Shown here: piece after piece, positions 1 through 64,000 of the stretch
Layout: every line of letters begins with the position of its first letter
Position numbering within the stretch: the stretch's first letter is position 1
Virus record (IMG/VR): IMGVR_UViG_3300028025_002046
Coordinates: 30,589-94,588 of that record
DNA from: a virus
Strand: one strand, 5' to 3'
Length of the DNA stretch: 64,000 nucleotides
Notes under the pieces: model-generated
Databases searched by the model: none
What the model was told of the DNA's origin: nothing
The model's input: only the letters and a program-made list of their open reading frames with translations
Translations under genes and position numbers: made by a program

Positions 1-619
1 TTTCATTCTGACCATAAAAGAAAAGTTCACGAGCGTAGTAATATGCGTTTCTATCATCGTTTGGATCTTCTCTTACAGATAGTTCAAGAAGTGGTAGATA
101 TTGTGAGCGTGGCTTTGAATTGTCTGGGTGATGGTGGATTTCTAGGTCAATCCATTCCTGAACTTCTTGGAGTCTGTCAGTAGTGAGTACTTCGTGAACT
201 GGATGTTTCCAGCGGTATCCATGACGAGCATGAATCTTGTCTCCACCATACTCTAGACCAGGTGTGCCATCTTTATTCCATGACCAAGTATATTTATAAC
301 GAGGACGAGTTGTCTCTGACTTGATGCCCTCAAGTTTTTCACGCCATCCTGGAACCAGAACTTCGTCCATGTCAAGAGAGATGCAGATATCGATATCCTT
401 TGGTAGGGCTGCTAGTGATGCGTTACGAGCATCATCAAATCTCCAAGGGCTAATTGAAATTGTAAATACGTCAATGCCTAAGTCCTGAGCAATCTGAACG
501 GTATTATCAGTAGAACCAGTATCAGCAATAAGTAAATAATCTGCATCCATGGCAGACTTATACCATGATTCTACAAACTGTTCTTCATTAAGTGCGATTG
601 TATAGACCGCAATTTTCAT
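1..619 (-). CDS. Glycosyltransferase family 2 protein (runs off window start)
   Basis: Manual translation MKIAVYTIALNEEQFV...LIADTGSTD...WRFDDARN...ISLDMDE (GT-A DxD); not in ORF track because truncated. Confidence 0.85.
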   Translation of the reverse strand, partial: MKIAVYTIALNEEQFVESWYKSAMDADYLLIADTGSTDNTVQIAQDLGIDVFTISISPWRFDDARNASLAALPKDIDICISLDMDEVLVPGWREKLEGIKSETTRPRYKYTWSWNKDGTPGLEYGGDKIHARHGYRWKHPVHEVLTTDRLQEVQEWIDLEIHHHPDNSKPRSQYLPLLELSVREDPNDDRNAYYYARELFFYGQNE

Positions 620-626
620 GTCTCTC

Positions 627-3600
627 CTACTTGTTTTCTAGAGCTTCTAGTCTAGCATAAAGTTCTGAGATTTGTCCAGCCTGGTGTCTGACTACCTGCT
701 GAAGTGCTGATACATAAAATTCGTAGTTAATTGTTTCTGGAGTTACGCCATCTTCTCCATATGAAATGTAAGCGTGTAGTCCAGCATCTTCAAGGTCTTC
801 TACAATAAATCCAGCATGTTTAGGATTTGTGTCTGGCTCTGGATTGTATAGATACTCTACAGGCTCAATAGAAAGAATTTGTTCTGCTGTGTAGGATAGT
901 GGCTCAATTGCTTTCTTCATTGAGCGGCTAGACGCAACATAGCCAAGTGTATCTGGAGCGGTTGCAGATGTTACATATACTGCACGGTATGAAGATGAAA
1001 GTGTATTTCCATAAACACCAGAAGCACCGACAGTTCCAGATGGAGTAATTCCAAGACGAGAAGAGCCCTGATATCTAAAGTATGATCCAGCTGTATTGGC
1101 TCCGATCAGAAGGTCTGTGGTATTTCCAGTGGTTCCAATAACTGTTGCTTTATTATCAACGTTATTAATTCTAAGAGTTGTTCCGTCGTAGGACATGGCA
1201 GTTAGACCGTTTACATATAGTGTGCCTGAAGTATAAATGTTTGACGATACCCTCAGAACTTCTCCAACGCTCACACCGCCAGTTACAACCAGGGCTCCAG
1301 TTCCGATAGCAGATGCCCCAGTTGCATTTGTGACCGATGTTACACCTGTGACACCCAAAGTTCCTGCAATTGAGGTATTTCCAGATGCAGCGGTAACTAC
1401 AAACTTATTTGTATTAACCTTTAAGTCAGAAGTTACGCCAAGAGTTCCAGCAATACTTGTATTTCCAGTTGTATCAGCTACTGAGAATGCTGTTGAGTCA
1501 ACAGAGAATCCTCCGTTCAAAGATACTGCACCTGTGAATGTTTTTGCACCAGCAAAAGTTTGAGTTCCAGTTGTTACTGCACCAGACAAGGTATCACTAG
1601 CATCTGTAATTCCAATTGTTTGAGCACCTGTAGGTCCTGTTACAGTAATTGGTGCTGTTGCACTTGCAATACCTGCAGGTCCCTGTGGACCTGTATCTCC
1701 AGTTGCTCCGTCTAAGCCATTGTCTCCTGGGTCACCCTTTGGACCTGTAATGCCTTGAGGTCCTGTAATGCCTTGAGGTCCTGTGGGTCCCTCTGGTCCT
1801 GTAATACCTTGCGGTCCTGTAGGACCCTGTGCTCCAGTTGGTCCTTGAGGACCTGTAGCACCATCTGCACCGTTAGTTCCATTGGTTCCGTTTGTTCCGT
1901 TAGCCCCTGTAGGTCCTTGTGGACCAGTTGGACCCTGGCTACCTGCAGGTCCTGTCGGTCCAGTAGCTCCATCGGAACCATTAGTTCCATTCGTACCATT
2001 AGTTCCAGCAGGTCCAGTTGGACCAGTAGCACCATTTGAGCCAGAGGCTCCTGTCGGTCCTGTTGGACCTTGAGAACCATTACTTCCTGCAGGACCAGTT
2101 GGTCCAGTAGCACCTGTAGTTCCAGTTGGACCTGTTGGTCCACTTTGAGGTGACACAAATTCATAGAGACCAGACGTTGCGTTCCAAGATAGAACATATC
2201 CATCTTGCTTTCCAGTCATTGTAACATCGTGGATTTCATAGAGCTCAAATCCGTTTTGAATGTTAACAAAGATCTCACCATTGTTGCTCTGCACACGAGT
2301 AACAACACCAATAAACACTAAGTGTGCTGGAGCTACTGGCTTATTTGTCAAACCATAAATAAGATTTCCGCTTGTACCTAGCCATACTGGGTCTCCAGCG
2401 GCAGCGGTAGATGTGTTCAGACCAGCAAGCAAACCTTCTGTAACAACCTTAACAATATCGTTGGTTGCTCCACCAGTTTCAAGAAGACCTAGGGTCTTTG
2501 AAGATGTTCCTTCTGTAGCATTAGATGCTTTAGAAACAATCATGTTGGTTCCGTTTGCAGATGAAACATATACCGCTTGTCCCTTTGCAATTGCTTCACC
2601 GAGCTTTACCTCATGCTTTACTTGTGTTGCATAGTTATCAATCCAGGTGGTGTTGTAGTCTGTTCCATCTACCTTGGATAAAATCTGTCCTGCTGTACCG
2701 CCAGATGCTACACCAGCACCAGTAGCTCCTGTTGGACCTGTAGCACCAGGTAGACCAGTTCCAGTTGTCATTAATGCTGCTGAGAAGAATGTTCCCTGAC
2801 CGCTAGAGCTTCCGCCCCATCGAAGAGTCTGAGATGTAGTATTTCCTGTGTAGGCAGTGAAATCTACATAGTCTGTGGATCCGTTTAGATATACCAGCTT
2901 AGTAGAGTTTTGGAAAAGTCCTTCATTAGTATTGGTTGGACTTTGGCTGATGGATACGGTGTTGCCATTTTTACGGATTTGGATATTGGTCTGGTTATTA
3001 GAAACTGCAGCGGTAGACCACCAAACTTGAAAAGTAATATTATAGTATCCAGCAATAGTTGGCAAGAACTTTTTGTCGGTAGGGTTCCACCAGCTGTTTG
3101 GATCAAAGTCATCCACGAAAGGAATTACCGTGTCAGTGTTTGCAGTTACAGTAAGGTCTCCTGTTAAACGACCTTGCGAAACAGCATCAGTAGCAGAAAT
3201 ATTTGCAGACGGTCCTGTTGGACCTGTAGCACCTGTAGGTCCAGTAGCTCCTGTAGGTCCTGCAACTGTAGATGCCGCACCTGTGGCTCCTGTAGGTCCT
3301 GTTGGACCAGTATCCCCTATAGAGCCTTGAGCACCTGTAGGTCCAGTTACTCCATCATTTCCAGCAACTCCTTGAGGACCAGTAGGACCCTCGTTTCCTT
3401 GGTCGCCTTGAGGACCTGTTGGTCCCTGTGGTCCAGTATCGCCTTGCGGTCCTGTAGGACCTAAATCTCCTTGTGGACCTGTCGGTCCTGTGTCTCCTTG
3501 TGAACCTGTAGGACCAGTCTCACCCTGGGGACCTGTTGGTCCTTCGTTTCCTTGTGGTCCTGTAGCTCCATCGTTACCCTGGACTCCCTGATCGCCTTGC

Positions 3601-4496
3601 GGTCCTGTAGGACCAGTATCCCCAGTAGCACCTGTTGGTCCTATTGGACCAGTATCTCCTGTTAAACCTGTACTTCCTTGAATACCTTCTGGACCTTGTG
3701 CTCCAGTTGGTCCAGTTGCACCAGCATTTCCTTGTGGACCTGTAGGTCCAGTATCACCAGTAGGTCCAGCATCTCCTTGTGGTCCTGTCGGACCTGGCAC
3801 GGTAGAGTCAGCACCAGTTGGACCAGTAGGACCTTGAGGACCTACAATCTGACCTACATCAGTCCAAGATGAGCCATCCCAGACATATAGATTTCCATCG
3901 GCATCAACAATGTATGCGTCTCCGCTTTCGTTTCCAGATGATGGAAGATTTCCTACTGTGGCTACTGAGCCTTTAAAGTTAATTGATGTACCCTGCGGTC
4001 CTGTAGGACCCTGAGAACCTGTTGGTCCAATATCTCCCTGCGGACCTGTAGCCCCTGTAGCACCTACGTTTCCTTGAGGTCCAGTCGGACCCTGAGAACC
4101 TTGAGGACCTGTTGGTCCTGTTTCTCCAGCATTACCCTGGATACCTTGATTACCCTGAGCACCTGTAGCCCCTGTTGGACCAACACTTCCTTGTGATCCT
4201 GTAGGACCCTGAGATCCAGTAGGACCTTGAGCACCAGTAGCACCGTTAGCACCAGTAGCACCTGTTGCTCCAGTAGGACCAGTAACGGTACTTGCAGCTC
4301 CTGTTGGTCCTGTAGGACCAGTGGGTCCTGCTTCTCCAGGAAGACTAGCGTATGGAAGATCTGGATAAAGATTAACGCTGTCACCAAACTTAAACAGATT
4401 TGTATCTGTCTCATATCCAATTTCACCTTCAGCGAGAATGTATGTAGACTCAGCCCATTCAGCTGCTAATCCTCTGCGGTGTTGAATAATTGCCAT
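627..4496 (-). CDS. Collagen-like tail fibre with Mtd/hyaluronidase-type N-terminus, internal C1q-like domain and C-terminal intramolecular chaperone (peptidase S74)
   Basis: IQHRRG..AEW...[18 protein letters not shown]-terminus; long G-P-T/G-A-T triplet runs; [12 protein letters not shown]...GFIVEDL...coiled-coil C-terminus. Confidence 0.85.
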
Positions 4497-5635
4497 TAAG
4501 GTGTTCCTCCATCGATTATCCCATCAATCCTGATGTAGATAAGGTCAAGAATGTCTTCCAGAGCGGCTTCGTCTAAAGATACATCCTTGCTAGTATCATT
4601 ATACACTATCGGACTTGTTGCTGTTAGTATTCCAGAAGATCCAGTAGGACCTGTAGCCCCTGCACTACCTGTAGGACCAGTTGCTCCTCTTGCTCCTGCT
4701 GGTCCTGTATCTCCACGTGGTCCTGTTACACCAGTAGCACCAACTTCACCACGAAGACCCTGGATACCCTGCTCACCTTGGTCTCCTTGTGGTCCTGTAG
4801 GACCTGTTGGTCCTGGGACTGTGCTTGCAGCACCAGTTACACCTCTTGGACCTGTTGGTCCTTGTGGACCTGTCGGACCAGTTGCCCCAAGCTCTCCATT
4901 TAATCCTTGTGGTCCTTGAGGTCCATCATCGCCTTGCGGTCCTTGTGGTCCTGTATCTCCTTGCGGTCCAGGAACTGTGCTATCCAAACCTCTGGGTCCT
5001 GTCGAACCAGTAGGACCAGTTGCTCCGTTAGCCCCTGTGTCGCCCTTAAATCCTTGAGCACCTTGTTCGCCTTGAATACCTCTTGGACCAGTTGGTCCAG
5101 TAGTTCCTTGTGGTCCTTGAGGACCAGTAGCACCTGCTAAACCCCTAGGACCTAAATCTCCTTGAGGACCTTTTAGTCCTTGTGGTCCTGTATCTCCCTT
5201 TGGTCCTTGAACACCTTGCTGACCTGCTGGACCTGTAGGTCCGATAGAACCAACATTTCCTTCGGGACCCTGGAGTCCCTGTGGACCAGCATCTCCCTTG
5301 TCACCCTTGGGTCCTGTAGGACCAGTATCTCCGTCAGAGCCTGTTTCTCCTTGAGGTCCTGCGTCACCCTTATCTCCCTTTAATCCTTTTTCTCCAGTTA
5401 AGCCTCTAGGTCCTGTGCTTCCTGTTGGTCCCTGAATACCCTGAATACCCTGCTGACCTTGCGGTCCTGTGGGTCCAGTATTGCCAGGTATTCCTTGAGG
5501 ACCTTGAGGACCAGTAGATCCAATAGTAGATATATCACCAGTAAACGGAGCAATTCTAATTACACTTTGTGTAGGCTCAACGCTAACTATTTTTACAATT
5601 ATGTCTGGCTGTTCGGGATCGATGTAATTTGTCAT
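4496..5635 (-). CDS. Collagen triple-helix repeat protein (fibre)
   Basis: Long uninterrupted Gly-X-Y run; ends IDGGTP, typical of fibre proteins. Confidence 0.85.
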
Positions 5636-5646
5636 CTAACCCACCA

Positions 5647-7026
5647 CTAATCAGTGAGCCTTAGCCCAGAAAGAATCCACTTATCGGTATCGACCTTGAG
5701 AAGAGTTGCTGTTGAGTTAATTGGCACAATGAATGGAGACTGGTTTAAAGCTGAGTATCCTCCAGACCCCTCGCCAAAAACGTTAGTTGTTTGACCGTCT
5801 GCAACAAAAATATGCCAAGAACTCTCATCGCTAGTAGCAAATTTGATTTCAGAGCCGATTGGGAAAGCAACGGATGCATTAGTTGGAACAGTAAACTCTG
5901 ATGCAGTTTCAGTCAGGTTTGCATAAAGAAGTTTTCCAATGTGGGAAAGTGCTCCAGTTAGGGGGCTTCCATCACTTGCAAGCACTCTTGCGTGGGAACC
6001 CTTGCTGGTATTAACGTAGCCAATAGTTGCAATTTGGTTTTCTGGGTTACTTGAATCTCCTAGATATTCTCCACCGTTGTAAGAACTAATAATTACATCG
6101 TGATCACTTGACTGAAGGTACAGATCACTTTGATTGTTAAGAATTCCTGTAACAAATAGACCACCCATTGCAGGACCAAGTAAGTATCCGTTTGAGTTAA
6201 AGTTCCAATAATTGTTCCAGAATGGCTCATAAGTAAAAACATATGAGGCTCCTGCTGTAAAGACTGCTCCTGATGCTGTAACACTTGTCAATCCCTCTGA
6301 TGGGGAATTACTGTTTACAGAATCAACAGTGTAATCAGTTCCGTCAACATTCACAACGTAGTCTGTGCTAATGTCTGATGCAGTGGTTGTGAGAAAGGTT
6401 GTAGAGCTTGTCAAATTGTCGTTTACATACGTATTTTCAATTCTTGTTGGTCTTGTAAAAATGCTAACGCTTCTTGCGTCATCTTCAATGTAGACATTGT
6501 TTCTTTCGCCACCAAGAATAAGGTCAGCGTTTGAATCATCTTGTGTTCCACCAGCACGAATGTGAATGTGGTTTGGATTGGTTGGGTCAATGATTAGGTA
6601 CTGGTCGTTAGCATACAAGTCTGCATCTGGCACTATCTCTATAGTGCTATTTGATTGACCGTCACCAGATGCTGTTCCAGCACCGATAATCTGAACACCG
6701 TCAAAAGTAATGTCTCCAGTAGTGCCTGACTCAATATCGCCAATAGTTGCTACCCTATTGCTGGAGTTAGGTGTCATTTCTGCATCTCCCCAGTTGATGA
6801 AAACATTTCCAGGTCCATCATCGCCAGGGTATAGGATAATGTCTCTAGCAGAACGAAGAGCAAGGTCGTCTTGAGGAGCAGTGATACGAGTAGTACCAGT
6901 TCCACTCTTAGTAATGCTTAGAAGAAGATTGTCGCTAGTATCATTTAGCTCAAAAGGAACTGTAGAACTTACACCTCCGCCAGTACCAGATGGACCAGGC
7001 ATTGGAACAATTTTAATAATTGGCAT
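5647..7026 (-). CDS. Putative tail/fibre-associated structural protein
   Basis: Beta-rich S/T/G/D composition; C-terminal TVPTNASVAFPIGSEI...ATLLKVDTDKWILSG fibre-tip-like motif; in operon with collagen genes. Confidence 0.6.
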   Translation of the reverse strand: MPIIKIVPMPGPSGTGGGVSSTVPFELNDTSDNLLLSITKSGTGTTRITAPQDDLALRSARDIILYPGDDGPGNVFINWGDAEMTPNSSNRVATIGDIESGTTGDITFDGVQIIGAGTASGDGQSNSTIEIVPDADLYANDQYLIIDPTNPNHIHIRAGGTQDDSNADLILGGERNNVYIEDDARSVSIFTRPTRIENTYVNDNLTSSTTFLTTTASDISTDYVVNVDGTDYTVDSVNSNSPSEGLTSVTASGAVFTAGASYVFTYEPFWNNYWNFNSNGYLLGPAMGGLFVTGILNNQSDLYLQSSDHDVIISSYNGGEYLGDSSNPENQIATIGYVNTSKGSHARVLASDGSPLTGALSHIGKLLYANLTETASEFTVPTNASVAFPIGSEIKFATSDESSWHIFVADGQTTNVFGEGSGGYSALNQSPFIVPINSTATLLKVDTDKWILSGLRLTD

Positions 7027-7433
7027 TATGGACCACCTACTGGAGTAACGTCAGATAGAACTACGATAGTTCCAATAATTGGTGTCCAAATGGTATTCTC
7101 GTCGATAGTTACTTGAAGGTCGAAAGATAGTTCGGCGGCGACAGCATTGTAGCCAGTTCCCCAAGTAGAAGTAATTTCTGGAGTAGCTACGATATCTACA
7201 TAGCCAACTCCTGGTGTAACTACGAGTTCATCAAGAACTTCGCCTTTTGCATTATAGGCACTTGACAAATACGTCCAAGCAGATGTATCATACTTAGTAG
7301 TTTCATCGTTTTGCCAAAACTCAACACGGAGTCCAGCGGTATCACCACGGACAATCTTCCATTTAACTGGAACTGGTTCTGCACCAAAGGATTCGGGGAT
7401 AGTAGGAATGGTCATAGTAGTATAATTATACAC
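7026..7433 (-). CDS. Hypothetical virion protein (BppU-N-like fold possible)
   Basis: IVRGDT...FDLQV..WTPIIGTIVV pattern; first gene of fibre operon. Confidence 0.5.
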   Translation of the reverse strand: MYNYTTMTIPTIPESFGAEPVPVKWKIVRGDTAGLRVEFWQNDETTKYDTSAWTYLSSAYNAKGEVLDELVVTPGVGYVDIVATPEITSTWGTGYNAVAAELSFDLQVTIDENTIWTPIIGTIVVLSDVTPVGGP

Positions 7434-7521
7434 TAATTGTTTAAATTAAAAAGCCAGTATCCAAGGTGGTGGGTATGAGAGAGACGACCCTGGATACTGA
7501 CAAATATAGTATAACATAACC

Positions 7522-7542
7522 TGTGGATAAGTCTGTGGATAA
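7522..7542 (-). promoter_or_regulatory. Tandem perfect DnaA boxes (TGTGGATAA at 7522 and 7534)
   Basis: Exact reverse complement of TTATCCACA twice, 12-bp period, in AT-rich divergent intergenic region. Confidence 0.75.
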
Positions 7543-7695
7543 CTTTATTTTTATTTTTTATTTGACAAAACACCAAAAGTGTGATACCCTCTAAATATTA
7601 GGATTTAGGGCTATTATTTATATACTATATAGTATTATAATAATAAATAACTAATAAGGGCTTGCATTTTATTTAATATATGGTATTATGTATAT

Positions 7696-8145
7696 ATGAA
7701 ACTATGTAAAGATTGTGGTGTGAATGAGAGATACTCTTCACAAAAAACTGGTAAAGTATATTCCTATTGCAAAGCATGTCAGGCTGTTCGTGTAACACAG
7801 CATCAGCGTACTGAAAAAGGTAAAGCCACTTTAAAAAGAAGTTTAAAGAGATATGCTAAAACTGAAAAGGGCAAGGCTGCAATAAGAAGAAGTAACAGAA
7901 ATCAGAATCGTAAGAAAAATGGGTTCACTCAAGAAATGTTTAATGATATGCTATTTAACCAGGATTTCAAGTGTGCACTTTGCTATGCTGAAATAAATAT
8001 TTCTTCTCATGCTGACCATGATCATAAAACTGGTAAGGCTAGGGCAATCCTATGTCATTCATGTAATACCCTTTTAGGAAGAATAGAGAACAAGGGTTTT
8101 GATTGGGTAGACAAAGCAAAACTGTACGTTGATAGTTTTAGATAG
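7696..8145 (+). CDS. Endonuclease VII-domain protein, probable free-standing homing endonuclease
   Basis: CxxC N-terminus; C-terminal CALC...HADHDHKTGKARAILCHSCNTLLG. Confidence 0.8.
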   Translation: MKLCKDCGVNERYSSQKTGKVYSYCKACQAVRVTQHQRTEKGKATLKRSLKRYAKTEKGKAAIRRSNRNQNRKKNGFTQEMFNDMLFNQDFKCALCYAEINISSHADHDHKTGKARAILCHSCNTLLGRIENKGFDWVDKAKLYVDSFR

Positions 8146-8150
8146 ATAAT

Positions 8151-8441
8151 TTACTTTCCAGAACGAGTAATATACTCTACAAAAAGTTTAGTTAAGTTCT
8201 CGATTTTTAAATCCAGCTTTTCGTGATATTCTTCACCTTTATGATTCTGAGATTTTAAATCTAAGATATCCTGTTCCATTCTGTTTACTTGATCTTTCAT
8301 TGATTGACCACCATTAGGTTTCATTTCATGCTTGATCTCTTCAAAATAGTGTTTGGTTAACCATCTGACTCCTAGAGCCACTGATGTAATAATTGTAATA
8401 AGGCTAATAGTGATAGCTAAGATAGATTCTACTAATGTCAT
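8151..8441 (-). CDS. Single-TM coiled-coil membrane protein
   Basis: N-terminal hydrophobic helix, then PNGGQSMKDQVNR coiled coil. Confidence 0.6.
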   Translation of the reverse strand: MTLVESILAITISLITIITSVALGVRWLTKHYFEEIKHEMKPNGGQSMKDQVNRMEQDILDLKSQNHKGEEYHEKLDLKIENLTKLFVEYITRSGK

Positions 8442-8694
8442 AACATTTATAATTATATATGATATTTTAAAATCGGCGGTAAAAAGTTCGACGAAAAAGT
8501 TCGCTTTTTAGCACGGCGGCGATAATAGAGAACCCCACATCCAATATGCATTTCCAATGCCGCTGGATGAAATAAAAAACATAGCCCAGGAAGCCCCAGA
8601 ATGCCCCTAGAATCGATTGAGATGGTATCCGACGAACTCTACTATGGTCTAAAATGAACAACCCTTATTTTATAAGGATATGGTAGAATAAAAT

Positions 8695-8901
8695 ATGAAA
8701 GAAAACGGAGATGTTGAGTTCCTGGATCTATTCGATCCGTCTCAACCTAGATCAGATAAAGAGCTTATCGAAGAAAGACTCGCTATCTGCAATCAATGTC
8801 CATGGCTTCAGAAGAATTTGATGAAATGTAGACAATGTGGTTGTTATATGAAGCTAAAATCTACTTTGCGTCAAGCTAAGTGTCCTCTAGGACATTGGTA
8901 A
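8695..8901 (+). CDS. Small Cys-rich (Zn-binding) protein
   Basis: RLAICNQCP...CRQCGC..KLK.....CPLGHW. Confidence 0.65.
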   Translation: MKENGDVEFLDLFDPSQPRSDKELIEERLAICNQCPWLQKNLMKCRQCGCYMKLKSTLRQAKCPLGHW

Positions 8902-8994
8902 GATACTTTTGCTTCAATCAAGACAGGCTTTGCCTGTTGTATACCGTTCGATTTTATGTTATACTATAGTTCTACATATTTAGGAGAGAAATAT

Positions 8995-9171
8995 ATGTCA
9001 TTTTACGACGAAAGAGCATATCAGAACAAAGATATCCTCGAAAAGATGTTCCTACAGGGACTTTCATCCAAACAAATTGCAAAACAGTTGCATATTTCGT
9101 ATAAATTAGTCAATCTCTGGCTTGTTAAGCATAATTTAGTCACTCGTAACTCAGAAATGAGTTTTCCATAA
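8995..9171 (+). CDS. Small HTH DNA-binding protein
   Basis: GGAG RBS before ATG 8995; LSSKQIAKQLHISYKLVNLWL HTH pattern. Confidence 0.6.
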   Translation: MSFYDERAYQNKDILEKMFLQGLSSKQIAKQLHISYKLVNLWLVKHNLVTRNSEMSFP

Positions 9172-9521
9172 TGCTTAAAAAGATTGGTTGGCTTATTTTG
9201 TTATCTTTATGCTTATTTAGCTTTCAAGCACTGTTCTTTGCTGTCATTTCTACGTTATTTCTGTAATACCTGGCAAAATAGCAAATCTGAAAAAATTTTT
9301 ATTTTCCATATTGGAGAAAATCTGAATATTTTGAATAAGTGTATGATACATACCCTAGGGTAGTGCTACCAGGGTTTCGTAGTGAGCACACATCCCCCTA
9401 CTACCAGCTAAATACAGAGCTTCGATCTGTTATCAATTCGTTACACAAATAAGCGTGTTTGTGCTTGCTAAATGTCTGCCTACTACCCTATAATTAATAC
9501 ATAAAGAGAAAAGGAAAACAA

Positions 9522-9695
9522 ATGACTAAGGTTCTATCGGTTCTATCACTAATCGCTCACGCAGTAGCATTTCTAGTTGCTGTCTATGTAATGGTTCTAG
9601 ACAAAGAAGGTAACTATGGTTATCTACTTGTTTTGGCAACCTTCGTTACCCTGCCAGTAACCATAATTCTAGTAGCAAACAAACTAAGCAAGTAA
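9522..9695 (+). CDS. 57-aa two-TM membrane protein
   Basis: AAGGA RBS; MTKVLSVLSLIAHAVAFLVAVYVMVL...YLLVLATFVTLPVTIILVANKLSK. Confidence 0.65.
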   Translation: MTKVLSVLSLIAHAVAFLVAVYVMVLDKEGNYGYLLVLATFVTLPVTIILVANKLSK

Positions 9696-9705
9696 AGGAA
9701 AACAA

Positions 9706-9831
9706 ATGAGCAATTTCAAACTATACCTATACACCGTTGATGGCGATGCCGTTACCTCAATGATTCACGTTGATGATGTTGAAGAATTCTTGCTTGAACA
9801 TCCTGATGCCGTGCTAACTAACCGTAGATAG
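9706..9831 (+). CDS. 41-aa acidic microprotein (paralog of 10906-11043)
   Basis: AAGGA RBS; YTVDGDAV...EEFLLEHPDAV. Confidence 0.7.
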   Translation: MSNFKLYLYTVDGDAVTSMIHVDDVEEFLLEHPDAVLTNRR

Positions 9832-9861
9832 TTATCCACAGGATAGCAATAGTTATCCACA
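9832..9861 (+). promoter_or_regulatory. DnaA box pair (9832, 9853)
   Basis: TTATCCACA twice, 21-bp period. Confidence 0.75.
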
Positions 9862-9943
9862 GGCGGTACCCAAAAATAACGGTTTGGTAACGAAACGTGT
9901 TATGTGTCGTTATAATGTCTGCCTATGTGCTTATAATTGACCT

Positions 9944-10093
9944 ATGAACGAAATCAAATGTGTAGTATGTGAAGACAAAGCAACCGAACTAGCCCTTGAT
10001 GTTTGGGGAGCAGACTTAGAGATTTGCGACAAGCAAGAGTGCTATGACGAAATTGCTGATGGTGATTGGATACACACAAAGCCACTGGCATAA
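9944..10093 (+). CDS. 49-aa Zn-finger-like microprotein, leaderless
   Basis: CVVC...CDKQEC; ATG 7 nt after TATAAT. Confidence 0.65.
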   Translation: MNEIKCVVCEDKATELALDVWGADLEICDKQECYDEIADGDWIHTKPLA

Positions 10094-10140
10094 TGTCTGC
10101 CCTATCAACTAAACTAATAACATCTAACAAAGGAAACTAA

Positions 10141-10263
10141 ATGGCTAACTACTCAGTATCAAGATTCAACGAACTAATGCGTATCGCTAAGAGTGATGAG
10201 TATATGAGTGAGAGTGAGTTCAATGAACTAATGGCTATCTTCAAGATTCGTGGGTATCACTAA
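10141..10263 (+). CDS. 40-aa microprotein (paralog of 12218-12340)
   Basis: MANYSVSRFNELMRIAKSDEYMSESEFNELMAIFKIRGYH; AAGGA RBS. Confidence 0.75.
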   Translation: MANYSVSRFNELMRIAKSDEYMSESEFNELMAIFKIRGYH

Positions 10264-10462
10264 TGGTTGAATGGATCATCTACCTATTTGGCTTATGGCT
10301 AATAGCGGTTATTCTTACTCAGTAAACTAATCGGCGTGTCGTCTTGACAAATGCCCCCGAAAGGGGGTACCAAAAATAACGGTTTGATAACGACACTACG
10401 ATATGACTTGCATAATGTCTGACCCTGTGCTTATAATTGAGGTATAAAGAAAGAGGTTCCAA

Positions 10463-10744
10463 ATGACTTACTACAACTACCGCCAAAACAACTCGGGTGG
10501 CTCGTTCTCTGACCCTGCCCTAAATGTTGTCGTCAAGGCAAATAGCCCTGCTGAGGCAGATGCGATTGCCATCACTAAGGGTATCTACTTTGACCCTGAG
10601 TTTGAGATTGATTGCGATTGCTGTGGTAACCGCTGGTATCCTGCTACTGAATACACTGCCTCAGATACCATTCCTGCTGTATCAGATTGGGATTGCCAAT
10701 GGGCTATCTCTGATGGTGTGTTTGCTCAGATAGTTGTTGAGTAG
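10463..10744 (+). CDS. Conserved phage hypothetical protein (QNNSGG motif family)
   Basis: YRQNNSGGSF...VKANSPAEA...GIYFD....DCDCCGNRW. Confidence 0.75.
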   Translation: MTYYNYRQNNSGGSFSDPALNVVVKANSPAEADAIAITKGIYFDPEFEIDCDCCGNRWYPATEYTASDTIPAVSDWDCQWAISDGVFAQIVVE

Positions 10745-10905
10745 GGGAAACCCTACTTGATACACACCTAAAAATGTGGGTACCCAAAAATAACGGTTTG
10801 ATAACGAAGCTTAATAAATGTGTAAAATACGGCGTGTCGCTACCTAAAATGTCATACCCCCTTGCTATGCTTACAGGGTAAGCAAAAAAGAAAAGGAAAT
10901 TGAAA

Positions 10906-11043
10906 ATGAAAAACGAACTAAAGAAGTGGCAACTATTCGAATACACCATTGACGGAGATGCTGTCGTTTCGTCAATCTACTACCTAGACATTGCGGAATT
11001 CCTAAAGGAACACCCTGAAGCAGTGCCAACTAACCACCGCTAA
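10906..11043 (+). CDS. 45-aa microprotein (paralog of 9706-9831)
   Basis: YTIDGDAV...AEFLKEHPEAV. Confidence 0.7.
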   Translation: MKNELKKWQLFEYTIDGDAVVSSIYYLDIAEFLKEHPEAVPTNHR

Positions 11044-11160
11044 AAGAAAAGGAAATTGAAATTGATAACACTAACTTTTGAAACTTGGGAAGAATTTGAT
11101 AACGCTCTAAGCGGTATCACTAGCCTAGTAATCGCTACTAATCCAGACCCTACTAAATAG

Positions 11161-11192
11161 TTATCCACAACTACTTATCCACCTGTGGATAA
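11161..11192. promoter_or_regulatory. DnaA box cluster (11161 +, 11175 + with 1 mismatch, 11184 -)
   Basis: TTATCCACA, TTATCCACC, TGTGGATAA. Confidence 0.7.
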
Positions 11193-11321
11193 CTTTGGTA
11201 CCCAAAAATAACGTTTTGGTAACAAACTTAAAAAGACCTACGATTTACGGCGTGTCGTTCCCTAAAATGTCCTACCCCTATGCTATGCTGAAAGCATAAA
11301 GAAAAAGAAATGAGAAATCAA

Positions 11322-11456
11322 ATGGCAGTAACAATCAAACTAACCCCTAGCGAATCAAACCTATTCAACTGCGAAATCTGTGGCAACCCTGCCAACAAGA
11401 TGAAACTAATGAACAGCGGTTACTGCCAATACACTTGTGCCAGATGTGCCAAGTAA
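11322..11456 (+). CDS. 44-aa zinc-ribbon microprotein (paralog of 12839-12967)
   Basis: LTPSES..FNCEICGNPA...SGYCQYTCARC. Confidence 0.7.
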   Translation: MAVTIKLTPSESNLFNCEICGNPANKMKLMNSGYCQYTCARCAK

Positions 11457-11501
11457 AATGTCATAGCCTACTGATAAACTAAATATATAAACAAAAGGAA
11501 A

Positions 11502-11547
11502 TGAGCCTTAGCAAATAAACGAGTAATCGGTGAGCCTAAGCAAATAA
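11502..11547 (+). ncRNA. Candidate cis-regulatory RNA, copy 1 of a 46-nt element
   Basis: Identical to 13221-13266 except two mutually compensatory changes; lies between promoter 11459 and ORF 11580. Confidence 0.5.
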
Positions 11548-11579
11548 GTTCCACTAACAAAAAAAGAAATGAGAAATAA

Positions 11580-11843
11580 ATGAACATCAACGAAATTCGC
11601 GAACAAGGTATCGGTTCAAACTTCAAGGTTATCAACCAAGCAGACGGATACCAAAAGAATAACCGCCTATGGTTTGGTGAGTGTGTTGAGTGTGGTGAGA
11701 GAGTAACCAATTCAAACCTAAAAGGTGTTTGGGTTCACACAATAATCTTAGAGCGTGACGGCTTGTCTACTAGGTCTAGAGATGTTGATTACTGCCCTAC
11801 CGCTCAAATTCAGGGTAACCTAGTTCAAGAGATTTCAATCTAG
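11580..11843 (+). CDS. Hypothetical protein with CxxC
   Basis: ORF track; downstream of promoter 11459. Confidence 0.65.
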   Translation: MNINEIREQGIGSNFKVINQADGYQKNNRLWFGECVECGERVTNSNLKGVWVHTIILERDGLSTRSRDVDYCPTAQIQGNLVQEISI

Positions 11844-11905
11844 GCAAAAACTTTTTGCGACACGCCAGGGATAACTTGACAAATCGCAAAAATTTTGGTA
11901 CCCGA

Positions 11906-11921
11906 TCGAACACTTGTTCGA
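11906..11921. promoter_or_regulatory. Perfect actinobacterial LexA (SOS) box
   Basis: TCGAAC-ACTT-GTTCGA matches TCGAAC-N4-GTTCGA. Confidence 0.75.
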
Positions 11922-12020
11922 ATGTAACGATTAGGTTACGGAAGCTCAGAAACACCCCTAAATCTAACTAAAATGTCAGACCCCCCTGTTACAATGAATA
12001 CATAAACGAAAGGCAAACTA

Positions 12021-12170
12021 ATGAAAAGAATTCACACAGTAATGGCGTTCCTACCAAACAAGAAGAAGGTTATTGACCTAACCTATGACGCAGACAATTT
12101 TACAGTAGAGCAAGCAATCAAGTCTGTGGAAGACAAGGGCTTGACAGTAATTTCGGTTTACACAAACTAA
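12021..12170 (+). CDS. 49-aa hypothetical microprotein
   Basis: GAAAGG RBS; own promoter 11974. Confidence 0.6.
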   Translation: MKRIHTVMAFLPNKKKVIDLTYDADNFTVEQAIKSVEDKGLTVISVYTN

Positions 12171-12217
12171 AATGTCTGACCCTACTGCTAAAATGAAATC
12201 AAACGAAAGGAAGTCAA

Positions 12218-12340
12218 ATGGCTAACTACAATGTTGCGAGATACAACGAACTAATGAGAATTGCTAAGAGCAACGAATTTATGTCTGAAAGCGAATTCAA
12301 CGAATTGGTTGGAATAATGAAAATTAGGGGATACCACTAA
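12218..12340 (+). CDS. 40-aa microprotein (paralog of 10141-10263)
   Basis: MANYNVARYNELMRIAKSNEFMSESEFNELVGIMKIRGYH, 32/40 identical. Confidence 0.75.
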   Translation: MANYNVARYNELMRIAKSNEFMSESEFNELVGIMKIRGYH

Positions 12341-12411
12341 AATGGAATTCCTATCCCTAGCCCTAATCGCTTTCGCAATCTATCTATTTATCAATCAGTA
12401 AAGGAAATCAA

Positions 12412-12612
12412 ATGTCTGTAACTATCAAGCGTAATGTAATTCTATCGGTTCTAGCAACCATCTTCTTCTTCGTGGCTAAGTCTGGTCTTGATGAAATGGC
12501 TAAGTCTGGTCTTGACGGCTTGGGAATGTTCCCTTTCCTAATCGGTGGCTTTGGCTTTCTAGGCTTCTCTATCGGTCTGGTTATTCGTCTATGGGGGAAT
12601 GAGAAAGAGTAG
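12412..12612 (+). CDS. Small two-TM membrane protein
   Basis: Two hydrophobic segments; internal duplication AKSGLD x2. Confidence 0.6.
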   Translation: MSVTIKRNVILSVLATIFFFVAKSGLDEMAKSGLDGLGMFPFLIGGFGFLGFSIGLVIRLWGNEKE

Positions 12613-12615
12613 GAG

Positions 12616-12645
12616 TTATCCACACCCTACCCCAAGTTATCCACA
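12616..12645 (+). promoter_or_regulatory. DnaA box pair (12616, 12637)
   Basis: TTATCCACA twice, 21-bp period. Confidence 0.75.
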
Positions 12646-12656
12646 GGGGGTACCCC

Positions 12657-12724
12657 CCGAACACTTGTTCGAATTTACGTAGCTTACGTAGCTCCCCCCC
12701 AGCTTTTTTCGAACAAAAGATCGA
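12657..12724. promoter_or_regulatory. Two LexA boxes, 1 mismatch each
   Basis: CCGAACACTTGTTCGA 12657-12672; TCGAACAAAAGATCGA 12709-12724. Confidence 0.65.
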
Positions 12725-12838
12725 ATGTAACGAATTGGTAACAAAATGCGACACACCCCCTAAAAGCCTATAAAAACTAACTAAAATGTCAGACCCCCCT
12801 GCTATGCTTACTATGTAAGCAAAAGAAATGAGAAATAA

Positions 12839-12967
12839 ATGAAATACCTACTAAGCCCAGCCGAATCAGCAAAGTTTCCTTGCGACCTTTGTGGCAAGCC
12901 AGCAACTAACGCCTATGTAATGCGTTCAGGATTCGTTCGTTACAATTGTAATCGCTGTGTGTCGTAA
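12839..12967 (+). CDS. 42-aa zinc-ribbon microprotein
   Basis: LSPAES..FPCDLCGKPA...SGFVRYNCNRC. Confidence 0.7.
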   Translation: MKYLLSPAESAKFPCDLCGKPATNAYVMRSGFVRYNCNRCVS

Positions 12968-13028
12968 CGCTAAAATGTCTTACCCTAATGCTAAAATAAA
13001 TTATCAAACAAAAAGAAAGAGCAACTAA

Positions 13029-13208
13029 ATGCCAAAGCCAAGAATGACCAAAGCCGAAAAAGCAATCGTGAAAGCGGTGAACGCAATTGTGTTCGCAAAT
13101 CCAGAAATCCGTAATGGCGGAAAATTCCTAGACAGAGCCGCTTTCCAAAAGTTGCCAGACCAGACCCAGAAAATCTATCTGGATTTGGTAATCAACAAAA
13201 CATTCTAA
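13029..13208 (+). CDS. 59-aa basic hypothetical protein
   Basis: Manual translation MPKPRMTKAEKAIVK...; own promoter 12976. Confidence 0.6.
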   Translation: MPKPRMTKAEKAIVKAVNAIVFANPEIRNGGKFLDRAAFQKLPDQTQKIYLDLVINKTF

Positions 13209-13220
13209 AACCAAATGGCG

Positions 13221-13266
13221 TGAGCCTGAGCAAATAAACGAGTAATCGGTGAGCCTCAGCAAATAA
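13221..13266 (+). ncRNA. Candidate cis-regulatory RNA, copy 2 of a 46-nt element
   Basis: TGAGCCTGAGCAAATAAACGAGTAATCGGTGAGCCTCAGCAAATAA, intergenic. Confidence 0.5.
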
Positions 13267-13287
13267 AGCCCTAACGAAAGGAAAACT

Positions 13288-13449
13288 ATGACAGCCAAAG
13301 AAAAAATCGAATTGCTTACTCGCAAGCACGAAAGAGGTTTGGTTATCTCTAACCTCTACTCTGCCATTCTCGCCTGTGATGAGGATGCCGATGAATGTGA
13401 TGTTTGTCTAGGCTTGAAATACGCAATTCAGCGGATAGAGAAAATGTAG
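13288..13449 (+). CDS. 53-aa hypothetical protein
   Basis: GAAAGGA RBS; manual translation. Confidence 0.6.
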   Translation: MTAKEKIELLTRKHERGLVISNLYSAILACDEDADECDVCLGLKYAIQRIEKM

Positions 13450-13479
13450 TTATCCACAGGTAACCAAAAGTTATCCACA
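13450..13479 (+). promoter_or_regulatory. DnaA box pair (13450, 13471)
   Basis: TTATCCACA twice, 21-bp period. Confidence 0.75.
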
Positions 13480-13573
13480 GGGCGTACCCACCCCCCTAGA
13501 TCATTTACGTAACCAATTAAATACCCCCCAGATTATTTCCCATAATGTCCGACCCCCTTGTTATACTTATCGT

Positions 13574-13717
13574 ATGAACGATAAGACGACTTGCTACCAC
13601 TGCCAGAAGAACAACACCTACGCTTTGGCTACCCTAAAAAATGGCAATGTTATGCGTGTGTGTAACCTATGCTCATTTTACCTTGACGACCTAATCACCA
13701 ACCTAGTAATTCTCTAA
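13574..13717 (+). CDS. 47-aa Zn-finger microprotein, leaderless
   Basis: CYHC...CNLC; ATG 7 nt after TATACT. Confidence 0.6.
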   Translation: MNDKTTCYHCQKNNTYALATLKNGNVMRVCNLCSFYLDDLITNLVIL

Positions 13718-13881
13718 GAAAGGAAAATCCCTATGGATGACGACTATGTAGAATATGATGAGTGCTATGAAGAGCCAGGTGACTTCTTTTCATAGCACCA
13801 CCCTTCGGGGGGTACCCCCAGCTCCGCTGGGTCGTTTACGTTAAGAAGTATAATGTCTGACCCCCCTGCTATACTTGAGGT

Positions 13882-14073
13882 ATGAATTCACGAAAGGCTA
13901 ACTCTATGACCACTCCTAACCCTAACCCTAATGTCGTTGGCTATGTCTGCGTTTACTGCCAGAAACTCTACCTGCCAGAAGAAACCATCTGCCTAGATTG
14001 TAACGAGTATGACGGAATGGTGGCTCTAACCAAGAACATCTTGGCTATGTTTGCTGACCCTGTTGTTTCATAA
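13882..14073 (+). CDS. Zn-ribbon hypothetical protein
   Basis: CVYC...CLDCNEYDG. Confidence 0.65.
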   Translation: MNSRKANSMTTPNPNPNVVGYVCVYCQKLYLPEETICLDCNEYDGMVALTKNILAMFADPVVS

Positions 14074-14128
14074 TGTCTGTGGCTACTGCTAAACTTACCC
14101 TATAAACCCTATCGAAAGGCTATCCCCT

Positions 14129-14224
14129 ATGTGCGATTGCGAAGACCGTCCTTGCTGTGGCTGCTACTCTATGGCTGACCTATACTCCAACTCTGGAGAC
14201 CCCTATGACCCTAACAACTGGTAG
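14129..14224 (+). CDS. 31-aa Cys-rich micropeptide
   Basis: MCDCEDRPCCGC; GAAAGG RBS; own promoter 14074. Confidence 0.55.
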   Translation: MCDCEDRPCCGCYSMADLYSNSGDPYDPNNW

Positions 14225-14329
14225 GTAACTACCCCCCCTGGGGGGTACCCCCAGATCTAGCTCTTTTACGTTAAGAACTATAATGTCCTACCCCCAATGT
14301 ATAATTGTATTATCAACGAAAGGTAAACT

Positions 14330-14596
14330 ATGTTAGAAATCGCATTTGGAATGAAGCAGGTTCAGAAGAACTCAACCGAGAACCCTATGGTCGCTATGAT
14401 GGCTCTGGAACTGGAAGACACTCGCAACAACCTAAGCGAAGATGAGTTTTTAGAGTTTCTTGCTAAGTTTGCTCTCTCTATCTCTGCTATGGCTATCTCT
14501 CAAACTGTTCAGTTGTGTCTTGATGAAACCACGCAAGATGAGTTGGAGAAAACCATTTTGGAACTAATGGAAATGGAAGATTTAGGTAAGGAGTAA
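14330..14596 (+). CDS. Acidic helical hypothetical protein
   Basis: ORF track; own promoter and RBS. Confidence 0.7.
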   Translation: MLEIAFGMKQVQKNSTENPMVAMMALELEDTRNNLSEDEFLEFLAKFALSISAMAISQTVQLCLDETTQDELEKTILELMEMEDLGKE

Positions 14597-14735
14597 TCTC
14601 CTACCCCCGAAAGGGGGTACGCCCAGCTCCGCAGGGCTGGTTTACGTAGCTAATTAAAAAGCTCCCAAACCTTTTTGCTAAAATGTCAGACCCCCTTGCT
14701 ATAATTGTATTATCAACCAAAAGAAATGAGAAATA

Positions 14736-14936
14736 ATGAACGACACTCCGCTAGTAATCCGCTCTAATGAAGTTGTAAACAACCTACGAGATGAGAAACT
14801 AAACTACGACACCTCCTACGCAAAAGCGTTTGGTGCTTGCTGGGGAGTAATGACCGACGAGCAACGACTAATCGTTTTGGAATACTCGCAACGCCAAGCA
14901 ATAATTATCAACACACTAGGAGAAGAAATAAACTAA
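14736..14936 (+). CDS. Hypothetical protein
   Basis: ORF track; own promoter 14684. Confidence 0.65.
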   Translation: MNDTPLVIRSNEVVNNLRDEKLNYDTSYAKAFGACWGVMTDEQRLIVLEYSQRQAIIINTLGEEIN

Positions 14937-15115
14937 TGATGACACGCAAAGACTATGTAGCAACCGCAGAAATTCTAAATTCTTATGTTCACAATTTAGA
15001 CGCTCCAATTTTTGATTGCCTAGTTCAAGATTTTGTGGCTATGTTCGCAGAAGATAACGACCGCTTTCTAATTGATAAGTTTGAAGACGCTTGTTGGGGA
15101 ACGGCTAGGGAGTAA
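14936..15115 (+). CDS. Conserved phage hypothetical protein (MTRKDY...DNxRF...F..AC family)
   Basis: Start overlaps upstream stop; recognisable motif. Confidence 0.7.
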   Translation: MMTRKDYVATAEILNSYVHNLDAPIFDCLVQDFVAMFAEDNDRFLIDKFEDACWGTARE

Positions 15116-15224
15116 TCCCTGCTCCCCTGGGGGTACGCCCCCACCCCTAGCTCGTTTACGTAACGCATTAAATTTACCCTAGATTTATTCCTAAAATGTC
15201 TTACCCCTGATGTATAATAAAACT

Positions 15225-15395
15225 ATGAAGAAAAAGAAACCACCACTAGGCAAGGTCGCCAACGCTACTCGCAAGGCTCACGCCAAGGAATTGTTCCAGA
15301 GCCTTTTACTCAACAAGCACTTAGTCGTTACCCCTGCCAACCGCAAGGGTTCACGACAGAGCAACAACCAAAAAGCAATTAGGGAGAGTTACTAA
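15225..15395 (+). CDS. Basic leaderless microprotein
   Basis: ATG 7 nt after TATAAT; K/R rich. Confidence 0.6.
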   Translation: MKKKKPPLGKVANATRKAHAKELFQSLLLNKHLVVTPANRKGSRQSNNQKAIRESY

Positions 15396-15700
15396 TGGAT
15401 GAACTATTTATTGTAATCAACGACAAGGGATACGCTGTTGAGATGTGTCTTACCGAGCAAGAAGCGTTAGAGTGGATTGCTAAATTTGGTAACAAAAACT
15501 ATTCTATCGATTTGGATGTGGTGTGCTAATGAAAGTTTATGTAGTTATTGAGACTTGTTGTATGCACTTTTGTGGAGTATACAAGGACAAGGCTGAGGCT
15601 GATGCCTATGCCGAAGAGAATGACTATTCCGTCTATGAGTATGACCTTTAGTGTCATACCCTCACGCTATAATTGAAACACCCTAACGAAAGAGAAACTA

Positions 15701-16168
15701 ATGAAAGCAATTATCGAATCTAACTGTGTTTGTGAACCAGACGAAGAAAACCCTGAAAGCCTAAATTGCTACGGTGACTGCTGGGAATGGCAGAAAGAAG
15801 ACGTTCAGTGGATTATCGGTGAATGGGCAACTAAGAATGAAGTAGCCGAAGGACAGCCAATTCTAATTACTGGCACAAACATGAACTGGAACCATGTTTC
15901 AGGCTGGGCAACCGCAACACCAGAAACCATTCTCGATAAACTAACCTTGAACGGTGATTTTAGTTTAGAGTTTGACTTTGACCCTGATGAAAATACTTTC
16001 AATGTTGTTCGTCGTTCTCACGATGAAATGGGAGCGTTGTTTACTTTTGTAATCATGGAGCCATGCAACCAGTGTGGAGTAGGAATTCCACGAGAGATTT
16101 ATAACGAAGAACTAGGCATGTGTCTTGAATGTTCAAATGCTTACTTCAACCATGAGGATGAAGAATGA
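15701..16168 (+). CDS. Acidic hypothetical protein with C-terminal Zn finger
   Basis: ORF track; promoter 15652. Confidence 0.7.
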   Translation: MKAIIESNCVCEPDEENPESLNCYGDCWEWQKEDVQWIIGEWATKNEVAEGQPILITGTNMNWNHVSGWATATPETILDKLTLNGDFSLEFDFDPDENTFNVVRRSHDEMGALFTFVIMEPCNQCGVGIPREIYNEELGMCLECSNAYFNHEDEE

Positions 16169-16324
16169 TAGAGTTTGGAGTTATCCTAATAGCGATAGGT
16201 TTGGTTATCCTACTGAATCAGTAGATACCCCCCGAAAGGGGGTACGCCCTATCGATCAGCTGCTTTACGTAGCCATAATGTCAGACCCTAAATGTATAAT
16301 GGTATTATCAAAGAAAAGGAAACT

Positions 16325-17044
16325 ATGTCACTCATTCGCTCTAAAGACCGTAAAGTTGCTAACCAAGTAAACAAGGCTGGCAGTCAGGCTTCAATGGCTA
16401 ACACTTTTGGATTACCTAGTGGCAAGGCTTTTTCCTGCCCTGGGGCTACCTCGGTTTGTGAGACTATTTGTTACGCTGGCAAACTTGAAAAGGTATTCAA
16501 GGGTGTTCGCAATGTTTTGGTATCTAACTATGAGCAACTACTGGCAACCGATACTCTAGGCATGATTGCTTTGATTGACGAAATGATTCAAGACTTCAAG
16601 CAGGAATGTGAAAAGCGTAATGCCGATAAGTTATTCCGTATTCACTGGGACGGAGACTTCTTTAGCGAGGACTACACTAGAGCATGGAATTTTGTTATCC
16701 GCCTAAACCCTGATGTTCAATTCTGGGCTTACACTCGTTCAGACTTTGCTGTTCCAATTCTAATTGACATTCCTAACCTAGCCCTATACTTCTCTGCTGA
16801 TTCTGCTAACAAGACTTTGGCATGGGAACTAAAGCGTAAGTATGGTGTGAAACTTGCTTACCTCGCCAAAGACTTTGCTACAGGCAAGAGTGACTTCAAT
16901 GAGCAACAGGAAAAGTCTGCTGTTCCCTGCCCTGAAAACAACAAGAAGATTCCAATGATTAGCGAAAAGGGCAGTGCTTGCGTGATGTGTTCGCAGTGTG
17001 TGTTTGCTCGCAATGACATTCTGTTTAGTGCTACTAAAAAGTAG
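16325..17044 (+). CDS. Phage Gp88-like (radical-SAM-related) protein
   Basis: FGLP.G..FSCPGAT..C...CYA; FRIHWDGDFF; FWAYTR; CP...C..C..C. Confidence 0.75.
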   Translation: MSLIRSKDRKVANQVNKAGSQASMANTFGLPSGKAFSCPGATSVCETICYAGKLEKVFKGVRNVLVSNYEQLLATDTLGMIALIDEMIQDFKQECEKRNADKLFRIHWDGDFFSEDYTRAWNFVIRLNPDVQFWAYTRSDFAVPILIDIPNLALYFSADSANKTLAWELKRKYGVKLAYLAKDFATGKSDFNEQQEKSAVPCPENNKKIPMISEKGSACVMCSQCVFARNDILFSATKK

Positions 17045-17264
17045 TGCTAGGCAGGGTACCCCCCACCCCATAGCTGCTTTACGTTACGATGCTAAAATGT
17101 CCTACCCCCCCTGTATAATATATACATAAGCAGGAAACGCAGCCCCCAAACAGAAAAAAATAATTGAACAAGTTTGAAAAATGTGCTTGACAATCTCCTG
17201 CTTATGCCTTATAATAGATACATAAGCAAAAATGTTTATGTAAACCGAATAGAAAGAAGCAAAA

Positions 17265-17411
17265 ATGACCGAAGTTACTGTTGGCTCACAGTTCGCAACC
17301 CAGAAGTCTGGCGTTGTTGGTATTGTTCAGGAAGTTGTAATCAACAAGAACGGCTCTCAGCGTGTTCGCCTTGATGTAAACGGAACTGACCGCTGGACTA
17401 CTGTAAAGTAA
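17265..17411 (+). CDS. 48-aa small beta-barrel (SH3-like) protein
   Basis: MTEVTVGSQFATQKSGVVGIVQEV...RVRLDVNGTDRWTTVK. Confidence 0.6.
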   Translation: MTEVTVGSQFATQKSGVVGIVQEVVINKNGSQRVRLDVNGTDRWTTVK

Positions 17412-17417
17412 TTCACC

Positions 17418-17445
17418 AATCCTGAGTATGATTTCAAACTGCTCA
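17418..17445 (+). ncRNA. H-type pseudoknot motif copy
   Basis: aatc-c-tgagta-t-gatt-tcaaac-tgctca; covaries with five other copies. Confidence 0.6.
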
Positions 17446-17574
17446 CAACATTGTAAATAGGTTCGTTATCCATAATTGTGGCTCGTAGAGATAACCAATA
17501 AGCACCCACTCCCTATCTATAATGTCTTACCCCCACGCTATAATAGAGTTACAACCCAAACAAAGGAAGATAAA

Positions 17575-18012
17575 ATGGCAAGAGCCGTATCAGTAAAAAT
17601 CCCAACTATCAAAGTCATTGAGATGATTGAGAACAAGTTGGCAGAGATGAACAAGGTAGTCAAGGAATACCCTGCCCTACTAGCAACCTACAACAAGGCT
17701 AACAAGGAATACACCAAAGCCCTTGCTGAGTTGGTTGGCAAGAACTCTAACAAGATTGTTGCTTATCGTGATTTCGATTGGACTAGCGACCAGATTGCTC
17801 TGTCTAGCGACTATCGTGGCTCTGCCCAGATTTATGTTGGCAAGGGTCTAACAAGCAAGATTGGCGACAAGCCAGAAAAGCCAGAAGACCCAGACAACTA
17901 CACTTTCAAGCAGAACTTAGAGCAGTTGGAAAAGACCTTGAAGTTGCTTCGTATGACCGAACAGGAAAGCGTTTCTGCCTCAACCTACAACTCTGTCTTA
18001 GACCTAATCTAA
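17575..18012 (+). CDS. Coiled-coil hypothetical protein
   Basis: AAGGA RBS before ATG 17575; promoter 17523. Confidence 0.75.
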   Translation: MARAVSVKIPTIKVIEMIENKLAEMNKVVKEYPALLATYNKANKEYTKALAELVGKNSNKIVAYRDFDWTSDQIALSSDYRGSAQIYVGKGLTSKIGDKPEKPEDPDNYTFKQNLEQLEKTLKLLRMTEQESVSASTYNSVLDLI

Positions 18013-18017
18013 GATAA

Positions 18018-18126
18018 GCACCTAAGCAAGTGTCTAAAAGGCTTAGTAAACACCTTACTCTCTGTTGCTCGCAAGGGTATTCATAATAAGGTTTTTATAC
18101 ACCTAAGCAAGTGTCTAAACTGCTTA
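18018..18126 (+). ncRNA. Two H-type pseudoknot motif copies (18018-18046, 18099-18126)
   Basis: gcac-ctaagcaa-gtgt-ctaaaag-gcttag and acac-c-taagca-a-gtgt-ctaaac-tgctta. Confidence 0.6.
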
Positions 18127-18127
18127 C

Positions 18128-18174
18128 AATCCCCCTGTGAAGTATCTGGATAGATACTGGTTAGCAGGGGGATT
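18128..18174 (+). terminator. Long GC-rich hairpin
   Basis: aatccccctg...cagggggatt enclosing agtatct/agatact. Confidence 0.5.
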
Positions 18175-18281
18175 CTTGCTACCCCAGGAGCTGGGGGTAC
18201 CCCCCCTACCCACTAAGCCCTTTACGTTATAATGTCTTACCCCCCTGTTATAATTGACCTATCACAAAGAAAAGGAAAACT

Positions 18282-18509
18282 ATGAAACACGAAACAACCC
18301 TTTACACCTACACCAACAAAGCCTATGTTACTGAGTATGGCGATTTCGCAGCCGAAGGCTCTTGCCTTACTTTTGATTCTTCACTACTCTCTAACTCACA
18401 ATGGCAGTTAGTAGATGAGTTGCCAGATTCACAAAAGTTTGAGTATGTCTTGGCTATCCTTGACGGAGAAGAAGATGTTATTCGTGAGATTGAAAGCGAG
18501 AATAAATAA
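18282..18509 (+). CDS. Acidic hypothetical protein
   Basis: ORF track; promoter 18233. Confidence 0.7.
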   Translation: MKHETTLYTYTNKAYVTEYGDFAAEGSCLTFDSSLLSNSQWQLVDELPDSQKFEYVLAILDGEEDVIREIESENK

Positions 18510-18970
18510 TGTTTGATGATGTAATCGCTATGGACATAGTGGAACAACTAACCGAAGAACAACTAGACCAACTAATCGCAATACTAGAAGGAGCAGGTTA
18601 CTAATGTTTATTCCAAACTTAGCAATACTACTAGACGAAATCAAACAGGCAGAGAAATCTTCCAAACTTGAAGGTGTTGTGTCTTACGCTAGTGGCTATG
18701 AAGATGGCTTGCGTATGGCATTAGACATTTTGGAAGGAAGGGTAGAGTAATGGAAAAGATTACTGTTAGTCTTAGGTTTGAATACTACCCTGAAGAAGAC
18801 CACGCAGAATTGTTTGAAGACATGACTGAAGATGAAATGATTCGCTATGCTAAAGAAATGGCTTGTGAAGATATAGTCAGTGGAGATGTTTGGGAATGGC
18901 TAGAAGTTTCGGTAGAGTAAAATGTCAGACCCTACCAGTATAATTAGACTATCAACGAAAGGAAACACTA

Positions 18971-19462
18971 ATGGGAACTCGTAATCTAACTAAGGTAATT
19001 GACAAAGACGGAGTAACTAAGGTTGCTCAATACGGACAATGGGACGGCTACCCTAGCGGACAGGGTATCAACGCTCTTCTACACGCCTACAATCACAGGC
19101 AGATTGAAAGCAAGTTGCCTAGACTACACTTTCTAACCGACAGCGAGATTGAGAACATCAACTCACTACTATCGGCAAGCGGACAGCCAATTAGCGAAGT
19201 CTATCCTACCCTATCTCGTGATACCTGTGCGGACATTCTAGGCTATGTCGCTTGGTCTAATGATGTATTCCTAGTGGATAGTAGCGACTTTGAGAATGAC
19301 GAATTGTTTTGTGAAGCAGTTTACACGCTAGACTTTCAAAAGAAAAAGTTTATCTCTACTTATGGTGGACACACCTTAGAGTTTGAGTTGGACGACCTAC
19401 CAGAACCGAAAGAGTTTTTGGCAGATTGGGCGTATGAACTAAATCCTGGTGTGGTGGGCTAA
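18971..19462 (+). CDS. Conserved phage hypothetical protein (MGTR...YxxWDGYP family)
   Basis: Recognisable motif; own promoter 18923. Confidence 0.75.
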   Translation: MGTRNLTKVIDKDGVTKVAQYGQWDGYPSGQGINALLHAYNHRQIESKLPRLHFLTDSEIENINSLLSASGQPISEVYPTLSRDTCADILGYVAWSNDVFLVDSSDFENDELFCEAVYTLDFQKKKFISTYGGHTLEFELDDLPEPKEFLADWAYELNPGVVG

Positions 19463-19559
19463 CGCTCACCCCTAGGGGGTACCGCCCAAGATCCAAGCTG
19501 TTTACGACTATAATGTCAGACCCCCAATGTATAATGGAACTATCAACGAAAGGGAAACA

Positions 19560-19721
19560 ATGAGCGAGTATGTAGCAGTAGACATTTATGACCGTATGGA
19601 GGCTAACGCCAACGACCTTGGTGGTAGCGTTGAGGAAGACCTAGCAGAGATTCTTGCGTCTGGTGACCTAAGTGCTTTTGAAGACTACTTTGGCGACACA
19701 GACCCATTTGAATTCCTATAA
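19560..19721 (+). CDS. Very acidic microprotein
   Basis: RBS before ATG 19560; D/E rich. Confidence 0.6.
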   Translation: MSEYVAVDIYDRMEANANDLGGSVEEDLAEILASGDLSAFEDYFGDTDPFEFL

Positions 19722-19767
19722 TGTCCTACCCCACCTGTATAATAGAAACATCAACGAAAGGTAAAGA

Positions 19768-20247
19768 ATGAACGAGAATGAAAACACAGATAACATTGGC
19801 AATTTTGGTGAGTATAATGCTGTTCCTGTTGAACCAATAGTCCACCCTTCCCTAGCAAAATTGTATGACGAGATTGCTGACCTAAAAGAAAAGTTGGTTC
19901 ACTCAACTACCATTGCGAGCGAAGCACAAACTCGTTTGCGTGAACAGCAGAGCGAGTATCGTGAGAACGAGGGCAAACTTCAAGACATTCTAATTGAAGC
20001 ACTTGGAGATGAAGAAATTGACAAAGATGTAGCAGACAAGATTGCCGAACTCTATGGTCTTGACCTACGCAAGGTATTCTCTATCAACATTCAGGTTGTT
20101 GTAAATGTTGAAGTGTCTGCTCCTGTTGGAACTGACCCTAGCGACATTGTAGATAATGTTGGCTTTGGCTATGGCGGTATCACCTACTCTGGTATTGGTG
20201 ATTTGGAAAGCGACCATTGGGAAATTGACGACTGGGAAGAAGTGTAG
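19768..20247 (+). CDS. Acidic coiled-coil hypothetical protein
   Basis: ORF track; promoter 19722. Confidence 0.7.
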   Translation: MNENENTDNIGNFGEYNAVPVEPIVHPSLAKLYDEIADLKEKLVHSTTIASEAQTRLREQQSEYRENEGKLQDILIEALGDEEIDKDVADKIAELYGLDLRKVFSINIQVVVNVEVSAPVGTDPSDIVDNVGFGYGGITYSGIGDLESDHWEIDDWEEV

Positions 20248-20266
20248 GGTAAACCTTTCCCCTACC

Positions 20267-20293
20267 AGTGCTGGGTATCACTATAAACTACCC
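20267..20293 (+). ncRNA. H-type pseudoknot motif copy
   Basis: agtg-c-tgggta-t-cact-ataaac-taccc. Confidence 0.6.
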
Positions 20294-20457
20294 CCACATG
20301 GGCGTACCCCTCCCTGCCCCAAGATCCATTTACGATAGCTTTAAGAAATCTCCAGAAAATTCCCCAAAACTTTTTGCTAAATAGTATTGACAAACAGAGT
20401 GTTTGCCTGTATAATTAGACTATACACAAATCAACCACTAACAGAAAGAGAACCCCT

Positions 20458-21474
20458 ATGGCTCACGAACTAGAACAAGGCGAGAATGGCGAAGTTGCTT
20501 TTGCTTCGCTACGCCAACCTGCTTGGCACAATCTAGGCACTGTCTTTGAAGAGCAGGTCAATACAGCAGAGATGCTGAAACTTGCTCACCTTGATAATTG
20601 GAATGTTCGTCTTGAAGATGTAACCATTCCAGAAAACTTTGAGAGCGACAAAAACTATTCGTTCGTTACTCGCACTAACCCTTTTGATAACACCAAGAAT
20701 GATGTTCTCGGCGTTGTCGGTGAGCGTTATGTTCCCCTACAAAACGAAGACCTATTTTCGTTTGGCGACAACCTGCTAGACGGCGGTGGTCGTTGGGAAA
20801 CCGCTGGCTCAATCAAGGGTGGTCGTCAGGTGTTCGGCTCTATCGCTTTGGCTGATAGCATTACCCTAGACCCTAATGGTCGTGCTGATAAGATTGATAA
20901 CTATCTTCTAATCAACACTTCTCACGACGGAAGCATTGCTATTCAGGCAAGTATCACGCCTGTTCGTGTTGTATGTGCTAACACTCTCAACCTTGCTCTA
21001 TCTTCATTCAAGGGCAAGAAAGCAGCGAAGCAGACTTTCAAAATCCGCCACACTTCAACTGCCGAAGGTAAAATCGCAGTTGCTCGTGAAGCACTAGGTC
21101 TTGCCAAGACTTACCTAGACGAGTTTTCTCTTATGGCTAACGCTATGATTGAAAAGGAAATCACTAAGGCTGACTTTGATAAGATTGTCGCTCTTGCTTA
21201 CCCTGCTCCTGAAAAAGACGCTAAGGGTTCATTCAAGAAATACGACAGCAAGATTGACCTGCTAAACGACATTTATGTTGGGCAATTCAATGACACCATT
21301 TCTGGAACTGCTTGGGGAGCATACAACGCTCTAACCGAACGCCTAGACTGGTATCGCTCTGCTCGTGGTGGAAGCAACGAGAGTATCTACGCTTCTGCTT
21401 CTGGCTTTGACCCTGTAATCAACGCAGAGAAGAACCGCTTGATGAAGATTGTTCAACAGGTTGTAATGGCGTAA
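20458..21474 (+). CDS. DUF932 / TIGR03299 phage-plasmid-like protein
   Basis: AWHNLG; LGVVGERYVPLQNE; ETAGSIKGG; SHDGS; TPVRVVCANTL; RHT; GTAWGAYNALTE. Confidence 0.85.
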   Translation: MAHELEQGENGEVAFASLRQPAWHNLGTVFEEQVNTAEMLKLAHLDNWNVRLEDVTIPENFESDKNYSFVTRTNPFDNTKNDVLGVVGERYVPLQNEDLFSFGDNLLDGGGRWETAGSIKGGRQVFGSIALADSITLDPNGRADKIDNYLLINTSHDGSIAIQASITPVRVVCANTLNLALSSFKGKKAAKQTFKIRHTSTAEGKIAVAREALGLAKTYLDEFSLMANAMIEKEITKADFDKIVALAYPAPEKDAKGSFKKYDSKIDLLNDIYVGQFNDTISGTAWGAYNALTERLDWYRSARGGSNESIYASASGFDPVINAEKNRLMKIVQQVVMA

Positions 21475-21621
21475 GCCATTCTCCCTTGCTCCTGGCAGTA
21501 AAATGTCAGGGGTATAGGGGGTACCCAGCTATCGATCTTATTTACGACACACCTTACGATATCCCTATAATGTCATACCCTACCCTTATAATAGATACAT
21601 AACCCGAAGAAAGGAAAAGCA

Positions 21622-21807
21622 ATGCCTAAATACCAAATAGAAATGATGATTGAATTCTCTGGTGAGATTGAAGCAGACAACGAAGAACACGCAGAACAAC
21701 TTGCTTGGACGAGTTGGGGAGATACAATGGATAGCCCTATCGTTTATGACGGTGTTTATTCAATTGAAGTAGAAGCAGTAGACGAAGAAGAAGACGAGGA
21801 AGACTAA
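21622..21807 (+). CDS. Acidic microprotein (EA-x3-A family)
   Basis: EIEADNEEHAEQLA. Confidence 0.65.
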   Translation: MPKYQIEMMIEFSGEIEADNEEHAEQLAWTSWGDTMDSPIVYDGVYSIEVEAVDEEEDEED

Positions 21808-22052
21808 TGGGAGCAAGAATAAATCCAGACGACATTCAGTTTCGTAAAGACGCTGACTACTATATGGACCCTATCGGTCTAGCAGTCATCCTTATTGAAG
21901 AGATGATTGACTGGGGTATTGAACGAGACCGAATGATTGTTGAGAAACTACCAGAAGAACACATTTGGTATTTTGATGGTCTACTCCGTCGAACAGAAAC
22001 TATCCTAGACAGACTAGGTGTAGAGAACATTCCAGTAGTAGGTGATTGCTAA
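21807..22052 (+). CDS. Hypothetical protein
   Basis: ORF track; coupled start/stop. Confidence 0.6.
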   Translation: MGARINPDDIQFRKDADYYMDPIGLAVILIEEMIDWGIERDRMIVEKLPEEHIWYFDGLLRRTETILDRLGVENIPVVGDC

Positions 22053-22151
22053 TGAGTGATTGTATTGAGAATGATAACGGACGTTGTATGTTCTGTGGTG
22101 CTATAATGTCTGACCCTACCGCTATAATTGAAGCCTAACCAAAGGAGAACA

Positions 22152-22325
22152 ATGTCTAAAACCTATCAAGTAGAATACAATGCTGTCTATTGGGTAACTG
22201 CCAATAGCGAAGAAGAAGCAATTGAGTTGGCTATTGAAGAACACGAACAAATGCCTAATGGCGATTGGGAAGCAATGATAGACCCTTATGACAGCGACAA
22301 CTTCAACACACTAGGAGAGAAATGA
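22152..22325 (+). CDS. Acidic microprotein (EA-x3-A family)
   Basis: AGGAG RBS; WVTANSEEEAIELA. Confidence 0.65.
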   Translation: MSKTYQVEYNAVYWVTANSEEEAIELAIEEHEQMPNGDWEAMIDPYDSDNFNTLGEK

Positions 22326-22863
22326 CACAACTAGAAAGCCTACTAGAAGAAAAGGCAGAACTGCTTCAAGACTTTGAAGATGTAAAGAATATGCTAAGTG
22401 ATTCAGGACACGACCTATTCCTAAACAGGATAGATATGCTTGACAGTATGATTGAGATTGAGTTGAACAATGCCTAATTACATTATTGTTGCTACTAGAA
22501 AACAAGAGTTTGAGATTGATGCTGTTGATTTTCCAGATGAACAGGCTGCCCTTGCTTCTTTGGATAATTGGATTGCTGATGACTTTGAAGCATTTGCTAT
22601 TCAGGCAACTTGGGATTTTGAGGTGTTAGCAAATGACTAGACCTGCTTGTGCTTGGTGTGGTATGGATGAAATGGATGAGTATGCCTCATTCAACGGTAA
22701 AGATATTTGTATAGATTGTGCAGGAGAATAATGAGTTATAGCACTTGTAGAGAATGTCTTGAAGACTACCTAGATGAAGACCTAAATGATTTTATGGTTT
22801 GTTATGTATGTGACCACGAATGTGACGAAACCTGTAATAATCCCTGTAATGTAAAGGAAGCAA

Positions 22864-23055
22864 ATGAGTAAAAAGATAAACATCAAATTTGAATTGAACT
22901 ATGATTTGGAAGACCTACGCTTTATGGTGGGGGAAGACTTTCCAGAAGAACAATTTCGTGAACGAGTAATTGAATATGCTTTCCACGACCTACACGAAAT
23001 GTTGCGTAGCGATAGCGTAGATGCTTGGGCAGATGTGGAAGAAATCAATGAGTAA
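22864..23055 (+). CDS. Acidic hypothetical protein
   Basis: ORF track; AAGGA RBS. Confidence 0.6.
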   Translation: MSKKINIKFELNYDLEDLRFMVGEDFPEEQFRERVIEYAFHDLHEMLRSDSVDAWADVEEINE

Positions 23056-23245
23056 CGCTATGGGAGAAATCACAGTAGGCGAAGCGTATGAAGAAGGTTT
23101 CTATGATGCTAGGGCAAGTGTATTAGAACTAATAGATGAGTGGTATACGGAGTATAAATCAAGTTTAGACTTGCTACCCTTGCCAGTTGCGATTGGCTTT
23201 TTGAAACAGGCTATCTTAGATGCCGATGTTTTAGATATGGAGTAA
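23048..23245 (+). CDS. Hypothetical protein
   Basis: ORF track; AYEEGFYDA motif. Confidence 0.55.
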   Translation: MSNAMGEITVGEAYEEGFYDARASVLELIDEWYTEYKSSLDLLPLPVAIGFLKQAILDADVLDME

Positions 23246-23418
23246 CATCCACCCGAAAGGGTGGGTACCCCCAGTTAACATAATATAGTTAAACTAAATA
23301 ATTAATTACGAAAGCGGATTAAGATCCCCGAAATCTTTTCCCAGAAATTTAGCTTTTGCTATTGACAAATGAGGCGTTATGCCTTATACTTGTAATACAA
23401 CCCAAAAGAAAGAGAACA

Positions 23419-23931
23419 ATGCATACCCTACAATACATTGCAATTCAATCAGAAGATAAAGAGAGTGCAGCCAACACAGTAAAGAACCTACTAGAAGAAG
23501 AACTAAATCCTGGTTCGTCTTGGTATGACTGGTTCGTTGTAGGTGGAGGTCGCTTTGCTCCTAATCCAGAAGACCAGTATGATGACACCCATGAGACTGT
23601 TATCTCCTATGCAGATACCCCTGACATTTTTGATGAGAAAGTTGGAGACTGTATGAAATCCAAAGGTCGTGAGTATCAGGAACTCTATACAGATTACAAA
23701 CTAAATAAAGAAGAAATAGAGAAGACCTTTGAGGCTTGGAATGGCAACATGGAATTCTCTATGGCTCTCTATCCACTACGGAAGATGTTGGACATTGTTC
23801 AAGGACATTGGGATTACACATCTCGTGTATACGACATTACCAATTGGTCTACCAATACCCACCACATGAACAGAAGTCTAGCAGACGGAAACAAAAATTG
23901 GTTCCTTGTGCCTGTTGACTTTCACTTCTAA
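23419..23931 (+). CDS. Conserved phage hypothetical protein (WxDW..vGG.R ... vDxH family)
   Basis: WYDWFVVGGGRF; C-terminal VPVDFHF; sigma-A promoter 23362. Confidence 0.75.
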   Translation: MHTLQYIAIQSEDKESAANTVKNLLEEELNPGSSWYDWFVVGGGRFAPNPEDQYDDTHETVISYADTPDIFDEKVGDCMKSKGREYQELYTDYKLNKEEIEKTFEAWNGNMEFSMALYPLRKMLDIVQGHWDYTSRVYDITNWSTNTHHMNRSLADGNKNWFLVPVDFHF

Positions 23932-23970
23932 ACCTGCTATACTTATACTCCCACAAACAAAGGAAACGAA

Positions 23971-24171
23971 ATGGCTACATTTGAAGTCACTGTGACTTAT
24001 CACTTCGACACAACTTACGAAGTCGAAGCAGACAACTATGAACACGCAGAATACAAAGCCCTAGAAGAAGCAACCGAATGGAAGCCTTACTCATCTGAAA
24101 AGGGATACACCGAAGACTGGTATCAGGTAGAAGTTGAGCCAGCCCTGATTAGCGGAGAGATTGAAGACTAA
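23971..24171 (+). CDS. Acidic microprotein (EA-x3-A family)
   Basis: YEVEADNYEHAEYKA. Confidence 0.65.
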   Translation: MATFEVTVTYHFDTTYEVEADNYEHAEYKALEEATEWKPYSSEKGYTEDWYQVEVEPALISGEIED

Positions 24172-24596
24172 TGATATTAGTAGACAATTGGGTAGACACC
24201 TACAAGCCAATCAAGAATGAGAATAACGACTGGGGTGGAACCTACTCTGCCTTTGAAACCTATGGAACAGAACTAGACTTCGTATGGTCTAAGCCTAACA
24301 ATCTTGTTTGGACTGAGATTGACGGTGACGAGGGTAGTTACATTATCGCTGGCAAGCACATTGTAAATCGCCTACAATACTTTGTATGCGAAGTGCCTTG
24401 GGAAGATGAGAACCTTATGGTCGCTATCTCTGTTGAGCAAGAGTGTGAACTCTGTGGCGGAACAGGCGAGCAACCACTTGGAGAAGATGAAGTAGAAGAC
24501 TGCGACACCTGTGGTGGTCGTGGCTACTGGCAGGTCTATCCAGACACTATGGAAGAACTAGAAGCACTAATCGGGAAAGAGAGAGCAAATGGCTAA
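24171..24596 (+). CDS. Hypothetical protein with DnaJ-type CxxCxGxG zinc finger
   Basis: CELCGGTG...CDTCGGRG. Confidence 0.7.
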   Translation: MILVDNWVDTYKPIKNENNDWGGTYSAFETYGTELDFVWSKPNNLVWTEIDGDEGSYIIAGKHIVNRLQYFVCEVPWEDENLMVAISVEQECELCGGTGEQPLGEDEVEDCDTCGGRGYWQVYPDTMEELEALIGKERANG

Positions 24597-25280
24597 ATAC
24601 GTCAAGCACCTAAGCAACGAAGAACTAATGGCAAGAATAGCAGATGACCTAGTTAGTATGCATAATGATACTGGTATTCATCTTGGATACTGGGAGACGG
24701 CTATGGAACTTGTAGAACGTTTTTACCACGTAAATGTTGAAGTAATCGTAGGAGAGAAGAAGAACTATGAAAGCGTTTGAGAACCTTGCCTTTGACAGGG
24801 AGAACTTTGAGAGTTGGGTAGATGAAAGTCTACAGACCAGGCTTACTGATGAGCAGTGGGAGCGTGTCAAGGATGAACTTGACGGACGTGTAGAGAACTA
24901 CTTGGACCAGATGATTTACGACGTTGTGCTAGAGTTTAGGGAGGGAGCCTTCGATGAATAAGGACTGGGACCTAAACATCTTCTTCAAAGAAGTATGGGA
25001 TGAGAACGTAGAAGAGTATGTGCTTGAAGATGTGTTGACTATCAATCCTGTAGTCTACATGTATGACAGTAATGGTTCTAATAATCATTATTCAGATATC
25101 ATCTGGACCACTACCTTTGCAGAAGCACGTTACCTACGGAGCCAGTATCCAGAGAAAGAATACGGCTACGACTGGACTGACACCATTAGCAACTTCATAG
25201 AGATTGCACCACCTAGGCTGAAGTCTCTAGCCATGGCATTACCCAGTGCCTACGATTACAAGATAGACTTGGTGGGTTGA
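24589..25280 (+). CDS. Three overlapping acidic hypothetical ORFs (24589-24780, 24767-24961, 24954-25280)
   Basis: ORF track; translational coupling. Confidence 0.6.
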
Positions 25281-25413
25281 GACTACTCCTCATCAGGATA
25301 CGCTAAGGGGTTGGCGTATTCGGTGGTAGGTTGAGAGACGTTATTTCCTTTCACTCTTGACCTACCACCACAATTTTGGTATAATAGAAGTTACAACTAA
25401 ATACGGAGAACAA

Positions 25414-25608
25414 ATGACAAACGACGAAAACAAAGTAGCAGACAAGATTGGAAAACTTGTATCAGACCTAACATTAGACATTGAGCAGGTAGGACTTTAC
25501 ATTGGACGACAACCGAATGTAATTCTAAATAGATTAGAAATCATTACCGAGACAGCACGAGAAGAAAAGGAAGACCTACATTTGACCATTGACAATGATT
25601 GGCGGTAG
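25414..25608 (+). CDS. Hypothetical protein
   Basis: GGAG RBS; promoter 25357. Confidence 0.65.
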   Translation: MTNDENKVADKIGKLVSDLTLDIEQVGLYIGRQPNVILNRLEIITETAREEKEDLHLTIDNDWR

Positions 25609-25623
25609 GTGTATAATAGAACT

Positions 25624-25914
25624 ATGAACGAAACCACTATAGATAACAAATGTAACATCCTAGCAGAACTATGGATGGACTACCGAGATGATGTAAACTT
25701 TGATGACTTCATCAACTACGCTGACTTAGGTTTGCCATTGGCATACGCTATCAGTAATGAGATAGTCAAACTTACTCCACAGGCAGAGAAGTTTATCACG
25801 GAGGCTTTTGATTTGCTAGTAGCAAGTATGGGTCTAGAAGATACAGGCTTTGAAACTCTGGATGACATTTTCATGGAAGGCGATTTAGAAGCTTTCGAAG
25901 ATCCAGAAGAGTAA
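25624..25914 (+). CDS. Acidic hypothetical protein, leaderless
   Basis: ATG 7 nt after TATAAT; last gene of plus-strand block. Confidence 0.7.
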   Translation: MNETTIDNKCNILAELWMDYRDDVNFDDFINYADLGLPLAYAISNEIVKLTPQAEKFITEAFDLLVASMGLEDTGFETLDDIFMEGDLEAFEDPEE

Positions 25915-26800
25915 CCAGTGGATCCCCTGCAAAGGGGAGACCTGGGGTACCACATCTTATTCAATTTGTCAATAGCCAATTTATCCAATATAAAAAAGTA
26001 TTACGATAGCTTCAAATTTTCCCCATATTCTTTATATATATCACTATCAAAATAGATTACGATAGATCATATATTTTCCCATATTCATGTATCAGCCTAT
26101 ATAGTGTATATACCTATAGGGATATTACGATAACCTTTAGCTACCCCCGAAGGGCTGGCAGAGCCAGGGTATTACGAATGATAAGCAAAATCCCCTATAT
26201 AAGATACAACACCATATCGTTTGATATTGATTGATTATCTTTATTTATTTAAAAAAACATTACGATATTCGTTTATTTTTCCCCAAAATTGATATATTAT
26301 TGAGAATAATTATCATTAAGAATATACTTGACAAATGTGGATATATGTGCTAGGGGATAGGGGGCTATGGGAAAATGATTACGAGGCTTAAGATACATGA
26401 GCTCTATTACACATATATATTTCCCAAATCCATCTTATTGAGAATGAGTATCAACAACAGTAAGATCTTTGTGGATAACTCTGTGGATAAAACCTATCCA
26501 AAATAGCCTTTAAAGGGGGTATAGAGAGACTTTAATCTGTCTCTGAATGTTCTGGGGTATCGAATATTTGCTGTATCAGATAGGCTTGCAAAAGATCTTT
26601 TCCTAATACATCCCTATACTCTCCAGCTACATTTATTAGATATGTGGCATCAGGGAATATGATGTATTTGCTTTTATTAGCCATGTGTTTCTCCTTATAG
26701 GTTTATTATGTTATATAGGTATTACGAAGCTTCTTCGTTGTTCCCCGAAATTTCTAGATCCAAGATCTCTTCCATAGCAGTCTCTAAAGACTTAGGAATA
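25915..26800. repeat. AT-rich convergent region with no credible ORF: 7 TTACG repeats (6 followed by a C-tract), two Zur/Fur-like boxes and a DnaA box pair
   Basis: TTACG at 26001, 26057, 26125, 26172, 26260, 26379, 26722; TGTGGATAA at 26470 and 26482; TATTGAGAATAATTATCATTA at 26298; TATTGAGAATGAGTATCAACA at 26436. Confidence 0.7.
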
Positions 26801-26807
26801 ATCTCAC

Positions 26808-27824
26808 TCATAGCACGTTCACATCATTGACTAGGAAGATAATCTCTTCGGCTGTATCTTTGTCTAGCATAGTGTTAGCTATACGAGCAAAACGTTCTCT
26901 CTCCTGTTTACGAACGTTGTCTGCAAACTCTTTAACTGCATCAACATCTTCTTTAGTGGTGCTATTGTCTAGCACTAACATTCCGTGTTCAAAAACAATC
27001 ATTAGAAAGGATTGTCCCCATGCTCAAAGGTGTGGTCCTTGAGAGTCTTGGCTTCGTCAATAGCAGCCTGTAGGATTACGATGGCACTCTGTGCTTCTTC
27101 TAGAGTTAGCTCTACAGTTGTCCAAGTGCTAGTCTGGTGGTTTGATACGACTAGGTTTACCATAGGAACATTATCACTCCAGCTCTTGAAGCCGTCTGCC
27201 ATAAATGCTGTGTATTCTTTTGTTATTCTATTAGTCATTGTTGCTCCTTATTTTCTGTATTTGTTGTTTTCAATAGCGTGAATTGTGTATAGCAATATGC
27301 CTACCGCCACTATAAACGGTGACAGGATAATACCTATGCATAATGCCATGAATACTATACCCTCAAACATCGTTACGATCCTCTGTCCTTTTTGCCAGAT
27401 CGATTAGCCATGCCAGCAGGAATGTTACTCCAAGACATACTACGCAGAGTAGTCCCAATGCAAGTTCTACCATTTAACTTTAATCTTTCCCTCGTTTACG
27501 AATGTGCTGTGTGCTTGCTCCATAAAAGCTTTCTTGGCTAATGCCTTTAGCTGTGCCTTAGTCCAGTGGCTAAGTTTATCTTCGTCGGAATCAATCTCTA
27601 ATTCAACAACGTTCTTAAGAACGATCTTAACTGTTCTTGTCATCGAATACCGTTGGGTCAACGAACTCAAGGATGGCTACCACTGCCTGTAGCTGGTGTC
27701 TAGCCTGTTTACGATATCGCCATTTACCATACTTCTCGTAGGTCTCTAGCTGGTTTCCTACACTTAGTAGAAAGTCTGCAATGCGTTCTCTTTCGGCTTT
27801 TACGCCATCTTCATATGTTTTCAT
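26808..27824 (-). CDS. Cluster of small hypothetical ORFs (26808-27002, 27002-27238, 27467-27643, 27627-27824)
   Basis: ORF track; coupled starts/stops. Confidence 0.55.
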
Positions 27825-27838
27825 AATACAATTATATC

Positions 27839-28336
27839 CTATGCTGCTTGTTTTGTCAATAGTGGTTTGTGTGTTACCCAGAAATACTGGCAGGTATCGC
27901 AACATGGTTCGTTGTGCTTACTGCCTACTGCTTCGATAAAGTGTGAGTAGTAGATTGGATCTTTACGATGCAGGTTAGCCTTGTGGGTGGTGGTAACTCG
28001 CTTCATTACGATGCTGTTCTCATACCACTCTGGTAGCTCGGTTCCCCAATACTTTCCCTCGGTAGCAACAAGAGCATTAATATTAGCAAGGTTCTTGTCA
28101 GTCTTAATGCCACGGACATTTGCTTGCTTAACCATAGCCATGGTGTAGTTAAGTAAAGTAAACTCGGAGCCACGCCACATCTTAACAGCTGGGTGGTTAC
28201 GCCATCCTGCACGTGGGTCTGGATTGGATAAGACTTTAAGAATCTGGTAACATTCCAGGATCTGCTTGTTAAGTCGTTTGTTGTCTAGGGCTAGAGCAGA
28301 GTTCTCAAAATCTGCATATGGGAGAAAGGTTTGCAT
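27839..28336 (-). CDS. Pyrimidine-dimer DNA glycosylase / endonuclease V-like (MSMEG_6728 family)
   Basis: MQTFLPYADF..SA..LD..RL.KQ..E..QIL; GWRNHPAVKMWRG. Confidence 0.8.
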   Translation of the reverse strand: MQTFLPYADFENSALALDNKRLNKQILECYQILKVLSNPDPRAGWRNHPAVKMWRGSEFTLLNYTMAMVKQANVRGIKTDKNLANINALVATEGKYWGTELPEWYENSIVMKRVTTTHKANLHRKDPIYYSHFIEAVGSKHNEPCCDTCQYFWVTHKPLLTKQAA

Positions 28337-28440
28337 ACGTTCCTATCGTTTAATGGACCTTATATATCTATTATACAGGATGCTCGCTTGCTTGTCAAGC
28401 GTTTGTTCCTCTATTTACCGCCGAGTTTTTACGCCGAGCT

Positions 28441-29335
28441 TTATTCAGCGTTTGCAATATCTCTAAATCGCTTTGGTGGATGTGCGTAGATATCTACCTG
28501 CTCAAATGGTGTCAGATAGGTAGTTGCATATTCTCCAGCAACTTCGTTGTAGAAGACTTTCTTCTGTGCTCTAGCCATGGCTACAACCTCTAGGTCTATT
28601 TCCAGGGCTTGCTTCTCAGCCAACTTTAGAACATATTCTACTGCTAGATCTTCATCTAACTCAGTAGTCACATCCCAGATAGCCCCAATTGTCTTTCGGT
28701 CTTTGTCTTGAAACATAACGGAATATTCGACTGCGTATCTAATGTTCATAGGTTCTTCCTTATTCTTCTCTTGGCTAATCTAAGCTTCTTTAGGGTAGCC
28801 TTATCTTTGGTTTTCTTTTCAACATCCTCTATGATGGTCATCACACGGATATACTCTTCCAGGATACCTCGCTGATGTTGGTATTCGTCATCACTTAGCC
28901 AAGTATCTCTAAGTGTTTTAAGCAAGGTTTGATCCACGATTATAACCTGCTAAATATCCTGCCTTGTATGCTAGGATCTCGTCTTTGGTTGTGTCATGGT
29001 CTAGAGTTAGAATCCACTCCAGCATATCTTTAACAGCCTTCTTTTTAAGTCTGTCAAGACTGCGTTTGACTTCTTTATTATTCTTCATTAGTTGCTTCTC
29101 TCATCCATGTATCCATAAACTTAGCAATCTGCTTAGTTCCTAGGGTTAAAGCTTCTTGTTTCTTTTCTGCTGATAGTTCAGACAGGAATAGATCTAGAGC
29201 AAGATGTGCTTGCTGTGCCATATCTTCTCGTGCCATCATAATAGGCATTACTTTGCTTGCTGGTAGTTCATTGAACCTGGTCAATACCGCCGAGAATTCC
29301 TCAGTCTTAATCTCTACTAGAGTTGGAATATGCAT
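28441..29335 (-). CDS. Small hypothetical ORFs (28441-28749, 28746-28937, 29078-29335)
   Basis: ORF track. Confidence 0.55.
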
Positions 29336-29409
29336 TGCTGCTCCTTATCGTTATATGTCTATTATACAGGATTAGCCTGTGTTTGTCAATGGTGTGCTAC
29401 AATATTCCT

Positions 29410-29520
29410 ATGGCTAAGAAAACTGCATCTACTCGCAACTCTGAGCGTCAGAATGGTAAGGCTTTTAAGAAACACCCTAAAAAGTTTGATCCAATTAGGA
29501 GACGCTTAGTAGCTGCCTAA
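29410..29520 (+). CDS. 36-aa highly basic leaderless peptide
   Basis: MAKKTASTRNSERQNGKAFKKHPKKFDPIRRRLVAA; TACAAT 7 nt upstream. Confidence 0.5.
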   Translation: MAKKTASTRNSERQNGKAFKKHPKKFDPIRRRLVAA

Positions 29521-29651
29521 TCCTCATCGGAACCTATTGCTGCCACTACTATTAGTCCAGCAATTATAAATAATGCCGTAAATATTGTCTCAATCATTAT
29601 CTAATTATACCAATCTATCGGTCTTTTGTCAATAGGCATTATAATATTTAT

Positions 29652-29864
29652 ATGGAGAACATTGAAGAAATTGAGTCTAAGGTTGACGAACTCTTTCAGA
29701 AGTCTGAAGATCTTAACTCTGAAATCTATACCCTCGGAGCCATGGCTGAACGCATTGCTTTCTTTGAACACCTAAGAGAACTCATCCACGAGAAGGAATC
29801 TGAGAATGATGAAACTGCAGCGATGGTTCTAGGCTGGGCTTACGAACGTCTAGCAGAAGACTAG
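29652..29864 (+). CDS. Acidic hypothetical protein
   Basis: ORF track; TATAAT just upstream. Confidence 0.6.
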   Translation: MENIEEIESKVDELFQKSEDLNSEIYTLGAMAERIAFFEHLRELIHEKESENDETAAMVLGWAYERLAED

Positions 29865-31294
29865 AAGGGTAGCTTAGTGCTTTGCACTAGGTTCATTATT
29901 CTGGTTGGCTCAGAGGTTCTGTTGTAGTATGTGGCAAGTTTCCTGTTATTTTCATAATTGATATCTCCCCTTTTAGCCTGATGTTCGTGATAGAACGCAA
30001 AGACTAAGCCTTCGTGCCTAACATAACTAGTTTTGTTAATGACTTCGTGGACTCTACGCATTGCGGTATCTTCAAATCCCCACCCCTTAAATTTCTCATC
30101 ATTGCCACCGATCTTCCACCATGCGGTAGGCGTAAAGACATTCACACCAGAACACGCTCCTGGAATTAGTTCGTAGCTAACGTTCTTAAAGCTAACGCCC
30201 TTCTCAACCTGCTCAATGCTTTGCTCTGTAAAGGCACGATATTCAGTGTATGGATTGTGCATCAGGTCATCAAGGAAGGCAGCAGAGATAGACTCTTGTA
30301 GTGGCTCTATCTGTGGGATAGTGTCTGCATCATTAATGATTACAACGTCACATCCGTCAGCCTCTGCCATCCTTACCCCATCATTACGAGAGCCAGACAT
30401 GCTCCAGACCTCTCCAGCCCTGTCTGCTGTGTAAATCTTTGCATCTGGCAGGTTTTCTTTATACCATGATACAACCTTGTTAAAGCCAGCTACACGGCTT
30501 GGCTGTTCTCTCCAAGGTATTACGACACCAACCTTTATGTCACCGCATGGGTTGGGTAGGTGCTGTGGAAGACTATTTAGAAGAGCATTGTCCCTAATGC
30601 CAATGTGAGTAATGTATCCGTCATAGATATTCTTTGACCACCACCCAGCAACATTCTTATTAGACTTATTATAGATATACTTTCCAAACTCATTTTCGTG
30701 ATCGTTTGGATTAAAGTTTAAATAGTTTTCGTTAGTGTATTCTTTCTTAAATACTGCTGGGTTATGTGACCAGAAGTAGAATTCACCACGCCATTCATAC
30801 CAGGAATCGTTACCAAGACTATTGATCTTATAGGTTGTATTTGGTAGTCCAATGTGATACCCCAGCAAGCTACCAGCCTTTAGGTCTAGGTCGTGGCTAT
30901 CCCACTGCCAAATGGTTCTTGGAATACGCATCTGAACAATGTTCGGGCTCTTGTCTAGAACATCCATAATTGGATCAATGTTTAGTGGTCTAAATAACAT
31001 CCAGTCTTCTTCAATAGACAGAACGTGGTCCACGTCAAGTGTCTGGATGTGGTCGAATATCTTTTGAACTGCGGCTGGCTGACCCATTGGCTTATCGCCA
31101 ACTGCAACTATCTCAAACCTATTTCCAAAAGCATACTTAAGCCATCTGCGATATTTATCATTACCAGAATCATCAAAGATAATCTGATACTTTGGCTTGC
31201 TTTCTAGGTTAGCCTCCCAAGATGCAATGGTTCGTTCTAAGTATCCTTTACGACCATTACCTAAAATTACGAAACAAAATTCTTTGTCTGACAT
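29861..31294 (-). CDS. Two-domain glycosyltransferase (GT-A plus GT2/GT7-like)
   Basis: IFDDSG; SIEEDW; VVIPWR; NDADT; GGNDEKFKGWGFED. Confidence 0.8.
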   Translation of the reverse strand: MSDKEFCFVILGNGRKGYLERTIASWEANLESKPKYQIIFDDSGNDKYRRWLKYAFGNRFEIVAVGDKPMGQPAAVQKIFDHIQTLDVDHVLSIEEDWMLFRPLNIDPIMDVLDKSPNIVQMRIPRTIWQWDSHDLDLKAGSLLGYHIGLPNTTYKINSLGNDSWYEWRGEFYFWSHNPAVFKKEYTNENYLNFNPNDHENEFGKYIYNKSNKNVAGWWSKNIYDGYITHIGIRDNALLNSLPQHLPNPCGDIKVGVVIPWREQPSRVAGFNKVVSWYKENLPDAKIYTADRAGEVWSMSGSRNDGVRMAEADGCDVVIINDADTIPQIEPLQESISAAFLDDLMHNPYTEYRAFTEQSIEQVEKGVSFKNVSYELIPGACSGVNVFTPTAWWKIGGNDEKFKGWGFEDTAMRRVHEVINKTSYVRHEGLVFAFYHEHQAKRGDINYENNRKLATYYNRTSEPTRIMNLVQSTKLPF

Positions 31295-31325
31295 TTATAT
31301 CCTATCTATCTATAATATTATAACA

Positions 31326-31401
31326 TGGTCCCCCCAGCAGGAATCGAACCTGCGACCAAGAGATTAGAAGGCTCTTGCTCTATCCACTGAGCTATGGAGG
31401 G
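31326..31401 (-). tRNA. tRNA-Arg(UCU)
   Basis: Cloverleaf; anticodon loop CTTCTAA; GTTCGA T-loop; encoded CCA. Confidence 0.9.
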
Positions 31402-31408
31402 TATTTGA

Positions 31409-31951
31409 CTAATGACTAGCTAAATAATTAACAGTAGCCTGTAGGTCATCTAGGCTTCCCTTGTTAAGAATGATCTGGTCGAAGAAGAATCCGTCTAGGG
31501 CTGTCTCAGAAGAGTGCCTATTGATTGGTGTTCCTCCTGGCTTCTCTACTCTCCACATGTCACCGCCAGTATCCTTGATTGCCTGATACTCATTAGGGTA
31601 TCTAACATCTGTTATTACTACCTTGTCATGCTTTGCAGCAGTTGCCATAGCCTTGTCTACCCAGAAGTTTTCTCCCCATAGGTTACGACCAACCTCAGTT
31701 CCAAAACGCTGTAGTAGTCCACGAGTCTCTGGAGAGTCAACCTTTACGAACTCCCACCCCATCTTGTCCACAAGCCACTGAAGCCTAACGCCCTGTAGCT
31801 CTGGAATATCGTTAATTTTTGGGTTGAGAGCATACAGTGCTTCACGAATTGGGTCAGCAAATGCCACCCTAGTAAAGCCATGATGCTCAACAAGATAATT
31901 AGCGATAGTATCTTTGCCACTCTGGGCATACCCACTTAGTCCAATAATCAT
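31409..31951 (-). CDS. Deoxynucleoside monophosphate kinase
   Basis: IGLSGYAQSGKDT; FADPIR; LLQRFGTE; ITDVRYPNE; HSSE. Confidence 0.9.
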   Translation of the reverse strand: MIIGLSGYAQSGKDTIANYLVEHHGFTRVAFADPIREALYALNPKINDIPELQGVRLQWLVDKMGWEFVKVDSPETRGLLQRFGTEVGRNLWGENFWVDKAMATAAKHDKVVITDVRYPNEYQAIKDTGGDMWRVEKPGGTPINRHSSETALDGFFFDQIILNKGSLDDLQATVNYLASH

Positions 31952-32472
31952 TCTTCTTCTTTCTTAAATGTAGCCCAGAATACCCCAACCACATCATAGG
32001 AGTAATACTTTTCAATATGGCTAAAGGTTTTAATAACCTCTAGTGTGCTCCAGTCATCTTTAACATGCTCTTCGTATGGATTACCGTGCTCATGTCCTTG
32101 TGGGTAGTGAATGATTGGAATAGATATCAATGCATGTTTGGCTTGCTTAGATACCTTCTCCCACAGAGCTAGGGCATCCTCCTTTGACATATGTTCTAGA
32201 ACATCTCCAAAGATAACCAAGTCATAGTCCCAGTCTTCCCATTCCCTAGCATCAATCTTAAATAGATTGTCATACTTGTTTGTAAGATCGAACTCCTCAA
32301 CGTATGGTTCCCATGCTTCAATGCCGTCGAACTTATCCATCTGGATATTCTTTTCTTTCAGGATTACCGAGTAGGTTCCTGCTCCGACACCAACATCTAG
32401 AATAGTCTTAATGTTGTGGTCTACAATCCATTTTGCAGATAGGTCTTTACCCTCGTATGAACTTCCTGGCAT
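31948..32472 (-). CDS. Class I SAM-dependent methyltransferase
   Basis: ILDVGVGAG; GDVLEH. Confidence 0.85.
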   Translation of the reverse strand: MPGSSYEGKDLSAKWIVDHNIKTILDVGVGAGTYSVILKEKNIQMDKFDGIEAWEPYVEEFDLTNKYDNLFKIDAREWEDWDYDLVIFGDVLEHMSKEDALALWEKVSKQAKHALISIPIIHYPQGHEHGNPYEEHVKDDWSTLEVIKTFSHIEKYYSYDVVGVFWATFKKEEE

Positions 32473-33161
32473 TAGTTATGCAAAGCCTTAAAGGTCTCTG
32501 GAAAAGCCCCATGTGATAAGTCTTTTACAGCCATAGCGTAGTCCTGTATCTCTTTCTGGGCATCGTGCTCTAGTCTCTGGTCAAGGAATGTCATAACGCC
32601 CTGTAGCGATACCGTCCAACGCCAACGAACATACATACCATATGCAGGTAGGAATAGGCGAGCAATCTCTGGTGCTACGTTATCGTCCATAGCCTCATGG
32701 TATAGGTCAGTAGTTAACTTAACAATCTCTTTTAGCTTGTTTGTGTAATGACTACCAAGACTAAAATGGATAGGCTCTCCACTACCCTGCTTGCTGTTCT
32801 CTGGCTTACTACGCCAGTTAGAAGCACTAGGAATATAGAACTCTTCGTCCTCGGTAATGTAACGGCGTGAACTTTCGTTCCAGCCATTCTGGTCGTCTAC
32901 GTGTGTAGAGCCTACCGCATACTTCCACCACTGCCTTGCGACAAATAGTGGGGCATATACCTCAAAGGTGAGTGCTGCATGGCGGAAAGGACTAGTATGT
33001 CCTTCACGGATAAGGAAGTTAAGAAGTTTTCCATCTTTAGGTCCAAACTCTTCTACTTCTTTATCGTAAGATACACGAGCAGCGTTAACAATTGATAGAT
33101 CGCTACCAAGCGTATCCACAAGTCTGACATAGCCTTTATCAAGAACATCGACCTTATTCAT
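32472..33161 (-). CDS. thyX: Flavin-dependent thymidylate synthase
   Basis: IVNAARVSY; GHTSPF; ARQW; NESSRRY; AQKEI. Confidence 0.9.
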   Translation of the reverse strand: MNKVDVLDKGYVRLVDTLGSDLSIVNAARVSYDKEVEEFGPKDGKLLNFLIREGHTSPFRHAALTFEVYAPLFVARQWWKYAVGSTHVDDQNGWNESSRRYITEDEEFYIPSASNWRSKPENSKQGSGEPIHFSLGSHYTNKLKEIVKLTTDLYHEAMDDNVAPEIARLFLPAYGMYVRWRWTVSLQGVMTFLDQRLEHDAQKEIQDYAMAVKDLSHGAFPETFKALHN

Positions 33162-33453
33162 CGGTATCTTCAATGACTGCAATTAGATCCTTGGTAAAGA
33201 TAATGTCGTAGTCCTTACCCTCGTGCTCTACCTTTTGAGTAGCGTATGGATTAAAAGCAACCTTGTCGCCTACCTTAACATCCATCTCTGCACGTTCACC
33301 GCTTGGAAGGACACGTCCTAGACCTACGGCTACGACGACACCAATGTTGTTAGCGGATTCTTGAATAGCAGACAGGACTAATCCCGATGCTGATTTCTTT
33401 TCTTCTTCTTTTTCTTGCAGGATGATTACCCTGTCTTCTAGTGGCTTTAGCAT
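33154..33453 (-). CDS. groES: Co-chaperonin GroES
   Basis: LKPLEDRVII; SASGLVL; VVAVGLGR; VKVGDKV. Confidence 0.9.
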   Translation of the reverse strand: MLKPLEDRVIILQEKEEEKKSASGLVLSAIQESANNIGVVVAVGLGRVLPSGERAEMDVKVGDKVAFNPYATQKVEHEGKDYDIIFTKDLIAVIEDTDE

Positions 33454-33456
33454 GTA

Positions 33457-34062
33457 TTACTCCTTGTCAAATGCTAGGCGAGTGATTTCTTCTGATGCCA
33501 GCAGAACAGCAATAGGTGCTGCTGCTGTGATACCCACACCAATCCAGGAACGGAAGTCAGTTAGCTGACCATTCCAGAATGATAGGGTGTGTGCTACGTT
33601 AGCGATAACAGACACTAAGGCAAAGCCTGTTAGTCCTGCTAGTGTTCGCCAAGTGCTTTCTCCACGAGCCTTAAAGACTACAAGTGAAATTGTATAGGCA
33701 AGGATTGCAGCATCGATAAACAAAGCTGGCAACCATTGCAAGATTACTGGAAGACCAGTCCAAGCAGATACCTCATAGATACCAGTAAAGGACACTGTAA
33801 ACGATGAAATCATCAGGATTGATACTAGGGCTACTGCTGTGTAAAGAACTGGCAAGGCATCTGGATTGATACGCTTTGACTTTTTCTTTAGAACAAATGG
33901 CTGGTCGATAGCATCTGTAATTTCCTTAAGATCTTTCTCGGATACAGAGTTATCACCAGTAAGAGTTCTAATAGGCTCATACGGCTCTTTAATTGTTTCT
34001 GCGAATTCTACAGGCTTGTTGAAGTTGCCACCTGCGATATCCCATTCGGTTTTATTTTCCAT
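33457..34062 (-). CDS. Four-TM membrane protein (DUF2637-like)
   Basis: SF...Y; LP.FID; SVIANVAH; AAPIAVLLASE. Confidence 0.65.
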   Translation of the reverse strand: MENKTEWDIAGGNFNKPVEFAETIKEPYEPIRTLTGDNSVSEKDLKEITDAIDQPFVLKKKSKRINPDALPVLYTAVALVSILMISSFTVSFTGIYEVSAWTGLPVILQWLPALFIDAAILAYTISLVVFKARGESTWRTLAGLTGFALVSVIANVAHTLSFWNGQLTDFRSWIGVGITAAAPIAVLLASEEITRLAFDKE

Positions 34063-34295
34063 ACTATTATTATACCCTAATACTCAGTCTTGTCGTGCTT
34101 AATTCCGTGCTTGTCATCGATGTATTTGTGGATCTTACGAAGTGCTCGTGCCTTTGAAATGCCAAAGCCAACTGCTACAAATACTGCGTTCCAAAAAAAT
34201 TCTGCAATAACGTGGTCTAATCCGAACATTACTTCAAGTAGTTCATCTGTGTGCATGTCTCTCCTTATGCTGTTTATACAATTATAGCCGATAGG

Positions 34296-34997
34296 CTACT
34301 GTTTGTCAAGTTCATATTTTGATGGGTTTGGAAATAGTTCGTGTAGGTAAGACTGTAGTATCTTAAATGAACTATCGTCTGTAGATAGGAATGCTGACTC
34401 ATTGTTTAGATAGTCAAAGGATCTATAGGCGTGGGCATTATGCGAATAAACCTTTACGTCTGCGATAGGGATACCCCCGACAGAGTACTTATTTCCATAA
34501 AAAGATCTCCACATGGGATACCTTTTTCCAAGCAGCGTCGCCAGCTTAGACTTCTCCATCACCATTGGAACATGTAGCTCATAGCTAAGTGGGTCTTTAA
34601 TATTAAACTCACTAATGATTATCTTTAGCATTCTAGACAGCCTGTTGGCGTATAGGTCTGGCTGTCCCAGGTAAGCAACCAGGTCTGCGTATGCAGATGC
34701 TAGAGAACCTCTATGAAAATACTCTATGCTTGATATTGGTTTAACAATAAAAAAATCATCATTCATTAGCACAAAGGTTTCGGATATCTGGTCGTTGTCC
34801 ACAAGTCTCTGCAGGTTTTCTTCTACCTGAGCATATTTGTTAGTAACTCTATTTGTCTTAACAAAGTTACCAGAATACCAATCTGGCTTACCGCCAACTA
34901 CCCATATGTTTGCGTCAGGAAAGCTTGCCAATACTGATCTAATTGAATAGCGAAGTTCTTCGTTGTCACCTCTGCGGCATACCCACACAAAGTCCAT
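34296..34997 (-). CDS. Stealth-like (sugar-phosphotransferase-related) protein
   Basis: DFVWV; EELRYSIRS; KPDW; FVLMNDDFF. Confidence 0.65.
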   Translation of the reverse strand: MDFVWVCRRGDNEELRYSIRSVLASFPDANIWVVGGKPDWYSGNFVKTNRVTNKYAQVEENLQRLVDNDQISETFVLMNDDFFIVKPISSIEYFHRGSLASAYADLVAYLGQPDLYANRLSRMLKIIISEFNIKDPLSYELHVPMVMEKSKLATLLGKRYPMWRSFYGNKYSVGGIPIADVKVYSHNAHAYRSFDYLNNESAFLSTDDSSFKILQSYLHELFPNPSKYELDKQ

Positions 34998-35004
34998 GAC
35001 AGAT

Positions 35005-36096
35005 CTACTTCCAGGTGTCTGGTAGTTCGTCAGTAGCCCCAAGAGCACGAGCACGAGCCTTGATATGAGCCTTAGCCTTATCTGGATTCTTAGCCTGTCC
35101 GTATAGTCTAATGGCATTTTTTAGGTCTGCTACCGTTGCAATTGGGAAAGAGCCATCTGGCATTGCTACACCGCTACTTGCCATGCGTTCACGAGCTGCT
35201 GTGTTGTAGTCTCTCTTTCCAAAGGCAGAGCCATCCCAGACTTTGTTCATACAAACCTTACACATTGGATCGTTGCAATCTGCAGATTCTGCGGTACATT
35301 CCATATAGTCTGCCTTGGTTCCCATACTAGTTCCAGATGTGGTTGCAATAGCACCATCTGAGTTTAATGCATCTGGTGAGCGACCTCTACGAGTCTTCTT
35401 TGGGTTTTTTCCATATTTGCTCTTGATGTTGCTACCAGTGGTCCCACCCTTTGTAGTTTGCTCTGGACGCTTGATTCCAGTGCCAGTAGAGTTTGCAGCC
35501 TGAGCAGTCTGAGTAGGGTTGATGCCAGCATCAGCCTTGTCAAGAGCAATCTCAGTAACTCTTTCGTGAGAGGAATAGTCTGTTCCGAAACCAGCAAATA
35601 GAGCCTTGTCTTTCATGCGATTTACAATGCCACGACTCCAAGAGAATCCTGCATCTCCACCCCAGGCAAGCCACATGATATAGCCGTTAGATGGGTTAGA
35701 CTGACTGCCCCAGTCCTTGCCTTTCTTGTCTACCTCATGTCTAGAAAAATAAGAGTACATACGCTTAACTGTGCTTAGAGATAGAGACTCTCCTCTTGCA
35801 AGCTGACCTGCACGAGTCCAGCCTACAGAAGTTCCAGCACCATTAGCCTTGCCAGCCTCTTTAAACCTAATAGCCTTTTTAGCGGCAGCTCTTACACCTG
35901 CTGGTGGAGAGTATGTATCTGCCTTAGCAACGAGAGAATCCTCATAGACAACATCATCAGAGTCTTCCCATAGGTCGTCCATCTTGGAAACTGGAACACA
36001 GTTAGGAACCATCTTTCCATTATCCCCTGGTTTCATGCCACGCTGTGCGTAGCCATCCCAGCAAGGTCCTTGTGCCTTAATTAAATCATTATTCAT
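35005..36096 (-). CDS. Multi-module phage protein, possibly head-associated
   Basis: N-terminal CWDGY..GMK..MVPNCVP; central GTSVG..RA.QLA...MYSYFSRH...WGGDAG; C-terminal PDGSFPI...LKNAI. Confidence 0.6.
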   Translation of the reverse strand: MNNDLIKAQGPCWDGYAQRGMKPGDNGKMVPNCVPVSKMDDLWEDSDDVVYEDSLVAKADTYSPPAGVRAAAKKAIRFKEAGKANGAGTSVGWTRAGQLARGESLSLSTVKRMYSYFSRHEVDKKGKDWGSQSNPSNGYIMWLAWGGDAGFSWSRGIVNRMKDKALFAGFGTDYSSHERVTEIALDKADAGINPTQTAQAANSTGTGIKRPEQTTKGGTTGSNIKSKYGKNPKKTRRGRSPDALNSDGAIATTSGTSMGTKADYMECTAESADCNDPMCKVCMNKVWDGSAFGKRDYNTAARERMASSGVAMPDGSFPIATVADLKNAIRLYGQAKNPDKAKAHIKARARALGATDELPDTWK

Positions 36097-36545
36097 TAGT
36101 CCATCTCCTCAGTTTCAATGCTTGCACGAATCTGCCAGCAGAACTTCTGAGAAGCCGTCTGGCGGTCTGCAAAGAAGTTTGCTAGACCAAATTCATTCAT
36201 AGCATTTGCAAGATTTCCAGCCTCAATAAGCTTGGCAATGTGAATTTCAATTTCATTGTAAAGATCAACAAGCATTGGCTGTGGATCTCCTACGATAACT
36301 GGTTCCCCTACTGTTGACTGATCGAAAAAGTCTGTTAGTCTATATGGGGCGTAAGCCTTGAGCATACGAAGCCATTCTGCATAGGTGTCTGTGGCAGCAT
36401 CGAAGTTCTCGTAGATTTCTCCGAAGAATTCGTGGAACTGTGGGAAGTCGTCTCCCTCAACATTCCAGTGGTATCCGTGGGATTTTAGTTTTAATGCTAC
36501 GTTATCTGCTAGTAGTGTTCGTAGCTGTGCGAGTAATTGTTCCAT
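36096..36545 (-). CDS. dps: Dps / ferritin-like DNA protection protein
   Basis: LLAD......KSHGYHWNVEG..F...HEFF...YE; D..AE. Confidence 0.85.
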   Translation of the reverse strand: MEQLLAQLRTLLADNVALKLKSHGYHWNVEGDDFPQFHEFFGEIYENFDAATDTYAEWLRMLKAYAPYRLTDFFDQSTVGEPVIVGDPQPMLVDLYNEIEIHIAKLIEAGNLANAMNEFGLANFFADRQTASQKFCWQIRASIETEEMD

Positions 36546-36574
36546 ATCTCTATTCTATCATATAAAAGTTAAAA

Positions 36575-36602
36575 TGGACAGTTTATCATCATGTCCAGGA
36601 TG
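36575..36602 (-). ncRNA. H-type pseudoknot motif copy
   Basis: Minus strand: catc-c-tggaca-t-gatg-ataaac-tgtcca. Confidence 0.6.
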
Positions 36603-36654
36603 TTTTCCCAAGGTAGCGTCCTAGCGGAAAATCTACGTACTTGGTACTATTATA

Positions 36655-36813
36655 CTACTTCTTTGGAGTAGTCTTCTTTGCAGTGGCAACCGATGGTGCC
36701 TTTGCTGCTGGCTTGGTAGCTGGCTTTGCAGGTGCTTTCTTAGCTACTGGCTTTGGTGCTTCTACTACTGGTTCTGGCTTCTTCTTGAATAGTGCCTTGA
36801 TTGCGTTTAGCAT
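36655..36813 (-). CDS. 52-aa Lys/Ala/Pro-rich histone-H1-like peptide
   Basis: MLNAIKALFKKKPEPVVEAPKPVAKKAPAKPATKPAAKAPSVATAKKTTPKK; AAGGAG RBS. Confidence 0.65.
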   Translation of the reverse strand: MLNAIKALFKKKPEPVVEAPKPVAKKAPAKPATKPAAKAPSVATAKKTTPKK

Positions 36814-36814
36814 T

Positions 36815-37431
36815 TTATTTCTCCTTGTTATTTTCTGGAAGGAAGGTAAATAGTTTTTCTATTGACTCTTCCATTTGGTTTCCATTGTCCCAATCGGTTT
36901 TGACTGCAACAATTGTGGTTTGAACATCTTCAATATACTTGAATGCCCAATCCCTTGACTCCGAAATGAATTTAATAAATCCTTCGGTGTTCTCTAGCTT
37001 GTTAGACTCTATTTCTAGAAGTGCTTCTGCAAGCTTAGACTTTGTGTAGTTTGCATCTACGCTTTGCTGTACGATTGTTGAAGCAAGACTATTTATCTTA
37101 ATCTTAAACTTAACAGCGTAAAACAGGCTTAGTGCAAGAGCAACAATAATAGCAATAAACGATACAAGTTCAATTACTGAATCGATCACTTCACTGCCTT
37201 TCTTGTTAACTGTACGAGGGCTCCATGGTCCTCTAGAGCTTTCTTCACACGAATCATATACTCTACCGCAGGTCTTTTGTCTGCATCTGGTAGAGCGAAG
37301 AACTGGTATTCATCTGTTATGATTTCAAGGAATGACATTCCCTCAATCACATGCTCAACAATGTTGACACTAAAGTTTGCAGGTGGTGTGATAGAGTGAA
37401 ACGCTCTACGCATTGCATCTGTATAATACAT
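36815..37431 (-). CDS. Two hypothetical proteins (36815-37189 TM-anchored; 37186-37431)
   Basis: ORF track; overlapping start/stop. Confidence 0.65.
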
Positions 37432-37730
37432 TAGATCTCCTTATCCGTTGTAAGATATTCCCAGGTATTAGCCCAAGATTGTTTGTCTTTGTGTGAGTTA
37501 TACTCTCTAGAGACTTTGCCCTTTTCAAGATATACCCCACCCCAAATGCCATATTCTTTTCCAGATACTCCGACAGCGAAACATAGTCTAGCGATTGGAC
37601 AGTCTGCACAGAGTCCGTCAACCGATGGTCTAATTGTTTCATCTTCTTCATACCTATCAAAGAATACTTCTGGGTCAAAGCCTAGACAAGCTGCCTCTTT
37701 GAACCAATCATCATTAGATTCATTTGACAT
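37431..37730 (-). CDS. whiB: WhiB family Fe-S transcription factor
   Basis: W...AAC...DPEVFF; C..CP....C; GIWGG. Confidence 0.9.
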   Translation of the reverse strand: MSNESNDDWFKEAACLGFDPEVFFDRYEEDETIRPSVDGLCADCPIARLCFAVGVSGKEYGIWGGVYLEKGKVSREYNSHKDKQSWANTWEYLTTDKEI

Positions 37731-38729
37731 ACTTCTTCACTAACTTAGCTGGAATATCCCAGCCGTGACTAGAAACGTCAAAACGATTGACGACGTGCCA
37801 CTCGTGTTTGATGAATGCTGCATTTGGCTTCATCCAAGCTACTGGTGACTTCTTTGCTTCTAGGACAGTCCAACCATCCCAGGATAGAGAATCGTTAGTT
37901 TTTACGATTGCTTCCATCTCTTCTAGTGATTTAATTAACATCATCACTCCTTGTTTCTTACCTGTTGAATACCTTGCTTTTGCAAAATATTAATAGCGGT
38001 ATACCCCAACTGGGATATCCTTAGAATCAGCAAGGTCCACAAGATCCGTGTATGGCTCTTTGGGCTTGCTGAAATATAGAAAGTGGTCTAGGTCCTGGAT
38101 ACGATCTTTAATAAAAGATGGTGGAACCTTAACTAACTTAGCTTTGATTCCTCTTGCTTTCCAGTTAGACACATTTAGAAATTCCATAGCGAACTCATTA
38201 ATTGATAATGGTCCTGCTGAGAAAATCGTAAACTCTTTGTCTCCGTCTGGTAGGCTAGACAGGGCTGTTCCCATGCCACGCAAGAATACTGCGTAGTCAC
38301 TGAAACTCTTTGTTCCTTGAATTCCTACTATCATTTTGTCTTTCCTTCGTTTAGCTTATCTACGATAAACTCAATCTCTTTTAATTGTACATCATCCATG
38401 TGCGTTGTGTCAATAGCAATTTTGGAATCTTCGTCAATGCCATTTTCCGTCATGTTCGCTGAGTAAACTGCATTCTGTGAAATCCAATAAGCTTTGCCAT
38501 GCAAAACTAGGAACCTCATCATGTGTGCTGCTTGGTCTTTGAATGACTGTGTGTCTGGCTTCTTAATTGGAACTGGCATGTATGGCAGAACTGGTTTGAT
38601 TATCTCAAACAGATGGCTCTGACGATAAGTTACCTTTTTGATCTTTAGCTTGGGAATATCTTTTTGCAGAGTTTTGGATGCAACTAGCCAAGCGGCTATT
38701 GCAACAAAAGCACCTACAAAATATTCCAT
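37720..38729 (-). CDS. Three hypothetical proteins (37720-37947, 37990-38334, 38331-38729)
   Basis: ORF track. Confidence 0.6.
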
Positions 38730-38730
38730 G

Positions 38731-38907
38731 CTACTTATCCGTTCTGTAGAATCCACTACCCTTAAAGGTAACACCCGACAATGAGAATACCCGAATCATA
38801 GGGCTCTTGCAAGTTTCGCATAGATACCCTGGGTCATCATCTGTCATATTTCTTACAACAGAAAATCCAGAATTACATTCATTACACTTGTAATTGTATG
38901 TTGGCAT
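38731..38907 (-). CDS. FmdB-family zinc-ribbon protein
   Basis: MPTYNYKCNEC...CETC...FKGSGFYRTD (manual translation, 58 aa). Confidence 0.8.
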   Translation of the reverse strand: MPTYNYKCNECNSGFSVVRNMTDDDPGYLCETCKSPMIRVFSLSGVTFKGSGFYRTDK

Positions 38908-38967
38908 ATTGTCTCCTTATAGAAAGATAGGGCTACCGATTGGTAGCCACTATCAATCTCTATTTAA

Positions 38968-39795
38968 TTAACCTAGTTTAGCCCAGGTCGCAGCATCTAC
39001 TACACCTGTTGCTGGAATACCGTGCTTAGTCTGGTATGCCTTTAGAGCAGCCTGTGTCTTAGGACCAAAAGCACCATCGGCAGTTACACCGATCTTAGCC
39101 TGAACCTTCTTGACAGCACCACCCTTAGAGCCAACCTTTAGAATTGGCAAAGCAGCCTTAGCAGGTGCAGGAGCGACAGGAGCCGCCTCCTTAACTACAG
39201 GAGCTTCCTTTGGAACTGCAACAGTTGGAACCTCTGGAACTGAATGAGTAGGTGCAAGAGTTGCTGGAGCATCTTCAGGAGTTGCCTTGTCAGCCTCTGC
39301 GTGAGCCTTCTCAAACTCAATGACAGCCTTGCAGAAAGCCATTGGGTCATAGTAGCCCTTACCATTGTGGAAGCCAGCCATTGGCTGCCCCTTGATGTGA
39401 CCTGCCCAGATTTCCCAGTGTAGGTGCTTACCAGTTGCGAAACCAGTCTGCCCCATCTTACCAATGATTGTGCCAGCCTCAATCTTCTGACCAACCTTGA
39501 CCTTGATCGAACCCTTAACCATGTGGAAGTAAGTCCATGTGACTTTCTTACCCATAACAGTTGACTGAACGATTACTGAGTGACCACCAGAGGTTGGTGA
39601 GTCGTTAGGCTTTACTGCGATTACCTTGCCATCTGCCCATGCTTCTAGGTAGGTGGTTTCTCCACCCTGCCAGATGTCAACACCGTTGTGGTGCTTCTTT
39701 GTCTTCTTAATTGGGTGGATTCTCCAACCAAATGGTGAAGTTACCTTCCAAGCCTTGCCTGGAACTCCATCTACTGGATATTGTGATTTTGCCAT
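38968..39795 (-). CDS. Endolysin: M23 peptidase plus C-terminal peptidoglycan-binding domain
   Basis: TSPFGWR.HP; HNGVD; YFH; TG.HLHWE; LKVGSKG..VKKVQ...ADGAFGPKT..A...YQ. Confidence 0.9.
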   Translation of the reverse strand: MAKSQYPVDGVPGKAWKVTSPFGWRIHPIKKTKKHHNGVDIWQGGETTYLEAWADGKVIAVKPNDSPTSGGHSVIVQSTVMGKKVTWTYFHMVKGSIKVKVGQKIEAGTIIGKMGQTGFATGKHLHWEIWAGHIKGQPMAGFHNGKGYYDPMAFCKAVIEFEKAHAEADKATPEDAPATLAPTHSVPEVPTVAVPKEAPVVKEAAPVAPAPAKAALPILKVGSKGGAVKKVQAKIGVTADGAFGPKTQAALKAYQTKHGIPATGVVDAATWAKLG

Positions 39796-39839
39796 TATGC
39801 ATCATCTCCTTCTGAATAATTATAGCATTATAATTACTG

Positions 39840-39911
<72 letters not shown>

Positions 39912-40078
39912 GTTTGCCAATCATGCACCGTTTTATATTCGTATGCTACTGGCTGTATATCCTAGTCCTCGCATAGACATTGGGTCAATGAGTCTGAACA
40001 CCTTCACCCTACCGCTGGGACAGCGACATTTTCGGATACACCTATCTCAGTATAGATTGTTCAGACCTATACTTTGAG

Positions 40079-40152
40079 CGACTCCAATCGGACTTGAACC
40101 GACGACCCCCACCGTGACAGGGTGGTGCTCTAACCAACTGAGCTATGAAGCC
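40079..40152 (-). tRNA. tRNA-Asp(GUC)
   Basis: Cloverleaf; anticodon arm CCACC-CTGTCAC-GGTGG. Confidence 0.9.
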
Positions 40153-40338
40153 TTGTTGTGATGCGTAGTTGACAAAACTACCACCACCGCCCTATACTAT
40201 ACCACCTCTGGGAACGAGCACCATTGCGAACTGTCCTAGTTACTAACGGCTTTGGTATGCCGATTCTACCATCGGGTAGACCCCTACACCACCCTCTTAT
40301 AGTCGGTGGTCCACTATCTGGAATAGTCAATTCCATTG

Positions 40339-40410
40339 CTGACCATCCTGGATTCGAACCAGGAACCTTAGAGTTAACAGCTCTCTGCTCTGCCGTTGAG
40401 CTAATGGTCA
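40339..40410 (-). tRNA. tRNA-Asn(GUU)
   Basis: Cloverleaf; anticodon loop CTGTTAA. Confidence 0.9.
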
Positions 40411-40456
40411 ATGTTACTTCTCAAGTATACCCCAAGAAGAAACGTTTGTCAAGTAT

Positions 40457-40657
40457 TTAAACAAGCCACTTAACTACAGGGCAACAGGGATCTCCGCCCT
40501 CTTCCCATTCTGCTTCTTCTTCAGCAGTCATATATTGGTCACCGTCGTGGGTCATACAGAATCCCTCTGTAATCCATCCAGCATCGATGCCCTGTTGTAG
40601 CCAATTGATGGCTTCTGTTGACTCTTCAATCGAAAAGTCTTTGTGTTCTATGGTCAT
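40457..40657 (-). CDS. Hypothetical protein (C.THDG...EE..GDPC motif)
   Basis: ORF track; own promoter. Confidence 0.65.
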   Translation of the reverse strand: MTIEHKDFSIEESTEAINWLQQGIDAGWITEGFCMTHDGDQYMTAEEEAEWEEGGDPCCPVVKWLV

Positions 40658-40724
40658 AAGAAAAACCCTCTCTAGATTTATATACTAAGTATACAGCACC
40701 AGAAAGGGTTTGTCAAGGAATCTC

Positions 40725-41147
40725 TTACTTCTCCGCTGGAATGTTATCAACAAACGCCTGGTTGATTTCCTCTTCCGATAGCTCCCCATCGTTTAGGTAG
40801 CCACGAGCAAGGTCCTCAATTACGTTTGCGATACCCATTACACCTGCTAGGATAGCAGTCTGGATAACGTCAATTCCAATAACAGCACCAGCACCAATGG
40901 TGGCTAGAGCAGATACTAGGAATAGGGCAAGAATTCTCTTTGCGATTTTTGCATAGTTCATTTATTTTTCCTCCTTATCTTTTTCTTTTTGGTTTCTAAG
41001 TGGATATGTAATCACCCATAGAACGCTAGTTCCGATGATTGCGTATCCCACAACTGTTTTTGCCGATCCTTCTAATACCAGCCAGGCTACGAACATTCCG
41101 AGGAGTGTCCATGCTTGACCAATTAGATCGTTTAAAAAATCTTTCAT
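40725..41147 (-). CDS. Two small two-TM proteins, holin candidates (40725-40961, 40962-41147)
   Basis: Two TM helices each, charged C-termini; near endolysin. Confidence 0.5.
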
Positions 41148-42910
41148 TATATTTTCCTCCTTATATTTGATGTTCCACCTGATGGAGCAGATGCAGATAG
41201 TGCAGCACCTGTGGCTGCGTTTACTGCAGCACCAACAGCTACCACGGCTGTGACAACAACCTTCTTAGATTCTTCTCTTACCTTTGGAGACATATCCGCA
41301 CCAACGTTACCAATAAAGTTAATGGCATCGACTGCTGCGGATAGTCCTGGAATTGCTGCTAGGCTTTCGTCTAACTGAATATCATCTGCTTGGGCTGCTA
41401 CGAATAGGGCTTCTAGTGCCTGTTCATATTCTGGTGAGCCTTGTTCTGAATTCGCAAGAATTTCATTTGCTACAGATATAAGTTCTGTTACTTCAGCAGG
41501 GGTTAGTTCTTGCGGATCTACTGTATCTATATTTACTGGTAGTTCTGGGGTTTCTGTTGGGGTTGGCGTGATTGGTTCTGGTACCTCTGGGGTGACAGGT
41601 ATTTCTGGCTCTTCAATAGGTTTCTTGGTCTCTTCAGGCGTAGGTGTTGGCTCTCTAAAAGGTGGAATGGCTTCCAGTTCCTGTTGAGCAATGTATACGT
41701 TCTCCTGTTTATTTGTCACATCGTTAGATGCTATAACAATTATACCTGCCTTTTCTGACTGCTCAGATACGGATGTATCGTAAATCTGTTGAGCATCTTG
41801 CTCCTGTTGGGTAGATGTAGACAGATCTGCTTGTGCAGCACTTAAACTATCTTGTTTGTCATTGAGCACCACGAGTAGTTCTGGATCATTTATCATTGGG
41901 GCTGTCGCTCCTGGGACTGGTTCTTCTACATAGTATGTCTCTGTTCTGTATTTAGTTACCTCTTCGTATACCGTGACCTCTTCGTAGGTTGTTTCCGTGA
42001 TAACGCTGTTGCCTAGCCATGCAGCAGGTACAATCTGGAAGCCCTGTTCTGGTGTGTAGTAGTAAAACGATACATTGGCACCACCACCATTCTCGTAATA
42101 ATATAGTGTGAATGGGTATAGAATTCCTGCCCTAATCCAAACCTGCTGTGAGACAGATCCACCGCCACCCTTATCTCTCCAGTCATTAATCAAATCCATA
42201 CCTGCAATCGTTAGCTTTGTTCCATCATCTGCTGGAGTATAAAAAGAGTAGTAGCCGTCTGCTGGGACCATAAGGTTACCAGTAAATCTAACAATCACAT
42301 CTTCTGCGTACCAATTGTTTCCAGTTTGTAAAATGTATCCGCTGCCCCAGTTAAAGTTAATGTTTGGAACTGTGGTTGAGTATGTTGGGGTCTCTGATGC
42401 AGATGGAATAGGTGGAGCATTGTTATATCCTCTTCTGTTGAACACATCTGCCACTACGCCACCAACTACCGTTGTTGTGGTTCTAGGAACTGTAACTGTC
42501 ATTGGAATCATCTCTGTGTAGGCAACCTCTCTGGTGTAGGCTACCTGTTGTGTTGGATGTATCCAGAATGGGTCAGGTATTAGGGCTGTATCGTACTGGA
42601 GTTGTGCCGCATCTAGGGCTTCTTGTGCATTAAGTACTGCCTGTTGTTTTACCTGCTTATTTGAAATAGCATTGTTTAGTGTCTCTAAGTTGCCTGATAC
42701 CGTCAAATCTAGGGTGTGTTTCTGTGCTACCGCTTCTTCATAAGCCCTCTGTGAGGCTGTGAGGGCTTCCTGAGCAGCAGAAAGTTTAGCCTGAGCTTCT
42801 GCTACGACTAAATCGTACTCTGATCTATCCTGAGCGAGAGCAGGGAACGAGAATAGTATCGGAAGGAAGGCTAGAAATATAACTACTAATATCTTGATTG
42901 GGGTTTTAAT
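41147..42910 (-). CDS. Secreted/membrane-anchored PA14-domain coiled-coil protein, probable ATT start
   Basis: INFNWG; VRFTG.L.VP..G.Y.F...ADDG; YYENGGGA (PA14); open frame extends to 42910 with signal peptide and AAGGAG RBS. Confidence 0.75.
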   Translation of the reverse strand: MKTPIKILVVIFLAFLPILFSFPALAQDRSEYDLVVAEAQAKLSAAQEALTASQRAYEEAVAQKHTLDLTVSGNLETLNNAISNKQVKQQAVLNAQEALDAAQLQYDTALIPDPFWIHPTQQVAYTREVAYTEMIPMTVTVPRTTTTVVGGVVADVFNRRGYNNAPPIPSASETPTYSTTVPNINFNWGSGYILQTGNNWYAEDVIVRFTGNLMVPADGYYSFYTPADDGTKLTIAGMDLINDWRDKGGGGSVSQQVWIRAGILYPFTLYYYENGGGANVSFYYYTPEQGFQIVPAAWLGNSVITETTYEEVTVYEEVTKYRTETYYVEEPVPGATAPMINDPELLVVLNDKQDSLSAAQADLSTSTQQEQDAQQIYDTSVSEQSEKAGIIVIASNDVTNKQENVYIAQQELEAIPPFREPTPTPEETKKPIEEPEIPVTPEVPEPITPTPTETPELPVNIDTVDPQELTPAEVTELISVANEILANSEQGSPEYEQALEALFVAAQADDIQLDESLAAIPGLSAAVDAINFIGNVGADMSPKVREESKKVVVTAVVAVGAAVNAATGAALSASAPSGGTSNIRRKI

Positions 42911-42974
42911 GTTAAGTTCTCCTTGTTAGAAATGTCTAACAAAACTATTATAACACTTTTAGAATAAAAGAAAA

Positions 42975-42993
42975 GGGCTACCGAAGTAGCCCA
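42975..42993 (-). terminator. Intrinsic terminator after nrdF
   Basis: GGGCTAC-CGAA-GTAGCCC hairpin followed by U-rich tract on minus strand. Confidence 0.7.
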
Positions 42994-42999
42994 ATCCTA

Positions 43000-46079
<3,080 letters not shown>

Positions 46080-46168
46080 TTGGCATCAGCCTTTCTGTGT
46101 TGGTTTAGGTTGGGTCTCATACCCCGAAAAGTGTTAGATTTCTATTCTACCACAATGTTTTAATTACG

Positions 46169-47947
46169 TCAAATCAGCTTCATGTCGAACTGACCAAGGT
46201 ATTCTTCTACTACCTTTTGTGGTGCGTGAATGACGTTTCTCTCAACGTCCTGGACAGGAACAGTCTTTGGTCTGTCCTTAAGGGTGTGTATCTCTACCAC
46301 CTGGTTTAGATCTTTTGGTGTGTGGGAGATAGCACCAAAGATAGCACCGCACACAGCATCCGCCAAGTCCTTAGAAAGTTTTCTAGGGTGGTCTACACGG
46401 TTCTGCTTTACAATCTTTAGTTCTGTAAGTTCTTCGAACAATAGTTCGATAGACGGCATTACAAGACGCTCTTCATATACAAGCATAGCCATATCCTCAT
46501 AGTGCTTCTTAGCAACAGATACTGTCTCGGTTCTAATGCCTACTTGTTTTAACTCACTTTGAATGTCAAAGGAGTTCCATCGGTCAAAGCTAACCATGCC
46601 TAGGTTAAAGCCCAGTCGTCTTAAGTTTTGGATCCACTGCTTTACTTCTGAAAGGTTAACAGGACCTTCAATCTTTGGCTCCCAGTAGACTACAGCATCT
46701 ACTACTACCACTGGCATTACTTGTGAGTAGTCTTTAACTACCTGAACATTTACCCACTTCTCAACGTGAGCAATAGCAACAGCACACTTGTCGTGCTTCT
46801 GTGCAAGGTCAGCATGGACGAAGTATGTCTTGTCTGGGTCTGGCTGGAATGACTCCATTACACGCTTGCTGCTGTCAATCGGGTTAGCGATTGTCATACA
46901 GGCACGGACCTTATCCTGTTGCTTAAAGAAAGCATCCGATGAGAACGAAGGAACACAGGCAAAACGCTGCATGGCATCTGCTAGGTCTGTAAAGAATGAA
47001 ATCTTAAAGTCTTCAATGCTACGAGTAGGGTTTACCACCCAAGTAGGACGCTTGAGTGCAAATACGCCTGGGTATTTATAGGACAGAACTGTGTCTTCGT
47101 CCCACTCAATCTCTAGCGTATTGCCCTCAGCATCTTCTGGTAAGTCTTCATTCATAATAAACTTGTGAGTCTTATGGACAACTTCTTTCTCAGCGATTAC
47201 GGCATCGTATCTTTGAGAGATAAAGTCTCCAGGATAACGAGGGAACGATAGCAGGGCTACCTTTCCTAGGTCTGGATAGCGAGAGTCTACGGAGGCACGG
47301 AAGGCTTTGTAGATGTTGTCTGCGGTCTTACCCTGTTCGTTACCCCCACCGATCTCCTGTGCGAAACCAGAGATCTCATCCAGAACAGCTAGGATAAGGT
47401 TAAGACCCTCGTGGCTCTCACGCTCCGAGTGACCAGAGTAAACAGTAATAGACTTATCAAACTCAATGCTTTCAGCCTTGGCATAGTATTTGCCAGCGAA
47501 CCACGGTGATCGTTCAATCTTAGACTTGAAGCCTTTAAAGAAAACGTTCTTAGCCTGTTGTGCGTTAATAGCTACGTTAATAATATCAATAGCGTCACCT
47601 GCTGGCTTACCGAAATAGCGAGCAGGGTCCTTTAGGCAAAGAAGTTTGTAAACAATATATGAACAAGCAACAGTAGAAGTAAAGTCCTTACCGCTACCCT
47701 TACCAAGCTGTAGGATGATTTCGTTCTTTGTGTATTTCTTGTAATGCTGTCTACCCTTTTCGTCACCCATGATATCAATGAGGTCTTCCATCTTGTAGAT
47801 CTGGCTCATTGCTTCTACCACGTCATACTGAACATCGGATAGTGGTGGCTGTCCTAGGTAGGCTTCACCTTCAACAAAGGTCTTAGCATCGACTGGATAC
47901 TCTTCAAAGTTGTCAGACTTGAGGGCATCTAAGAAATCATCAAACAT
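46169..47947 (-). CDS. terL: Terminase large subunit
   Basis: Walker A GKGSGKD; Walker B AVLDE; nuclease HADL, FDRWNS, DHP...SKDLADA. Confidence 0.9.
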   Translation of the reverse strand: MFDDFLDALKSDNFEEYPVDAKTFVEGEAYLGQPPLSDVQYDVVEAMSQIYKMEDLIDIMGDEKGRQHYKKYTKNEIILQLGKGSGKDFTSTVACSYIVYKLLCLKDPARYFGKPAGDAIDIINVAINAQQAKNVFFKGFKSKIERSPWFAGKYYAKAESIEFDKSITVYSGHSERESHEGLNLILAVLDEISGFAQEIGGGNEQGKTADNIYKAFRASVDSRYPDLGKVALLSFPRYPGDFISQRYDAVIAEKEVVHKTHKFIMNEDLPEDAEGNTLEIEWDEDTVLSYKYPGVFALKRPTWVVNPTRSIEDFKISFFTDLADAMQRFACVPSFSSDAFFKQQDKVRACMTIANPIDSSKRVMESFQPDPDKTYFVHADLAQKHDKCAVAIAHVEKWVNVQVVKDYSQVMPVVVVDAVVYWEPKIEGPVNLSEVKQWIQNLRRLGFNLGMVSFDRWNSFDIQSELKQVGIRTETVSVAKKHYEDMAMLVYEERLVMPSIELLFEELTELKIVKQNRVDHPRKLSKDLADAVCGAIFGAISHTPKDLNQVVEIHTLKDRPKTVPVQDVERNVIHAPQKVVEEYLGQFDMKLI

Positions 47948-48479
47948 CGTTGTTGACCACCACGGTAATTACTTCTTGTTCTTTAGAGACTTCAGACAGC
48001 CTACGCATAATCTTGTCTCTAATCTCTGGGTGTTCACTAGCAATGTCACGAAGGATGCCTACGAGAACATCTTGCTTACGCTCAATCTCAATCATCTCTT
48101 CTGCTAGTTCCTTGTTCTCAAGTAGACCAGCTTTCTGTAGCATATCGATACGAGTCTTCTCTAGGTCCATCACAAGCTTGATACCTGCGGTCTTAGCCCC
48201 TAGGTTAGCAACAGTAGTTGCTTCATCGATAACTTCATATGCTTTGTTAATTAGTTTAGAATAGTGTGTGTCTGCACCAACAAGTGCTTCCTTGGCACGA
48301 GCACGGATAGCAGCATTGTCTGCAGCCATCACACGCCACTGGTTGATATGTGCTACAACCTTTTGTCTTGGTAGAGCCATCTCTTTTGAAATCTGGGTAG
48401 GCTCTTCACCCTGGAGATACTTCTCCACAACCTTGTTCATTTCGTCAAGGTGTTCAATCGTTAAGTCTTCAACTGACAT
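47940..48479 (-). CDS. Probable terminase small subunit (N-terminal HTH)
   Basis: Directly upstream of terL; HTH plus helical body. Confidence 0.6.
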   Translation of the reverse strand: MSVEDLTIEHLDEMNKVVEKYLQGEEPTQISKEMALPRQKVVAHINQWRVMAADNAAIRARAKEALVGADTHYSKLINKAYEVIDEATTVANLGAKTAGIKLVMDLEKTRIDMLQKAGLLENKELAEEMIEIERKQDVLVGILRDIASEHPEIRDKIMRRLSEVSKEQEVITVVVNNDV

Positions 48480-48756
48480 TTGTGTTTCTCCGTCCACGCT
48501 TAGTTGGAATACGTCTTACTCGGTCTACCCTGAATGACCTGAAGCATCCTGCAGATCGCTTGTGAACCTCAAAGCAGTCTACCCACATTACGCCTGTGTC
48601 TGTGTTTGTGGTAAGGCTATGAAACTTGAAACGCATTCCATGCTCACCAGAGATCTTGATTAGGTCTCCGCTATTGATTACAAAGTTGCCAACCTCAAGG
48701 TCGTATACTCTGTTGAATTTGGTTAGTCTTACCTTTGTGCTTTTTCTTTTAATCAT
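48469..48756 (-). CDS. Hypothetical protein
   Basis: ORF track. Confidence 0.65.
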   Translation of the reverse strand: MIKRKSTKVRLTKFNRVYDLEVGNFVINSGDLIKISGEHGMRFKFHSLTTNTDTGVMWVDCFEVHKRSAGCFRSFRVDRVRRIPTKRGRRNTNVS

Positions 48757-48905
48757 CTCTTTGACTTCCTTAGTCCGAACTTAGCTAAATAAACGTAGAT
48801 AGTTTCTACGCTGGTTCCGCATTCCTTTGCAATCTGCTCTGGCGTTTTCTTATCAACATGGTAACGCTTTTTTAACCATACCTCACTAGTATACAGCTTC
48901 GCCAT
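48753..48905 (-). CDS. 50-aa HTH protein
   Basis: WLKKRY..DKKTPEQIAKECGTSVETIY..L.KFGL (manual translation). Confidence 0.7.
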   Translation of the reverse strand: MAKLYTSEVWLKKRYHVDKKTPEQIAKECGTSVETIYVYLAKFGLRKSKR

Positions 48906-49471
48906 TACTTTGTCAACCTTTCCCAGTTATTAATTGCATAATGACCAATGCCAACTGCATCAGCAATATCATTATCACTAATTACTTTATCATACTGAAC
49001 TTCAACAAAATGTATGGTCTTCTGCTTACGTTGTTCTCTGGTCTGTGTTTTAATCCAGGAGTCAGACTTCCCTGGGTTGTCCGCCTTCATCTTCGCAATC
49101 TCTTCCTTGCTTGGTTTCTTGTTACCGATAAAGTTTTGCCATGTGATTGGAGCTACCGATCTAATTGTTGGAATGCCAAGAGTCCCAAGAAGGGACCCCT
49201 GAACCAGTGCTAGGTCTGCTGCTGTCTTAGGACTATTCATAAATACTGTGTGCTCAATTACAATTGCATCAATGCTTATTAGGTTTGTTGAAAATGCAAG
49301 AACTTTCTTTGCAGCATCCACTACTTTAGCATATGTATTTATTCCAGCAAAAGCTATCTTGCCATAGTCTACTAGATCTTTATCTACGAAGATAGCGTAT
49401 GCGAGGCTGTTAGTGCTGGCATCAATAGCCATGATGGTCTTTGGAGTGTCACTCAGATTACTTATCTTCAT
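48905..49471 (-). CDS. RuvC-like Holliday junction resolvase
   Basis: IMAIDASTNS; IVIEH; D.ADA.GIG. Confidence 0.8.
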   Translation of the reverse strand: MKISNLSDTPKTIMAIDASTNSLAYAIFVDKDLVDYGKIAFAGINTYAKVVDAAKKVLAFSTNLISIDAIVIEHTVFMNSPKTAADLALVQGSLLGTLGIPTIRSVAPITWQNFIGNKKPSKEEIAKMKADNPGKSDSWIKTQTREQRKQKTIHFVEVQYDKVISDNDIADAVGIGHYAINNWERLTK

Positions 49472-49748
49472 TCATCAGACCTTTAATTTCTTTTAACGCT
49501 TTTTTAACGTCTGATGGATTTGTAATACATTTCTGACAGGTTTGTGAATCGTTATAGATTGATAGCTGACTATTGCAAGACTTACACAAACGCTCCTTAC
49601 CTACTCGGTTTTTAATCCTAGTGATAAGGTAGCGTTGTGCAATCTTCTCTTTGGTAGCCTCTTCACGACATTCTGCGGAGCAGTATATCTGATAGTTTAG
49701 CTTTGCATCGAAGGCGTTGTCACACCATTCACAGTGTTTGTTTTTCAT
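49458..49748 (-). CDS. Zn-finger hypothetical protein
   Basis: CEWC; YCS..C; CKSC; CQKC. Confidence 0.65.
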   Translation of the reverse strand: MKNKHCEWCDNAFDAKLNYQIYCSAECREEATKEKIAQRYLITRIKNRVGKERLCKSCNSQLSIYNDSQTCQKCITNPSDVKKALKEIKGLMNEDK

Positions 49749-50538
49749 CTAGTGGCTCCAGTGATCTAATTTTGATCTCTCCAGAACCAGCAAGGTCGCA
49801 CGTTGCCCTAACAGGACAAGTCTTGCAAATCTTTGAATTGGATCGGTAGTTCTTCTCAGGAAGCTTTTTCTCTTCCCAAGCAGTTCTAACGTTTCTCATC
49901 CATTCAAATGTGTTCTCTACCCACTGAAACATGTACTCATTTAATTCTACAGGAAAAATCAGAATGTCGTGATTGTTCTTGTTCTCATAAATCAATACTG
50001 CTTTGTTCTTATTCTTAATCTTCATGTAGATAAGTAGCTGGACTAGGTGTCCAACCTTTGGCTTACCTGCAACCTTACGATACTCAAATCCCTCGTTAGG
50101 CATGGTCTTGATTTCACCAAGTAGTTCCGAGCCTTCCCAGTTGAGCATAACGTCACCGTATCCAAAGATAGGTGGGTTCTCGTAAGTGATTTTGAATTCA
50201 GAATCTACTAGGAAGTCTGGGACATTGCCCATAGCTTCCTGGATTCTTTCGTGTGCCTTTGTACCAGCAGTCATGTTTGCTCCACCATATGCATCTGCAT
50301 TATCGGTAAAGTTAGCACCCTCAAACGCTAGATACCAGTAGCGAGGACACTCTCCGTGAGAGAATGCAATCGTACTAGGTGCGAATGTTTTCTTGGTCTG
50401 GAACTTGTCCACACGATTGATTGTATACCCAGAATTGATCTTGTCAATTAGGGCTTGCTTATCTATGAATGATGGACGAGAGTTTGGGTTCTCGTCTTCT
50501 TTCTTAAGCATTACTTGTTGCAATAAACTTTTAGCCAT
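49729..50538 (-). CDS. Cas4-like PD-(D/E)XK exonuclease
   Basis: CPR; GT..HE; G.GD; EIKT; QL.IY; C..CP....C. Confidence 0.8.
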   Translation of the reverse strand: MAKSLLQQVMLKKEDENPNSRPSFIDKQALIDKINSGYTINRVDKFQTKKTFAPSTIAFSHGECPRYWYLAFEGANFTDNADAYGGANMTAGTKAHERIQEAMGNVPDFLVDSEFKITYENPPIFGYGDVMLNWEGSELLGEIKTMPNEGFEYRKVAGKPKVGHLVQLLIYMKIKNKNKAVLIYENKNNHDILIFPVELNEYMFQWVENTFEWMRNVRTAWEEKKLPEKNYRSNSKICKTCPVRATCDLAGSGEIKIRSLEPLDEKQTL

Positions 50539-50544
50539 GATATG

Positions 50545-50850
50545 TTAGCGAGTAATATATTTAAGTGCTGATACTAAGTTATTAATTGACTCAGCAGCAG
50601 TATAGTAAATATTCTTCTTCGCTCTATCTCCTTTATCTACGTTAGTTAGCCATGTGGCTTTGAAGGACATTTTAGCTGCAATTGCTTGCAATCTAACAAT
50701 CTCCACAGTTGCAACATTCAGAGGAATGTCTGGCTTGAGAATTACCTTGGCAATAAAAGTAAGAGCAGTGGTTAGCTCTTCATCATTCATAAACTCGGCT
50801 ATCTCTGTAAGACCATTAATCTGTTCGATAGTTGTTTGTTGCTGTTCCAT
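50545..50850 (-). CDS. Hypothetical protein
   Basis: ORF track. Confidence 0.65.
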   Translation of the reverse strand: MEQQQTTIEQINGLTEIAEFMNDEELTTALTFIAKVILKPDIPLNVATVEIVRLQAIAAKMSFKATWLTNVDKGDRAKKNIYYTAAESINNLVSALKYITR

Positions 50851-50875
50851 TTGTATCCTTAATGTTGTAGTTCTA

Positions 50876-51175
50876 TTATACACTATCAGGTGGTAGTTGG
50901 TCAAGTATCATTTCTAATAGGGATAGTTCAATGACTGCTAGTCTTGTTTTAATACCCTCTTCACCAAGCACAATCACAATAGCTGGATTGTCGTTATTGC
51001 GAATAGCATCGGTAGTAGCCTTAGCCCATACCTCTTTGTTAATGGTAAAGGACTTACCGACTTCCTTGAAGTCAACGGTAAATCCCTCCCACGATGCGTC
51101 GCCTTTGTGTGTTCCACGACCAGAGTTCTTGTGTTGTTTAGCCCCTAGTCGCTTGCTCTCTGAACGCTCACTCAT
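50876..51175 (-). CDS. Small PD-(D/E)XK nuclease / resolvase-like protein
   Basis: SGRG..KGD; VDFKE. Confidence 0.65.
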   Translation of the reverse strand: MSERSESKRLGAKQHKNSGRGTHKGDASWEGFTVDFKEVGKSFTINKEVWAKATTDAIRNNDNPAIVIVLGEEGIKTRLAVIELSLLEMILDQLPPDSV

Positions 51176-51279
51176 TTACCCACGGCACACAGACACAATT
51201 ATTGTTCGCACATGGACCACAGACAGCACCATCTGGCATACCATCGCCTTTAAATAGGTCGCAATAGCAACCTTCGGTA

Positions 51280-51459
51280 TTATGATTCATCTTGAAAATC
51301 TTTCTTGTTTCGTTTGGTGTTGAGCTCAACTGTGCTTACATGTCTTTCTGGACACATCCACGACAACTGTTTTGTTTCCGCATACAGACGGAGGGTTTTA
51401 ACCTCCGCCTTGCATACGTGGCATCTGAACTCTCCGTGATATAGATTATACTTCGCCAT
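51280..51459 (-). CDS. 59-aa zinc-ribbon protein
   Basis: FRCHVC...WMCPERH (manual translation). Confidence 0.55.
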   Translation of the reverse strand: MAKYNLYHGEFRCHVCKAEVKTLRLYAETKQLSWMCPERHVSTVELNTKRNKKDFQDES

Positions 51460-52462
51460 TAACCATAGCCTTAATCTTATCCTGTAGGTCTAGATCTTCT
51501 CGTACTCTTGCTACGAACTTATCTCTACCCTGGAGTTTGTCTGTGGTTCCAGGAATGATATACCAGGCTCCTGTGCGTTCTACAAGCCCCATCATCTCTG
51601 CAGTATCCACAAGGTCACCGATGCTATCAACGCCAACCATAGGACCTCTGAAATAGAAATCATATTCGCCACTTTGAAACGCAGGACTCGTCTTAGAGAA
51701 TTGAACTTCCCAACGGACTTTACGACCCACCTTTTCTTCGATAAGCTTGTCGCCAATTGCAATCTTACCCTTGATAGCTTGGTTGTCAGACTCAGAGCTA
51801 AAGAGTTTAATAACGGTAGAAGAGTAGAACTTAGTTGCTTGCCCACCAGACGGCTGCTGGCTTGTATACATTGCACTAATGTTATTGCGACTCTGACTAA
51901 TAAGGACAAGCATTGTAGGCTTAACCTTGTTATTTGCATAGTTGAGCATCTTCCACGCATTACTAAAGTCTCGTGACTCTGCTCCAATTTGCTTAGTATT
52001 CTCCAGTTGCTTGAGTTCATCTGAATCCTTCTCAAAATAAATAGCAGGAAGTAGTGATGTAATTGAGTCAACCACGATGATATCTACACCTGCGTTCATC
52101 AAGTTGGTTCCAACGTCTACCATCTCATTGATAGTGCGAGCCTGTGATACGATAAGGTTTTCTGTATCTACCCCAAGCTTCTTAGCCCAGTCTTCAGAGT
52201 AAGACATTTCAGCATCGATCCAAGCACATAACTTTCCCTCTTCTTGTGCCTGAGCAATCATCTGTAGACAAAGTGATGACTTTGCCGATGACTTGCTTCC
52301 CCAAATCAATACCTGACGACCTAGCGGTAGCCCACCGTTTAGAGCACGGTTCAGACCAAAGCTAGGAGTCTTCTGAAACGTAGTTTCAAATCCTGCACCG
52401 TTAGATAGACGCTTACGAATGCGTGGATCTAGGAGTGCCATAGCTTCTTCAAATGTAGTCAT
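51446..52462 (-). CDS. recA: RecA/UvsX-like recombinase
   Basis: GGLPLGR; G.KSSAKS; WIDAE; IVVDSI; GG.A.KFYSS; GAWY. Confidence 0.9.
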   Translation of the reverse strand: MTTFEEAMALLDPRIRKRLSNGAGFETTFQKTPSFGLNRALNGGLPLGRQVLIWGSKSSAKSSLCLQMIAQAQEEGKLCAWIDAEMSYSEDWAKKLGVDTENLIVSQARTINEMVDVGTNLMNAGVDIIVVDSITSLLPAIYFEKDSDELKQLENTKQIGAESRDFSNAWKMLNYANNKVKPTMLVLISQSRNNISAMYTSQQPSGGQATKFYSSTVIKLFSSESDNQAIKGKIAIGDKLIEEKVGRKVRWEVQFSKTSPAFQSGEYDFYFRGPMVGVDSIGDLVDTAEMMGLVERTGAWYIIPGTTDKLQGRDKFVARVREDLDLQDKIKAMVNGEV

Positions 52463-52683
52463 TATGCCAACCCACTAATCTTGTCTGGGTTGAATCCAGA
52501 CCAAGCATCATCGTCTGTAATGACCACAGGAGCCGCCTGGAAGCCCTTTGATATAATCATGTCGTATGCCTCAGTATCGACTGTAATGTCCACTGTGGAG
52601 TACTTGATGCCCAGCTTGTCCATGGTACGCTTTGTTGCATCGCATTGTACGCAATTAGGCTTTGTATATACTGTTACTGTCAT
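52462..52683 (-). CDS. nrdH: Glutaredoxin-like NrdH
   Basis: VYTKPNCVQC; APVV; WSGFNPDKI. Confidence 0.95.
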   Translation of the reverse strand: MTVTVYTKPNCVQCDATKRTMDKLGIKYSTVDITVDTEAYDMIISKGFQAAPVVITDDDAWSGFNPDKISGLA

Positions 52684-53018
52684 TAGAAACCAACTCCATG
52701 TTTGTGTGCTCGTAGTTTATTAATGCTAGTCTTGTTCTCAAATGCGTAGTCCAGGGATACTGTAGTGTAGCCCTCTTCTACTAGACCTGCATACAGGTCA
52801 AAGGTGCGGATTAAAATGTCCGCCATCTCGTCTGCGATAGCCTCTGGACCCTTATCCTTGCGGATAGCTTCCATAACCTCAGTAGCCTCTGATACAATCA
52901 TCATTAGCTGCTTGGTCATAAAGATATCGATCTGCTCTTGGTTTGCGTTTTTAATAACATCCCAGAAGCCTTTTTCTACTGCCAACTCATGCAATTCAAT
53001 TGCAATTTCATCAAACAT
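52683..53018 (-). CDS. MazG-like nucleotide pyrophosphohydrolase
   Basis: SEATEVMEAIRK; DEMADILIR. Confidence 0.8.
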   Translation of the reverse strand: MFDEIAIELHELAVEKGFWDVIKNANQEQIDIFMTKQLMMIVSEATEVMEAIRKDKGPEAIADEMADILIRTFDLYAGLVEEGYTTVSLDYAFENKTSINKLRAHKHGVGF

Positions 53019-56000
53019 TAAATACATCCTCCATAATTATTGTTCCGTCTTTGGTTTCACCCAAAGAGAATTTGTAAACGTTACCCTCGTCAATCTTCAT
53101 GTATGCTTTGGCATACGCTGTAGGGAATACGGTAACGCTGTGTAGGTCACGGTCAGCATCTGCTACGACTAGAGAAGCCATCTTCTTGCCAGCCTTAGTA
53201 ATGCGTGACTTGAATGACACTACGAATAGTTCATCGCCCTTGTAAGGCAACTGACGATAGTTTAGAATCTTAATTAGACCAGAAGTGTTGCCCCTAATCT
53301 CGTCTGCTGGAATAGCAGTTACGATTCTGTTATCGCTTGCGAGTAGAATGTAAGTTCTACCTGCTTCGATAGTGGTCTGTTCTTCGTCGAAGACACCAAC
53401 ACTACCAGTCTTATCTAGGATCTCTACACGAGACCATCCTTTACCACGCTTAATGCTCTTAACCATTCCCATAAGAATGTAAGCACCCTTTTCTTCATAC
53501 TCCTCAATGTCATTGATGAAAGCATGGTAGTGCTGTGGAACAGAGATATTAAACTCTGGAAGGTTTAGATACTCATAGAGATTCTCTTTAACTTCCTGAT
53601 CGTTTCTAGGATTGTCATCAAAGGTTGCGGCACCAATCATTCGCAGTGCCTGTAGAGCACGAGAGTTGACTCCGTTACCCTTGCCAAATGTAAACTCTTC
53701 TAGCTCCTTATAGGAAGCAAATGGACGAGCCTCAATATACTTAGCAGCAATGTTATCACTAATAAACTTAATAGCAGTTAGTCCGAATCGGATACCCTTG
53801 CCATCGATAGTAAAGTCCATGTCAGATTCGTTGATGTGTGGCAAACGAATAGGAATACCCATACGCTTTGCTTCAATCAGATACTCGGTGCGAGCATCCT
53901 TGTCGCTCTCGTTCTTTAGAAGAGCAAACATAAACTCTAGTGGATAAGAATACTTAAGCCATGCTGTCCAGTATGATAGCGTTGAGTATGCTACAGCGTG
54001 TGACTTATTGAACGAATACCCTGCGTGGGCTTCAAAGTCTTGCCATAGTTCTTCTGCTTGCTCTGGACGAATGTGCTTAGAAGCACCCTTGACGAACTCG
54101 CTCTTGAACTGGTCAAACTCTTTGGCATCTTTCTTCTTACCAATGATCTTACGAACCTTGTCAGCAGTAGCCATAGTCATTCCACCAAGCTCCACACAGG
54201 CTTGCATAACCTGTTCCTGATACAAAATACATCCGTAGGTATCAAGTGTGAATGGCTTCATCAACTGGTGGTGGTAAGAGATGTTCTGCTTACCGTGCTT
54301 ACGAGCGATGTAGTCCTTACCAATGGTGTTCATAGCACCTGGACGAACTAGAGCGTTAGATGCGGCAAGTTCGTTAAAATTCTTGACACCCATCTTGACT
54401 AGTAGGTTGGTGTAAGGCGTAGCTTCACATTGGAACACACCCTTTGTGTAACCCTCGGATAGCATCTTGTAGACGTTTGCATCTTCCATGTTAATGGTGT
54501 GCAGGTCAATCTTGTTTCCGTGACGTTGTTCGATAATCTTAACAGTGTCCTGAATAACAGATAGTGTCTTTAGACCCAGAGCATCAATCTTAATTAGACC
54601 AATACGCTCTGCTTCTTCCATGTCTACTGCTACTACTGGAATGCGTTCCTTGCTACCTGGGGCAGTACGAGTCTCTAGTGGAGCATACTTAAAGATAGGC
54701 TCTTTGGAAGTTACCACACCTGCAGCGTGGATACCAGTGCCACGGATGCGACCACGAAGTTGCTCTCCGTAGTATTCAATCTCTGGATACTTCTCACGGA
54801 ACTCTGCAGTTGACTTAGATGTGCAATACTCATCCCAGTCGTCCACAAGCTTAAGAACCTTGTTAACGTCAGGTAGTGGGATGTTTAGCACACGAGCAAT
54901 GTCTCGCACGATACCCTTACCCTTGAACTCTAGGAACGTAGCGATAGAAGCAACGTGACGATACTGGCGAACCAAGTAGTCCTTTACTTCTTCTCGGCGT
55001 GAGTCTTGAATATCGGTATCGATATCTGGGAAGTCATTACGCTCTGGGTTAATGAATCGGAAGAATAGTAGACCGTGAACAATTGGATCAATGTCTGTAA
55101 TCTCTAGGGCGTAGCAGAGCAGAGAACCTGCAGCAGAACCACGACCTGGACCCACCATGATATCTTCTTTCTTAGCCCATGCAATCATAGAACGCACTAC
55201 TAGGAAGTAGGGACCGAAGTTCTTGTCCTTGATAATCTGTAGCTCTTCGTCAAGACGGTCTAGGTATTCCTGCTTGTCGGCAAGACCCTTTTCCTTTAGA
55301 CCAGCTATGGCAAGGTCGTAAAGTTCTTTGTCTGGGTCTTGGAACTGAACAGGCAGTAGGTCTGCGTAGTCCTTAATGTCGTAGTCTTCAATCTGGTCAG
55401 CAATATCGATACTGTTCTGATACATGTCCTCACGGTCAATACCCTGAGCAAGCATAGCGTTACGCATCTCTTCGTCAGATAGCAAGTGAATGTCAAAGTC
55501 CTTGAAAGACATTTGACGGTCTGCACCATACAGGTAGTCTAGCTTGTCGTTTAGATTGTCGAACTCTTGTGTGCCAGCAAAGTTTGTATCTGCAACAGTC
55601 TTGTTAGAGTAAGAGTTGAGGATTAGTTTAAGTTCCTGAATCTCTTTCTGTGATACGTCTGCGTGGTGGCAGTCTGGAGTGATAACAGGCTTGACACCAA
55701 ATTCATCGGCAAGTTCAAGTAGCAACTTGTTTACTTCTGCTGGGTTGTGTGGCATAACCTCAATGTAGTAGTCGTCACCAAAGGTCTTCTTAGCCCACTG
55801 GATGTGTTCCTTAGCTACTGCTAGGTTTTCTGCTTCGATAGCCTTTGCTAGATACCCAGACAAACAGCCTGAAGTAATTACCAGACCTTCTTTATACTTC
55901 TCTAGAATGTCCCAGTCCATGCGTGGCTTCTTGTAGAAACCCTCGGTCCAGGCAAGTTCGTTTAGCTTGTTAAGGTTCTCTAGACCCTTTGCATTCTTAG

Positions 56001-56286
56001 CTAGAATGATAAGGTGATTGTAGTTTAGATTGAGAAGATCAGTCTTGTCTTTCTCTTCGTGGTCAAAGCGGTCCTTGGTGATGTAGCCCTCAATACCGAG
56101 AATAGGCTTGATACCTGCTGCTTTGGCAGCACGATACATCTCACGGTGTCCTGATAGCGAACCGTGGTCTGTGATTGAAATAGAAGTCATACCCACAGAC
56201 ACAGCACGGTCAACGTATTCCTGTGGGGTAGCAATGCCATCGAATAGGCTGTAGTGTGTGTGAACGTGTAAGGGAGCGTAGCTCAT
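53011..56286 (-). CDS. dnaE: DNA polymerase III alpha subunit
   Basis: HVHTHYSLFDG PHP domain; GRGSAAGS; PDIDTD; HAAG; KIDALGL; FNKSH; no intein evident. Confidence 0.95.
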   Translation of the reverse strand: MSYAPLHVHTHYSLFDGIATPQEYVDRAVSVGMTSISITDHGSLSGHREMYRAAKAAGIKPILGIEGYITKDRFDHEEKDKTDLLNLNYNHLIILAKNAKGLENLNKLNELAWTEGFYKKPRMDWDILEKYKEGLVITSGCLSGYLAKAIEAENLAVAKEHIQWAKKTFGDDYYIEVMPHNPAEVNKLLLELADEFGVKPVITPDCHHADVSQKEIQELKLILNSYSNKTVADTNFAGTQEFDNLNDKLDYLYGADRQMSFKDFDIHLLSDEEMRNAMLAQGIDREDMYQNSIDIADQIEDYDIKDYADLLPVQFQDPDKELYDLAIAGLKEKGLADKQEYLDRLDEELQIIKDKNFGPYFLVVRSMIAWAKKEDIMVGPGRGSAAGSLLCYALEITDIDPIVHGLLFFRFINPERNDFPDIDTDIQDSRREEVKDYLVRQYRHVASIATFLEFKGKGIVRDIARVLNIPLPDVNKVLKLVDDWDEYCTSKSTAEFREKYPEIEYYGEQLRGRIRGTGIHAAGVVTSKEPIFKYAPLETRTAPGSKERIPVVAVDMEEAERIGLIKIDALGLKTLSVIQDTVKIIEQRHGNKIDLHTINMEDANVYKMLSEGYTKGVFQCEATPYTNLLVKMGVKNFNELAASNALVRPGAMNTIGKDYIARKHGKQNISYHHQLMKPFTLDTYGCILYQEQVMQACVELGGMTMATADKVRKIIGKKKDAKEFDQFKSEFVKGASKHIRPEQAEELWQDFEAHAGYSFNKSHAVAYSTLSYWTAWLKYSYPLEFMFALLKNESDKDARTEYLIEAKRMGIPIRLPHINESDMDFTIDGKGIRFGLTAIKFISDNIAAKYIEARPFASYKELEEFTFGKGNGVNSRALQALRMIGAATFDDNPRNDQEVKENLYEYLNLPEFNISVPQHYHAFINDIEEYEEKGAYILMGMVKSIKRGKGWSRVEILDKTGSVGVFDEEQTTIEAGRTYILLASDNRIVTAIPADEIRGNTSGLIKILNYRQLPYKGDELFVVSFKSRITKAGKKMASLVVADADRDLHSVTVFPTAYAKAYMKIDEGNVYKFSLGETKDGTIIMEDVFNV

Positions 56287-56318
56287 TAAAATCCTTTGTC
56301 TAAATAAAAGTTTGAGTG

Positions 56319-56345
56319 GGGCAGTTTACAGTGATGCCCAGCACA
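56319..56345 (-). ncRNA. H-type pseudoknot motif copy between SSB gene and dnaE
   Basis: Minus strand: gtg-c-tgggca-t-cac-tgtaaac-tgccc. Confidence 0.55.
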
Positions 56346-56350
56346 GGTTT

Positions 56351-57007
56351 TTACCAGTCAGTGTTGCTAGATGTTACAGACGAACCCTGGTCGAATCCGA
56401 AGTAGAAGTTATCCTGATCTGCGTAAGCAACTTCACGAACAACCTTTTCGAGATCGAAGGTCTCTAGTTCTCCCCAAGCATAAGGCTCGGTGTCTGGCTT
56501 AGTTGGAAGCAAGGTGTAGCTGGTTTCAGTTCCCTGACCATTACGCTTGATCTTCCACTCTAGGTTAGAGATAGAACCAGTCTCTAGTGCATACTCACGA
56601 ATGGTGTTGAATGCTGACTGCTTGCTGATACCCTGCGACCATACAGCCACATAAGGATCTTCGGTTCCATCGTCAACTACTACGTTGCAGTAGAAGCGTA
56701 GGCGTGAACGCCAACCCGACTTAGGCTCCTTGCGAGCCATCTCACAACCAAAGCAGCGACCCTCTGAATCGATAGTACATGCTGCCTTACGCTTGAAGTC
56801 CTTTGGATTGGTGTGCTCTGACACTACAACCGAAAGACCTCGGCTTTCCGAATAACTTGCTGAATCTGCATCCAGCTCTTCGATGAAACGAATCTTTGCA
56901 GACTGTCCATCTGCCAGCTTGACCCAACGGACCTTCTGACCTGTGCTTTCATATTTTGGCTTGTCAACAATAGCGTTGATATCTTTAAGCCCTCTGATGA
57001 TACTCAT
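56351..57007 (-). CDS. gp32-like single-stranded DNA-binding protein
   Basis: L.DG.SA.IRF; H...C......C..C; KR.G.G..T.Y; located between primase and polymerase. Confidence 0.7.
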   Translation of the reverse strand: MSIIRGLKDINAIVDKPKYESTGQKVRWVKLADGQSAKIRFIEELDADSASYSESRGLSVVVSEHTNPKDFKRKAACTIDSEGRCFGCEMARKEPKSGWRSRLRFYCNVVVDDGTEDPYVAVWSQGISKQSAFNTIREYALETGSISNLEWKIKRNGQGTETSYTLLPTKPDTEPYAWGELETFDLEKVVREVAYADQDNFYFGFDQGSSVTSSNTDW

Positions 57008-57036
57008 ATATATTTCTCCTAATTTGTATTGGTTTA

Positions 57037-57981
57037 TTAGTTTAGCATACTCGCTATGGTTTTGTCAAATGTTTCTTCAATATTTTTTATTTCTTCATCT
57101 GACATGTCACCGATATCTTTGTATTGCTTATCTAGTTGTATTACGCTAACACGATTGCCTAATCTTTCGATTAGTTTATCTTTCATGTTACCGCCAGCTT
57201 CATCGTTATCGGCAATAACATAAATGCTATTGAAATACTTTTGAAGTAGGTCTGTTTGAAAGTTAGATACGTTTGCACCTAACGTTGCTACTGCAGGAAA
57301 GCCACACTGGTCTAGGCGAATGGCATCAAAGGATGATTCCACTACATAGACTCTATCTGCTGTCTTTACTCTGTGTAGATTGAATAGGACTTTGCTCTTT
57401 GGTAGTCCTGGCGTGTTCTTAAAATCTTTACCCTCAACGGAGCGACCAACGAAGCCAACTTCCATTCCGTCTGGTGATGATACAGGGATAGTCACCATGT
57501 CCTGCTTTTCTGAATACCCTAGGCTAAACTTTTTTACAGATGCTTCTGTAATTAGTCTGCCATTGTAGTAACGCATAGCACGAGGCGACTCAAGTGCTTG
57601 CTGGTTTAGTCGCTTAATCTGTAGTTCATCATATGGTGTGTAGAGTGGCTTAGTGTGAAGCTTTTGCTCAATCTCCATGCCCAGGTTTGTCTCAGTTTCC
57701 TTTGACTTGATGAAACGCTCTGCCTCAAAGAATGTGCGACCAGAGGTATGCATAACTAAAGCGGTTAGATTACAGACGTGCTGACACGAAAAGCAAAAGA
57801 AGAATCCAGAACGCTTGTCAACTTCACCTGCTGGTGAGCGGTGATTGTTGTGAAAAGGACAGAAGATAATGTAGTCAGAATCTACTTCTGATTCGACTGT
57901 GATTCCTGATCCTGCAATGACCCTTTTGATTTGTTCTTGTGAGTAGGAACTGCCAAGGTTCCGTCCATTCCCTCTATACAT
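57037..57981 (-). CDS. dnaG: DNA primase (CHC2 zinc finger plus TOPRIM)
   Basis: CPFH...SP; CFSC; VVES.FD; DNDEAG; KD..D. Confidence 0.9.
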   Translation of the reverse strand: MYRGNGRNLGSSYSQEQIKRVIAGSGITVESEVDSDYIIFCPFHNNHRSPAGEVDKRSGFFFCFSCQHVCNLTALVMHTSGRTFFEAERFIKSKETETNLGMEIEQKLHTKPLYTPYDELQIKRLNQQALESPRAMRYYNGRLITEASVKKFSLGYSEKQDMVTIPVSSPDGMEVGFVGRSVEGKDFKNTPGLPKSKVLFNLHRVKTADRVYVVESSFDAIRLDQCGFPAVATLGANVSNFQTDLLQKYFNSIYVIADNDEAGGNMKDKLIERLGNRVSVIQLDKQYKDIGDMSDEEIKNIEETFDKTIASMLN

Positions 57982-58226
57982 TTGCTCTTTTTTCTTCCTA
58001 AGTATGTTCCATATGATGTTAGCTTAAATTCAAAATATTCTTTGTCGCTGTTATAGTATATCGTAAAGTCTGGGTCCATGTCAAGTCTTGGCACAAACCC
58101 ATCTTCACGCATCTGTATTGTTAATAATCTAATGTATTCAATTTTAAGTCTACCTATCGTAGCATCATCTTTGATGATACCTTCAAGGTTAAAAGTTTTA
58201 ATAGACTTATGATGTAAATTTTCCAC
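57882..58226 (-). CDS. Hypothetical protein
   Basis: ORF track; leaderless GTG after TATAAT. Confidence 0.6.
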   Translation of the reverse strand: MENLHHKSIKTFNLEGIIKDDATIGRLKIEYIRLLTIQMREDGFVPRLDMDPDFTIYYNSDKEYFEFKLTSYGTYLGRKKSKCIEGMDGTLAVPTHKNKSKGSLQDQESQSNQK

Positions 58227-58245
58227 ATTCTATTATAACCGATAA

Positions 58246-59466
58246 TTACTTGTCTTCGTAGTCCTTGTACTTGTACCAGCCCTTGTCAAAGTCTACCTGG
58301 ACTAGGAACTCACCCATAAACCCATTACGGTTCTTGCGGAACACACACTCAAGAATGTCAGAGTTAGTGGCACGACCAAGTGCTAGAACCCAGTCAGCAT
58401 CGTAAGCAATCTGGCGTGACCAAGCAGTCTGACCTAATGTAGGAACAGTGTCTAACTTGTTAACGTCATCTGGCGTAGCGGACGAGATAGCAATGATTGG
58501 CATCTCTTCGCTAATAGCCATAAGCTTTAGTTCACGAGAAAGGTTCTTCATCTTAACAGTCTCGTTCTCAGACTTCTGGTTTGGAGACATTAGCTGTAGG
58601 TAGTCAACGATAACTAGGTCTGGCTTATACTGATCAATCTTTCCACGAATAACCGATGGTGTAACTTCCCCACCAGAATCGTTAGAGATAATGTGGAACT
58701 CTGGCTTACCCTGAAGTTCTTTCTTGTGCCAACGCTTTAGGTCTTCAATCTCTACCTGACCGTTGCTCAACTTGCGGTGTGACCACAGACCCTCACCCAT
58801 GATAGCAAACACACGGTTACGAACTTCTGTCTCCGACATTTCAAGTGAGATGATTAGTGGCGACTTGCCCTGCTTCCATGCCTGAACTGCCATGTAAAGA
58901 GCGAACCAAGACTTACCGATACCTGGGTAGGCTAGGAACACGCCTAGCTGACCTGGAGTAATGCCAGCAGGTAGATAGTTGTCAAAGCCTGGGAGACCAG
59001 TCTTGATACCAACAGAGCCAAGTTCATTCTGCAACTTTAGGTTCTCAAAGTACGCAACAGCAGAGTCAATGTCCGTAGCATCAATGTCACGGATTACTGC
59101 TGTGTTCTTCTTTAGCTCTGAAGTCTTAGCAATTAGATCTTCTAGGGCTTTGGTTCCCTGACCTGCCTGAACTTCTGCTGCTGTAGACCTTAGAACGTCC
59201 TTTAGGCTGTCATTAAGGAACTCTGCCTGTAATTCCTCTAGGTGATATTTGGTGGCTCCTATGCCCTCCACAGGGGCGAAATCACGAAACTTATCTACTA
59301 CTAGAGATACAGGTGGCACGGTTCCATTAGTCTCTGAATAGTCACGAATGAACTTCCAGATATCGTTATGGGTACGAAGGATGTTGTCAACGTTTGCCTG
59401 TAGCAAGACGTGAACCTGCTTGTCATCTAGTACTGCTGAAATCAGCTTTGCTTCAATATTACTCAT
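58246..59466 (-). CDS. dnaB: DnaB-like replicative helicase
   Basis: AYPGIGKS; SLEM; IVDYLQLM; SRELK; DAD; KNRNG. Confidence 0.9.
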   Translation of the reverse strand: MSNIEAKLISAVLDDKQVHVLLQANVDNILRTHNDIWKFIRDYSETNGTVPPVSLVVDKFRDFAPVEGIGATKYHLEELQAEFLNDSLKDVLRSTAAEVQAGQGTKALEDLIAKTSELKKNTAVIRDIDATDIDSAVAYFENLKLQNELGSVGIKTGLPGFDNYLPAGITPGQLGVFLAYPGIGKSWFALYMAVQAWKQGKSPLIISLEMSETEVRNRVFAIMGEGLWSHRKLSNGQVEIEDLKRWHKKELQGKPEFHIISNDSGGEVTPSVIRGKIDQYKPDLVIVDYLQLMSPNQKSENETVKMKNLSRELKLMAISEEMPIIAISSATPDDVNKLDTVPTLGQTAWSRQIAYDADWVLALGRATNSDILECVFRKNRNGFMGEFLVQVDFDKGWYKYKDYEDK

Positions 59467-59982
59467 TTAGCCACTCCTTAGCCTTTTGACGGCGTTCGGC
59501 TCTCTCCTTAAGGTCTTGTTCATACTGTGCTCTAGCATCGATAATCTTATCTGCATAGTTCGCAAAGTATTTCCATGTTGGTGTTTGTGCTACCGAGAAG
59601 TAATACTCCAATAGGTCGTAGCATTCTGGTAGTGTGTATGATTCAATTAGGGCATCTGCAGCCCACTGCTCAACGTTTAGATTGAGCGTTACTCGTTCTT
59701 CATAGTGCTTAGTGTGAAGCTTTGCGTAACGAGAAAGCAAAGCCATTCGGTCTTTGCGTTCAGCCATTACTTGCCTTCGATCTCGCCTTGAGCCTCGTTA
59801 ACCTTTTCCTGAAGTTTTGTCTCAACAAATGCGTATACACGCTCAAAGGCTTCGCTGGTGGTCTCACCCTCACGCTTATTATCCTGGACCTCTAGGTCAA
59901 TTCTCAATGATTGGAAGTTGCCTAGGTTAAGCGTGTAACCTAGACCAATCTTTACTTTAGTTGTTTCGTTCTCCATACCCAT
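59459..59982 (-). CDS. Two conserved hypothetical proteins (59459-59767, 59767-59982)
   Basis: ORF track; TLNLGNFQSLRID motif. Confidence 0.65.
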
Positions 59983-59990
59983 ATCTTTCT

Positions 59991-60521
59991 CTAAATGGAT
60001 TCAGACCAAACAGGGATAAACCTGCCGTCTTCTGTCCTTGTATATGTAAGTATACCATCTCCCATGCGTCTTGTCAACTCTTGTTTTGTGGGAGTTACAT
60101 CATTGGTGATTAGACCATCTAATCTTGGTCTGCCGTGGTGGTATGATGCTAGTATATCACGAAGTTCTCTAACTTGCAACTCCGAATAATAACTTCTTAC
60201 TTGCCATCCTGTTCCTCCGCCTTTTTGAGAACCCATTGCTGGAGGAATGATACCACGATAAACTAACTGCGGCATATACTTCTTGTGTCTATTTACTAGC
60301 TCTGCTGTCTGCCCCACTGTGTAGGCACGAAGCCTGTTCTTTTTGAAATCACTAATAAGACAACTTTCTATTCTATCTTTTGTAATGTTATAGACTGACA
60401 TTATTCCATTAGATCGATTGATGTGATGAGAGCGAACAAGGTCGCCATTTAAGAACCAGACTTTTTTGCTGCCCTGAATAACTGGGGCTTTGTTATAGTC
60501 TTCTCTAGATAGAGCAGCCAA
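59991..60521 (-). CDS. MerR-like HTH DNA-binding protein
   Basis: YTVGQTAELVNR...GIIP...RSYYSE. Confidence 0.65.
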   Translation of the reverse strand: MAALSREDYNKAPVIQGSKKVWFLNGDLVRSHHINRSNGIMSVYNITKDRIESCLISDFKKNRLRAYTVGQTAELVNRHKKYMPQLVYRGIIPPAMGSQKGGGTGWQVRSYYSELQVRELRDILASYHHGRPRLDGLITNDVTPTKQELTRRMGDGILTYTRTEDGRFIPVWSESI

Positions 60522-60523
60522 GA

Positions 60524-60982
60524 CTACTTCCTAACGCCAACTGCAATTACGTTTAGACGGACTGTAACATCCTGCTTTTTACCTAGATTATAGTTAACCT
60601 GAACTGTTACGCTATTTGCCGTTACAGCAGTAATAACAACTGTAACATCTTTTCCAAGATCTGTATTATTTCCAGTCTCAGCGACTTGTGGTGTTACAGT
60701 TACGATTGGTGGGTAAAGGAATCCGCTGCTGTCAAATGGGATTGTCTTTGTAACCTTGTCAGACGTGTTTTTAATGTTGTCGCTGAACTTAAGTGTAGTT
60801 GCAACAATCTTAGTATCTGCTGCTGAAAGCGTATCTCTGGTCTGTCCAGGATTATCGTTATTAAAATAGTTACTGGTCTTAGACCTTGCCAACTCAGCCG
60901 ATAAAGAATTAACCTGTTCAACTAGTTGGTACAGGTAAGAGTAGTCCATTGGTTGACCTCTTTGAGGTAGTTGTAGTGCCAT
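60524..60982 (-). CDS. Tail-associated protein (H-type lectin-like C-terminus)
   Basis: F..PP.VTVT...VT.NSVTV...LNVIAVG. Confidence 0.55.
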   Translation of the reverse strand: MALQLPQRGQPMDYSYLYQLVEQVNSLSAELARSKTSNYFNNDNPGQTRDTLSAADTKIVATTLKFSDNIKNTSDKVTKTIPFDSSGFLYPPIVTVTPQVAETGNNTDLGKDVTVVITAVTANSVTVQVNYNLGKKQDVTVRLNVIAVGVRK

Positions 60983-60989
60983 ATAAAGA

Positions 60990-61727
60990 TTATATCACAA
61001 TAGTGCTTCCGCCATCAACAACTATAGGCTTTGTTGTGACAGAATCTGATGCCACTAGCTTTGCATATTCGCTAACTACCTTTGTTTTGGTAGGCAGTTG
61101 AACCCATATTTGAACATACTTTGGGTTTAAAATATCTGTAGTTTTGTATACTTCTGGAATCTTTACCGAAAAGTTGCTTGCAGTGGTTGTATTAACAAAC
61201 TGCCATGGTGTCCAACTTACATCATCTTCACTCCACCTAGCATATCCGTCAAATGTGGTGTTCTTAAGTATTGCTGGAATCTCCCAGTTAACAAATATAG
61301 AGGCATCGTCCGAACTTATAGATAGATCTACAGTAGATACTCCATTGTCTGCCAGAATTTCTGAAAGCTTATTTCCAGTCAATACTGCTACTGGTGACCA
61401 CTCAGATGTGCTTACACCACTCTCGGAGACAACACGGTATCTTAAATAGTATTTACCATCATCCGTCATGTATGGCTGGTCTTCTAATGGTATCTCTACT
61501 CTTTTAACTACCTGCCGAGATAGCACCTCATATGCTGTAATTAGTATTGGCTCTGAAAGACTTGCTGTAGAACCTGCTGCTAGACTTTGCTGTTGTATTG
61601 TTCCATGGTTAGCAACCTTTGCTGCATATCTAACAGAGTTAACAGAAATATTAGTGAAGCCAACCAGTTTCAGTACTGATATAGCATCTCCCTTAGATAG
61701 ACCAACTACATCTGGAACAATAGCCAT
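60990..61727 (-). CDS. PASTA-domain / Fn3-like tail-region protein
   Basis: VPDVVGLS..DA...L...GF...GTI..QS..AG; RYRVVSE.G...SEWSP. Confidence 0.65.
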   Translation of the reverse strand: MAIVPDVVGLSKGDAISVLKLVGFTNISVNSVRYAAKVANHGTIQQQSLAAGSTASLSEPILITAYEVLSRQVVKRVEIPLEDQPYMTDDGKYYLRYRVVSESGVSTSEWSPVAVLTGNKLSEILADNGVSTVDLSISSDDASIFVNWEIPAILKNTTFDGYARWSEDDVSWTPWQFVNTTTASNFSVKIPEVYKTTDILNPKYVQIWVQLPTKTKVVSEYAKLVASDSVTTKPIVVDGGSTIVI

Positions 61728-63325
61728 TATTCCACATCCAGAGCATATCTAAATTCAATAAAGTTTGATGTGTTTTGCTTTTTGGGAATTGCTCTTGGGT
61801 ATCCCTCATAGTTTGTTGATACCTCGGAATATCCAACAAGACCATAGACAGAACTAATATTTGCAATGTTCTCAAACCTCATCGCATCTAGTGCTACATA
61901 GTAGTTTGCTGACTTAGACGATACGGAAGTAATGCCACCCACTGGAATAGACCCAGTATATTTAAGAACGTTATTAGACACATATGTAATTTCATGTCCT
62001 TGTAGTGTACTTTCTGGTGCTCCTGTTGGGTTCAGGTATACTGTGTGACCCACGGCATATCCGTGAGGGTGTGCGGTTGTAATTGTCACAACTCCAGCAG
62101 CCTGGGTTGCAGTTGCTGAATACTTTGCAGCGACTGATGCATAAATAATTGCGTAGTCTGCAAGAGTCCAGGCAAACTGTGAAGTCTGATATAGGTCTTG
62201 CAATTCTTGGGTGGATACGAAATATCTATTATCTGAAAAGTCTGTGGAGCTGTCTAGCCTTACGTTCATCTGAGCAAACTCTGCTGTGTGTTCTCCTGCT
62301 AGGTGGTCTACTGATGCAAACCTAACCATTATCTTTGCGTAGTCAATTGCTGTTCCTCCAGAAATACCGTTTTCATCAATCGCTTCTTTGCTTAGGATAG
62401 AGAATGCTAGTTTAAGTTGATCAACTGGGGACTGCTTAGATAGGTCTACGTTAATATCACTTTTGTGAATGTGCATAGCATCAATGTCTTCAACCTCAAG
62501 ACCGTATGTTGCGTCTTCAACTATGGAGCACGAATCTCCTCTTAGGACAATTGTATCATTTAGGAACCTAGGCTTTTCTTGTCTATTAATTCTTAGGTCT
62601 AGGGCGAATGCTTCGTTGTCTGCATTTACCATAAAGATCTTTCCCTCTGTCTCTGTTGCTGCTACTGAAGGATCTATAGAGTCATCTTGGTTCGATAGCT
62701 TTTCTGTTATTTCTGGTATGGCTACTACACCACCATTTTTGTGAGCTGCCCAGACTTCAGTTTCTGAAAATAAAAATATTGGCTGACTATCAAGACCGTT
62801 TGCGGATGGATTCTTTACAGCTGGATAGATTCCTAGTTCTGTAATCTCATACTTGTCTGGAGTAGGTAGTTCGGCTGTCAGAACGACCTTTGAGATTCCA
62901 TTTTCACGCACATAGCCACGAGATGTGATTGGAATGCGAAGCATCTCAAAGTCTAGAGATTCTTTAAATGTGTAGCTATATGATGCGTTTCCAGAATATC
63001 CACTTAGGGTAGTTAAACTTATGGTGTCTGTGGACTCTATAAGAAAAGAAACAGTCGTAGAAGTTTTTGCTGTAATAACTCTTGTGCCATCTATTCTTGG
63101 ATCAACGTCTACTATGTAGATTGAGTCTGCGATGTTGAAGGTATGGCTTTGGGCATTGCTAAATGTGATTGTTGCTACTCCGCTGGAAGCTGCCTTCTTG
63201 GTAACGCTAAACGTTAAGTCCTTTTTTGGCTTTGCCCCACATCCAACTGCAATATATGATGCATAGGCAGGAACCTGACCCAATAGGTATTTTGTAATAA
63301 TATATCTTCCAGTATTAGTAATCAT
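61727..63325 (-). CDS. Minor tail / baseplate protein
   Basis: MITNTG...I..YL.....YIAVG.G; L.FE..R.PI; ITELGI. Confidence 0.65.
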   Translation of the reverse strand: MITNTGRYIITKYLLGQVPAYASYIAVGCGAKPKKDLTFSVTKKAASSGVATITFSNAQSHTFNIADSIYIVDVDPRIDGTRVITAKTSTTVSFLIESTDTISLTTLSGYSGNASYSYTFKESLDFEMLRIPITSRGYVRENGISKVVLTAELPTPDKYEITELGIYPAVKNPSANGLDSQPIFLFSETEVWAAHKNGGVVAIPEITEKLSNQDDSIDPSVAATETEGKIFMVNADNEAFALDLRINRQEKPRFLNDTIVLRGDSCSIVEDATYGLEVEDIDAMHIHKSDINVDLSKQSPVDQLKLAFSILSKEAIDENGISGGTAIDYAKIMVRFASVDHLAGEHTAEFAQMNVRLDSSTDFSDNRYFVSTQELQDLYQTSQFAWTLADYAIIYASVAAKYSATATQAAGVVTITTAHPHGYAVGHTVYLNPTGAPESTLQGHEITYVSNNVLKYTGSIPVGGITSVSSKSANYYVALDAMRFENIANISSVYGLVGYSEVSTNYEGYPRAIPKKQNTSNFIEFRYALDVE

Positions 63326-63331
63326 AATATA

Positions 63332-63895
63332 TTAATTATACCACCCAACTTGGTCGTCCGATGAGAGAAACTCAATTTCTACCCTTTCGTTTGCCGTAAA
63401 GTCTGCTAATTCAATTACGATAGTGTTGCTATTGTTCATGTAAACGTTATAGGTGCTTCCATCTGGATTGTTTGGAAAGTCTGGCAATCTTACAGATAGG
63501 TCAATCTCGTACTGATTAAAGTATGCTTTATCTATTCCCTGAAGAGGTATGATATTGAATGGGGAATAGCGATCTGACAAATCTGAGATATTTGCAATTG
63601 GATTATATAACTGAGTTATACCATTTACAGAATAGTTTCTGGAGATAGATAGCAACTCAATACCAGCGATTTCCTGGAAAATTCTTTGGGTTGCTGTAAT
63701 TTCTCCCACTGTAGTATCTTGTGTAAGGAACAACTCTCTGGTTGCCACCTTAAGACCCTTGCCAGTTTGGACTCTTGCTGGAGTTTTGGGAGTAGAAGGC
63801 TTTGCTGGAACATTTCCTGTTGTATTTCCACTAGTTCCTCCGCCAACTGGTATCACACCATTGGAATTTCCTGGAAGCCTTCCTCTTTCAACCAT
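63332..63895 (-). CDS. Hypothetical tail-region protein
   Basis: ORF track. Confidence 0.6.
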   Translation of the reverse strand: MVERGRLPGNSNGVIPVGGGTSGNTTGNVPAKPSTPKTPARVQTGKGLKVATRELFLTQDTTVGEITATQRIFQEIAGIELLSISRNYSVNGITQLYNPIANISDLSDRYSPFNIIPLQGIDKAYFNQYEIDLSVRLPDFPNNPDGSTYNVYMNNSNTIVIELADFTANERVEIEFLSSDDQVGWYN

Positions 63896-64000
63896 ATCTT
63901 TTCCAGGTGGTCTTTTAGATCTTTCAAACCTGTCTTGAGTTATTGGTGGCTTGTAGTTATCGTAAGCGATTTTTCTTTTTTTCCAAGCTTCCCATTCTGA

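Follow-up and report, generated by a model that had tools for sequence, protein, structure and literature searches.

The window, the 64,000-nt stretch of phage DNA analysed here and the reference for all coordinates, contains 27 copies of one hybrid promoter, CTAWAATGTCnK-N10-TATAAT, all on the + strand between 9471 and 22128. Downstream of each copy come a ribosome site, AAAGGA, and a small ORF. Judged from sequence, the block is a fast-changing accessory array of small genes, comprising at least 27 mini transcription units, in a freshwater actinophage of roughly 95 kb. We lean somewhat towards a reading in which host RNA polymerase uses these promoters through host PafBC, while DnaA and LexA probably bind sites at the unit boundaries.

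Promoter array and small-gene block

The pattern A[AG]TGTC-N12-TAnnnT gave 27 array matches on the + strand from 9471 to 22128 and a further, random-looking match at 17994. The rest of the 94.6-kb genome contained background matches only (16 on the + strand and 3 on the − strand), and a pattern-free repeat search of the sequence returned the same promoter copies. AATGTC starts at positions 9471, 9914, 10092, 10414, 10848, 11266, 11457, 11972, 12171, 12785, 12974, 13544, 13852, 14072, 14282, 14682, 15195, 15650, 16277, 17096, 17521, 18231, 18921, 19512, 19720, 21569, and 22105. The consensus, CTAWAATGTCnKACCC-N6-TATAAT, combines a −26-type element with a −10; the −35 hexamer is absent, its position reading nCTAWA. 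TGTC is invariant and, together with the spacing, is the only feature common to all 27 copies. A perfect TATAAT serves as the −10 in 16 of the 27 copies, and 12 have TGn in front of the −10. Position 5 of the element is never G (0/27), and position 6 is either G (15/27) or T (12/27).

All 27 TGTCnn-N10-TAnnnT promoters reported in the earlier note were recovered on the + strand. Their geometry is exactly that of the published ChIP-seq consensus of PafBC, tGTCgg(N10)tA(N3)T, which defines a promoter class without a −35 in which PafB reads GTC (PMC8635444). In Mycobacterium and other Actinobacteria, PafBC-dependent (RecA-NDp) promoters likewise have a TAnnnT −10 with TGTC 12 nt before it (PMC8635444); the array shares with them the invariant GTC and the lack of a −35, and would also depend on a housekeeping-sigma −10. 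Unlike these promoters, the array is phage-borne, is present in 27 copies and drives unknown small genes instead of repair genes; its conserved flanks, CTAWAA upstream and ACCC downstream, lie outside the PafBC consensus, and its PafBC dependence is putative. No paper describing such phage promoter arrays was found in the literature.

The counter-oriented block of tiny genes described earlier does exist, and its + strand stretch, from about 7.7 to 26.1 kb, slightly exceeds the 16.5 kb given. Approximately 55 small ORFs, mostly of 40–100 aa and with AAAGGA ribosome sites, occupy 9522..26055 (+). Only two block proteins belong to a family, a GP88-family protein (PF17338; 16325..17044, +; E 2e-52; phrog_1392) and a DUF932 protein (PF06067; 20458..21474, +) encoded behind a canonical promoter. 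Homologues in one relative, G001, were detected for 23 of the 55 block ORFs, with a median identity of 50%, vs. 59 of the 78 ORFs of the remaining genome, with a median identity of 67%. Contigs from other samples show cassette-sized joints, and those of a relative a promoter-to-promoter joint from 15208 to 17562.

A second promoter class, the canonical TTGACA-N17-TATAAT, drives most other genes of the genome. Copies matching at 12 of 12 positions are located at 17187..17215, 20387..20415, and 25589..25617, and variants at 23362..23390 (TTGACA-N17-TATACT) and 25357..25385 (TTGACC-N17-TATAAT, with TG before the −10), all on the + strand. Canonical and array promoters have the −10 and the downstream region in common as a repeat family. 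Since perfect TTGACA-N17-TATAAT occurs elsewhere with this same −10 and downstream region, the −26 type appears to be a distinct, adaptor-type class. Given this canonical class, the array block may be activator-dependent rather than immediate-early.

Sites at the unit boundaries

Twelve perfect TTATCCACA DnaA boxes form six pairs, five within 9400–26800 and one at 7522–7542. One pair is convergent; the others are spaced by 21 nt (three direct pairs) or by 12 nt (two pairs). The block contains 10 boxes, compared with 0.1 expected from 200 dinucleotide shuffles. The first pair (7522..7542, −, 12-nt spacing) marks the left divergent boundary and is followed by an AT-rich run and a TTGACA...TGnTACCCT promoter. 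The second consists of two AGTTATCCACAGG boxes at 21-nt spacing directly 3' of a stop codon (9832..9861, +), and the third is the convergent one (11161..11192). The fourth (12616..12645, +, 21-nt spacing) opens a composite of DnaA pair, GGTACC, SOS box, and TTTACG, which G001 also has at 88490–88553. A fifth pair with 21-nt spacing is located at 13450..13479 (+). The last (26470..26490, −, 12-nt spacing) marks the right boundary and has an orthologous site in G001 (5821). It is adjoined by seven ATTACGA repeats (26000–26727), and the non-coding AT-rich convergence zone at 25915..26530 is a candidate phage replication origin; in G001, a ATTACGAAC repeat adjoins a DnaA box. DnaA-box clusters outside oriC are known from datA of E. 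coli and from plasmid and phage origins. The phage likewise has close consensus boxes away from the chromosomal origin, and one of its pairs adjoins an AT-rich region with iteron-like repeats, whereas its six pairs are dispersed, mostly at gene boundaries.

Two LexA-type boxes were found, a perfect actinobacterial SOS box, TCGAACACTTGTTCGA (11906..11921), and an SOS-type box, CCGAACACTTGTTCGA, with 15 of 16 matches (12657..12672); GAAC-N4-GTTC occurs twice in the block vs. 0.2 expected. Neither box overlaps the promoter that comes next: the distances to it are about 50 and 110 nt, the first box ending about 50 nt before the TGTC at 11974. These boxes could equally be one variant of a boundary hairpin.

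The repeat RTAAC-N6-RTWAC occurs six times on the + strand (9876, 10376, 10790, 11208, 11924, and 12727) vs. 0.18 expected from Markov-1 simulations, is kept in G001 and has 47 copies across 28 related loci. The consensus of GlnR/MtrA is loosely defined. The GTnAC-N6-GTnAC-like repeats of the earlier note are enriched and conserved, but their assignment to these regulators is not supported, as the resemblance to the consensus is only loose. Four GGCGTGTCG elements (10333, 10831, and 11249 on the + strand, 11858 on the − strand; span 10333..11866) were present vs. 0.1 expected in the block. In two cases the element begins 18 nt ahead of a promoter's ATGTC, and four of the five + strand copies in G001 keep the same distance of 17–19 nt.

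Ten boundary modules (12649..21546, +) run from a GC hairpin (e.g., CCCCCGAAAGGGGG) through GGTAC and another hairpin to TTTACG. Although they resemble terminators, a U tract is lacking; about 10 of the 27 junctions fold with z ≤ −2.7. The GTAC/TTACG module proposed previously was recovered as these ten GGTAC-N10-30-TTTACG arrangements, with TTTACG at 17 vs. 7.4 expected in the block; GTAC itself, however, is depleted there (19 vs. 55), likewise in the remaining genome. The module is absent from G001 and thus lineage-specific. All motif classes described in the earlier note were found where it placed them, and the DnaA boxes, SOS boxes, RTAAC repeats, and GGCGTGTCG were each far above chance. 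The proposed WhiA sites were not borne out, as GACAC was not enriched in the block (33 vs. 25.6 expected).

Related phages and candidate host lineage

The conservation that the earlier note had asked about was observed: promoters, DnaA boxes, SOS boxes, RTAAC repeats, and GGCGTGTCG recur across 28 related IMG/VR loci, each with 8–22 array promoter copies. The register holds across 289 distinct copies, with free variation in the flanking sequence that separates ATGTC from the −10. DnaA boxes numbered 64 in these relatives vs. 2.5 expected, and SOS boxes 5 vs. 0.08. Twelve promoters of G001 read TGTC[AG]GTGG, which is reportedly the RecA-NDp core described by Gamulin et al. in 2004. The array of another relative, G005, has the promoters but neither DnaA nor SOS boxes, so the three site types are not an obligatory set. 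The suggested likeness to Streptomyces BE phages reflects a real but distant kinship (DnaE 55% identical), and the promoter array was not found in the cultured BE phages Wakanda, BillNye, and Blueeyedbeauty.

The phage is uncultured and was found in freshwater and subsurface metagenomes. It encodes a class Ib RNR and WhiB (37431..37730, −), a marker of an actinobacterial host that is also a rival candidate for the promoter adaptor; WhiB was present in all six genomes, i.e., this phage and the five relatives tested. NrdE is 74–77% identical to that of Actinomycetota, with freshwater MAGs ranking top. Judged by WhiB, the class Ib RNR, NrdE, and the DnaE kinship, it is an actinophage with an actinobacterial host, the identity of which we infer. 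Five small freshwater actinobacterial genomes, selected by NrdE likeness only, were used as the candidate host-lineage set.

All five contain a tandem WYL gene pair, read here as pafBC, and a PafBC-type element also precedes recA: one TGTC-N12-TAnnnT is located about 80 nt before the RecA domain in each genome and reads AATGTC, as in the phage, in three. ATGTCnG-N10-TAnnnT was weakly above control in the five genomes (27 vs. 15). AG-TTATCCACA-GG clusters around dnaA in four of the five, and the phage boxes carry the same flanks. At lexA, the operators have the form TCGAACAyyTGTTCGA and are thus of one type with the phage box; the operator of one genome (G008) is identical to TCGAACACTTGTTCGA. 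Neither this phage nor four relatives at least 90% complete yielded a WYL or PafC-type HTH domain, and no sigma-70 region 2 domain was detected in this phage.

Possible reading of the array

According to the scheme that we favor, each unit would start at a hybrid promoter with a near-consensus −10 for the host housekeeping sigma and no −35, where the TGTC of the invariant ATGTC stands exactly at the −26 element position of PafBC-dependent promoters. Host RNA polymerase and host PafBC would read it by "sigma adaptation". Because PafBC is activated by ssDNA (PMC11804915), the block would be expressed when infection, DNA-end processing, or phage replication raises an ssDNA alarm. The boundary DnaA-box pairs and SOS boxes in the block's left third would probably be bound by host DnaA and LexA, which may act as roadblocks or insulators, origin elements, or local modulators. 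Since exact host-lineage DnaA and LexA sites lie between the units, the phage probably couples the block genes to host DNA-status sensors. Cassettes may also be gained and lost by recombination at the repeated promoters and hairpin boundaries. In this scheme, we infer the protein–DNA interactions and the timing of expression.

It is possible, though doubtful, that ATGTC is read not by host PafBC but by a phage factor, either WhiB on sigma region 4 or a small unrecognised protein, which would turn the array into middle promoters of the T4 MotA/AsiA type. In favor of this, the CTAWAA and ACCC flanks are conserved and specific to the phage, WhiB is present in all genomes of the clade, such a factor could first be made from the canonical promoters, and most phage proteins have no family. 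T4 middle promoters, with a MotA box at −30 and a −10 and with sigma appropriation by AsiA/MotA, have been compared with PafBC promoters (PMC8635444). They also replace the −35 by a non-canonical upstream element and form a separate temporal class beside canonical promoters, to which the array promoters may be likened. T4, however, supplies its own adaptors, whereas no candidate emerged among the proteins of this phage, which would leave the role to a host adaptor. The lack of WYL, PafC-type HTH, and sigma domains noted above argues against a phage factor, as does the presence of WhiB in Streptomyces BE phages (Wakanda gene 142), which yet have no array. A phage factor also leaves the coincidence with the PafBC core and spacing unexplained, including TGTC[AG]GTGG in G001. 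With perfect TATAAT and TGn as frequent as they are, the promoters might fire without any adaptor. An extended −10 that suffices alone, with the upstream part serving as a shut-off operator or chiefly as a cassette-moving recombination sequence, seems unlikely to us. The near-consensus −10, the fast turnover of the block, the promoter-to-promoter joint, and the precedent of PeSLs in T4-type phages (PMC2839356, PMC4122927) speak for it. In those hyperplastic regions, too, a promoter and a stem-loop bracket small unknown ORFs, the region changes fast, and indels appear to end at repeats. The array differs from them in phage lineage and host phylum; its promoter is no plain sigma-70 early promoter, and its boundaries additionally carry host-type DnaA and LexA sites. 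What recombination needs is length; it does not call for an invariant 5-mer at a constant spacing from the −10, whereas across the 289 copies the flanks vary and the register is held.

Titration of host regulators by amplified PafBC sites (27), DnaA boxes (12), and SOS boxes, which would blunt the damage response and block host chromosome initiation, has the slimmest chance. The copies of high-affinity consensus sites are many, and several DnaA pairs are located without obvious promoter or origin function. However, a ribosome site and an ORF come at a constant distance after each PafBC-type site, which argues for working promoters; SOS boxes number only two, and G005 has neither DnaA nor SOS sites. 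Hardly more probable is the earlier suggestion that the block is, or is part of, a long direct terminal repeat with a host-takeover module. Such modules in the terminal repeats of SPO1 and T5, like the repeats of about 11 kb in BE1 Streptomyces phages (PMC5764925), similarly concentrate many tiny genes and many strong promoters in one arm; the block is a dense run of this kind, and the phage is distant kin of the BE phages, to which BE1 belongs. The terminal repeat is a feature of those phages, whereas the block is single-copy in the 94.6-kb contig, the three BE phages have no promoter array, and the suggestion finds no support in the two complete relatives. G001 and G005 show no long repeat and close as circles through an overlap of 127 nt that is typical of a k-mer artefact; the array is internal in one of them, and the contig of the other is cut inside it.

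Phage and candidate host lineages

The phage contig (94.6 kb, of which the window covers bases 30589–94588) is of the linear class, approximately 88% complete, with a GC content of approximately 42%. Its DnaE shares 55% identity with that of Streptomyces BE-cluster phages (Stanwilliamsviridae). The gene set includes WhiB, a class Ib ribonucleotide reductase (NrdEF), ThyX, and dNMP kinase, together with a DnaB-type helicase, a primase, and a RecA-like protein. Collagen-like tail fibres are also encoded: two collagen-repeat tail-fibre proteins occupy 627–5635 on the minus strand, and in the larger one the N-terminus is Mtd-like and the C-terminus is of the endosialidase-chaperone kind. Metagenomes of freshwater, aquatic, and subsurface origin, sampled in several studies, contain near-identical DNA. 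Based on the kinship of its DnaE with BE phages, its gene content, and its metagenome sources, the phage is an uncultured freshwater actinophage. A high-GC, Streptomyces-like host was ruled out by the 42% GC and by the origin of the DNA from freshwater and subsurface samples of 13 studies.

Transcription is on the plus strand from about 7.7 to 26.1 kb, and both flanks are transcribed from the minus strand. The small-gene block (9400–26800) matched none of 50,697 phage records searched by megablast. Genes related to DNA damage adjoin this block, which may itself answer a damage alarm: a pyrimidine-dimer DNA glycosylase (27839–28336), a ferritin-like protein (36096–36545), and the RecA-like recombinase (51446–52462), all on the minus strand.

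The phage NrdE was 74–77% identical to many NrdE proteins of Actinomycetota, the top matches including those of freshwater MAGs, Microbacteriaceae, and Aquiluna; since NrdE is conserved, this points to phylum and habitat and not to the host. The phage WhiB protein, used as a query against genome contigs, yielded no confirmed relative. Five small genomes (1.1–1.6 Mb) from the NrdE match list were taken as candidate lineages.

Promoter classes and the PafBC reading

A repeat search with no pattern supplied revealed an element of about 50 nt in families of 14–20 copies. When A[AG]TGTC-N12-TAnnnT was scanned as a regular expression, 27 copies were found on the plus strand at 9471–22128, and only background in the rest of the genome. 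The consensus of the array is CTAWAATGTCnKACCC-N6-TATAAT, followed by a conserved start region, AAAGGA, and ATG. The −10 is a perfect TATAAT in 16 of the 27 copies and is preceded by TGn in 12, while the −35 window reads nCTAWA in every copy and contains no −35 hexamer. Where the PafBC consensus has gg after GTC and the RecA-NDp form has R-G-T-G, the copies of this phage never have G as the fifth base counted from the T of TGTC, but A, T, or C; the sixth base is G in 15 copies and T in 12. Many of the promoters without a strong hairpin lie within the 3′ end of the preceding ORF.

The same genome uses canonical promoters. Perfect TTGACA-N17-TATAAT occurs three times in the block (17187, 20387, and 25589) and a near-perfect form twice (23362 and 25357). 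Outside the block, the pattern TTGAC[AC]-N16-18-TA[TC]A[AC]T gave 14 further matches on the minus strand, with approximately 0.1 per strand expected by chance; these lie at contig positions 28093 and 58447–90665 (the latter about 27.9–60.1 kb of the window) and drive replication and other genes. The minus strand of the related phage genome G001 contains ten matches of this class. Since the −10 and the downstream region (repeat family D13) are common to canonical and ATGTC-type promoters, the two represent separate classes, one of the ordinary housekeeping-sigma kind and the other with an element near −26 replacing the −35.

IMG/VR was scanned with the strict promoter motif, and 49 stretches were recovered, of which 28 carried 8–22 promoter copies each within about 4–15 kb. 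The richest of these loci have a GC content of 39–44%, like this phage. ATGTC and the register are preserved in all 289 distinct copies, with a varying spacer; three cultured BE phages gave only background counts. The check for conservation in related phage contigs, suggested in the earlier note, was thus answered positively, with the array motif in 28 loci. We have high confidence that the ATGTC-type promoters are real, because their register is fixed, each copy is followed by a ribosome site and an ORF, and the design is clade-wide. Duplication alone, with the motifs as its remnants, was rejected as an explanation, since flanks differ and the register is fixed across the 289 distinct copies of the 28 loci.

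Twelve promoters of G001, which is syntenic with this phage, read TGTC[AG]GTGG, which we take to be the RecA-NDp core, reportedly described by Gamulin and colleagues in 2004. In the array of this phage, the tGTC core stands 12 nt upstream of a TAnnnT −10 in 27 of 27 copies, as in the in vivo PafBC consensus tGTCgg(N10)tA(N3)T (Müller et al., PMC8635444), so that the match to PafBC sites claimed in the earlier note holds for both core and spacing. At such promoters, the GTC triplet is read by PafB, no −35 is present, and PafBC is placed between sigma region 4 and DNA (PMC8635444). Domain searches detected no WYL domain, PafC-type HTH, or sigma-70 region 2 in the phage contig, and no WYL domain or PafC-type HTH in four relatives that are 90–100% complete; WhiB is encoded by the phage and by all relatives tested.

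All five candidate genomes contain two adjacent WYL-domain ORFs of about 315–360 aa in a pafB-pafC arrangement, and in all five a single TGTC-N12-TAnnnT precedes the RecA domain by about 80 nt; in three of them this element reads AATGTC, as in the phage. GAAC-N4-GTTC was absent within 450 nt of recA in the five genomes (loci L158–L162). With a PafBC-type promoter at recA in each genome and no GAAC-N4-GTTC near it, control of recA in these streamlined genomes would seem to lie with PafBC and not with LexA. The frequency of ATGTCnG-N10-TAnnnT in the candidate genomes was weakly above control (27 vs. 15) and carries little weight.

We consider host PafBC as the adaptor for ATGTC-type promoters to be the best single reading and slightly favoured to be correct. 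It is suggested by the exact architecture and the RecA-NDp-like variants in relatives, as well as by the lack of a WYL- or PafC-like protein in the phage and the presence in the candidate lineages of both PafBC and the element at recA. The weak points of the PafBC reading are the phage-specific flanks, the strong −10s that might work unaided, and the choice of the candidate host genomes by NrdE likeness only. PafBC is activated by single-stranded DNA (PMC11804915). Given this requirement and the location of the replication genes on canonical promoters, the block may become active once DNA ends are processed or phage replication begins, and not as the first class.

Regulator-type sites at cassette borders

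Most motif classes noticed earlier at the cassette junctions were far above chance against shuffled and Markov controls, except that GACAC was not enriched and GTAC was depleted. The DnaA-type box TTATCCACA occurs 10 times in the block vs. 0.1 expected by dinucleotide shuffling; counting a pair at 7522, there are 12 perfect boxes in six close pairs. In the candidate genomes, TTATCCACA boxes form clusters of 4–6, which flank dnaA in four of the five, and the high-GC form TTGTCCACA is not the clustered one. The flanks of these boxes (A at −2, G at −1, G at +1, and G at +2) are those of the phage AGTTATCCACAGG units, and box pairs 10–12 nt apart are found both in the phage and in the candidate genomes. 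The block also contains GAAC-N4-GTTC twice vs. 0.2 expected, once as a perfect TCGAAC-N4-GTTCGA and once with 15 of 16 positions. An operator TCGAACAyyTGTTCGA is located upstream of lexA in all five candidate genomes, and that of G008, a freshwater actinobacterial genome, TCGAACACTTGTTCGA, is identical letter for letter to the phage box at 11906. The DnaA- and LexA-type sites proposed in the earlier note were therefore borne out, the former as six box pairs with the AG...GG flanks seen around dnaA in four of five candidate genomes, the latter as one perfect and one 15/16 box matching candidate-genome lexA operators.

Since the boxes are identical to host-lineage sites, host DnaA and LexA very probably bind to them. 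The SOS boxes neither overlap nor adjoin a promoter: from the end of the box to the next TGTC downstream, the distance is about 50 nt for one and 110 nt for the other. The position of the DnaA and SOS boxes at unit borders and not over promoters points to a role as roadblock, insulator, or origin more than to classical repression. A further perfect SOS-type palindrome, TCGAACAATAGTTCGA, is located at 46434–46449 inside a minus strand ORF (46169–47947); in G001 it reads TCGAACAAAAGTTCGA.

The zone at 25915–26730 is AT-rich and non-coding, and plus and minus strand transcription converge there. It holds seven ATTACGA repeats (26000–26727) beside a DnaA-box pair at 26470–26490, and in G001 ATTACGAAC repeats adjoin a DnaA box. 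Judged from these features, the part at 25.9–26.5 kb looks like a phage replication origin.

In the 28 related loci taken together, an excess was seen for DnaA boxes (64 vs. 2.5 expected), SOS boxes (5 vs. 0.08), and GCGTGTC (109 vs. 20), and 47 RTAAC repeats were counted. G001, which is about 67–84% identical where regions align, shares the composite located at 12616–12680, consisting of two DnaA boxes, a spacer, TCGAAC-N4-GTTCGA, and ATGTAAC-N6-GGTAAC; the centre of its SOS palindrome differs from that of the phage. A TGTGGATAA pair or its remnant lies at both block ends in this phage and in G001. The array of another relative, G005, has the promoters and no DnaA or SOS sites. As, in addition, GGTAC...TTTACG is missing from G001, the promoter belongs to the whole clade, and the other sites are additions made in sub-lineages.

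The remaining motifs gave a mixed picture. WhiA sites, also claimed in the earlier note, were not supported: the block has 33 GACAC, shuffling gives 25.6, and scaling the count in the remainder of the genome gives 23.7; GGCGTGTCG is enriched (4 vs. 0.1 expected), and nothing ties it to WhiA. The GlnR consensus is gTnAc-n6-GaAAc, and MtrA sites are direct repeats; RTAAC-N6-RTWAC, found six times vs. 0.18 expected, fits the loose GlnR form in part. CRP boxes are absent from the block. GGTAC-N10-30-TTTACG modules number ten. A general regulator site was ruled out for the GTAC/TTACG module by its absence from G001, and for the same reason it is probably a part of lineage-specific hairpins. GTAC is about three-fold depleted in the block (19 vs. 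55 in shuffles), likewise genome-wide, and many of the sites that remain belong to GGGGTACCCC-type palindromes at junctions. At about 10 of the 27 junctions, strong GC hairpins lacking a U tract were detected (z ≤ −2.7); a simple terminator scan showed no excess of hairpin-plus-T-run sites (14 vs. 14.9).

A wider model is offered tentatively, and we regard it as rather doubtful. According to it, the accessory arm in a clade of lytic freshwater actinophages would be wired to three host DNA-status regulators: PafBC, the ssDNA alarm of the host, would be the sole route to transcription for 20–30 promoters per genome, host-type DnaA and LexA operators at cassette borders would gate or insulate single units, the damage response would serve as the 'go' signal, and the amplified genome would drain the regulators. 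Full-text searches found no literature linking PafBC or RecA-NDp to phage promoters. To our knowledge, 'sigma adaptation' by PafBC has so far been described for the host's own DNA-damage regulon only, and we know of no earlier virus that times its genes with a borrowed WYL-type ssDNA sensor. If the PafBC reading of the promoters is true, this phage would be the first known to do so and a host-factor counterpart of T4 MotA/AsiA; several hundred natural promoter variants would form a library for what PafBC reads, and abundant actinobacteria of lakes would have their own damage response turned against them in infection.

Cassette turnover

Among the ten largest block proteins, two could be assigned to families, GP88 and DUF932. 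A homologue in G001 was found for 23 of 55 block ORFs (median identity 50%) vs. 59 of 78 ORFs in the rest of the genome (median identity 67%). Contigs from two other studies carry a clean 133-nt deletion at 22729–22863, with the loss of one 46-aa ORF, and in contigs of a relative 15208 is joined to 17562, promoter to promoter. Many of the joints in contigs of other samples are weakly supported, and many are from distant relatives and have short sides. RNA-library contigs over 17.1–19.4 kb are from a relative and may be DNA. In layout, with small ORFs of a hyperplastic region bracketed by a conserved promoter and a stem-loop, the block resembles PeSL cassettes, which are known from T4-type phages (PMC2839356, PMC4122927).

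The long terminal repeat that the earlier note considered possible, which would place the block at both physical genome ends, was examined on assembled contigs. The block is single-copy in the 94.6-kb contig. G001 and G005 each have an exact 127-nt end overlap, a sign of circular k-mer assembly; the contig break falls inside the array in G001, and the array is internal in G005.

Paralogous cassettes were observed at 10129–10263 and 12206–12340 and at 10779–10900 and 11197–11318, both pairs with 72–75% nucleotide identity, and also at 11310–11456 and 12839–12967. Several of the paralogous cassettes encode proteins of about 40–50 aa with paired CxxC motifs.

Follow-up and report, generated by a model that had tools for sequence, protein, structure and literature searches.

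Twenty-seven promoters of an uncultured freshwater actinophage resemble those of the DNA-damage activator PafBC

Background

The closest described counterparts of the promoters reported here are the PafBC-dependent (RecA-NDp) promoters found in mycobacteria and other Actinobacteria (Gamulin 2004; Mueller 2018, 2021; PMC8635444), for which the published consensus is tGTCgg(N10)tA(N3)T without a -35 element, PafB reading positions -28 to -23 via the two G of GTC (PMC8635444). RNAP-SigA does not use such promoters on its own (PMC8635444). Host PafBC is always present, and single-stranded DNA switches it on. PafBC sigma adaptation is not known to operate outside the cellular damage response in mycobacteria.

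The phage sites share with these promoters TGTC at -28 to -25 with an invariant GTC, a 10-nt gap, TANNNT at -12 to -7, the lack of a -35 element and a non-palindromic recognition block, and the extended box that they carry exactly matches chromosomal copies ahead of recA, radA, uvrA and ligA. They differ in being viral, in forming 27 tandem cassettes with small genes of unknown function instead of repair genes, in belonging only to the ACCCC subclass and never to the TGTCGGTGG form of host recA, and in carrying an upstream CTAWAA, which is not in the published motif, and either G or T at -23.

Four other systems bear comparison. In T4 middle promoters (a MotA box near -30 plus a -10 element, with AsiA), a non-sigma protein likewise substitutes for -35 recognition while the host -10 is kept; T4, however, encodes the factors itself and remodels region 4 of sigma, whereas in this phage no such factor has been identified and the box is of host type. 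The SiwR-dependent promoter of M. smegmatis (PMC10693628) also uses a WYL activator and depends on the -26 region, but the SiwR site, 19 bp long, is an imperfect palindrome that has GGA, not TGTC, at -26, and SiwR was therefore ruled out as reader of the phage box. The LexA/SOS boxes of temperate phages wire viral genes to the host DNA-damage signal, but they are repressor sites controlling induction, whereas the phage sites are activator-type promoters. Finally, the host-takeover early arrays of SPO1 and T5 resemble the present array in that one arm of a large lytic phage holds numerous small genes with a strong promoter for each; the promoters there are canonical sigma-A/sigma-70 -35/-10 promoters. 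No description of phage use of PafBC-type promoters was found in the literature searched, and a full-text literature search for the box 10-mer returned only unrelated primers.

Results

An array of 27 promoter copies with an invariant core

The window analyzed is a 64,000-nucleotide stretch of the 94.6-kb (~95-kb) genome of an uncultured freshwater actinophage (IMG/VR record IMGVR_UViG_3300028025_002046), and coordinates refer to the window. The generic pattern TGTC-N12-TANNNT occurred 42 times in the window, compared to 11.9 +/- 3.2 times in shuffles, with 28 of the 42 matches on the + strand within 9473-22128. The match at 17994 was without any flanking feature of the promoter copies and was discounted as chance, leaving 27. 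The stricter pattern TGTCNNACCC-N6-TANNNT gave 22 forward, 0 reverse and 0 control matches. Weight-matrix scans of both strands of the 94.6-kb genome, with TGTC masked and, in a second round, TA...T also masked, returned the identical 27 sites and no further copy outside 9473-22128. TGTC and TA...T were intact in all 27, and since the masked scans found no departing site, this invariance is not an artefact of the search pattern. The array is real, and the original prediction of at least 27 promoters held as exactly 27, all on the same strand:

9473-9494, + strand: copy 1, TGTCTG, N10, TATAAT; ORF 9522-9695 with Shine-Dalgarno
9916-9937, + strand: copy 2; leaderless ATG at 9944, ORF to 10093
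10094-10115, + strand: copy 3, TAAACT, abutting the stop of the preceding ORF; ORF 10141-10263
10416-10437, + strand: copy 4; ORF 10463-10744 (DUF7296)
10850-10871, + strand: copy 5, TATGCT; ORF 10906-11043
11268-11289, + strand: copy 6; ORF 11310-11456
11459-11480, + strand: copy 7, TAAACT; ORF 11580-11843, 99-nt leader
11974-11995, + strand: copy 8, TACAAT; ORF 12021-12170
12173-12194, + strand: copy 9, TAAAAT; ORF 12218-12340
12787-12808, + strand: copy 10; ORF 12839-12967
12976-12997, + strand: copy 11; ORF 13029-13208
13546-13567, + strand: copy 12, TATACT; leaderless ATG at 13574
13854-13875, + strand: copy 13; leaderless ATG at 13882
14074-14095, + strand: copy 14, without ACCC; ORF 14129-14224
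14284-14305, + strand: copy 15; ORF 14330-14596
14684-14705, + strand: copy 16, the example in the original prediction, top matrix score; ORF 14736-14936
15197-15218, + strand: copy 17; leaderless ATG at 15225
15652-15673, + strand: copy 18; ORF 15701-16168
16279-16300, + strand: copy 19; ORF 16325-17044 (GP88 family)
17098-17119, + strand: copy 20; start is TTG at 17174 or a conserved 48-aa ORF, 17265-17411
17523-17544, + strand: copy 21; ORF 17575-18012
18233-18254, + strand: copy 22; ORF 18282-18509
18923-18944, + strand: copy 23; ORF 18971-19462
19514-19535, + strand: copy 24; ORF 19560-19721
19722-19743, + strand: copy 25; ORF 19768-20247, then a DUF932 gene (20458-21474) without its own copy
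21571-21592, + strand: copy 26; ORF 21622-21807
22107-22128, + strand: copy 27, the last; ORF 22152-22325

The hexamer and TANNNT were separated by 10 nt in 27/27 copies, and variant spacing occurred nowhere in the genome. In every copy tGTC occupies -28 to -25 with both G of the GTC triplet kept, followed by T, A or C at -24 and G or T at -23, T replacing G in half of the copies. ACCC follows the hexamer in 22/27, and the -10 variants are those listed originally (TATAAT, TATACT, TAAACT, TAAAAT, TATGCT and TACAAT). The conserved block is longer than first noted, spanning -34 to -18 as CTAWAA-TGTC-NK-ACCCY (CTAWAATGTCNKACCCY); it is non-palindromic and fixed in register to the -10 throughout. 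No -35 element was present, the best TTGACA match at 16-18 nt spacing being 2-3 of 6, the same as at random positions, and the canonical SigA criterion (a TTGACA-like hexamer 16-18 nt before the -10) was not met. The claimed hexamer, exact gap, usual ACCC and element near -26 instead of -35 thus all held, and the claim of PafBC-type geometry is supported, the phage sites fitting the published consensus (PMC8635444).

Start-site signatures accompany the motif, with a purine at the predicted +1 in 25/27 copies and Y/A at -1/+1. An ORF lies downstream of every copy, as had been claimed: four copies have a leaderless ATG exactly at the predicted +1 (6 nt past the -10), and in 22 a Shine-Dalgarno sequence and an ATG follow at a distance of 20-34 nt (99 nt in one of them). 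Only at 17098 is the downstream start ambiguous. A frame at 14837-15115, overlapping the ORF of copy 16, is conserved in three relatives.

Two context features lie outside the array:

7696-9171, + strand: AT-rich head of the + strand arm, three genes without a TGTC box
37431-37730, - strand: WhiB-like protein, an actinobacterial-host marker and candidate phage-encoded partner of SigA region 4

The head-of-arm genes encode Endonuclease VII (7696-8145), DUF6171 (8695-8901) and a 58-aa GerE/sigma-region-4-like HTH protein (~8995-9171), and ordinary -35/-10-like or extended -10 sites were read by eye upstream of all three.

Relatives, likely host and the possibility of a phage-encoded reader

The motif is common to at least 85 related IMG/VR contigs, and among relatives ranging from 36 to 51% GC the box is conserved, with the -10 hexamer shifting along with GC content. 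In strain contigs, gains and losses of cassettes terminate at promoter copies. The contigs come from one RNA and one DNA run that are uninformative on starts or levels, and transcription is not shown. No megablast match to the array was found among cultured phages. The Streptomyces phages Wakanda and Wofford and the Rhodococcus phages NiceHouse and Grayson, which are cultured distant relatives, showed no enrichment of the pattern and are therefore unusable as models. E7 and F5 (39 kb, PMC10202952), isolated phages of Planktophila, are members of another family and were absent among the WhiB matches. No lysogeny genes were seen in the parts of the phage examined.

The phage DnaE is 55% identical to a Streptomyces phage DnaE. 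The most likely host, inferred and not shown, is a low-GC, Nanopelagicales-type actinobacterium from fresh water; Ca. Planktophila is a candidate genus inferred only from WhiB, habitat and GC. The originally suggested host, Mycobacterium or Corynebacterium, did not hold.

The original prediction had allowed for a phage-encoded activator and proposed a search for WYL, HTH or sigma-like genes. No WYL domain or gene was found in the phage or in 50 related records, and no sigma gene was found in the phage; the search did yield the WhiB-like protein and the weak region-4-like HTH. A phage protein could read the -34 to -18 block and recruit or remodel the SigA holoenzyme in the manner of T4 MotA/AsiA, the candidates being the WhiB-like protein, the 58-aa HTH or an unannotated small conserved protein, and the likeness to a PafBC box would then be mimicry or coincidence. 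In favor of this explanation, WhiB is present in the phage and in each of the three relatives with a completeness of 90% or more, the small HTH gene with its ordinary promoter lies immediately upstream of copy 1, many small core proteins conserved in relatives are unannotated, and the phages use a single narrow box subclass with a conserved CTAWAA. Against it, the WhiB gene is distant, on the opposite strand and amid replication genes, and none of 14 relatives with the motif, including three near-complete ones, had a detectable homologue of the 58-aa HTH; on this result the HTH was set aside as a conserved activator, with the reservation that such a search has low sensitivity at 58 aa.

PafBC and the extended box on bacterial chromosomes

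A check for pafBC in the predicted host had been proposed, and Ca. Planktophila, with the host assignment itself inferred, carries a syntenic pafB-pafC-tatC locus. Its PafB matches M. smegmatis PafB (7p5x, 9fnd) at E 6e-41 with an identical RMFERDK recognition helix, and the GTC-reading arginines R46 and R50 are conserved; the PafB and PafC ORFs are named by Pfam and PDB and have no NCBIfam name. The canonical box TGTCRG-N10-TANNNT was present at recA in four genera, including Ca. Planktophila. The loose pattern was not enriched in Planktophila genomes (29 matches compared to 34 in the control), so single matches there, which precede a C5 methylase and a ResIII/PLD gene, are leads only. No radA was found in two Planktophila assemblies, both incomplete.

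A search of 151 sampled Actinomycetes genomes for the extended box, TGTCRGACCCC-N5-TANNNT, returned 120 matches in 76 of them, compared to 2 for the reversed control. Downstream of these boxes lie ligA (three times), uvrA (twice), recA, radA, DUF222/HNH genes (three) and a PD-(D/E)XK nuclease gene; in Williamsia the boxes precede radA, polA, three DUF222/HNH genes and a HIRAN gene. Among radA orthologues, that of Williamsia has the extended box, and those of Rothia and Zimmermannella have the classical form, TGTCRGTG. Myxococcales MAGs with the box encode PafB-PafC fusions, and the genes that follow the box in these MAGs are ssb and a recA-like gene. As read from the downstream genes, the chromosomal genes behind the extended box form a DNA-damage regulon.

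These chromosomal copies weigh against a phage-encoded reader. The same box with equal spacing precedes repair genes in Actinomycetes and Myxococcales, which indicates that a cellular reader exists, and the Myxococcales concerned have PafBC fusions and no WhiB. A phage-encoded reader is unlikely; it is not excluded, because the phage has WhiB, the small HTH protein and numerous small, conserved proteins without a known function.

Within Nanopelagicales the picture is less favorable to PafBC. The ACCCC subclass is rare on these chromosomes (10 matches in 8 of 61 genomes), and in Planktophila it lies ahead of SAM-IV riboswitches instead of repair genes. In five Nanopelagicales genomes a tRNA-like element beside the box was called by neither ARAGORN nor Rfam.

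Strong activator-independent SigA promoters relying on the -10 or extended -10 are a second alternative, possible and rated above a phage-encoded reader, in which the block would serve as a shut-off operator, a cassette-recombination boundary or a decoy soaking up PafBC. Many actinobacterial promoters rely on the -10 and extended -10. The phage -10 hexamers are near consensus, and 12 copies carry TGn at -15/-14, so they might work without an activator; the identical box in Planktophila drives riboswitch-controlled, housekeeping-looking genes; and cassette gains and losses stop at promoter copies. Against this alternative, the non-palindromic block keeps its register to the -10 in 27/27 copies and persists in relatives in which the -10 has drifted, RNAP-SigA alone does not use such architecture (PMC8635444), and the chromosomal copies belong to a damage regulon.

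Discussion

Given these comparisons, we lean, without strong conviction, towards reading the 27 sites as PafBC-type (RecA-NDp, 'sigma adaptation') promoters used by the phage. Sequence analysis shows the motif with its geometry and start-site signatures, an extended box identical to that of chromosomal DNA-repair promoters, pafBC in the candidate host and no WYL gene in the phage, and the proposal that the phage co-opts host PafBC is supported on every sequence-level prediction that could be tested. PafBC as the reader, the timing, the trigger and the host genus are inferred, as there are no expression or binding data, and the originally claimed 'early' expression and triggering by incoming DNA likewise remain inference. 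Besides the near-consensus -10 hexamers and the scarcity and riboswitch setting of the ACCCC subclass in the likely host group, the restriction of the phages to that subclass, the T at -23 in half of the copies, the CTAWAA foreign to the published motif, and the WhiB and small unknown proteins encoded by the phage all count against PafBC.

Under the PafBC reading, each site would combine a SigA -10 hexamer with a -26 element in place of a -35, the HTH of host PafB would read GTC, and PafC would form the link to SigA region 4. With its C-tract at -22 to -18, the site may be predisposed to the straight course that the DNA takes in the PafBC complex. Each copy would start a short transcript, leaderless or with a ~20-nt leader bearing a Shine-Dalgarno sequence, and most array transcripts would encode one small, fast-evolving accessory gene. 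Given that PafBC is constantly present and activated by single-stranded DNA, the array would fire once infection yields such DNA from genome ends, nuclease action or replication.

A bolder reading, which we consider as likely to fail as to hold, is that a large and widespread clade of freshwater actinophages expresses a hypervariable bank of accessory genes via the single-stranded DNA-sensing PafBC of the host; host takeover and anti-defence are only candidate functions for this bank.

The resemblance of the phage promoters suggests, without proof, that the damage alarm of the host switches on 27 small genes. If true, this would be the first known case of a virus exploiting sigma adaptation, with an activator that senses single-stranded DNA serving as a timing device and providing a new route to the takeover of transcription without a factor of the phage's own. 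The phage would then ride an alarm that may also turn on repair and defence genes of the host. The ACCCC-extended box would represent an optimal PafBC site common to Actinomycetes and to Myxococcota with fused PafBC, and the ~27 natural variants per genome, hundreds across relatives, would be a ready mutational map of PafBC promoter needs, covering the conserved ACCCC and upstream A/T that are missing from the published consensus. Nanopelagicales-type bacteria are among the most abundant freshwater bacteria and are hard to study, and the array would offer a handle on gene expression in their phages.

Repeated promoter element in the phage genome

The window contains 42 matches to TGTC-N12-TANNNT, where shuffled sequences give 11.9 ± 3.2, and 28 of the 42 lie on the plus strand between 9473 and 22128. 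One of them, at 17994, was considered as a 28th copy and rejected as a chance match, having no flanking feature; the remaining 27 copies were aligned to build a weight matrix. A scan of both strands of the 94.6-kb genome with the TGTC columns masked recovered the same 27 sites, as did a scan with TGTC and TA...T both masked, and neither scan found a site deviating from TGTC or TA...T. The original prediction of at least 27 promoters with PafBC geometry in this interval held as an observation, and the extent of the element had been set too small. With the −10 hexamer placed at −12 to −7, conservation across the 27 copies spans −34 to −18 and reads CTAWAA-TGTC-N-K-ACCC-Y (the box).

Position −1 is a pyrimidine, and 25 of 27 copies have a purine as the seventh base past the hexamer. 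In four copies an ATG falls exactly on this base, so their mRNAs would be leaderless, while 22 have a Shine-Dalgarno sequence and ATG slightly further downstream. Matches to TTGACA in the expected −35 region were no better than at random positions. Several copies overlap the ORF before them, whose stop codon falls inside the conserved TAA directly before TGTC.

Other features recur in this region. Palindromes of the GGGGTACCCC type and a TTTACG motif lie 25–50 nt upstream of many copies (for example, 13810–13853, 14240–14283, and 18190–18232), in the gap that separates a cassette from the promoter following it, and could be terminators or another binding site. Seven perfect TTATCCACA 9-mers (DnaA box) are found on the plus strand within 9400–22200; no further exact copy occurs on that strand elsewhere in the genome, the reverse complement being left out of this count. 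Contigs of related strains from a DNA sequencing run (X2) omit or swap whole cassettes across 9571–22863, and several contig joints stop right at promoter copies (e.g., to 10092, 11456, and 14682). The repeated promoters are possible recombination points between cassettes; the contigs are 90–99% alike, and other strains or repeats may explain the joints.

The box in related phages

Scanning IMG/VR with AATGTCNNACCC-N6-TANAAT returned at least 120 stretches, and at least 85 of these, at 35–51% GC, contain TGTCNNACC-N7-TANNNT at least twice. The 56 loci that have at least three copies contain 265 in total, all confined to a single strand, and 14 larger records contain 3–27 copies each in one-strand clusters. 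The near-complete relatives G011, G016, and G051 have a structural and replication core in common with this phage (35–70% protein identity) and carry their copies in a syntenic arm around a DUF932 gene, where the small genes are mostly not common to these genomes. A 51% GC relative (L077, 26.4–34.1 kb of record G033) has 27 copies at ~200-bp spacing, in which the −10 hexamers have drifted to GC-richer forms (TAGACT, TACGCT) and the upstream box is unchanged. The pattern was not enriched in the cultured distant relatives Wakanda, Wofford, NiceHouse, and Grayson.

Phage gene content and likely host

The IMG/VR record comprises 94,588 bases (~42% GC), of which the window covers 30589–94588, and is an estimated 88% complete. 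Collagen-like tail fibres are encoded in the window, and a minus-strand module encodes DnaE, DnaB, DnaG, RNR, ThyX, RecA, DenV, and four tRNAs. An AT-rich stretch (~36% GC, 7433–9470), with two adjacent TGTGGATAA DnaA-box sequences near 7522–7545, separates the tail genes from the array. Three plus-strand genes ahead of the array, for Endonuclease VII, DUF6171, and a small HTH protein, lie behind ordinary promoter-like sites, and two of the three are apparently leaderless.

Genes referred to in the text
7696–8145, plus strand, Endonuclease VII, conventional promoter-like site upstream
8995–9168, plus strand, 58-aa GerE/region-4-like HTH protein, ordinary-looking promoter upstream
37431–37730, WhiB-like protein, 99 aa

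DnaE shares 55% identity with its counterpart in Streptomyces BE-cluster phages, all 233 cultured-phage matches of the WhiB-like protein are actinophages, and several studies have metagenomes (freshwater, aquatic, and subsurface) that contain near-identical DNA. Together these point to an actinobacterial host, most plausibly a low-GC freshwater one, a likely inference for a host that has not been shown. On this evidence it is neither Mycobacterium nor Corynebacterium.

The box in cellular genomes

The published consensus for PafBC is tGTCgg(N10)tA(N3)T; PafB reads −28 to −23, its R46 and R50 recognising both G bases of GTC, and PafC contacts SigA region 4 (PMC8635444). These promoters lack a −35 element, and the DNA is straight at −18 to −23, where canonical complexes bend (PMC8635444). 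Among 185,579 species genomes, an 18-base version of the phage box has 30 matches. Actinobacterial chromosomes account for ~14, including two from Ca. Planktophila, and a further ~8 are in MAGs of Myxococcales or Deltaproteobacteria, whose GC content of ~70% makes a chance match improbable.

When genomes of the class Actinomycetes were sampled evenly, TGTCRGACCCC-N5-TANNNT (the ACCCC subclass) gave 120 matches in 76 of 151 genomes, compared to two for the reversed control; seven came from four unpublished genomes (G126, G143, G149, and G155), on which no gene-level statement is based. The next genes at 29 such loci include ligA (3), uvrA (2), recA with an intein (1), radA (1), DUF222/HNH (3), and a PD-(D/E)XK nuclease (1), and several of the genes at these loci are leaderless. 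Williamsia has 11 matches to TGTCNGNCCC-N6-TANNNT compared to three for the control, all 11 reading TGTC-A/G-G-A/C-CCC, ahead of genes including radA, polA, three DUF222/HNH genes, an HNH gene, and a HIRAN gene. The radA orthologue has the ACCCC-type box in Williamsia and the classical TGTCAGTG or TGTCGGTGG form in Rothia and Zimmermannella, indicating that the two forms replace each other at one gene, and recA is preceded by TGTCRG-N10-TANNNT in all four genera examined. Given these repair-gene neighbours, the radA interchange, and the recA boxes, the phage box is likely a subclass of actinobacterial DNA-damage promoter, as inferred from sequence without functional data.

Outside Actinobacteria, a strong HTH_PafC match was present in all five box-bearing Myxococcales MAGs tested, and two ORFs scanned from such MAGs encode PafB-PafC fusions (675 and 688 aa). 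A PafBC-like regulon there is possible.

Cellular loci carrying the box
L135, L137, L143, L148, L155, L156, L161; L225, L226 (Myxococcales/Deltaproteobacteria MAGs, ~70% GC): 18-base box before ssb, a recA-like gene, ftsK, and IS200-type transposase genes
L139 6257–6409; L133 870–991 and 2173–2294 (Ca. Planktophila): phage-like box TGTCAGACCC(C/G)CCTG(C/A)TATTCT directly before SAM-IV riboswitches

PafBC of a candidate host

In two Ca. Planktophila genomes, tatC follows a pair of neighbouring WYL genes, matching the mycobacterial pafB-pafC-tatA-tatC order. One encodes HTH_PafC, WYL, and WCX domains, and the other product aligns over its full length with the M. smegmatis PafB of the cryo-EM entries (E 6e-41), the recognition helix RMFERDK being identical, both arginines included. 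Upstream of Planktophila recA lies TGTCGGTG-N8-TAGTGT with a LexA-like box.

The box and SAM-IV riboswitch unit is repeated in one Planktophila genome. A histone-deacetylase-family gene follows one copy of the unit. Loose TGTCAG-N10-TANNNT sites also occur in an island with tRNAs (L211 and L205, from Planktophila G001/G002), ahead of a leaderless C5 DNA methylase gene and a ResIII/PLD gene; a damage regulon reaching defence genes is conceivable, the island sites not being significant on their own. In five Nanopelagicales genomes (L233, L234, L236, L238, and L239), TGTCAGACCCCATCCCTAATAT adjoins a conserved ~75-nt tRNA-like element called by neither ARAGORN nor Rfam.

Which factor reads the box

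We lean modestly towards co-option of PafBC by the phage for the array promoters, without functional data. Several observations count against it: the phages are restricted to the ACCCC subclass, of which Nanopelagicales chromosomes have few examples (10 matches across 8 of 61 genomes, with none for the control); the Planktophila boxes of this subclass precede SAM-IV riboswitches; and T occupies −23 in half of the phage copies. A second reading, possible and ranked next, is that the promoters are activator-independent and the conserved block has another role, as the −10 hexamers are conceivably strong enough for some activity unaided. Ranked lowest, and unlikely though not excluded, is a phage-encoded factor. 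WhiB is kept in the near-complete relatives, and the phage and its relatives have many conserved small proteins of unknown function, which favour this reading; no WYL domain was found in this phage genome or 50 related records, nor any sigma gene in the phage, where the only hit was the 58-aa HTH protein, which has no detectable homologue in 14 relatives.

Under PafBC co-option, the pre-array genes with conventional promoter-like sites, including Endonuclease VII, may be expressed first. Host SigA holoenzyme would bind the −10 of the array promoters, and PafBC activated by single-stranded DNA would fit in between the −26 element and SigA region 4, with the conserved A as the transcription start. 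Possible triggers are genome ends, nuclease action, or replication. At the positions that stay unbent in the PafBC complex, stiffness may come from the C-tract (−22 to −18). As for function, the array could serve as a bank of accessory or anti-defence genes.

Among ~8.4 million papers and preprints searched, none was found to describe PafBC-type promoters in a phage; the set did not include an ACS Infect Dis 2025 paper on pafBC and mycobacteriophage resistance (cited in PMC12848934). The promoter class itself is already known. With PafBC dependence inferred in the absence of functional data, its use by viruses, as arrays and across a large uncultured clade, is likely to be new.

Follow-up and report, generated by a model that had tools for sequence, protein, structure and literature searches.

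What does it mean when one block of a phage genome keeps certain four-letter palindromes out of its genes, yet retains them between the genes? We address this question for a 64,000-nucleotide stretch (the window) of the 94.6-kb genome of an uncultured freshwater phage, whose host phylum, Actinobacteria, is indicated by WhiB in 5/5 genomes. A preliminary description had claimed that AGCT, GATC and GTAC are missing from the coding DNA between about 9.43 and 25.88 kb and persist in the junctions. It offered restriction-site avoidance in first-injected DNA, a methylation-dependent switch or protein-shielded DNA as explanations.

A gene array purged of palindromes

The block is an array of small genes (Table 1). 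Most of these are ORFans, and many encode very acidic proteins (pI ~4.1, net charge down to -25). A PHROGs scan of 30 block proteins found no family for 27/30, and the other 3/30 match only families of unknown function. Among the scanned proteins we found no nuclease family and nothing homologous to known anti-restriction proteins or to T5 A1, A2 or dmp. The + strand promoter motif AWTGTC-N12-14-TAnnnT has 30 matches in the genome, 27 of which lie inside the block, as do all 16 of the strict matches.

Table 1. Features of the array, its borders and its linkers
Feature	Position	Strand	Remarks
Putative early cassette array, ~52 small genes	9430..25914	+	From gene calls, promoter matches and codon-aware shuffles
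Left border	9364..9468	+	AGCT 9406, AGCT 9418 and GATC 9424, just 5' of the first promoter
Right border, non-coding, ~600 bp	25915..26531	.	Array (+) meets replication/metabolism genes (-)
DUF932 gene	20458..21474	+	Present in 25/25 related loci; the same protein was the retrieval query
GP88-family gene (Pfam PF17338)	16325..17044	+	Nucleotide-level match to ~9 relatives; second array gene with such sharing
Typical linker and promoter	14226..14326	+	Hairpin CCCCCCCTGGGGGG-TAC-CCCC, GATC, AGCT, TTTACGT box
Promoter part of the above	within 14226..14326	+	TATAATGTC (-26 element), TGTATAAT (-10), ribosome-binding site
Linker and promoter	16229..16321	+	CCCCCGAAAGGGGGTACGCCC hairpin, GATCAGCT, TTTACGT, promoter; 21-nt hairpin has an identical copy at 14604-14624
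Linker and promoter, 3' of the DUF932 gene	21505..21613	+	GGGGGTACC, AGCT, GATC, TTTACGA, promoter
Linker	13793..13842	+	GGGGGGTACCCCC, then a second hairpin with AGCT, then TTTACGT
Linker	19460..19508	+	Hairpin, GGGGGTACC, GATC, AGCT, TTTACGA
Pair of perfect DnaA boxes (TTATCCACA)	13447..13490	+	Replaces the hairpin, directly 5' of GTAC; similar pairs at 9829-9872 and 12613-12656

Raw counts for positions 9430-25880 are 18 AGCT, 10 GATC and 18 GTAC, where base composition predicts 60.2 of each. For the gene-aware tests we called 52 + strand genes in the block (~12.3 kb coding) and shuffled their synonymous codons 300 times. The shuffles predict 63.6±6.5 AGCT, 45.9±5.6 GATC and 34.4±4.5 GTAC. 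The genes hold 1, 1 and 0 (observed/expected 0.02, 0.02 and 0, with TTAA also at 0), and 0/300 shuffles were equally low. The single AGCT (25890) and GATC (25900) both belong to the last gene (25624-25914), where they fall within its final 25 nt, past the end of 25880 first assigned to the block. The GATC at 10274, previously placed inside an ORF, does exist but lies 11 nt past the stop of gene 10141-10263, so no called gene up to 25880 has any of the three words. The absence from coding DNA is therefore confirmed by codon-aware shuffles, and is stronger than was claimed.

The three words had also been called common elsewhere in the window. This holds for AGCT (162) and GATC (120), but GTAC (47) is rare genome-wide: its density outside the block is 0.99 per kb, and non-block genes have 0.30 of the expected number. 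The block differs from the rest in the placement of GTAC, not in its amount.

The purge extends to many more palindromes than these three. The codon-aware shuffles show block genes to be depleted of 14/16 palindromic tetramers, e.g. TTAA (0 observed against 56 expected), ACGT (9 against 45), TCGA (11 against 51), TGCA (10 against 40), ATAT (10 against 43), TATA (18 against 43) and CATG (16 against 31). When all 256 tetramers are ranked by depletion, the top 5 are palindromes, as are 13 of the top 19. One-letter variants, altered at one end, stand at 0.5-1.8 of expectation, mostly above 1, and no trinucleotide is missing, which argues that the signal is read on double-stranded DNA and not on mRNA. 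The purge is achieved through synonymous codon choice. Several interrupted 5-bp palindromes are low as well (GASTC, GANTC, TCNGA, CCNGG, GCNGC, GGNCC and ACNGT), and Type II enzymes are known for each of them (REBASE prototypes). TTNAA, ATNAT, CANTG, TGNCA and AGNCT are not low (0.92-1.26 of expectation).

The edges of the purge coincide with the first promoter of the array (9469-9510) and with its last gene. To the left, the + strand genes at 7696-9363 have a normal palindrome content. To the right, density is back to normal from the border where the array and the replication and metabolism genes converge, a region with six ATTACGA...TTTCCCC repeats, AT-rich DNA and two DnaA boxes. Non-block genes contain TTAA, TGCA, ATAT and CATG in about the expected numbers (observed/expected 0.95-1.03), and in the other 78 kb avoidance is limited to GC-only tetramers and a few hexamers. 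CCGG, GGCC and GCGC are absent from the whole 94.6-kb genome and CGCG occurs once.

Surviving sites and recombination in the linkers

Where, then, are the surviving sites? The 2.0 kb of spacer 5' of promoters contain 15 AGCT, 15 GTAC and 8 GATC, compared with 1, 0 and 1 in ~12.2 kb of coding DNA, and the promoters and 5'UTRs (1.4 kb) contain none of the three. These counts bear out the persistence of the words in the junctions, and the three junction strings quoted in the preliminary description match the sequence letter for letter. We compared the 33 spacers with 500 dinucleotide-preserving shuffles of them. AGCT is 2.3-fold enriched (18 against 7.7±2.6), a count reached by 0/500 shuffles. 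GATC (10 against 5.0) and GTAC (18 against 12.7) were matched by 13/500 and 35/500, respectively.

The sites lie 3' of the terminator hairpin and 5' of the next promoter. According to folding, GTAC occupies the apex or loop, or the 3' stem edge, of a G5-TA-C5 terminator hairpin; AGCT and GATC fall in the ~23-nt stretch from the hairpin to the TTTACGT box. GTAC is found in the block solely as S-GTAC-S, in 12/18 cases 21-26 nt from TTACG, and GGTACC occurs 13 times in the block vs twice in the other 78 kb. Pairs of DnaA boxes can take the place of the hairpin, and GGTAC stays. The linkers are also depleted of TTAA, ATAT, TGCA, CATG and the GC-only words.

Contigs from other samples contain cassette joints that fall within linker or promoter repeats. 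For example, a joint from 16243 to 14622 is present in one other sample, and a joint from 13481 to 11197, at a common GGTAC, in two. Homology to relatives ends at a stop codon and resumes past the palindrome cluster. Like the PeSLs of T4-type phages, the linkers are recombination points for the gain, loss and reshuffling of cassettes.

Relatives and explanations of the purge

A block-limited purge recurs in more than 20 related IMG/VR contigs (25 loci). Each related lineage has its own list of avoided words and its own linker palindrome, GGTACC in the present genome and GCGC or GGCC in relatives; linkers are homogenised within a genome and differ between lineages. The lists turn over: G003 has 0 CATG, G002 has purged AATT, and L028 and L029 have not purged ATAT. 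The 24 full-length orthologues of DUF932, a phage/plasmid family, come from 23 related loci and the window itself. AGCT, GATC and TTAA are 0 in 24/24, and TGCA is 0 in 20/24 lineages with 16-18 copies in three. Some relatives have no AGCT or GATC in the whole genome, and their array architecture is unchanged. GCGC lies in the block at 12/12 sites of G003 and 15/18 of G004 and is otherwise absent from those genomes, which simple avoidance does not explain.

In our judgement the block is probably an immediate-early host-takeover array under Type II restriction avoidance, exposed before anti-restriction acts. Restriction-site avoidance itself is well supported, as the purge is palindrome-specific, is made by synonymous codons and has lists that vary by lineage. 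We infer that the block acts early, that restriction is what selects for the purge, that anti-restriction genes lie in the block and, most tentatively, that it physically enters first. The ~30 self-contained units, in which one or a few small genes stand between a promoter and a terminator hairpin, would be read by host RNA polymerase. Their transcribed DNA has been rewritten by synonymous codons until nearly free of 4- and 5-bp Type II palindromes. The block would have to stay intact and expressed under host restriction, ahead of the phage's anti-restriction functions. These may be provided by some of the block's many acidic ORFan proteins, and the remaining genome would be protected later, after they act. 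Experiments have demonstrated such a logic for the T5/BF23 first-step-transfer region and for the leading region of T7-like phages. The surviving sites are carried by functional, repeated linker elements. Most likely, the sparing of linker sites marks DNA that is needed before host restriction is switched off. Protein shielding of the junction sites is possible.

Not everything agrees with this reading. The depletion of ATAT and TATA counts against restriction, and we know of no enzyme that cuts either word. It is also odd that AGCT, GTAC and GATC remain in linkers, AGCT even enriched, as this fits poorly with escape of the whole molecule from cutting. A permuted headful genome, if true, would have no fixed first-entering DNA. 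For the present phage there is a linear metagenomic contig; the complete relative G002 closes circularly with a 127-nt overlap. In favour of the main reading, ends are fixed in the closest cultured relatives: the terminase shares 50% identity with its counterpart in Streptomyces phage Wakanda, whose genome carries an exact terminal repeat of 1773 bp.

A different account, which we regard as unlikely, is that each promoter-gene-terminator unit is kept uncuttable and not the whole molecule. The first-exposed copy of the array would be cut between units only and every early protein still made. The genome would be rescued through a terminally redundant copy, recombination between linker repeats or a co-infecting genome. 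This account suits the confinement of sites to the gaps between units, with none in promoters, 5'UTRs or genes, the promoter and terminator owned by each unit, and the observed recombination between linker repeats. Logan contig depths hint weakly in the same direction, with 110-149 in the block vs 28-43 and 91 in the flanks for run X1, and 28-37 vs 19 and 14 for run X2, differences that may stem from a duplicated terminal repeat or equally from a strain mixture. However, contig depth is not copy number, and a molecule once cut is normally a dead infection. Furthermore, the depletion of TTAA, ATAT, TGCA, CATG and GC-only words in the linkers indicates that these are under molecule-level selection too.

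Somewhat less likely still is that the linker palindrome is a private signal, bound or cut by a protein of phage or host that is specific to the lineage, for instance a regulator, roadblock, nickase or recombinase. The word would be avoided elsewhere to stay unique, and the bound protein would also shield it from restriction. In favour are the lineage-specificity of the word and its exclusion elsewhere (GGTACC, S-GTAC-S and the GCGC of G003 and G004), the fixed distance from GTAC to the TTACG box, and the retention of GGTAC where DnaA-box pairs replace the hairpin. That said, a comparison of five genomes found no gene that co-varies with the linker word, and CCGG, CGCG and GGCC are avoided genome-wide yet are not linker words. 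A spacer-less hairpin always has a central 4-bp palindrome, so the word may be a mere by-product of the terminator.

The clustering of sites at a fixed place 5' of promoters had suggested that methylases act on them as a switch for early promoters. We consider this improbable. Searches for the DNA methylase families C5 (PF00145), N4/N6 (PF01555) and D12 (PF02086) found none in this genome and four relatives and detected them in control genomes, so the switch is unsupported. A small SAM-methyltransferase-like protein (31948-32472), missing in four relatives, is a potential candidate, but its 174 aa are under Pfam thresholds and match no DNA-methylase family, and the array has the same architecture in relatives without AGCT or GATC. 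The least probable explanation, although self-avoidance has been suggested for T5 A1 (bioRxiv 10.1101/866236) and the purge is confined to what would be the earliest-present DNA, is that the block purges sites of the phage's own early host-DNA-degrading nucleases made from it: the scanned proteins include no nuclease family, ~14 specificities would be required, the lists turn over fast among close relatives, and the rest of the genome has sites at normal density.

Comparison with known systems

The preliminary description likened the block to the first-step-transfer DNA of T5. In T5 and BF23 (Tequintavirus), restriction matters only for sites in one sub-genomic region of small host-takeover genes, and the rest of the genome has sites yet is insensitive (PMC10644984). 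The T5 region adjoins a long non-coding stretch of repeats, palindromes and DnaA boxes (bioRxiv 10.1101/866236). The likeness holds for the block-limited purge, the ORFan array under host-type promoters and the adjoining 600-bp repeat and DnaA-box border. In contrast to T5 and BF23, no A1, A2 or dmp homologues were found here, the host phylum is Actinobacteria, the purge is far broader (14/16 tetramers over 16 kb) and the residual sites are arranged in repeated linkers.

A second parallel comes from the T7-like Autographiviridae. In Murciavirus, sensitivity to the Type I system Mme2I is decided by the motif in the early-injected region, which is hypervariable and rich in anti-defence genes, and motifs elsewhere have no effect (PMC12455610). 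At issue there are single Type I motifs, and the phages are ~40-kb podoviruses whose entry is driven by transcription, whereas here Type II-like palindromes are missing wholesale from one block of a ~100-kb genome. Conjugative plasmids have a leading region that is likewise first-entering DNA, poor in restriction targets and with anti-defence genes (PMC12455610). DUF932, as a phage/plasmid family, provides a link to plasmids. Their entry, however, is single-stranded with use of ssDNA promoters, of which the phage array shows no sign.

The linkers resemble PeSLs, in which a terminator stem-loop and a strong early promoter sit between small non-essential genes of hyperplastic regions, and recombination between copies shuffles the genes (PMC2839356, PMC4122927). 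Shared features are the ~30 hairpin-promoter modules, homology in cassette-sized pieces and joints within modules. The promoter here, TGTC-N12-14-TAnnnT without a -35 element, differs from that of PeSLs and fits Actinobacteria, and the linker has a lineage-specific palindrome cluster. We know of no restriction-site partition described for PeSLs.

Finally, restriction-site avoidance is described in phages at the genome-wide scale, with palindrome-specific under-representation through codon choice (PMC6286503). The absence of CCGG, GGCC and GCGC from this genome, and of GATC from Wakanda, is of this kind. In contrast, the main signal here is sub-genomic, a second and much longer list of words that applies to one block.

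Palindrome depletion in the genes of the array

Between 9430 and 25880 the raw counts of AGCT, GATC and GTAC are 18, 10 and 18, where base composition predicts 60 each; the remainder of the window holds 162, 120 and 47. We called 52 plus-strand genes (12.3 kb) in this block with a codon-usage and ribosome-binding-site score, and shuffled their synonymous codons 300 times. The genes contain one AGCT, one GATC and no GTAC, against 64, 46 and 34 expected, and none of the 300 shuffles is as low (z = -6 to -10). The only coding sites, at 25890 and 25900, lie at the extreme end of the array's last gene. The preliminary description of this DNA had proposed that the three words are lost specifically from the block, and the codon-aware shuffles bear this out. 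It had also called GTAC common elsewhere; this word is instead low genome-wide, at 0.30 of expectation in the other genes.

The purge affects 14 of the 16 palindromic tetramers in the block genes, with only AATT and CTAG near normal. Observed against expected counts are 0/56 for TTAA, 9/45 for ACGT, 11/51 for TCGA, 10/40 for TGCA, 10/43 for ATAT, 18/43 for TATA and 16/31 for CATG, and the four GC-only words stand at 0-1. When all 256 tetramers are ranked by depletion, palindromes take the first five places and 13 of the first 19; the others among the 19 are Shine–Dalgarno-like words. The borders of the purge are sharp: density is normal until the first promoter (9469) and returns in the non-coding DNA past the last gene. 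A megablast search of the block against GenBank phages gave no match.

Three layers of avoidance can be separated. The first is absolute and genome-wide: CCGG, GGCC and GCGC are absent from the 94.6 kb of the whole source genome and CGCG occurs once, against an expectation of 49-105 apiece in genes. Six hexamers are missing too: TCATGA, GACGTC, GCATGC, GTCGAC, CTCGAG and GCTAGC. The second layer, in our grouping, comprises AGCT, GATC, GTAC, ACGT and TCGA, for which avoidance is partial across the genome and total within the block genes. The third is restricted to the block, where TTAA, TGCA, ATAT and CATG stand at 0-0.5 of expectation, against about 1.0 outside.

The constraint acts on the double-stranded word and not on the mRNA, because one-letter variants of the palindromes are not depleted (0.5-1.8 of expectation, mostly above 1) and every trinucleotide is present. 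Avoidance of words at the mRNA level is ruled out on these grounds, variants that break the palindrome at one end showing no depletion. An artefact of composition or codon usage is likewise ruled out, both by the synonymous-codon shuffles and by the way the genome's other genes differ. The avoidance is achieved by synonymous change, beyond what codon usage and amino-acid content explain, as seen in the shuffles and in orthologues of the DUF932 gene that differ in their allowed words. Some 5-bp interrupted palindromes are also low, in the block only: GASTC (0 against 12.5 expected), GANTC, TCNGA, CCNGG, GCNGC, GGNCC and ACNGT, for all of which Type II enzymes exist. TTNAA, ATNAT, CANTG, TGNCA and AGNCT show no depletion in the block, and we know of no enzyme for these.

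Linkers between the units and their turnover among relatives

The surviving sites sit in the spacers that separate each unit from the following unit's promoter. The 2.0 kb of spacer hold 15 AGCT, 15 GTAC and 8 GATC, and the promoters and 5′UTRs none. AGCT is enriched 2.3-fold in the spacers, a level reached by none of 500 dinucleotide-preserving shuffles, so the earlier observation that sites persist in the junctions also stands; GATC, ACGT, TCGA and GTAC are moderately enriched. In RNA folds, GTAC makes up either the hairpin loop or the 3′ edge of its stem. Within the block it occurs exclusively as S-GTAC-S, GGTACC being found 13 times there versus twice in the other 78 kb, and in 12 of 18 junctions it lies 21-26 nt upstream of TTACG.

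The block promoters have no -35 element, and in them TGTC precedes TAnnnT by 12-14 nt. The pattern AWTGTC-N12-14-TAnnnT has 30 plus-strand matches in the genome, 27 of them in the block, which also holds all 16 of the matches with a perfect TATAAT. About 27 promoters at 9469-22150 (+) share TAWAATGTC-N-ACCCC-N-TGnTATAAT. Within the right border, AT-rich non-coding DNA at 25980-26440 contains six ATTACGA boxes, each followed 10-20 nt on by TTTTCCCCA(T/A)AT, and both boxes recur in the linkers of the source phage and its relatives. These repeats may represent an origin of the iteron type or an array for a regulator. The right border has no sequence homology to the T5 iss.

Features of the array, its flanks and its linkers (window positions, or the lineage concerned)
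Feature	Position or lineage	Description
Array	9430-25914 (+)	about 52 small genes, proposed early cassettes
GP88 gene	16325-17044 (+)	PF17338
DUF932 gene	20458-21474 (+)	
Typical junction, first half		stop codon, G+C hairpin (e.g. CCCCCGAAAGGGGG), TAC-CCCC, GATC and/or AGCT, TTTACGT
Typical junction, second half		variable spacer, TAWAATGTC, TGnTATAAT, AAAGGAAA, ATG
Perfect DnaA-box pairs (TTATCCACA)	9829-9872, 12613-12656, 13447-13490	in three array junctions, replacing the hairpin
Perfect DnaA-box pair (TTATCCACA)	26468-26495	in the non-coding right border
Right border	25915-26531	non-coding; array and minus-strand genes converge; six ATTACGA...TTTCCCC repeats, two DnaA boxes
Linker palindrome	source phage	GGGGGTACCCCC
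Linker palindrome	L012/L018	TTTTTGCGC(AAAAA)
Linker palindrome	L016	GGAGCGCTCC
Linker palindrome	L030	GGCC
Collagen-like fibre proteins	left of array	
Ribonucleotide reductase, terminase, DnaE, DnaB, ThyX, glycosyltransferases	right of array	

With the DUF932 protein as query we recovered 25 related IMG/VR loci at 76-95% identity. All of those that extend beyond the array show the step in palindrome density. CCGG and CGCG are missing from nearly all 25, and any that are present occur in a single locus, L023. The remaining lists of avoided words differ among lineages. Among four related genomes, G004 lacks AGCT and GATC throughout, G001 lacks AGCT, G002 lacks GATC and G003 lacks CATG, and AATT is purged from the array of G002. 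ATAT escapes the purge in loci L028 and L029, and TGCA is free in L022, L024 and L030. The 1-kb DUF932 orthologue illustrates this well: AGCT, GATC and TTAA are absent in 24 of 24 lineages, and TGCA is absent in 20 and present 16-18 times, far above chance, in three (L022:819-1829, L024:1595-2605 and L030:10001-11011). It is as if allowed words take up the codon choices that forbidden words exclude. CTAG is heavily used in the DUF932 orthologues of many lineages, with up to 11 per kb. Such all-or-none, lineage-specific synonymous turnover would be expected if changing restriction systems were the source of selection.

The linkers themselves also differ. GCGC falls in the array for all 12 occurrences in the 89.8 kb of G003 and for 15 of 18 in G004. 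Nucleotide homology between lineages is unit-sized, and it breaks from the stop codon to just past the palindrome cluster, where it resumes. The hairpin-palindrome linker is therefore kept uniform inside each genome and replaced from one genome to the next. Logan contigs from other samples contain deleted and re-ordered cassettes, with joints in the linker (13481 to 11197, with a shared GGTAC; 16243 to 14622; 10349 to 11201) or in promoter repeats (9919 to 10847; 11483 to 14719).

The phage, its ends and the products of the array

The IMG/VR record, whose bases 30589-94588 make up the window, is 94,588 bp long, with a completeness rating of 88% and a G+C content of 42%. All window genes outside 7.7-25.9 kb are on the minus strand. 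The nearest isolates, by DnaE-type polymerase (55% identity) and terminase (50%), are Streptomyces siphoviruses of the Stanwilliamsviridae. Each of the five group genomes that we examined encodes WhiB, and near-identical DNA is found in freshwater, aquatic and subsurface metagenomes. From WhiB, the habitat and the relatives we infer that the phage is lytic and infects a freshwater actinobacterium. Streptomyces phage Wakanda (NC_070785.1) was tried as a comparator and is too distant, at 55% DnaE identity, with no block effect; GATC is absent from its 126.6 kb in spite of annotated DNA methylases.

Two big proteins of 1289 and 379 aa at 627-5635 (-), with collagen-like repeats, have matches to many tail-fibre PHROGs. 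A source-like run has its lowest contig depth there, which suggests that the fibres are strain-variable. An Endonuclease VII family protein (PF02945) at 7696-8145 (+) adjoins the array on the left; it is missing from the four related genomes compared and is probably a mobile homing-type nuclease. A 174-aa SAM-methyltransferase-like protein at 31948-32472 (-), between ThyX and a dNMP kinase, falls under Pfam thresholds and is missing from four relatives.

The source record is a linear contig, and the complete relative G002 circularises with a 127-nt overlap. Wakanda carries an exact terminal repeat of 1773 bp, and its terminase and that of the source phage share 50% identity, so that fixed genome ends are plausible in the latter. 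We did not take contig depth as evidence for a terminal repeat: the block exceeds its flanks in two runs (Logan contigs), and strain mixtures account for this equally well. Contig ends of relatives were no better a guide, as seven stop inside the block's right part or shortly beyond it, within repeats or genes and at no single homologous point.

The block proteins are almost all ORFans. Among the 30 largest, the Pfam and PHROGs family matches are DUF932, GP88 and families of unknown function; three such PHROG families are matched, the DUF932 and GP88 proteins accounting for two of them, the other 27 proteins match no PHROG, and there is a sub-threshold DnaJ zinc-finger match. Within these 30, a second set of 20 small proteins gave one PHROGs match, function unknown. 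The DUF932 protein has no PDB relative by sequence, the Atlas returned DUF932 clusters only, and we found nothing functional in the literature; its AlphaFold model, with 14 close orthologues, has a mean pLDDT of 43.5. Many block proteins are strongly acidic (net charge down to -25). Five small proteins without a family, at 21622-21807, 25624-25914, 19768-20247, 15701-16168 and 24171-24596, carry net charges of -20 to -25 and have an Asp+Glu content of up to 34%, a charge density that we take to resemble that of DNA-mimic anti-restriction proteins, e.g. Ocr.

Selective agent and comparison with known systems

Restriction is very probably the selective agent. We favour its avoidance because it jointly explains the palindrome specificity, the codon-level implementation and the lineage-specific lists, and it is the only reading that does so. 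Experiments show that in T5 and BF23 restriction sites matter only in the first-step-transfer region, which adjoins a non-coding repeat and DnaA-box region (PMC10644984; bioRxiv 10.1101/866236). Whether a T7-like phage is sensitive depends on a motif in its first-injected region, again by experiment (PMC12455610). Since confinement to a block matches these experiments, we read the array as DNA that would have to survive and be expressed before the anti-restriction functions of the phage act. That it is first-exposed, immediate-early DNA seems to us the better bet; a literal T5-like first entry is a more tentative proposal, and we rather doubt it.

The linkers retain words forbidden elsewhere (GCGC in relatives, GGTACC here) and enriched AGCT, at one fixed intergenic place. 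A purge of genes that leaves constrained regulatory DNA is no contradiction in itself, because each site removed multiplies the chance of escape, and a spacer-less hairpin must have a 4-bp palindrome at its centre. These two points fail to explain the enrichment of AGCT in the spacers or the linker-only GCGC of the relatives.

One rival reading of the linkers is that selection acts on the units and not on the whole molecule, a redundant copy perhaps being sacrificed. Its fullest version, a cut-tolerant expression platform, is unlikely. Host enzymes would cut the first-exposed DNA only between autonomous promoter-gene-terminator units, at the excluded-word linkers, so that even a cleaved copy would yield early anti-defence proteins. 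Annealing between repeated linkers, or a redundant copy at the terminus, would then allow the genome to be rebuilt, and the same breaks would power the rapid shuffling of cassettes that is seen between strains. Alternatively, the linker palindrome could be a private protein-binding or cutting signal; comparing the GCGC lineages G003 and G004 with the others revealed no convincing gene that co-varies with the linker word. The phage could also be avoiding its own nuclease. The weakest reading is the methylation switch suggested in the preliminary description, because the three major DNA-methylase families PF00145, PF01555 and PF02086, searched as candidate phage methyltransferases for the clustered words, are missing from all five genomes although control genomes matched, and relatives without any AGCT or GATC have the same architecture.

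Restriction avoidance in this array would extend, in an extreme form, to uncultured freshwater actinophages the recently tested idea that restriction-modification selects sub-genomically, on the DNA that works first. A block-limited palindrome purge is a computable signature that could locate immediate-early or anti-defence regions in phages known only from metagenomes, and it might perhaps mark the entering end of phage genomes. The lineage-specific lists of avoided words would be a read-out of the restriction systems met by each lineage.

Two known systems invite comparison. Like the T5 first-step-transfer region, the source block lacks sites that are still present in the rest of the genome. 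Unlike that region, its proteins have no match to the pre-early A1, A2 and dmp among the 30 largest scanned against PHROGs and Pfam. The second system is the PeSL of T4-type phages. As there, the array repeats a terminator stem-loop and an early promoter between small genes (PMC2839356, PMC4122927), and its units are gained, lost and replaced, with breakpoints at unit borders and joints inside linker or promoter repeats. The T4-type elements differ in having a sigma-70 promoter with -35 and -10 boxes in a myovirus genome, whereas the source promoters have no -35 and the nearest isolates are siphoviruses. By this comparison the array linkers are an analogue of PeSL and not a member. Both sub-genomic restriction avoidance and shuffling cassettes of promoter and terminator are known kinds; new here are the joint occurrence of the two, how broad the purge is, the setting in an actinophage and linkers made of excluded words.

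Follow-up and report, generated by a model that had tools for sequence, protein, structure and literature searches.

What marks the GTAC-centred junctions that recur between the small genes of an uncultured, freshwater, actinobacterial phage? The record of this phage spans 94.6 kb (88% complete), and 64,000 nucleotides of it, here called the window, were analysed. Its DnaE-type polymerase is 55% identical to polymerases of Streptomyces phages, the genome also encodes a mycobacteriophage GP88 family protein, collagen-like tail fibres and an ORF of 2838 amino acids, and the host is apparently a low-GC freshwater actinobacterium. A sequence-only reading had described the junctions as nineteen modules of hairpin, GTAC core and TTACG that bind a protein or are nicked or recombined, and had likened them both to the promoter-stem-loop cassettes of T4-type phages and to integron attC arrays. 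We favour, with a probability of roughly 0.55, that each module is a composite boundary between transcription units that resembles the T4-type elements, with repeats that act as substrates for homologous shuffling and with a lineage-specific core that acts at the DNA level.

Anatomy of the nineteen junctions

All 19 core positions reported earlier were correct: GTAC occurs exactly 19 times between 9865 and 25951, as GGTACC (14 copies), GGTACG (3) or CGTACC (2), and never inside an ORF. GTAC is absent from ~11.7 kb of block ORFs vs a density of 1.09 per kb in the rest of the genome, and of the 15 GGTACC sites in the 94.6-kb genome, all but one are in the block. The cores closely follow stop codons, as had been claimed (11-56 nt in 18 modules, 184 nt in one), and precede the next start codon by 77-250 nt. 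The modules are spaced ~0.4-1.7 kb apart, all in one orientation.

Folding energies likewise upheld the claim that many cores sit at the foot of a hairpin that lacks a U-tract. Stretches of 42 nt that end at the core had a mean of -13.6 kcal/mol, compared with -5.2 kcal/mol (sd 3.5) for random block windows, and a hairpin precedes 14-15 of the 19 cores. The stems are short (4-7 bp), GAAA and TTCG are frequent loops (GNRA/UUCG type in RNA), and UACCCC rather than a U-tract comes next. We rejected an identity with intrinsic (Rho-independent) terminators, since the search for a GC hairpin plus U-tract returned 14 terminator-like sites, a chance number, none of which coincides with any module. RNA-library contigs cross the modules with cores at 15132, 16241 and 21520, suggesting that any stop at these sites is leaky, unless the contigs represent DNA carry-over.

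At four modules (cores at 9865, 11197, 12649 and 13483), DnaA-box-like GTTATCCACAGG repeats occupy the place of the GC hairpin, as direct pairs 21 nt apart in three of them, and the module at 11897 has no good hairpin. From the left, all on the + strand, module 1 (9831-9892) consists of a GTTATCCACAGG pair, GGTACC and CAAAAATAACGGTTTGGTAACG; module 2 (10354-10392) has the hairpin CCCCC-GAAA-GGGGG, GGTACC and TAACG repeats, with TTGACA 17 nt 5' of the core; and module 3 (10741-10806) has a weak hairpin, GGTACC and TAACG repeats. Inverted DnaA boxes form the hairpin of module 4 (11160-11224), which continues with GGTACC and TAACG/TAACA. LexA-type boxes appear in module 5 (11890-11940; GGTACC, the box CGAAC-N4-GTTCG at 11907, then TAACG-N6-TTACG) and in module 6 (12615-12692; a DnaA-box pair, GGGGGTACCCCC, the box at 12658, then two copies of TTACGTAGC). 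Module 7 (13449-13511) combines a DnaA-box pair with CGTACC, GATC and TTTACGT.

TTTACGT also closes the next five modules: module 8 (13796-13842), with a TTCG-loop hairpin, GGGGGTACCCCC and AGCT; module 9 (14226-14272), with a hairpin, a 17-nt palindrome around GTAC and AGATCT/AGCT; modules 10 (14600-14648, GAAA-loop hairpin) and 11 (15117-15162), each with a hairpin, GGTACG and AGCT; and module 12 (16226-16271), with a GAAA-loop hairpin, GGTACG and ATCGATCAGCTG, which is one of those spanned by an RNA-library contig. Module 13 (17024-17090) has an AT-rich hairpin, GGTACC, AGCT and TTTACGTTACGA; module 14 (18178-18228) has the hairpin CCCCAG-GAG-CTGGGG, GGTACC and TTTACGT; and module 15 (19464-19508) has a hairpin, GGTACC, GATC/AGCT and TTTACGA. 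In module 16 (20283-20336), a hairpin, CGTACC, GATC and TTTACGA are followed by TTACGA-N17-CAGAAA and a consensus TTGACA-17-TATAAT promoter, and module 17 (21489-21560) carries a hairpin, GGTACC, AGCT/ATCGATC and two TTACGA boxes. Module 18 (23249-23312) is a special junction (TTGACA-N15-17-core-N8-CATAAT) that is also present in relatives; its GAAA-loop hairpin and GGTACC are followed by N8, CATAATAT, an AT-rich stretch and ATTACGA. Module 19 (25921-26007), a hairpin and GGTACC, opens a non-coding array (25995-26745, + strand) of seven ATTACGA-N17-C(A/C)nAAT elements and two TGTGGATAA boxes (26470 and 26482); the array word is identical to the TWACG box of the modules, and the array is conserved in relatives although it is non-coding.

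The information in the modules is limited to two short motifs, namely the palindrome GGGGTACCCC (GGGG-GTAC-CCCC, 10-12 bp) and (T)TWACG(W). Consistent with the downstream TTACG described earlier, 17 of 19 modules have TWACG 21-27 nt past the G of GTAC, and those at 23264 and 25946 have it farther away; AGCT/GATC or a one-off variant stands 2-4 nt ahead of TTACG in most modules. Genome-wide, GTAC-N12-24-TWACG has 16 forward matches, all within the block, and one reverse match (~4 expected). Since the core is conserved while both flanks carry almost no information, the core is under selection and not a recent copy.

A promoter then follows 35-137 nt 3' of the core in 18 of 19 modules, also as had been proposed. 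Sixteen of these are of the TGTC-box type, with the box 8 nt before TAnnnT and no -35 element, and only those at 20387 and 23362 are of the consensus type (TTGACA-17-TATAAT/TATACT); further consensus -35/-10 promoters lie at 17187, 25357 and 25589. The 27 TGTC-N-(T/G)ACCC..-N8-TAnnnT promoters (9473-22128, + strand), whose geometry is RecA-NDp/PafBC-like, bring the block total to 32, of which 14 have no module ahead, indicating that the module is dispensable at some boundaries.

GGTACC and TTTACGT might themselves be the -35 and -10 elements of an alternative (ECF-like) or phage sigma promoter in tandem with the TGTC-box promoter. They resemble GGAAC and CGT, lie on the genes' strand ~17-19 nt apart in several modules, and in one junction type the core stands 8 nt before CATAAT, which is the TGTC-box geometry. 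However, the spacing varies between 17 and 23 nt, with two modules at 37 and 51 nt, the cores of relatives occur in both orientations, and neither sigma region 2 nor a WYL protein was found encoded. In addition, relatives recombine between the GGTACC-type and TTACG-type halves, so we give such a promoter hardly any credence. This recombination, together with the variable spacing between the halves, indicates that the proposed single module, whose parts are real, is two juxtaposed elements: the hairpin and core belong with the upstream unit, and the TWACG box with the downstream promoter.

A kept layout with a swapped core

We compared the block with 25 related uncultured phages and with an independent complete genome of 92.9 kb (G002). 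The relatives keep the layout of hairpin or DnaA-box pair, GC-rich palindromic core, GATC/AGCT, TWACG box or boxes and TGTC-box promoter, and TWACR lies within 10-50 nt 3' of the core on the coding strand for 75-95% of each relative's cores. The core itself differs per relative (GGTGCC, GTCGGGC, GCCGACC, GTGCGCC, TGCGCC, GCCTAGG and others), and orthologous junctions differ in the core slot only. For example, the window junction at 12658 (DnaA pair, GGGTACCCC, LexA box, TTTACGTAGC) corresponds to position 2552 of relative L013, which has AGCCGACCCC in the core position. G002 has its own core, GTCGGGC/GCCCGAC, in 18 copies, all of them in its early block (3.6-14.4 kb) and none elsewhere. Both core orientations occur in relatives (7+5 in L015, 13+5 in L017 and 7+4 in L013), a pattern that argues for recognition as double-stranded DNA. 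No protein emerged as a candidate for reading the core; the sole clear helix-turn-helix protein near the block, a GerE-like protein (8995-9171), is missing from five relatives, one of them a complete genome.

Alternatively, no dedicated reader might exist: the core would prolong the 3' element structurally, as another small hairpin or palindrome (G-run, X, C-run), and its letters would depend on the short palindromes that restriction in the current host tolerates, hence the uniform copies. Every relative's core is indeed a G-run, 2-8 nt and a C-run, and ViennaRNA folds GGGGG-GUA-CCCCC at 13811 and 14244. Absent 4-mers track core type, with AGCT/GATC-less genomes using TGCGC and the GCGC-less genome studied here using GTAC, and X and its reverse complement are both found, as a loop flip-flop between inverted arms predicts. 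Closely related strains (runs X6 and X2) have GGTGCC in place of GGTACC, which abolishes the GTAC palindrome; the core centre can therefore change, as would also be expected of a purely structural element. Structure alone should nevertheless covary, whereas the central GTAC is invariant in 19 of 19 modules while hairpin loop and downstream spacer are free to vary. Moreover, the non-palindromic cores GTCGGGC, GCCGACC and CCCGAGC are equally uniform in their genomes, and where relatives have canonical U-tract terminators, the core stands apart, 8-35 nt past the terminator. We consider a core without a reader rather unlikely.

Restriction could also have shaped the block as a whole. The block ORFs (11.7 kb) hold one AGCT, one GATC, no GTAC and no TTAA, vs 1.1-5.2 per kb elsewhere in the genome; the spacers have about the rest-of-genome density of these words (0.5-1.4 fold), with GTAC ~3.6-fold higher, and the purged zone also exists in relatives and G002. 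The block might then be expendable DNA that enters first, with units purged of restriction sites and spacers that keep them, so that the host would cut between cassettes, the units would stay expressible and the cut ends would be recombinogenic. In phage T5, only first-step-transfer DNA is EcoRI-sensitive, and its tiny early gene block likewise needs restriction resistance and is rich in repeats and palindromes, with DnaA boxes in pairs; the T5 repeats cluster in a single untranslated region (iss), whereas those described here stand at gene boundaries (Davison, bioRxiv 10.1101/866236). Yet linear cut fragments would be exposed to exonucleases, GTAC is invariant at a fixed place and thus more than tolerated, and the cores of relatives keep GCGC that is otherwise absent from their genomes, making first entry a very improbable explanation.

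Cassette exchange and recombination sites

Gene presence and order vary among the 25 relatives, and 11 of 46 tested ORFs have no homologue in any of them. Relatives have no fixed gene order, and the modules mark genuine cassette boundaries. Joins of non-adjacent modules, looked for in near-identical strains, fall exactly at cores in several contigs: the X6 joints 10349->11201 and 10347->10791 represent the loss of cassettes between two modules, and the X2 joints 13481->11197 and 16243->14622 also lie at cores, the latter being a back-joint in a co-occurring strain with the GGTGCC core. Other contigs join promoter to promoter (9919->10847, 11483->14719 and 12991->11303), and joints in promoters or 5' UTRs are at least as many as those at cores, where all joints derive from contigs assembled from mixed metagenomes and aligned at >=88% identity rather than from single-clone reads. 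Because joints fall equally in promoters/5' UTRs and at GTAC, the pattern is that of homologous exchange between repeats and not of site-specific recombination; the idea of a recombination site thus holds insofar as cassettes are shuffled at modules, but not in its site-specific form.

A site-specific recombination or nicking site, either attC-like or of the HUH, REP/RAYT or IS200/IS605 type, would be cut at GTAC or TTAC. The conserved tetranucleotide at the foot of a hairpin, TTAC ~20 nt away, the joints exactly at cores and an Endonuclease VII-family gene at the left edge of the block (7696-8145) are all consistent with such a site. Four modules have no hairpin, however, and the missing integrase noted for the window extends to the 94.6-kb record (88% of the genome), where tyrosine recombinases/integrases (PF00589), resolvases/serine recombinases and Y1 transposases (PF01797) gave no match. 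No HUH-type nuclease was matched by Pfam among the larger ORFs scanned, which came from the window (the contig from 30.6 kb onwards) and, away from the block, had about 150 amino acids or more. With cassettes that have their own promoters and with the distribution of joints described above, we regard a dedicated cutting site as quite improbable.

Integron attC sites are recombined by the integrase IntI, through R''-L''/L'-R' repeats and a GTTRRRY core, and their cassettes are promoterless and read from one Pc promoter. Like attC sites, the modules recur as structured sequences at the 3' ends of small cassettes, and the cassette order varies. An attC identity was rejected: PF00589 is unmatched, the block has 32 promoters, the only information is GGGGTACCCC plus TWACG, neither R''-L''/L'-R' nor GTTRRRY is present, and crossovers are not limited to one point. 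The boundary signal is not integron-like, and the analogy drawn by the sequence-only reading does not hold. REP/BIME elements of enterobacteria, which contribute to mRNA 3' stability and to attenuation and bind proteins, are likewise species-specific extragenic palindromes at gene 3' ends with a conserved tetranucleotide at the hairpin foot, but they are chromosomal and far longer than these phage elements; a REP/RAYT or IS200/IS605 site was rejected for want of a match to the cognate Y1 (HUH) transposase.

Phage intergenic repeats and a proposed composite boundary

Several actinobacteriophage clusters have their own intergenic repeats, namely the 17-bp (Cluster O) and 18-bp (Cluster EG) inverted repeats, the 18-bp motif of Cluster EC and the SAS/ESAS of Cluster K (PMC7302621). 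Like the modules, these are short, lineage-specific, often inverted and present in 8-20 copies in short gaps, but they lie 14-30 bp 5' of start codons, whereas the core described here follows stop codons, is shorter and comes together with a hairpin and a TWACG box. In Cluster A mycobacteriophages, stoperators are asymmetric, 13-14 bp long and aligned with the direction of transcription, and the immunity repressor of these temperate phages blocks elongation there (PMC6550527, PMC9283540). They too have many lineage-specific copies in short intergenic gaps, with specificity that diverges between relatives, and their elongation block resembles the role that the modules may have. We rejected a stoperator identity on the grounds that the core is palindromic and found in both orientations in relatives and that no repressor (among the Pfam-scanned ORFs) or integrase was found; the sites are, moreover, confined to the early block.

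The T4-type analogy, on the other hand, fits, with real boundaries, variable order and joints at cores. PeSLs combine an early promoter with a polyG/polyC stem-loop in hyperplastic regions, where recombination occurs between copies (Arbiol et al. 2010, PMC2839356; Comeau et al. 2014, PMC4122927). PeSL stem-loops terminate transcription, and mini-circles form between copies. Both systems place a composite motif of promoter and terminator (a putative one in our phage) with polyC/polyG stem-loops between small orphan early genes of a hyperplastic region, have insertion, deletion and replacement end points in the motif, lack a dedicated recombinase and come with a recombination system of the phage's own. 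Here, a stem-loop adjoins an early promoter at most modules, and copies flank orphan genes and contain indel end points. Two PeSL traits were not found, the sigma-70 -35/-10 promoter with an AT-rich upstream region (16 of 18 promoters have a TGTC box and -10) and the T4-like myovirus, this being a long-tailed phage with an apparently low-GC freshwater actinobacterial host and the polymerase, GP88 family protein and tail fibres described above. Furthermore, an additional lineage-specific palindromic core and TWACG boxes stand between hairpin and promoter, and DnaA-box-like repeats can substitute for the hairpin.

In the composite boundary that we favour, the modules of this lytic actinobacterial phage would each lie between two small early units of transcription. 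The upstream unit would contribute a 3' element, a short GC hairpin in RNA, replaced by DnaA-box-like repeats in four modules, that may attenuate read-through and/or protect the mRNA 3' end. Directly after it, the lineage-specific palindrome GGGG-GTAC-CCCC would be read at the DNA level, as the putative site of a probably dimeric DNA-binding factor; its slot in these junctions is also taken by DnaA and LexA boxes. The 5' element of the downstream unit would comprise one to three TWACG boxes after AGCT/GATC, ahead of a host-type TGTC-box promoter that has no -35. Since these elements recur in the same orientation and a RecA gene is part of the phage genome (51446-52462), homologous exchange, with RecA as its probable agent, would reshuffle the cassettes as PeSLs do in T4-like phages: exchange from module to module and from promoter to promoter would delete, insert and reorder cassettes while the genes stay uncut.

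Anatomy of the boundary modules

The genes between ~7.7 and 25.9 kb lie on the + strand and mostly have fewer than 100 codons, with minus-strand structural and replication genes on both sides of this early block. The sequence-only reading had placed 19 cassette-junction modules here, each built on a core around GTAC, and every core coordinate proved right: the interval 9865-25951 holds GTAC 19 times, exclusively at the modules. GTAC is absent from the block ORFs (about 11.7 kb) compared with 1.09 per kb elsewhere in the genome, and 14 of the 15 GGTACC copies in the genome are modules. The cores do follow shortly after stop codons (11-56 nt in 18 cases), and a promoter is located 35-137 nt downstream in 18 modules; 14 of 32 promoters have no preceding module.

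A GC hairpin without a U-tract had also been proposed at the core. Windows ending at the core folded with a mean of -13.6 kcal/mol, while windows drawn at random from the block averaged -5.2 kcal/mol (sd 3.5). Every module hairpin indeed lacks a U-tract, but four modules carry GTTATCCACAGG repeats instead of a hairpin. Three of these four are direct pairs with a spacing of 21 nt; at module 11197, the GTTATCCACAGG boxes are inverted and form a hairpin. A canonical terminator scan performed at chance level, with no site coinciding with a module. Because GAAA or TTCG loops, which are RNA-type tetraloops, recur and the stems vary while remaining complementary, the hairpin looks like an RNA-level element. 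A separate 3' element with a constant ...(T)AAACTGC... was observed at 17418-17450 and 18012-18130, as well as downstream of the DUF932 gene in five relatives (L008, L009, L013, L014 and L024); its flanking arms seem to vary together (GAG/CTC, GGGC/GCCC, AGGCA/TGCCT), and the element may be a covarying RNA structure located where some units end.

In a position matrix of the modules, information was confined to GGGG-GTAC-CCCC and (T)TWACG(W). The pattern GTAC-N12-24-TWACG gave 16 forward-strand matches across the genome, all inside the block, when ~4 matches were expected, and the GTAC-to-TWACG spacing varied among modules. We rejected a -35/-10 pairing of GGTACC with TTACGT, since their spacing ranges over 17-23 nt, with further cases at 37 and 51 nt, and the cores occur in both orientations among relatives. 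A special junction at 23264 reads TTGACA-N15-17-core-N8-CATAAT(AT), as does, in most relatives, the one that follows the DUF932 gene, with the core in the position that the TGTC box takes in ordinary promoters; the core at these DUF932-gene junctions and at 23264 may be a promoter element. Taken together, the module feature is real and highly non-random, and its architecture is conserved.

A constant architecture around a private core

The source of the window is an IMG/VR phage contig of 94.6 kb, 88% complete, of which it makes up the right two thirds. The gene products of the phage include a DnaE-type polymerase with 55% identity to Streptomyces phage polymerases, together with DnaB, DnaG, RecA, ribonucleotide reductase, ThyX, an M23/PG-binding lysin, a PASTA-domain protein, a mycobacteriophage GP88 family protein and DUF932. 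Promoter geometry follows the actinobacterial RecA-NDp/PafBC layout (TGTC....-N8-TAnnnT), the LexA boxes are of the Gram-positive type, and the phage is present in sequencing runs from freshwater and subsurface metagenomes, which together make a low-GC freshwater actinobacterium the most likely host.

A megablast search with the block as query gave zero matches among 50,697 phage records, an Rfam search (E<=1) returned nothing relevant, and an IMG/VR pattern scan for the first-type module (GGTRCCCAAAAATAACG) yielded chance matches only, in unrelated high-GC giant-phage contigs. Using the DUF932 protein, we retrieved 25 related contigs. None had GGTAC at its junctions, yet all 25 shared the module architecture: either a DnaA-box pair or a hairpin, the latter in some cases a full U-tract terminator, then a GC-rich core consisting of a G-run, 2-8 nt and a C-run, then GATC or AGCT, then between one and three TWACG boxes spaced by about one helical turn, in many cases TTACGA-N17-CCAAAT after them, and finally a TGTC-box promoter.

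An unbiased 7-mer count recovered one private GC-rich word in each genome. With copies given per orientation, these were GGGTACC in this window (11 copies, being a palindrome), GGTGCCC in L015 (7+5), GTCGGGC in L017 (13+5), GCCGACC in L013 (7+4), GTGCGCC in L009 (9+4), GAGCGCC in L011 (7+4) and L012 (6+4), TGCGCCC in L014 (8+1) and L024 (9+1), TCTGCGC in L007 (7+5), GCCTAGG in L020 (4+4), CCCGAGC in L025 (8+0) and GCATCGG in L026 (6+5). On the coding strand, TWACR follows 75-95% of private cores at a distance of 10-50 nt. In G002, a complete relative of 92.9 kb, all 18 copies of its own core fall in the 11-kb early block, with none in the other 78 kb.

The core swap is directly visible at orthologous junctions. 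The order at 12658 is DnaA pair, GGGTACCCC, LexA box and TTTACGTAGC; at L013 2552 it is DnaA pair, AGCCGACCCC, LexA box and TTTACGTAGC, and at L017 2886 the core slot holds GGGGTCGGGC. The core is thus lineage-specific and, because it is invariant amid free flanks, under selection; its presence in either orientation points to action on double-stranded DNA. The two halves of the module are separable, because relatives share TTACGA-to-promoter parts behind different cores (near-identical in L006 versus L010) and the GTAC-TWACG spacing is variable.

Additional motifs were observed around these sites. LexA boxes of the Cheo type (CGAAC-N4-GTTCG) directly follow the core at 11907, 12658 and 12710, with the same layout in L005, L013 and L017. 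A GGCGTGTCG / CGACACGCC motif occurs in either orientation at 10340, 10833, 11250, 11858 and 12748 and in many relatives, often just before a TTGACA or TGTC-box promoter, and is among the top repeated 7-mers of L005, L009, L010, L011, L012, L017, L022 and L026.

As for a reader of the core, the phage encodes neither a sigma factor nor a WYL protein. A 58-aa protein (8995-9171, + strand) consists solely of a helix-turn-helix of the GerE/LuxR or sigma-70 region-4 type (Pfam GerE, 24.4 bits against a cut-off of 23.5), but it is missing from five relatives, one of them a complete genome, and we rejected it as the reader. A sister strain has GGTGCC and L015 has GGTGCC/GGCACC, variants that suggest a GGYRCC-type degenerate palindrome; such a core may be read by a dimer that tolerates changes at the centre, or may be purely structural. 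A single slot filled by a lineage-specific palindrome points either to a rapidly diversifying putative reader or to host restriction systems leaving their mark directly on regulatory DNA.

Purged palindromes and the edges of the block

The block ORFs (9400-25960; 11.7 kb) contain AGCT once, GATC once, GTAC and TTAA not at all, ACGT 6 times, TGCA 9 times and ATAT 11 times, compared with 1-5 per kb of these palindromes in the remaining genome; AATT and CTAG escape the purge. While the block transcription units are purged of all seven words, the spacers retain them. Relatives have an equivalent purged zone, as does the complete G002, where AATT is also purged. Across the 94.6-kb genome, GCGC, CCGG and GGCC are absent and CGCG occurs once (expected: GCGC 89, CCGG 60). 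CCGG and CGCG are missing from all relatives except two short ones, L019 and L025, and the set of absent words among AGCT, GATC, GCGC and GGCC differs between relatives, a pattern that suggests differing restriction repertoires in their hosts. The core type follows each genome's forbidden 4-mer repertoire. In a Pfam scan that covered the larger ORFs of the window, no DNA methyltransferase was recognised.

At the far end of the block, 25995-26745 is a non-coding array of seven ATTACGA-N17-C(A/C)nAAT elements, AT-rich DNA and two TGTGGATAA boxes (26470 and 26482). Its nucleotide sequence is conserved among relatives, and it could serve as a replication origin or resemble the T5 iss region. The + strand excess of TTACG at 26.5-28.5 kb was discounted, as it reads CGT-AAA within minus-strand ORFs, probably as Arg-Lys codons; just the seven intergenic copies at 25995-26745 were counted. 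A second TGTGGATAA pair, 12 nt apart, was observed in the divergent region at the block start (7522-7542), so DnaA-box pairs bracket the block. In T5, restriction-sensitive DNA is limited to the first-entering part, which carries paired DnaA boxes (bioRxiv 10.1101/866236); by analogy, the block may be first-entering DNA.

Cassette exchange and the meaning of the modules

The proposal that cassettes are shuffled fits the relatives, in which gene order is not fixed and shared genes are reordered. Both the 163-aa gene and the 61-aa gene switch sides of the DUF932 gene between relatives, L007 and L027 have an inverted segment, and 11 of the 46 block ORFs tested have no homologue in any relative. 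We also aligned contigs from four public metagenome runs to 8000-27000. In run X6, cassette deletions were joined exactly at modules (10349->11201 and 10347->10791), with GGTGCC replacing GGTACC. Run X2 contained a joint at 13481->11197 and, in a minor strain with GGTGCC cores, one at 16243->14622; the latter back-joint could have been a mini-circle, but the four letters between its sides show the GGTGCC core of a co-occurring sister strain with another cassette order.

Many further joints lie in promoters or 5' UTRs (9919->10847, 11483->14719, 12991->11303, 12006->11560), and replacements in operons without modules follow start and stop codons (18755->18920, 22729->22863). The pattern is that of exchange by homology or microhomology among repeats of regulatory DNA rather than of a single recombination point. 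The window encodes no integrase, as originally stated, and the 94.6-kb record as a whole has no integrase, resolvase or Y1 transposase; since joints are spread over promoters and 5' UTRs as well as cores, we rejected the proposed likeness to integron attC arrays. The phage does encode RecA and an Endonuclease VII-family (HNH-like) protein (7696-8145, + strand), whose gene lies in AT-rich DNA at the left edge of the block. RNA-library contigs span three modules; therefore, any termination at modules is partial, or these contigs derive from DNA.

The other suggested analogy, to the cassettes of T4-type phages, fits closely. Promoter-early stem-loops (PeSLs) combine an early promoter with a polyG/polyC stem-loop in hyperplastic regions, and recombination between copies generates insertions, deletions and mini-circles without a dedicated recombinase (PMC2839356, PMC4122927). 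The modules differ from PeSLs in virus group, promoter type and the additional core and TWACG elements. Actinophages often carry intergenic repeats that are lineage-specific and have no assigned function (PMC7302621), and stoperators can block elongation (PMC6550527, PMC9283540), but the modules differ from both in position, symmetry and context. Membership among attC sites, REP/RAYT elements or intrinsic terminators fails in each case on the features tested. Our best reading, to which we assign a probability of roughly 55%, is a PeSL-like composite boundary that doubles as a recombination joint and carries an additional lineage-specific DNA core.

A bolder and rather unlikely alternative is that each phage of the clade marks its early cassette boundaries with a private word of 6-12 bp (GTAC here, GCGC or GGCC in relatives), drawn from words already lost elsewhere in the block or genome through restriction avoidance. 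Its reader would be a fast-evolving factor, either binding or cutting DNA, that insulates units and steers breaks, and hence cassette exchange, to intergenic gaps. If true, this would amount to programmed, lineage-specific shuffling without an integrase, in DNA that is probably the first to enter the cell.

On the PeSL-like reading, the modules would be portable boundary parts for phage engineering, and the principle that regulatory repeats serve as recombination joints, by which phages can exchange small host-takeover genes safely, would extend from T4-like phages of Gram-negative bacteria to freshwater actinobacterial phages, an abundant and uncultured group. Beyond PeSLs, the short palindrome in one slot differs from lineage to lineage, while the adjoining DnaA, LexA and TWACG sites stay unchanged. 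Combined with the sharp depletion of 4-bp palindromes in transcription units, this swapped core would offer a way to test how early phage DNA withstands host defences.
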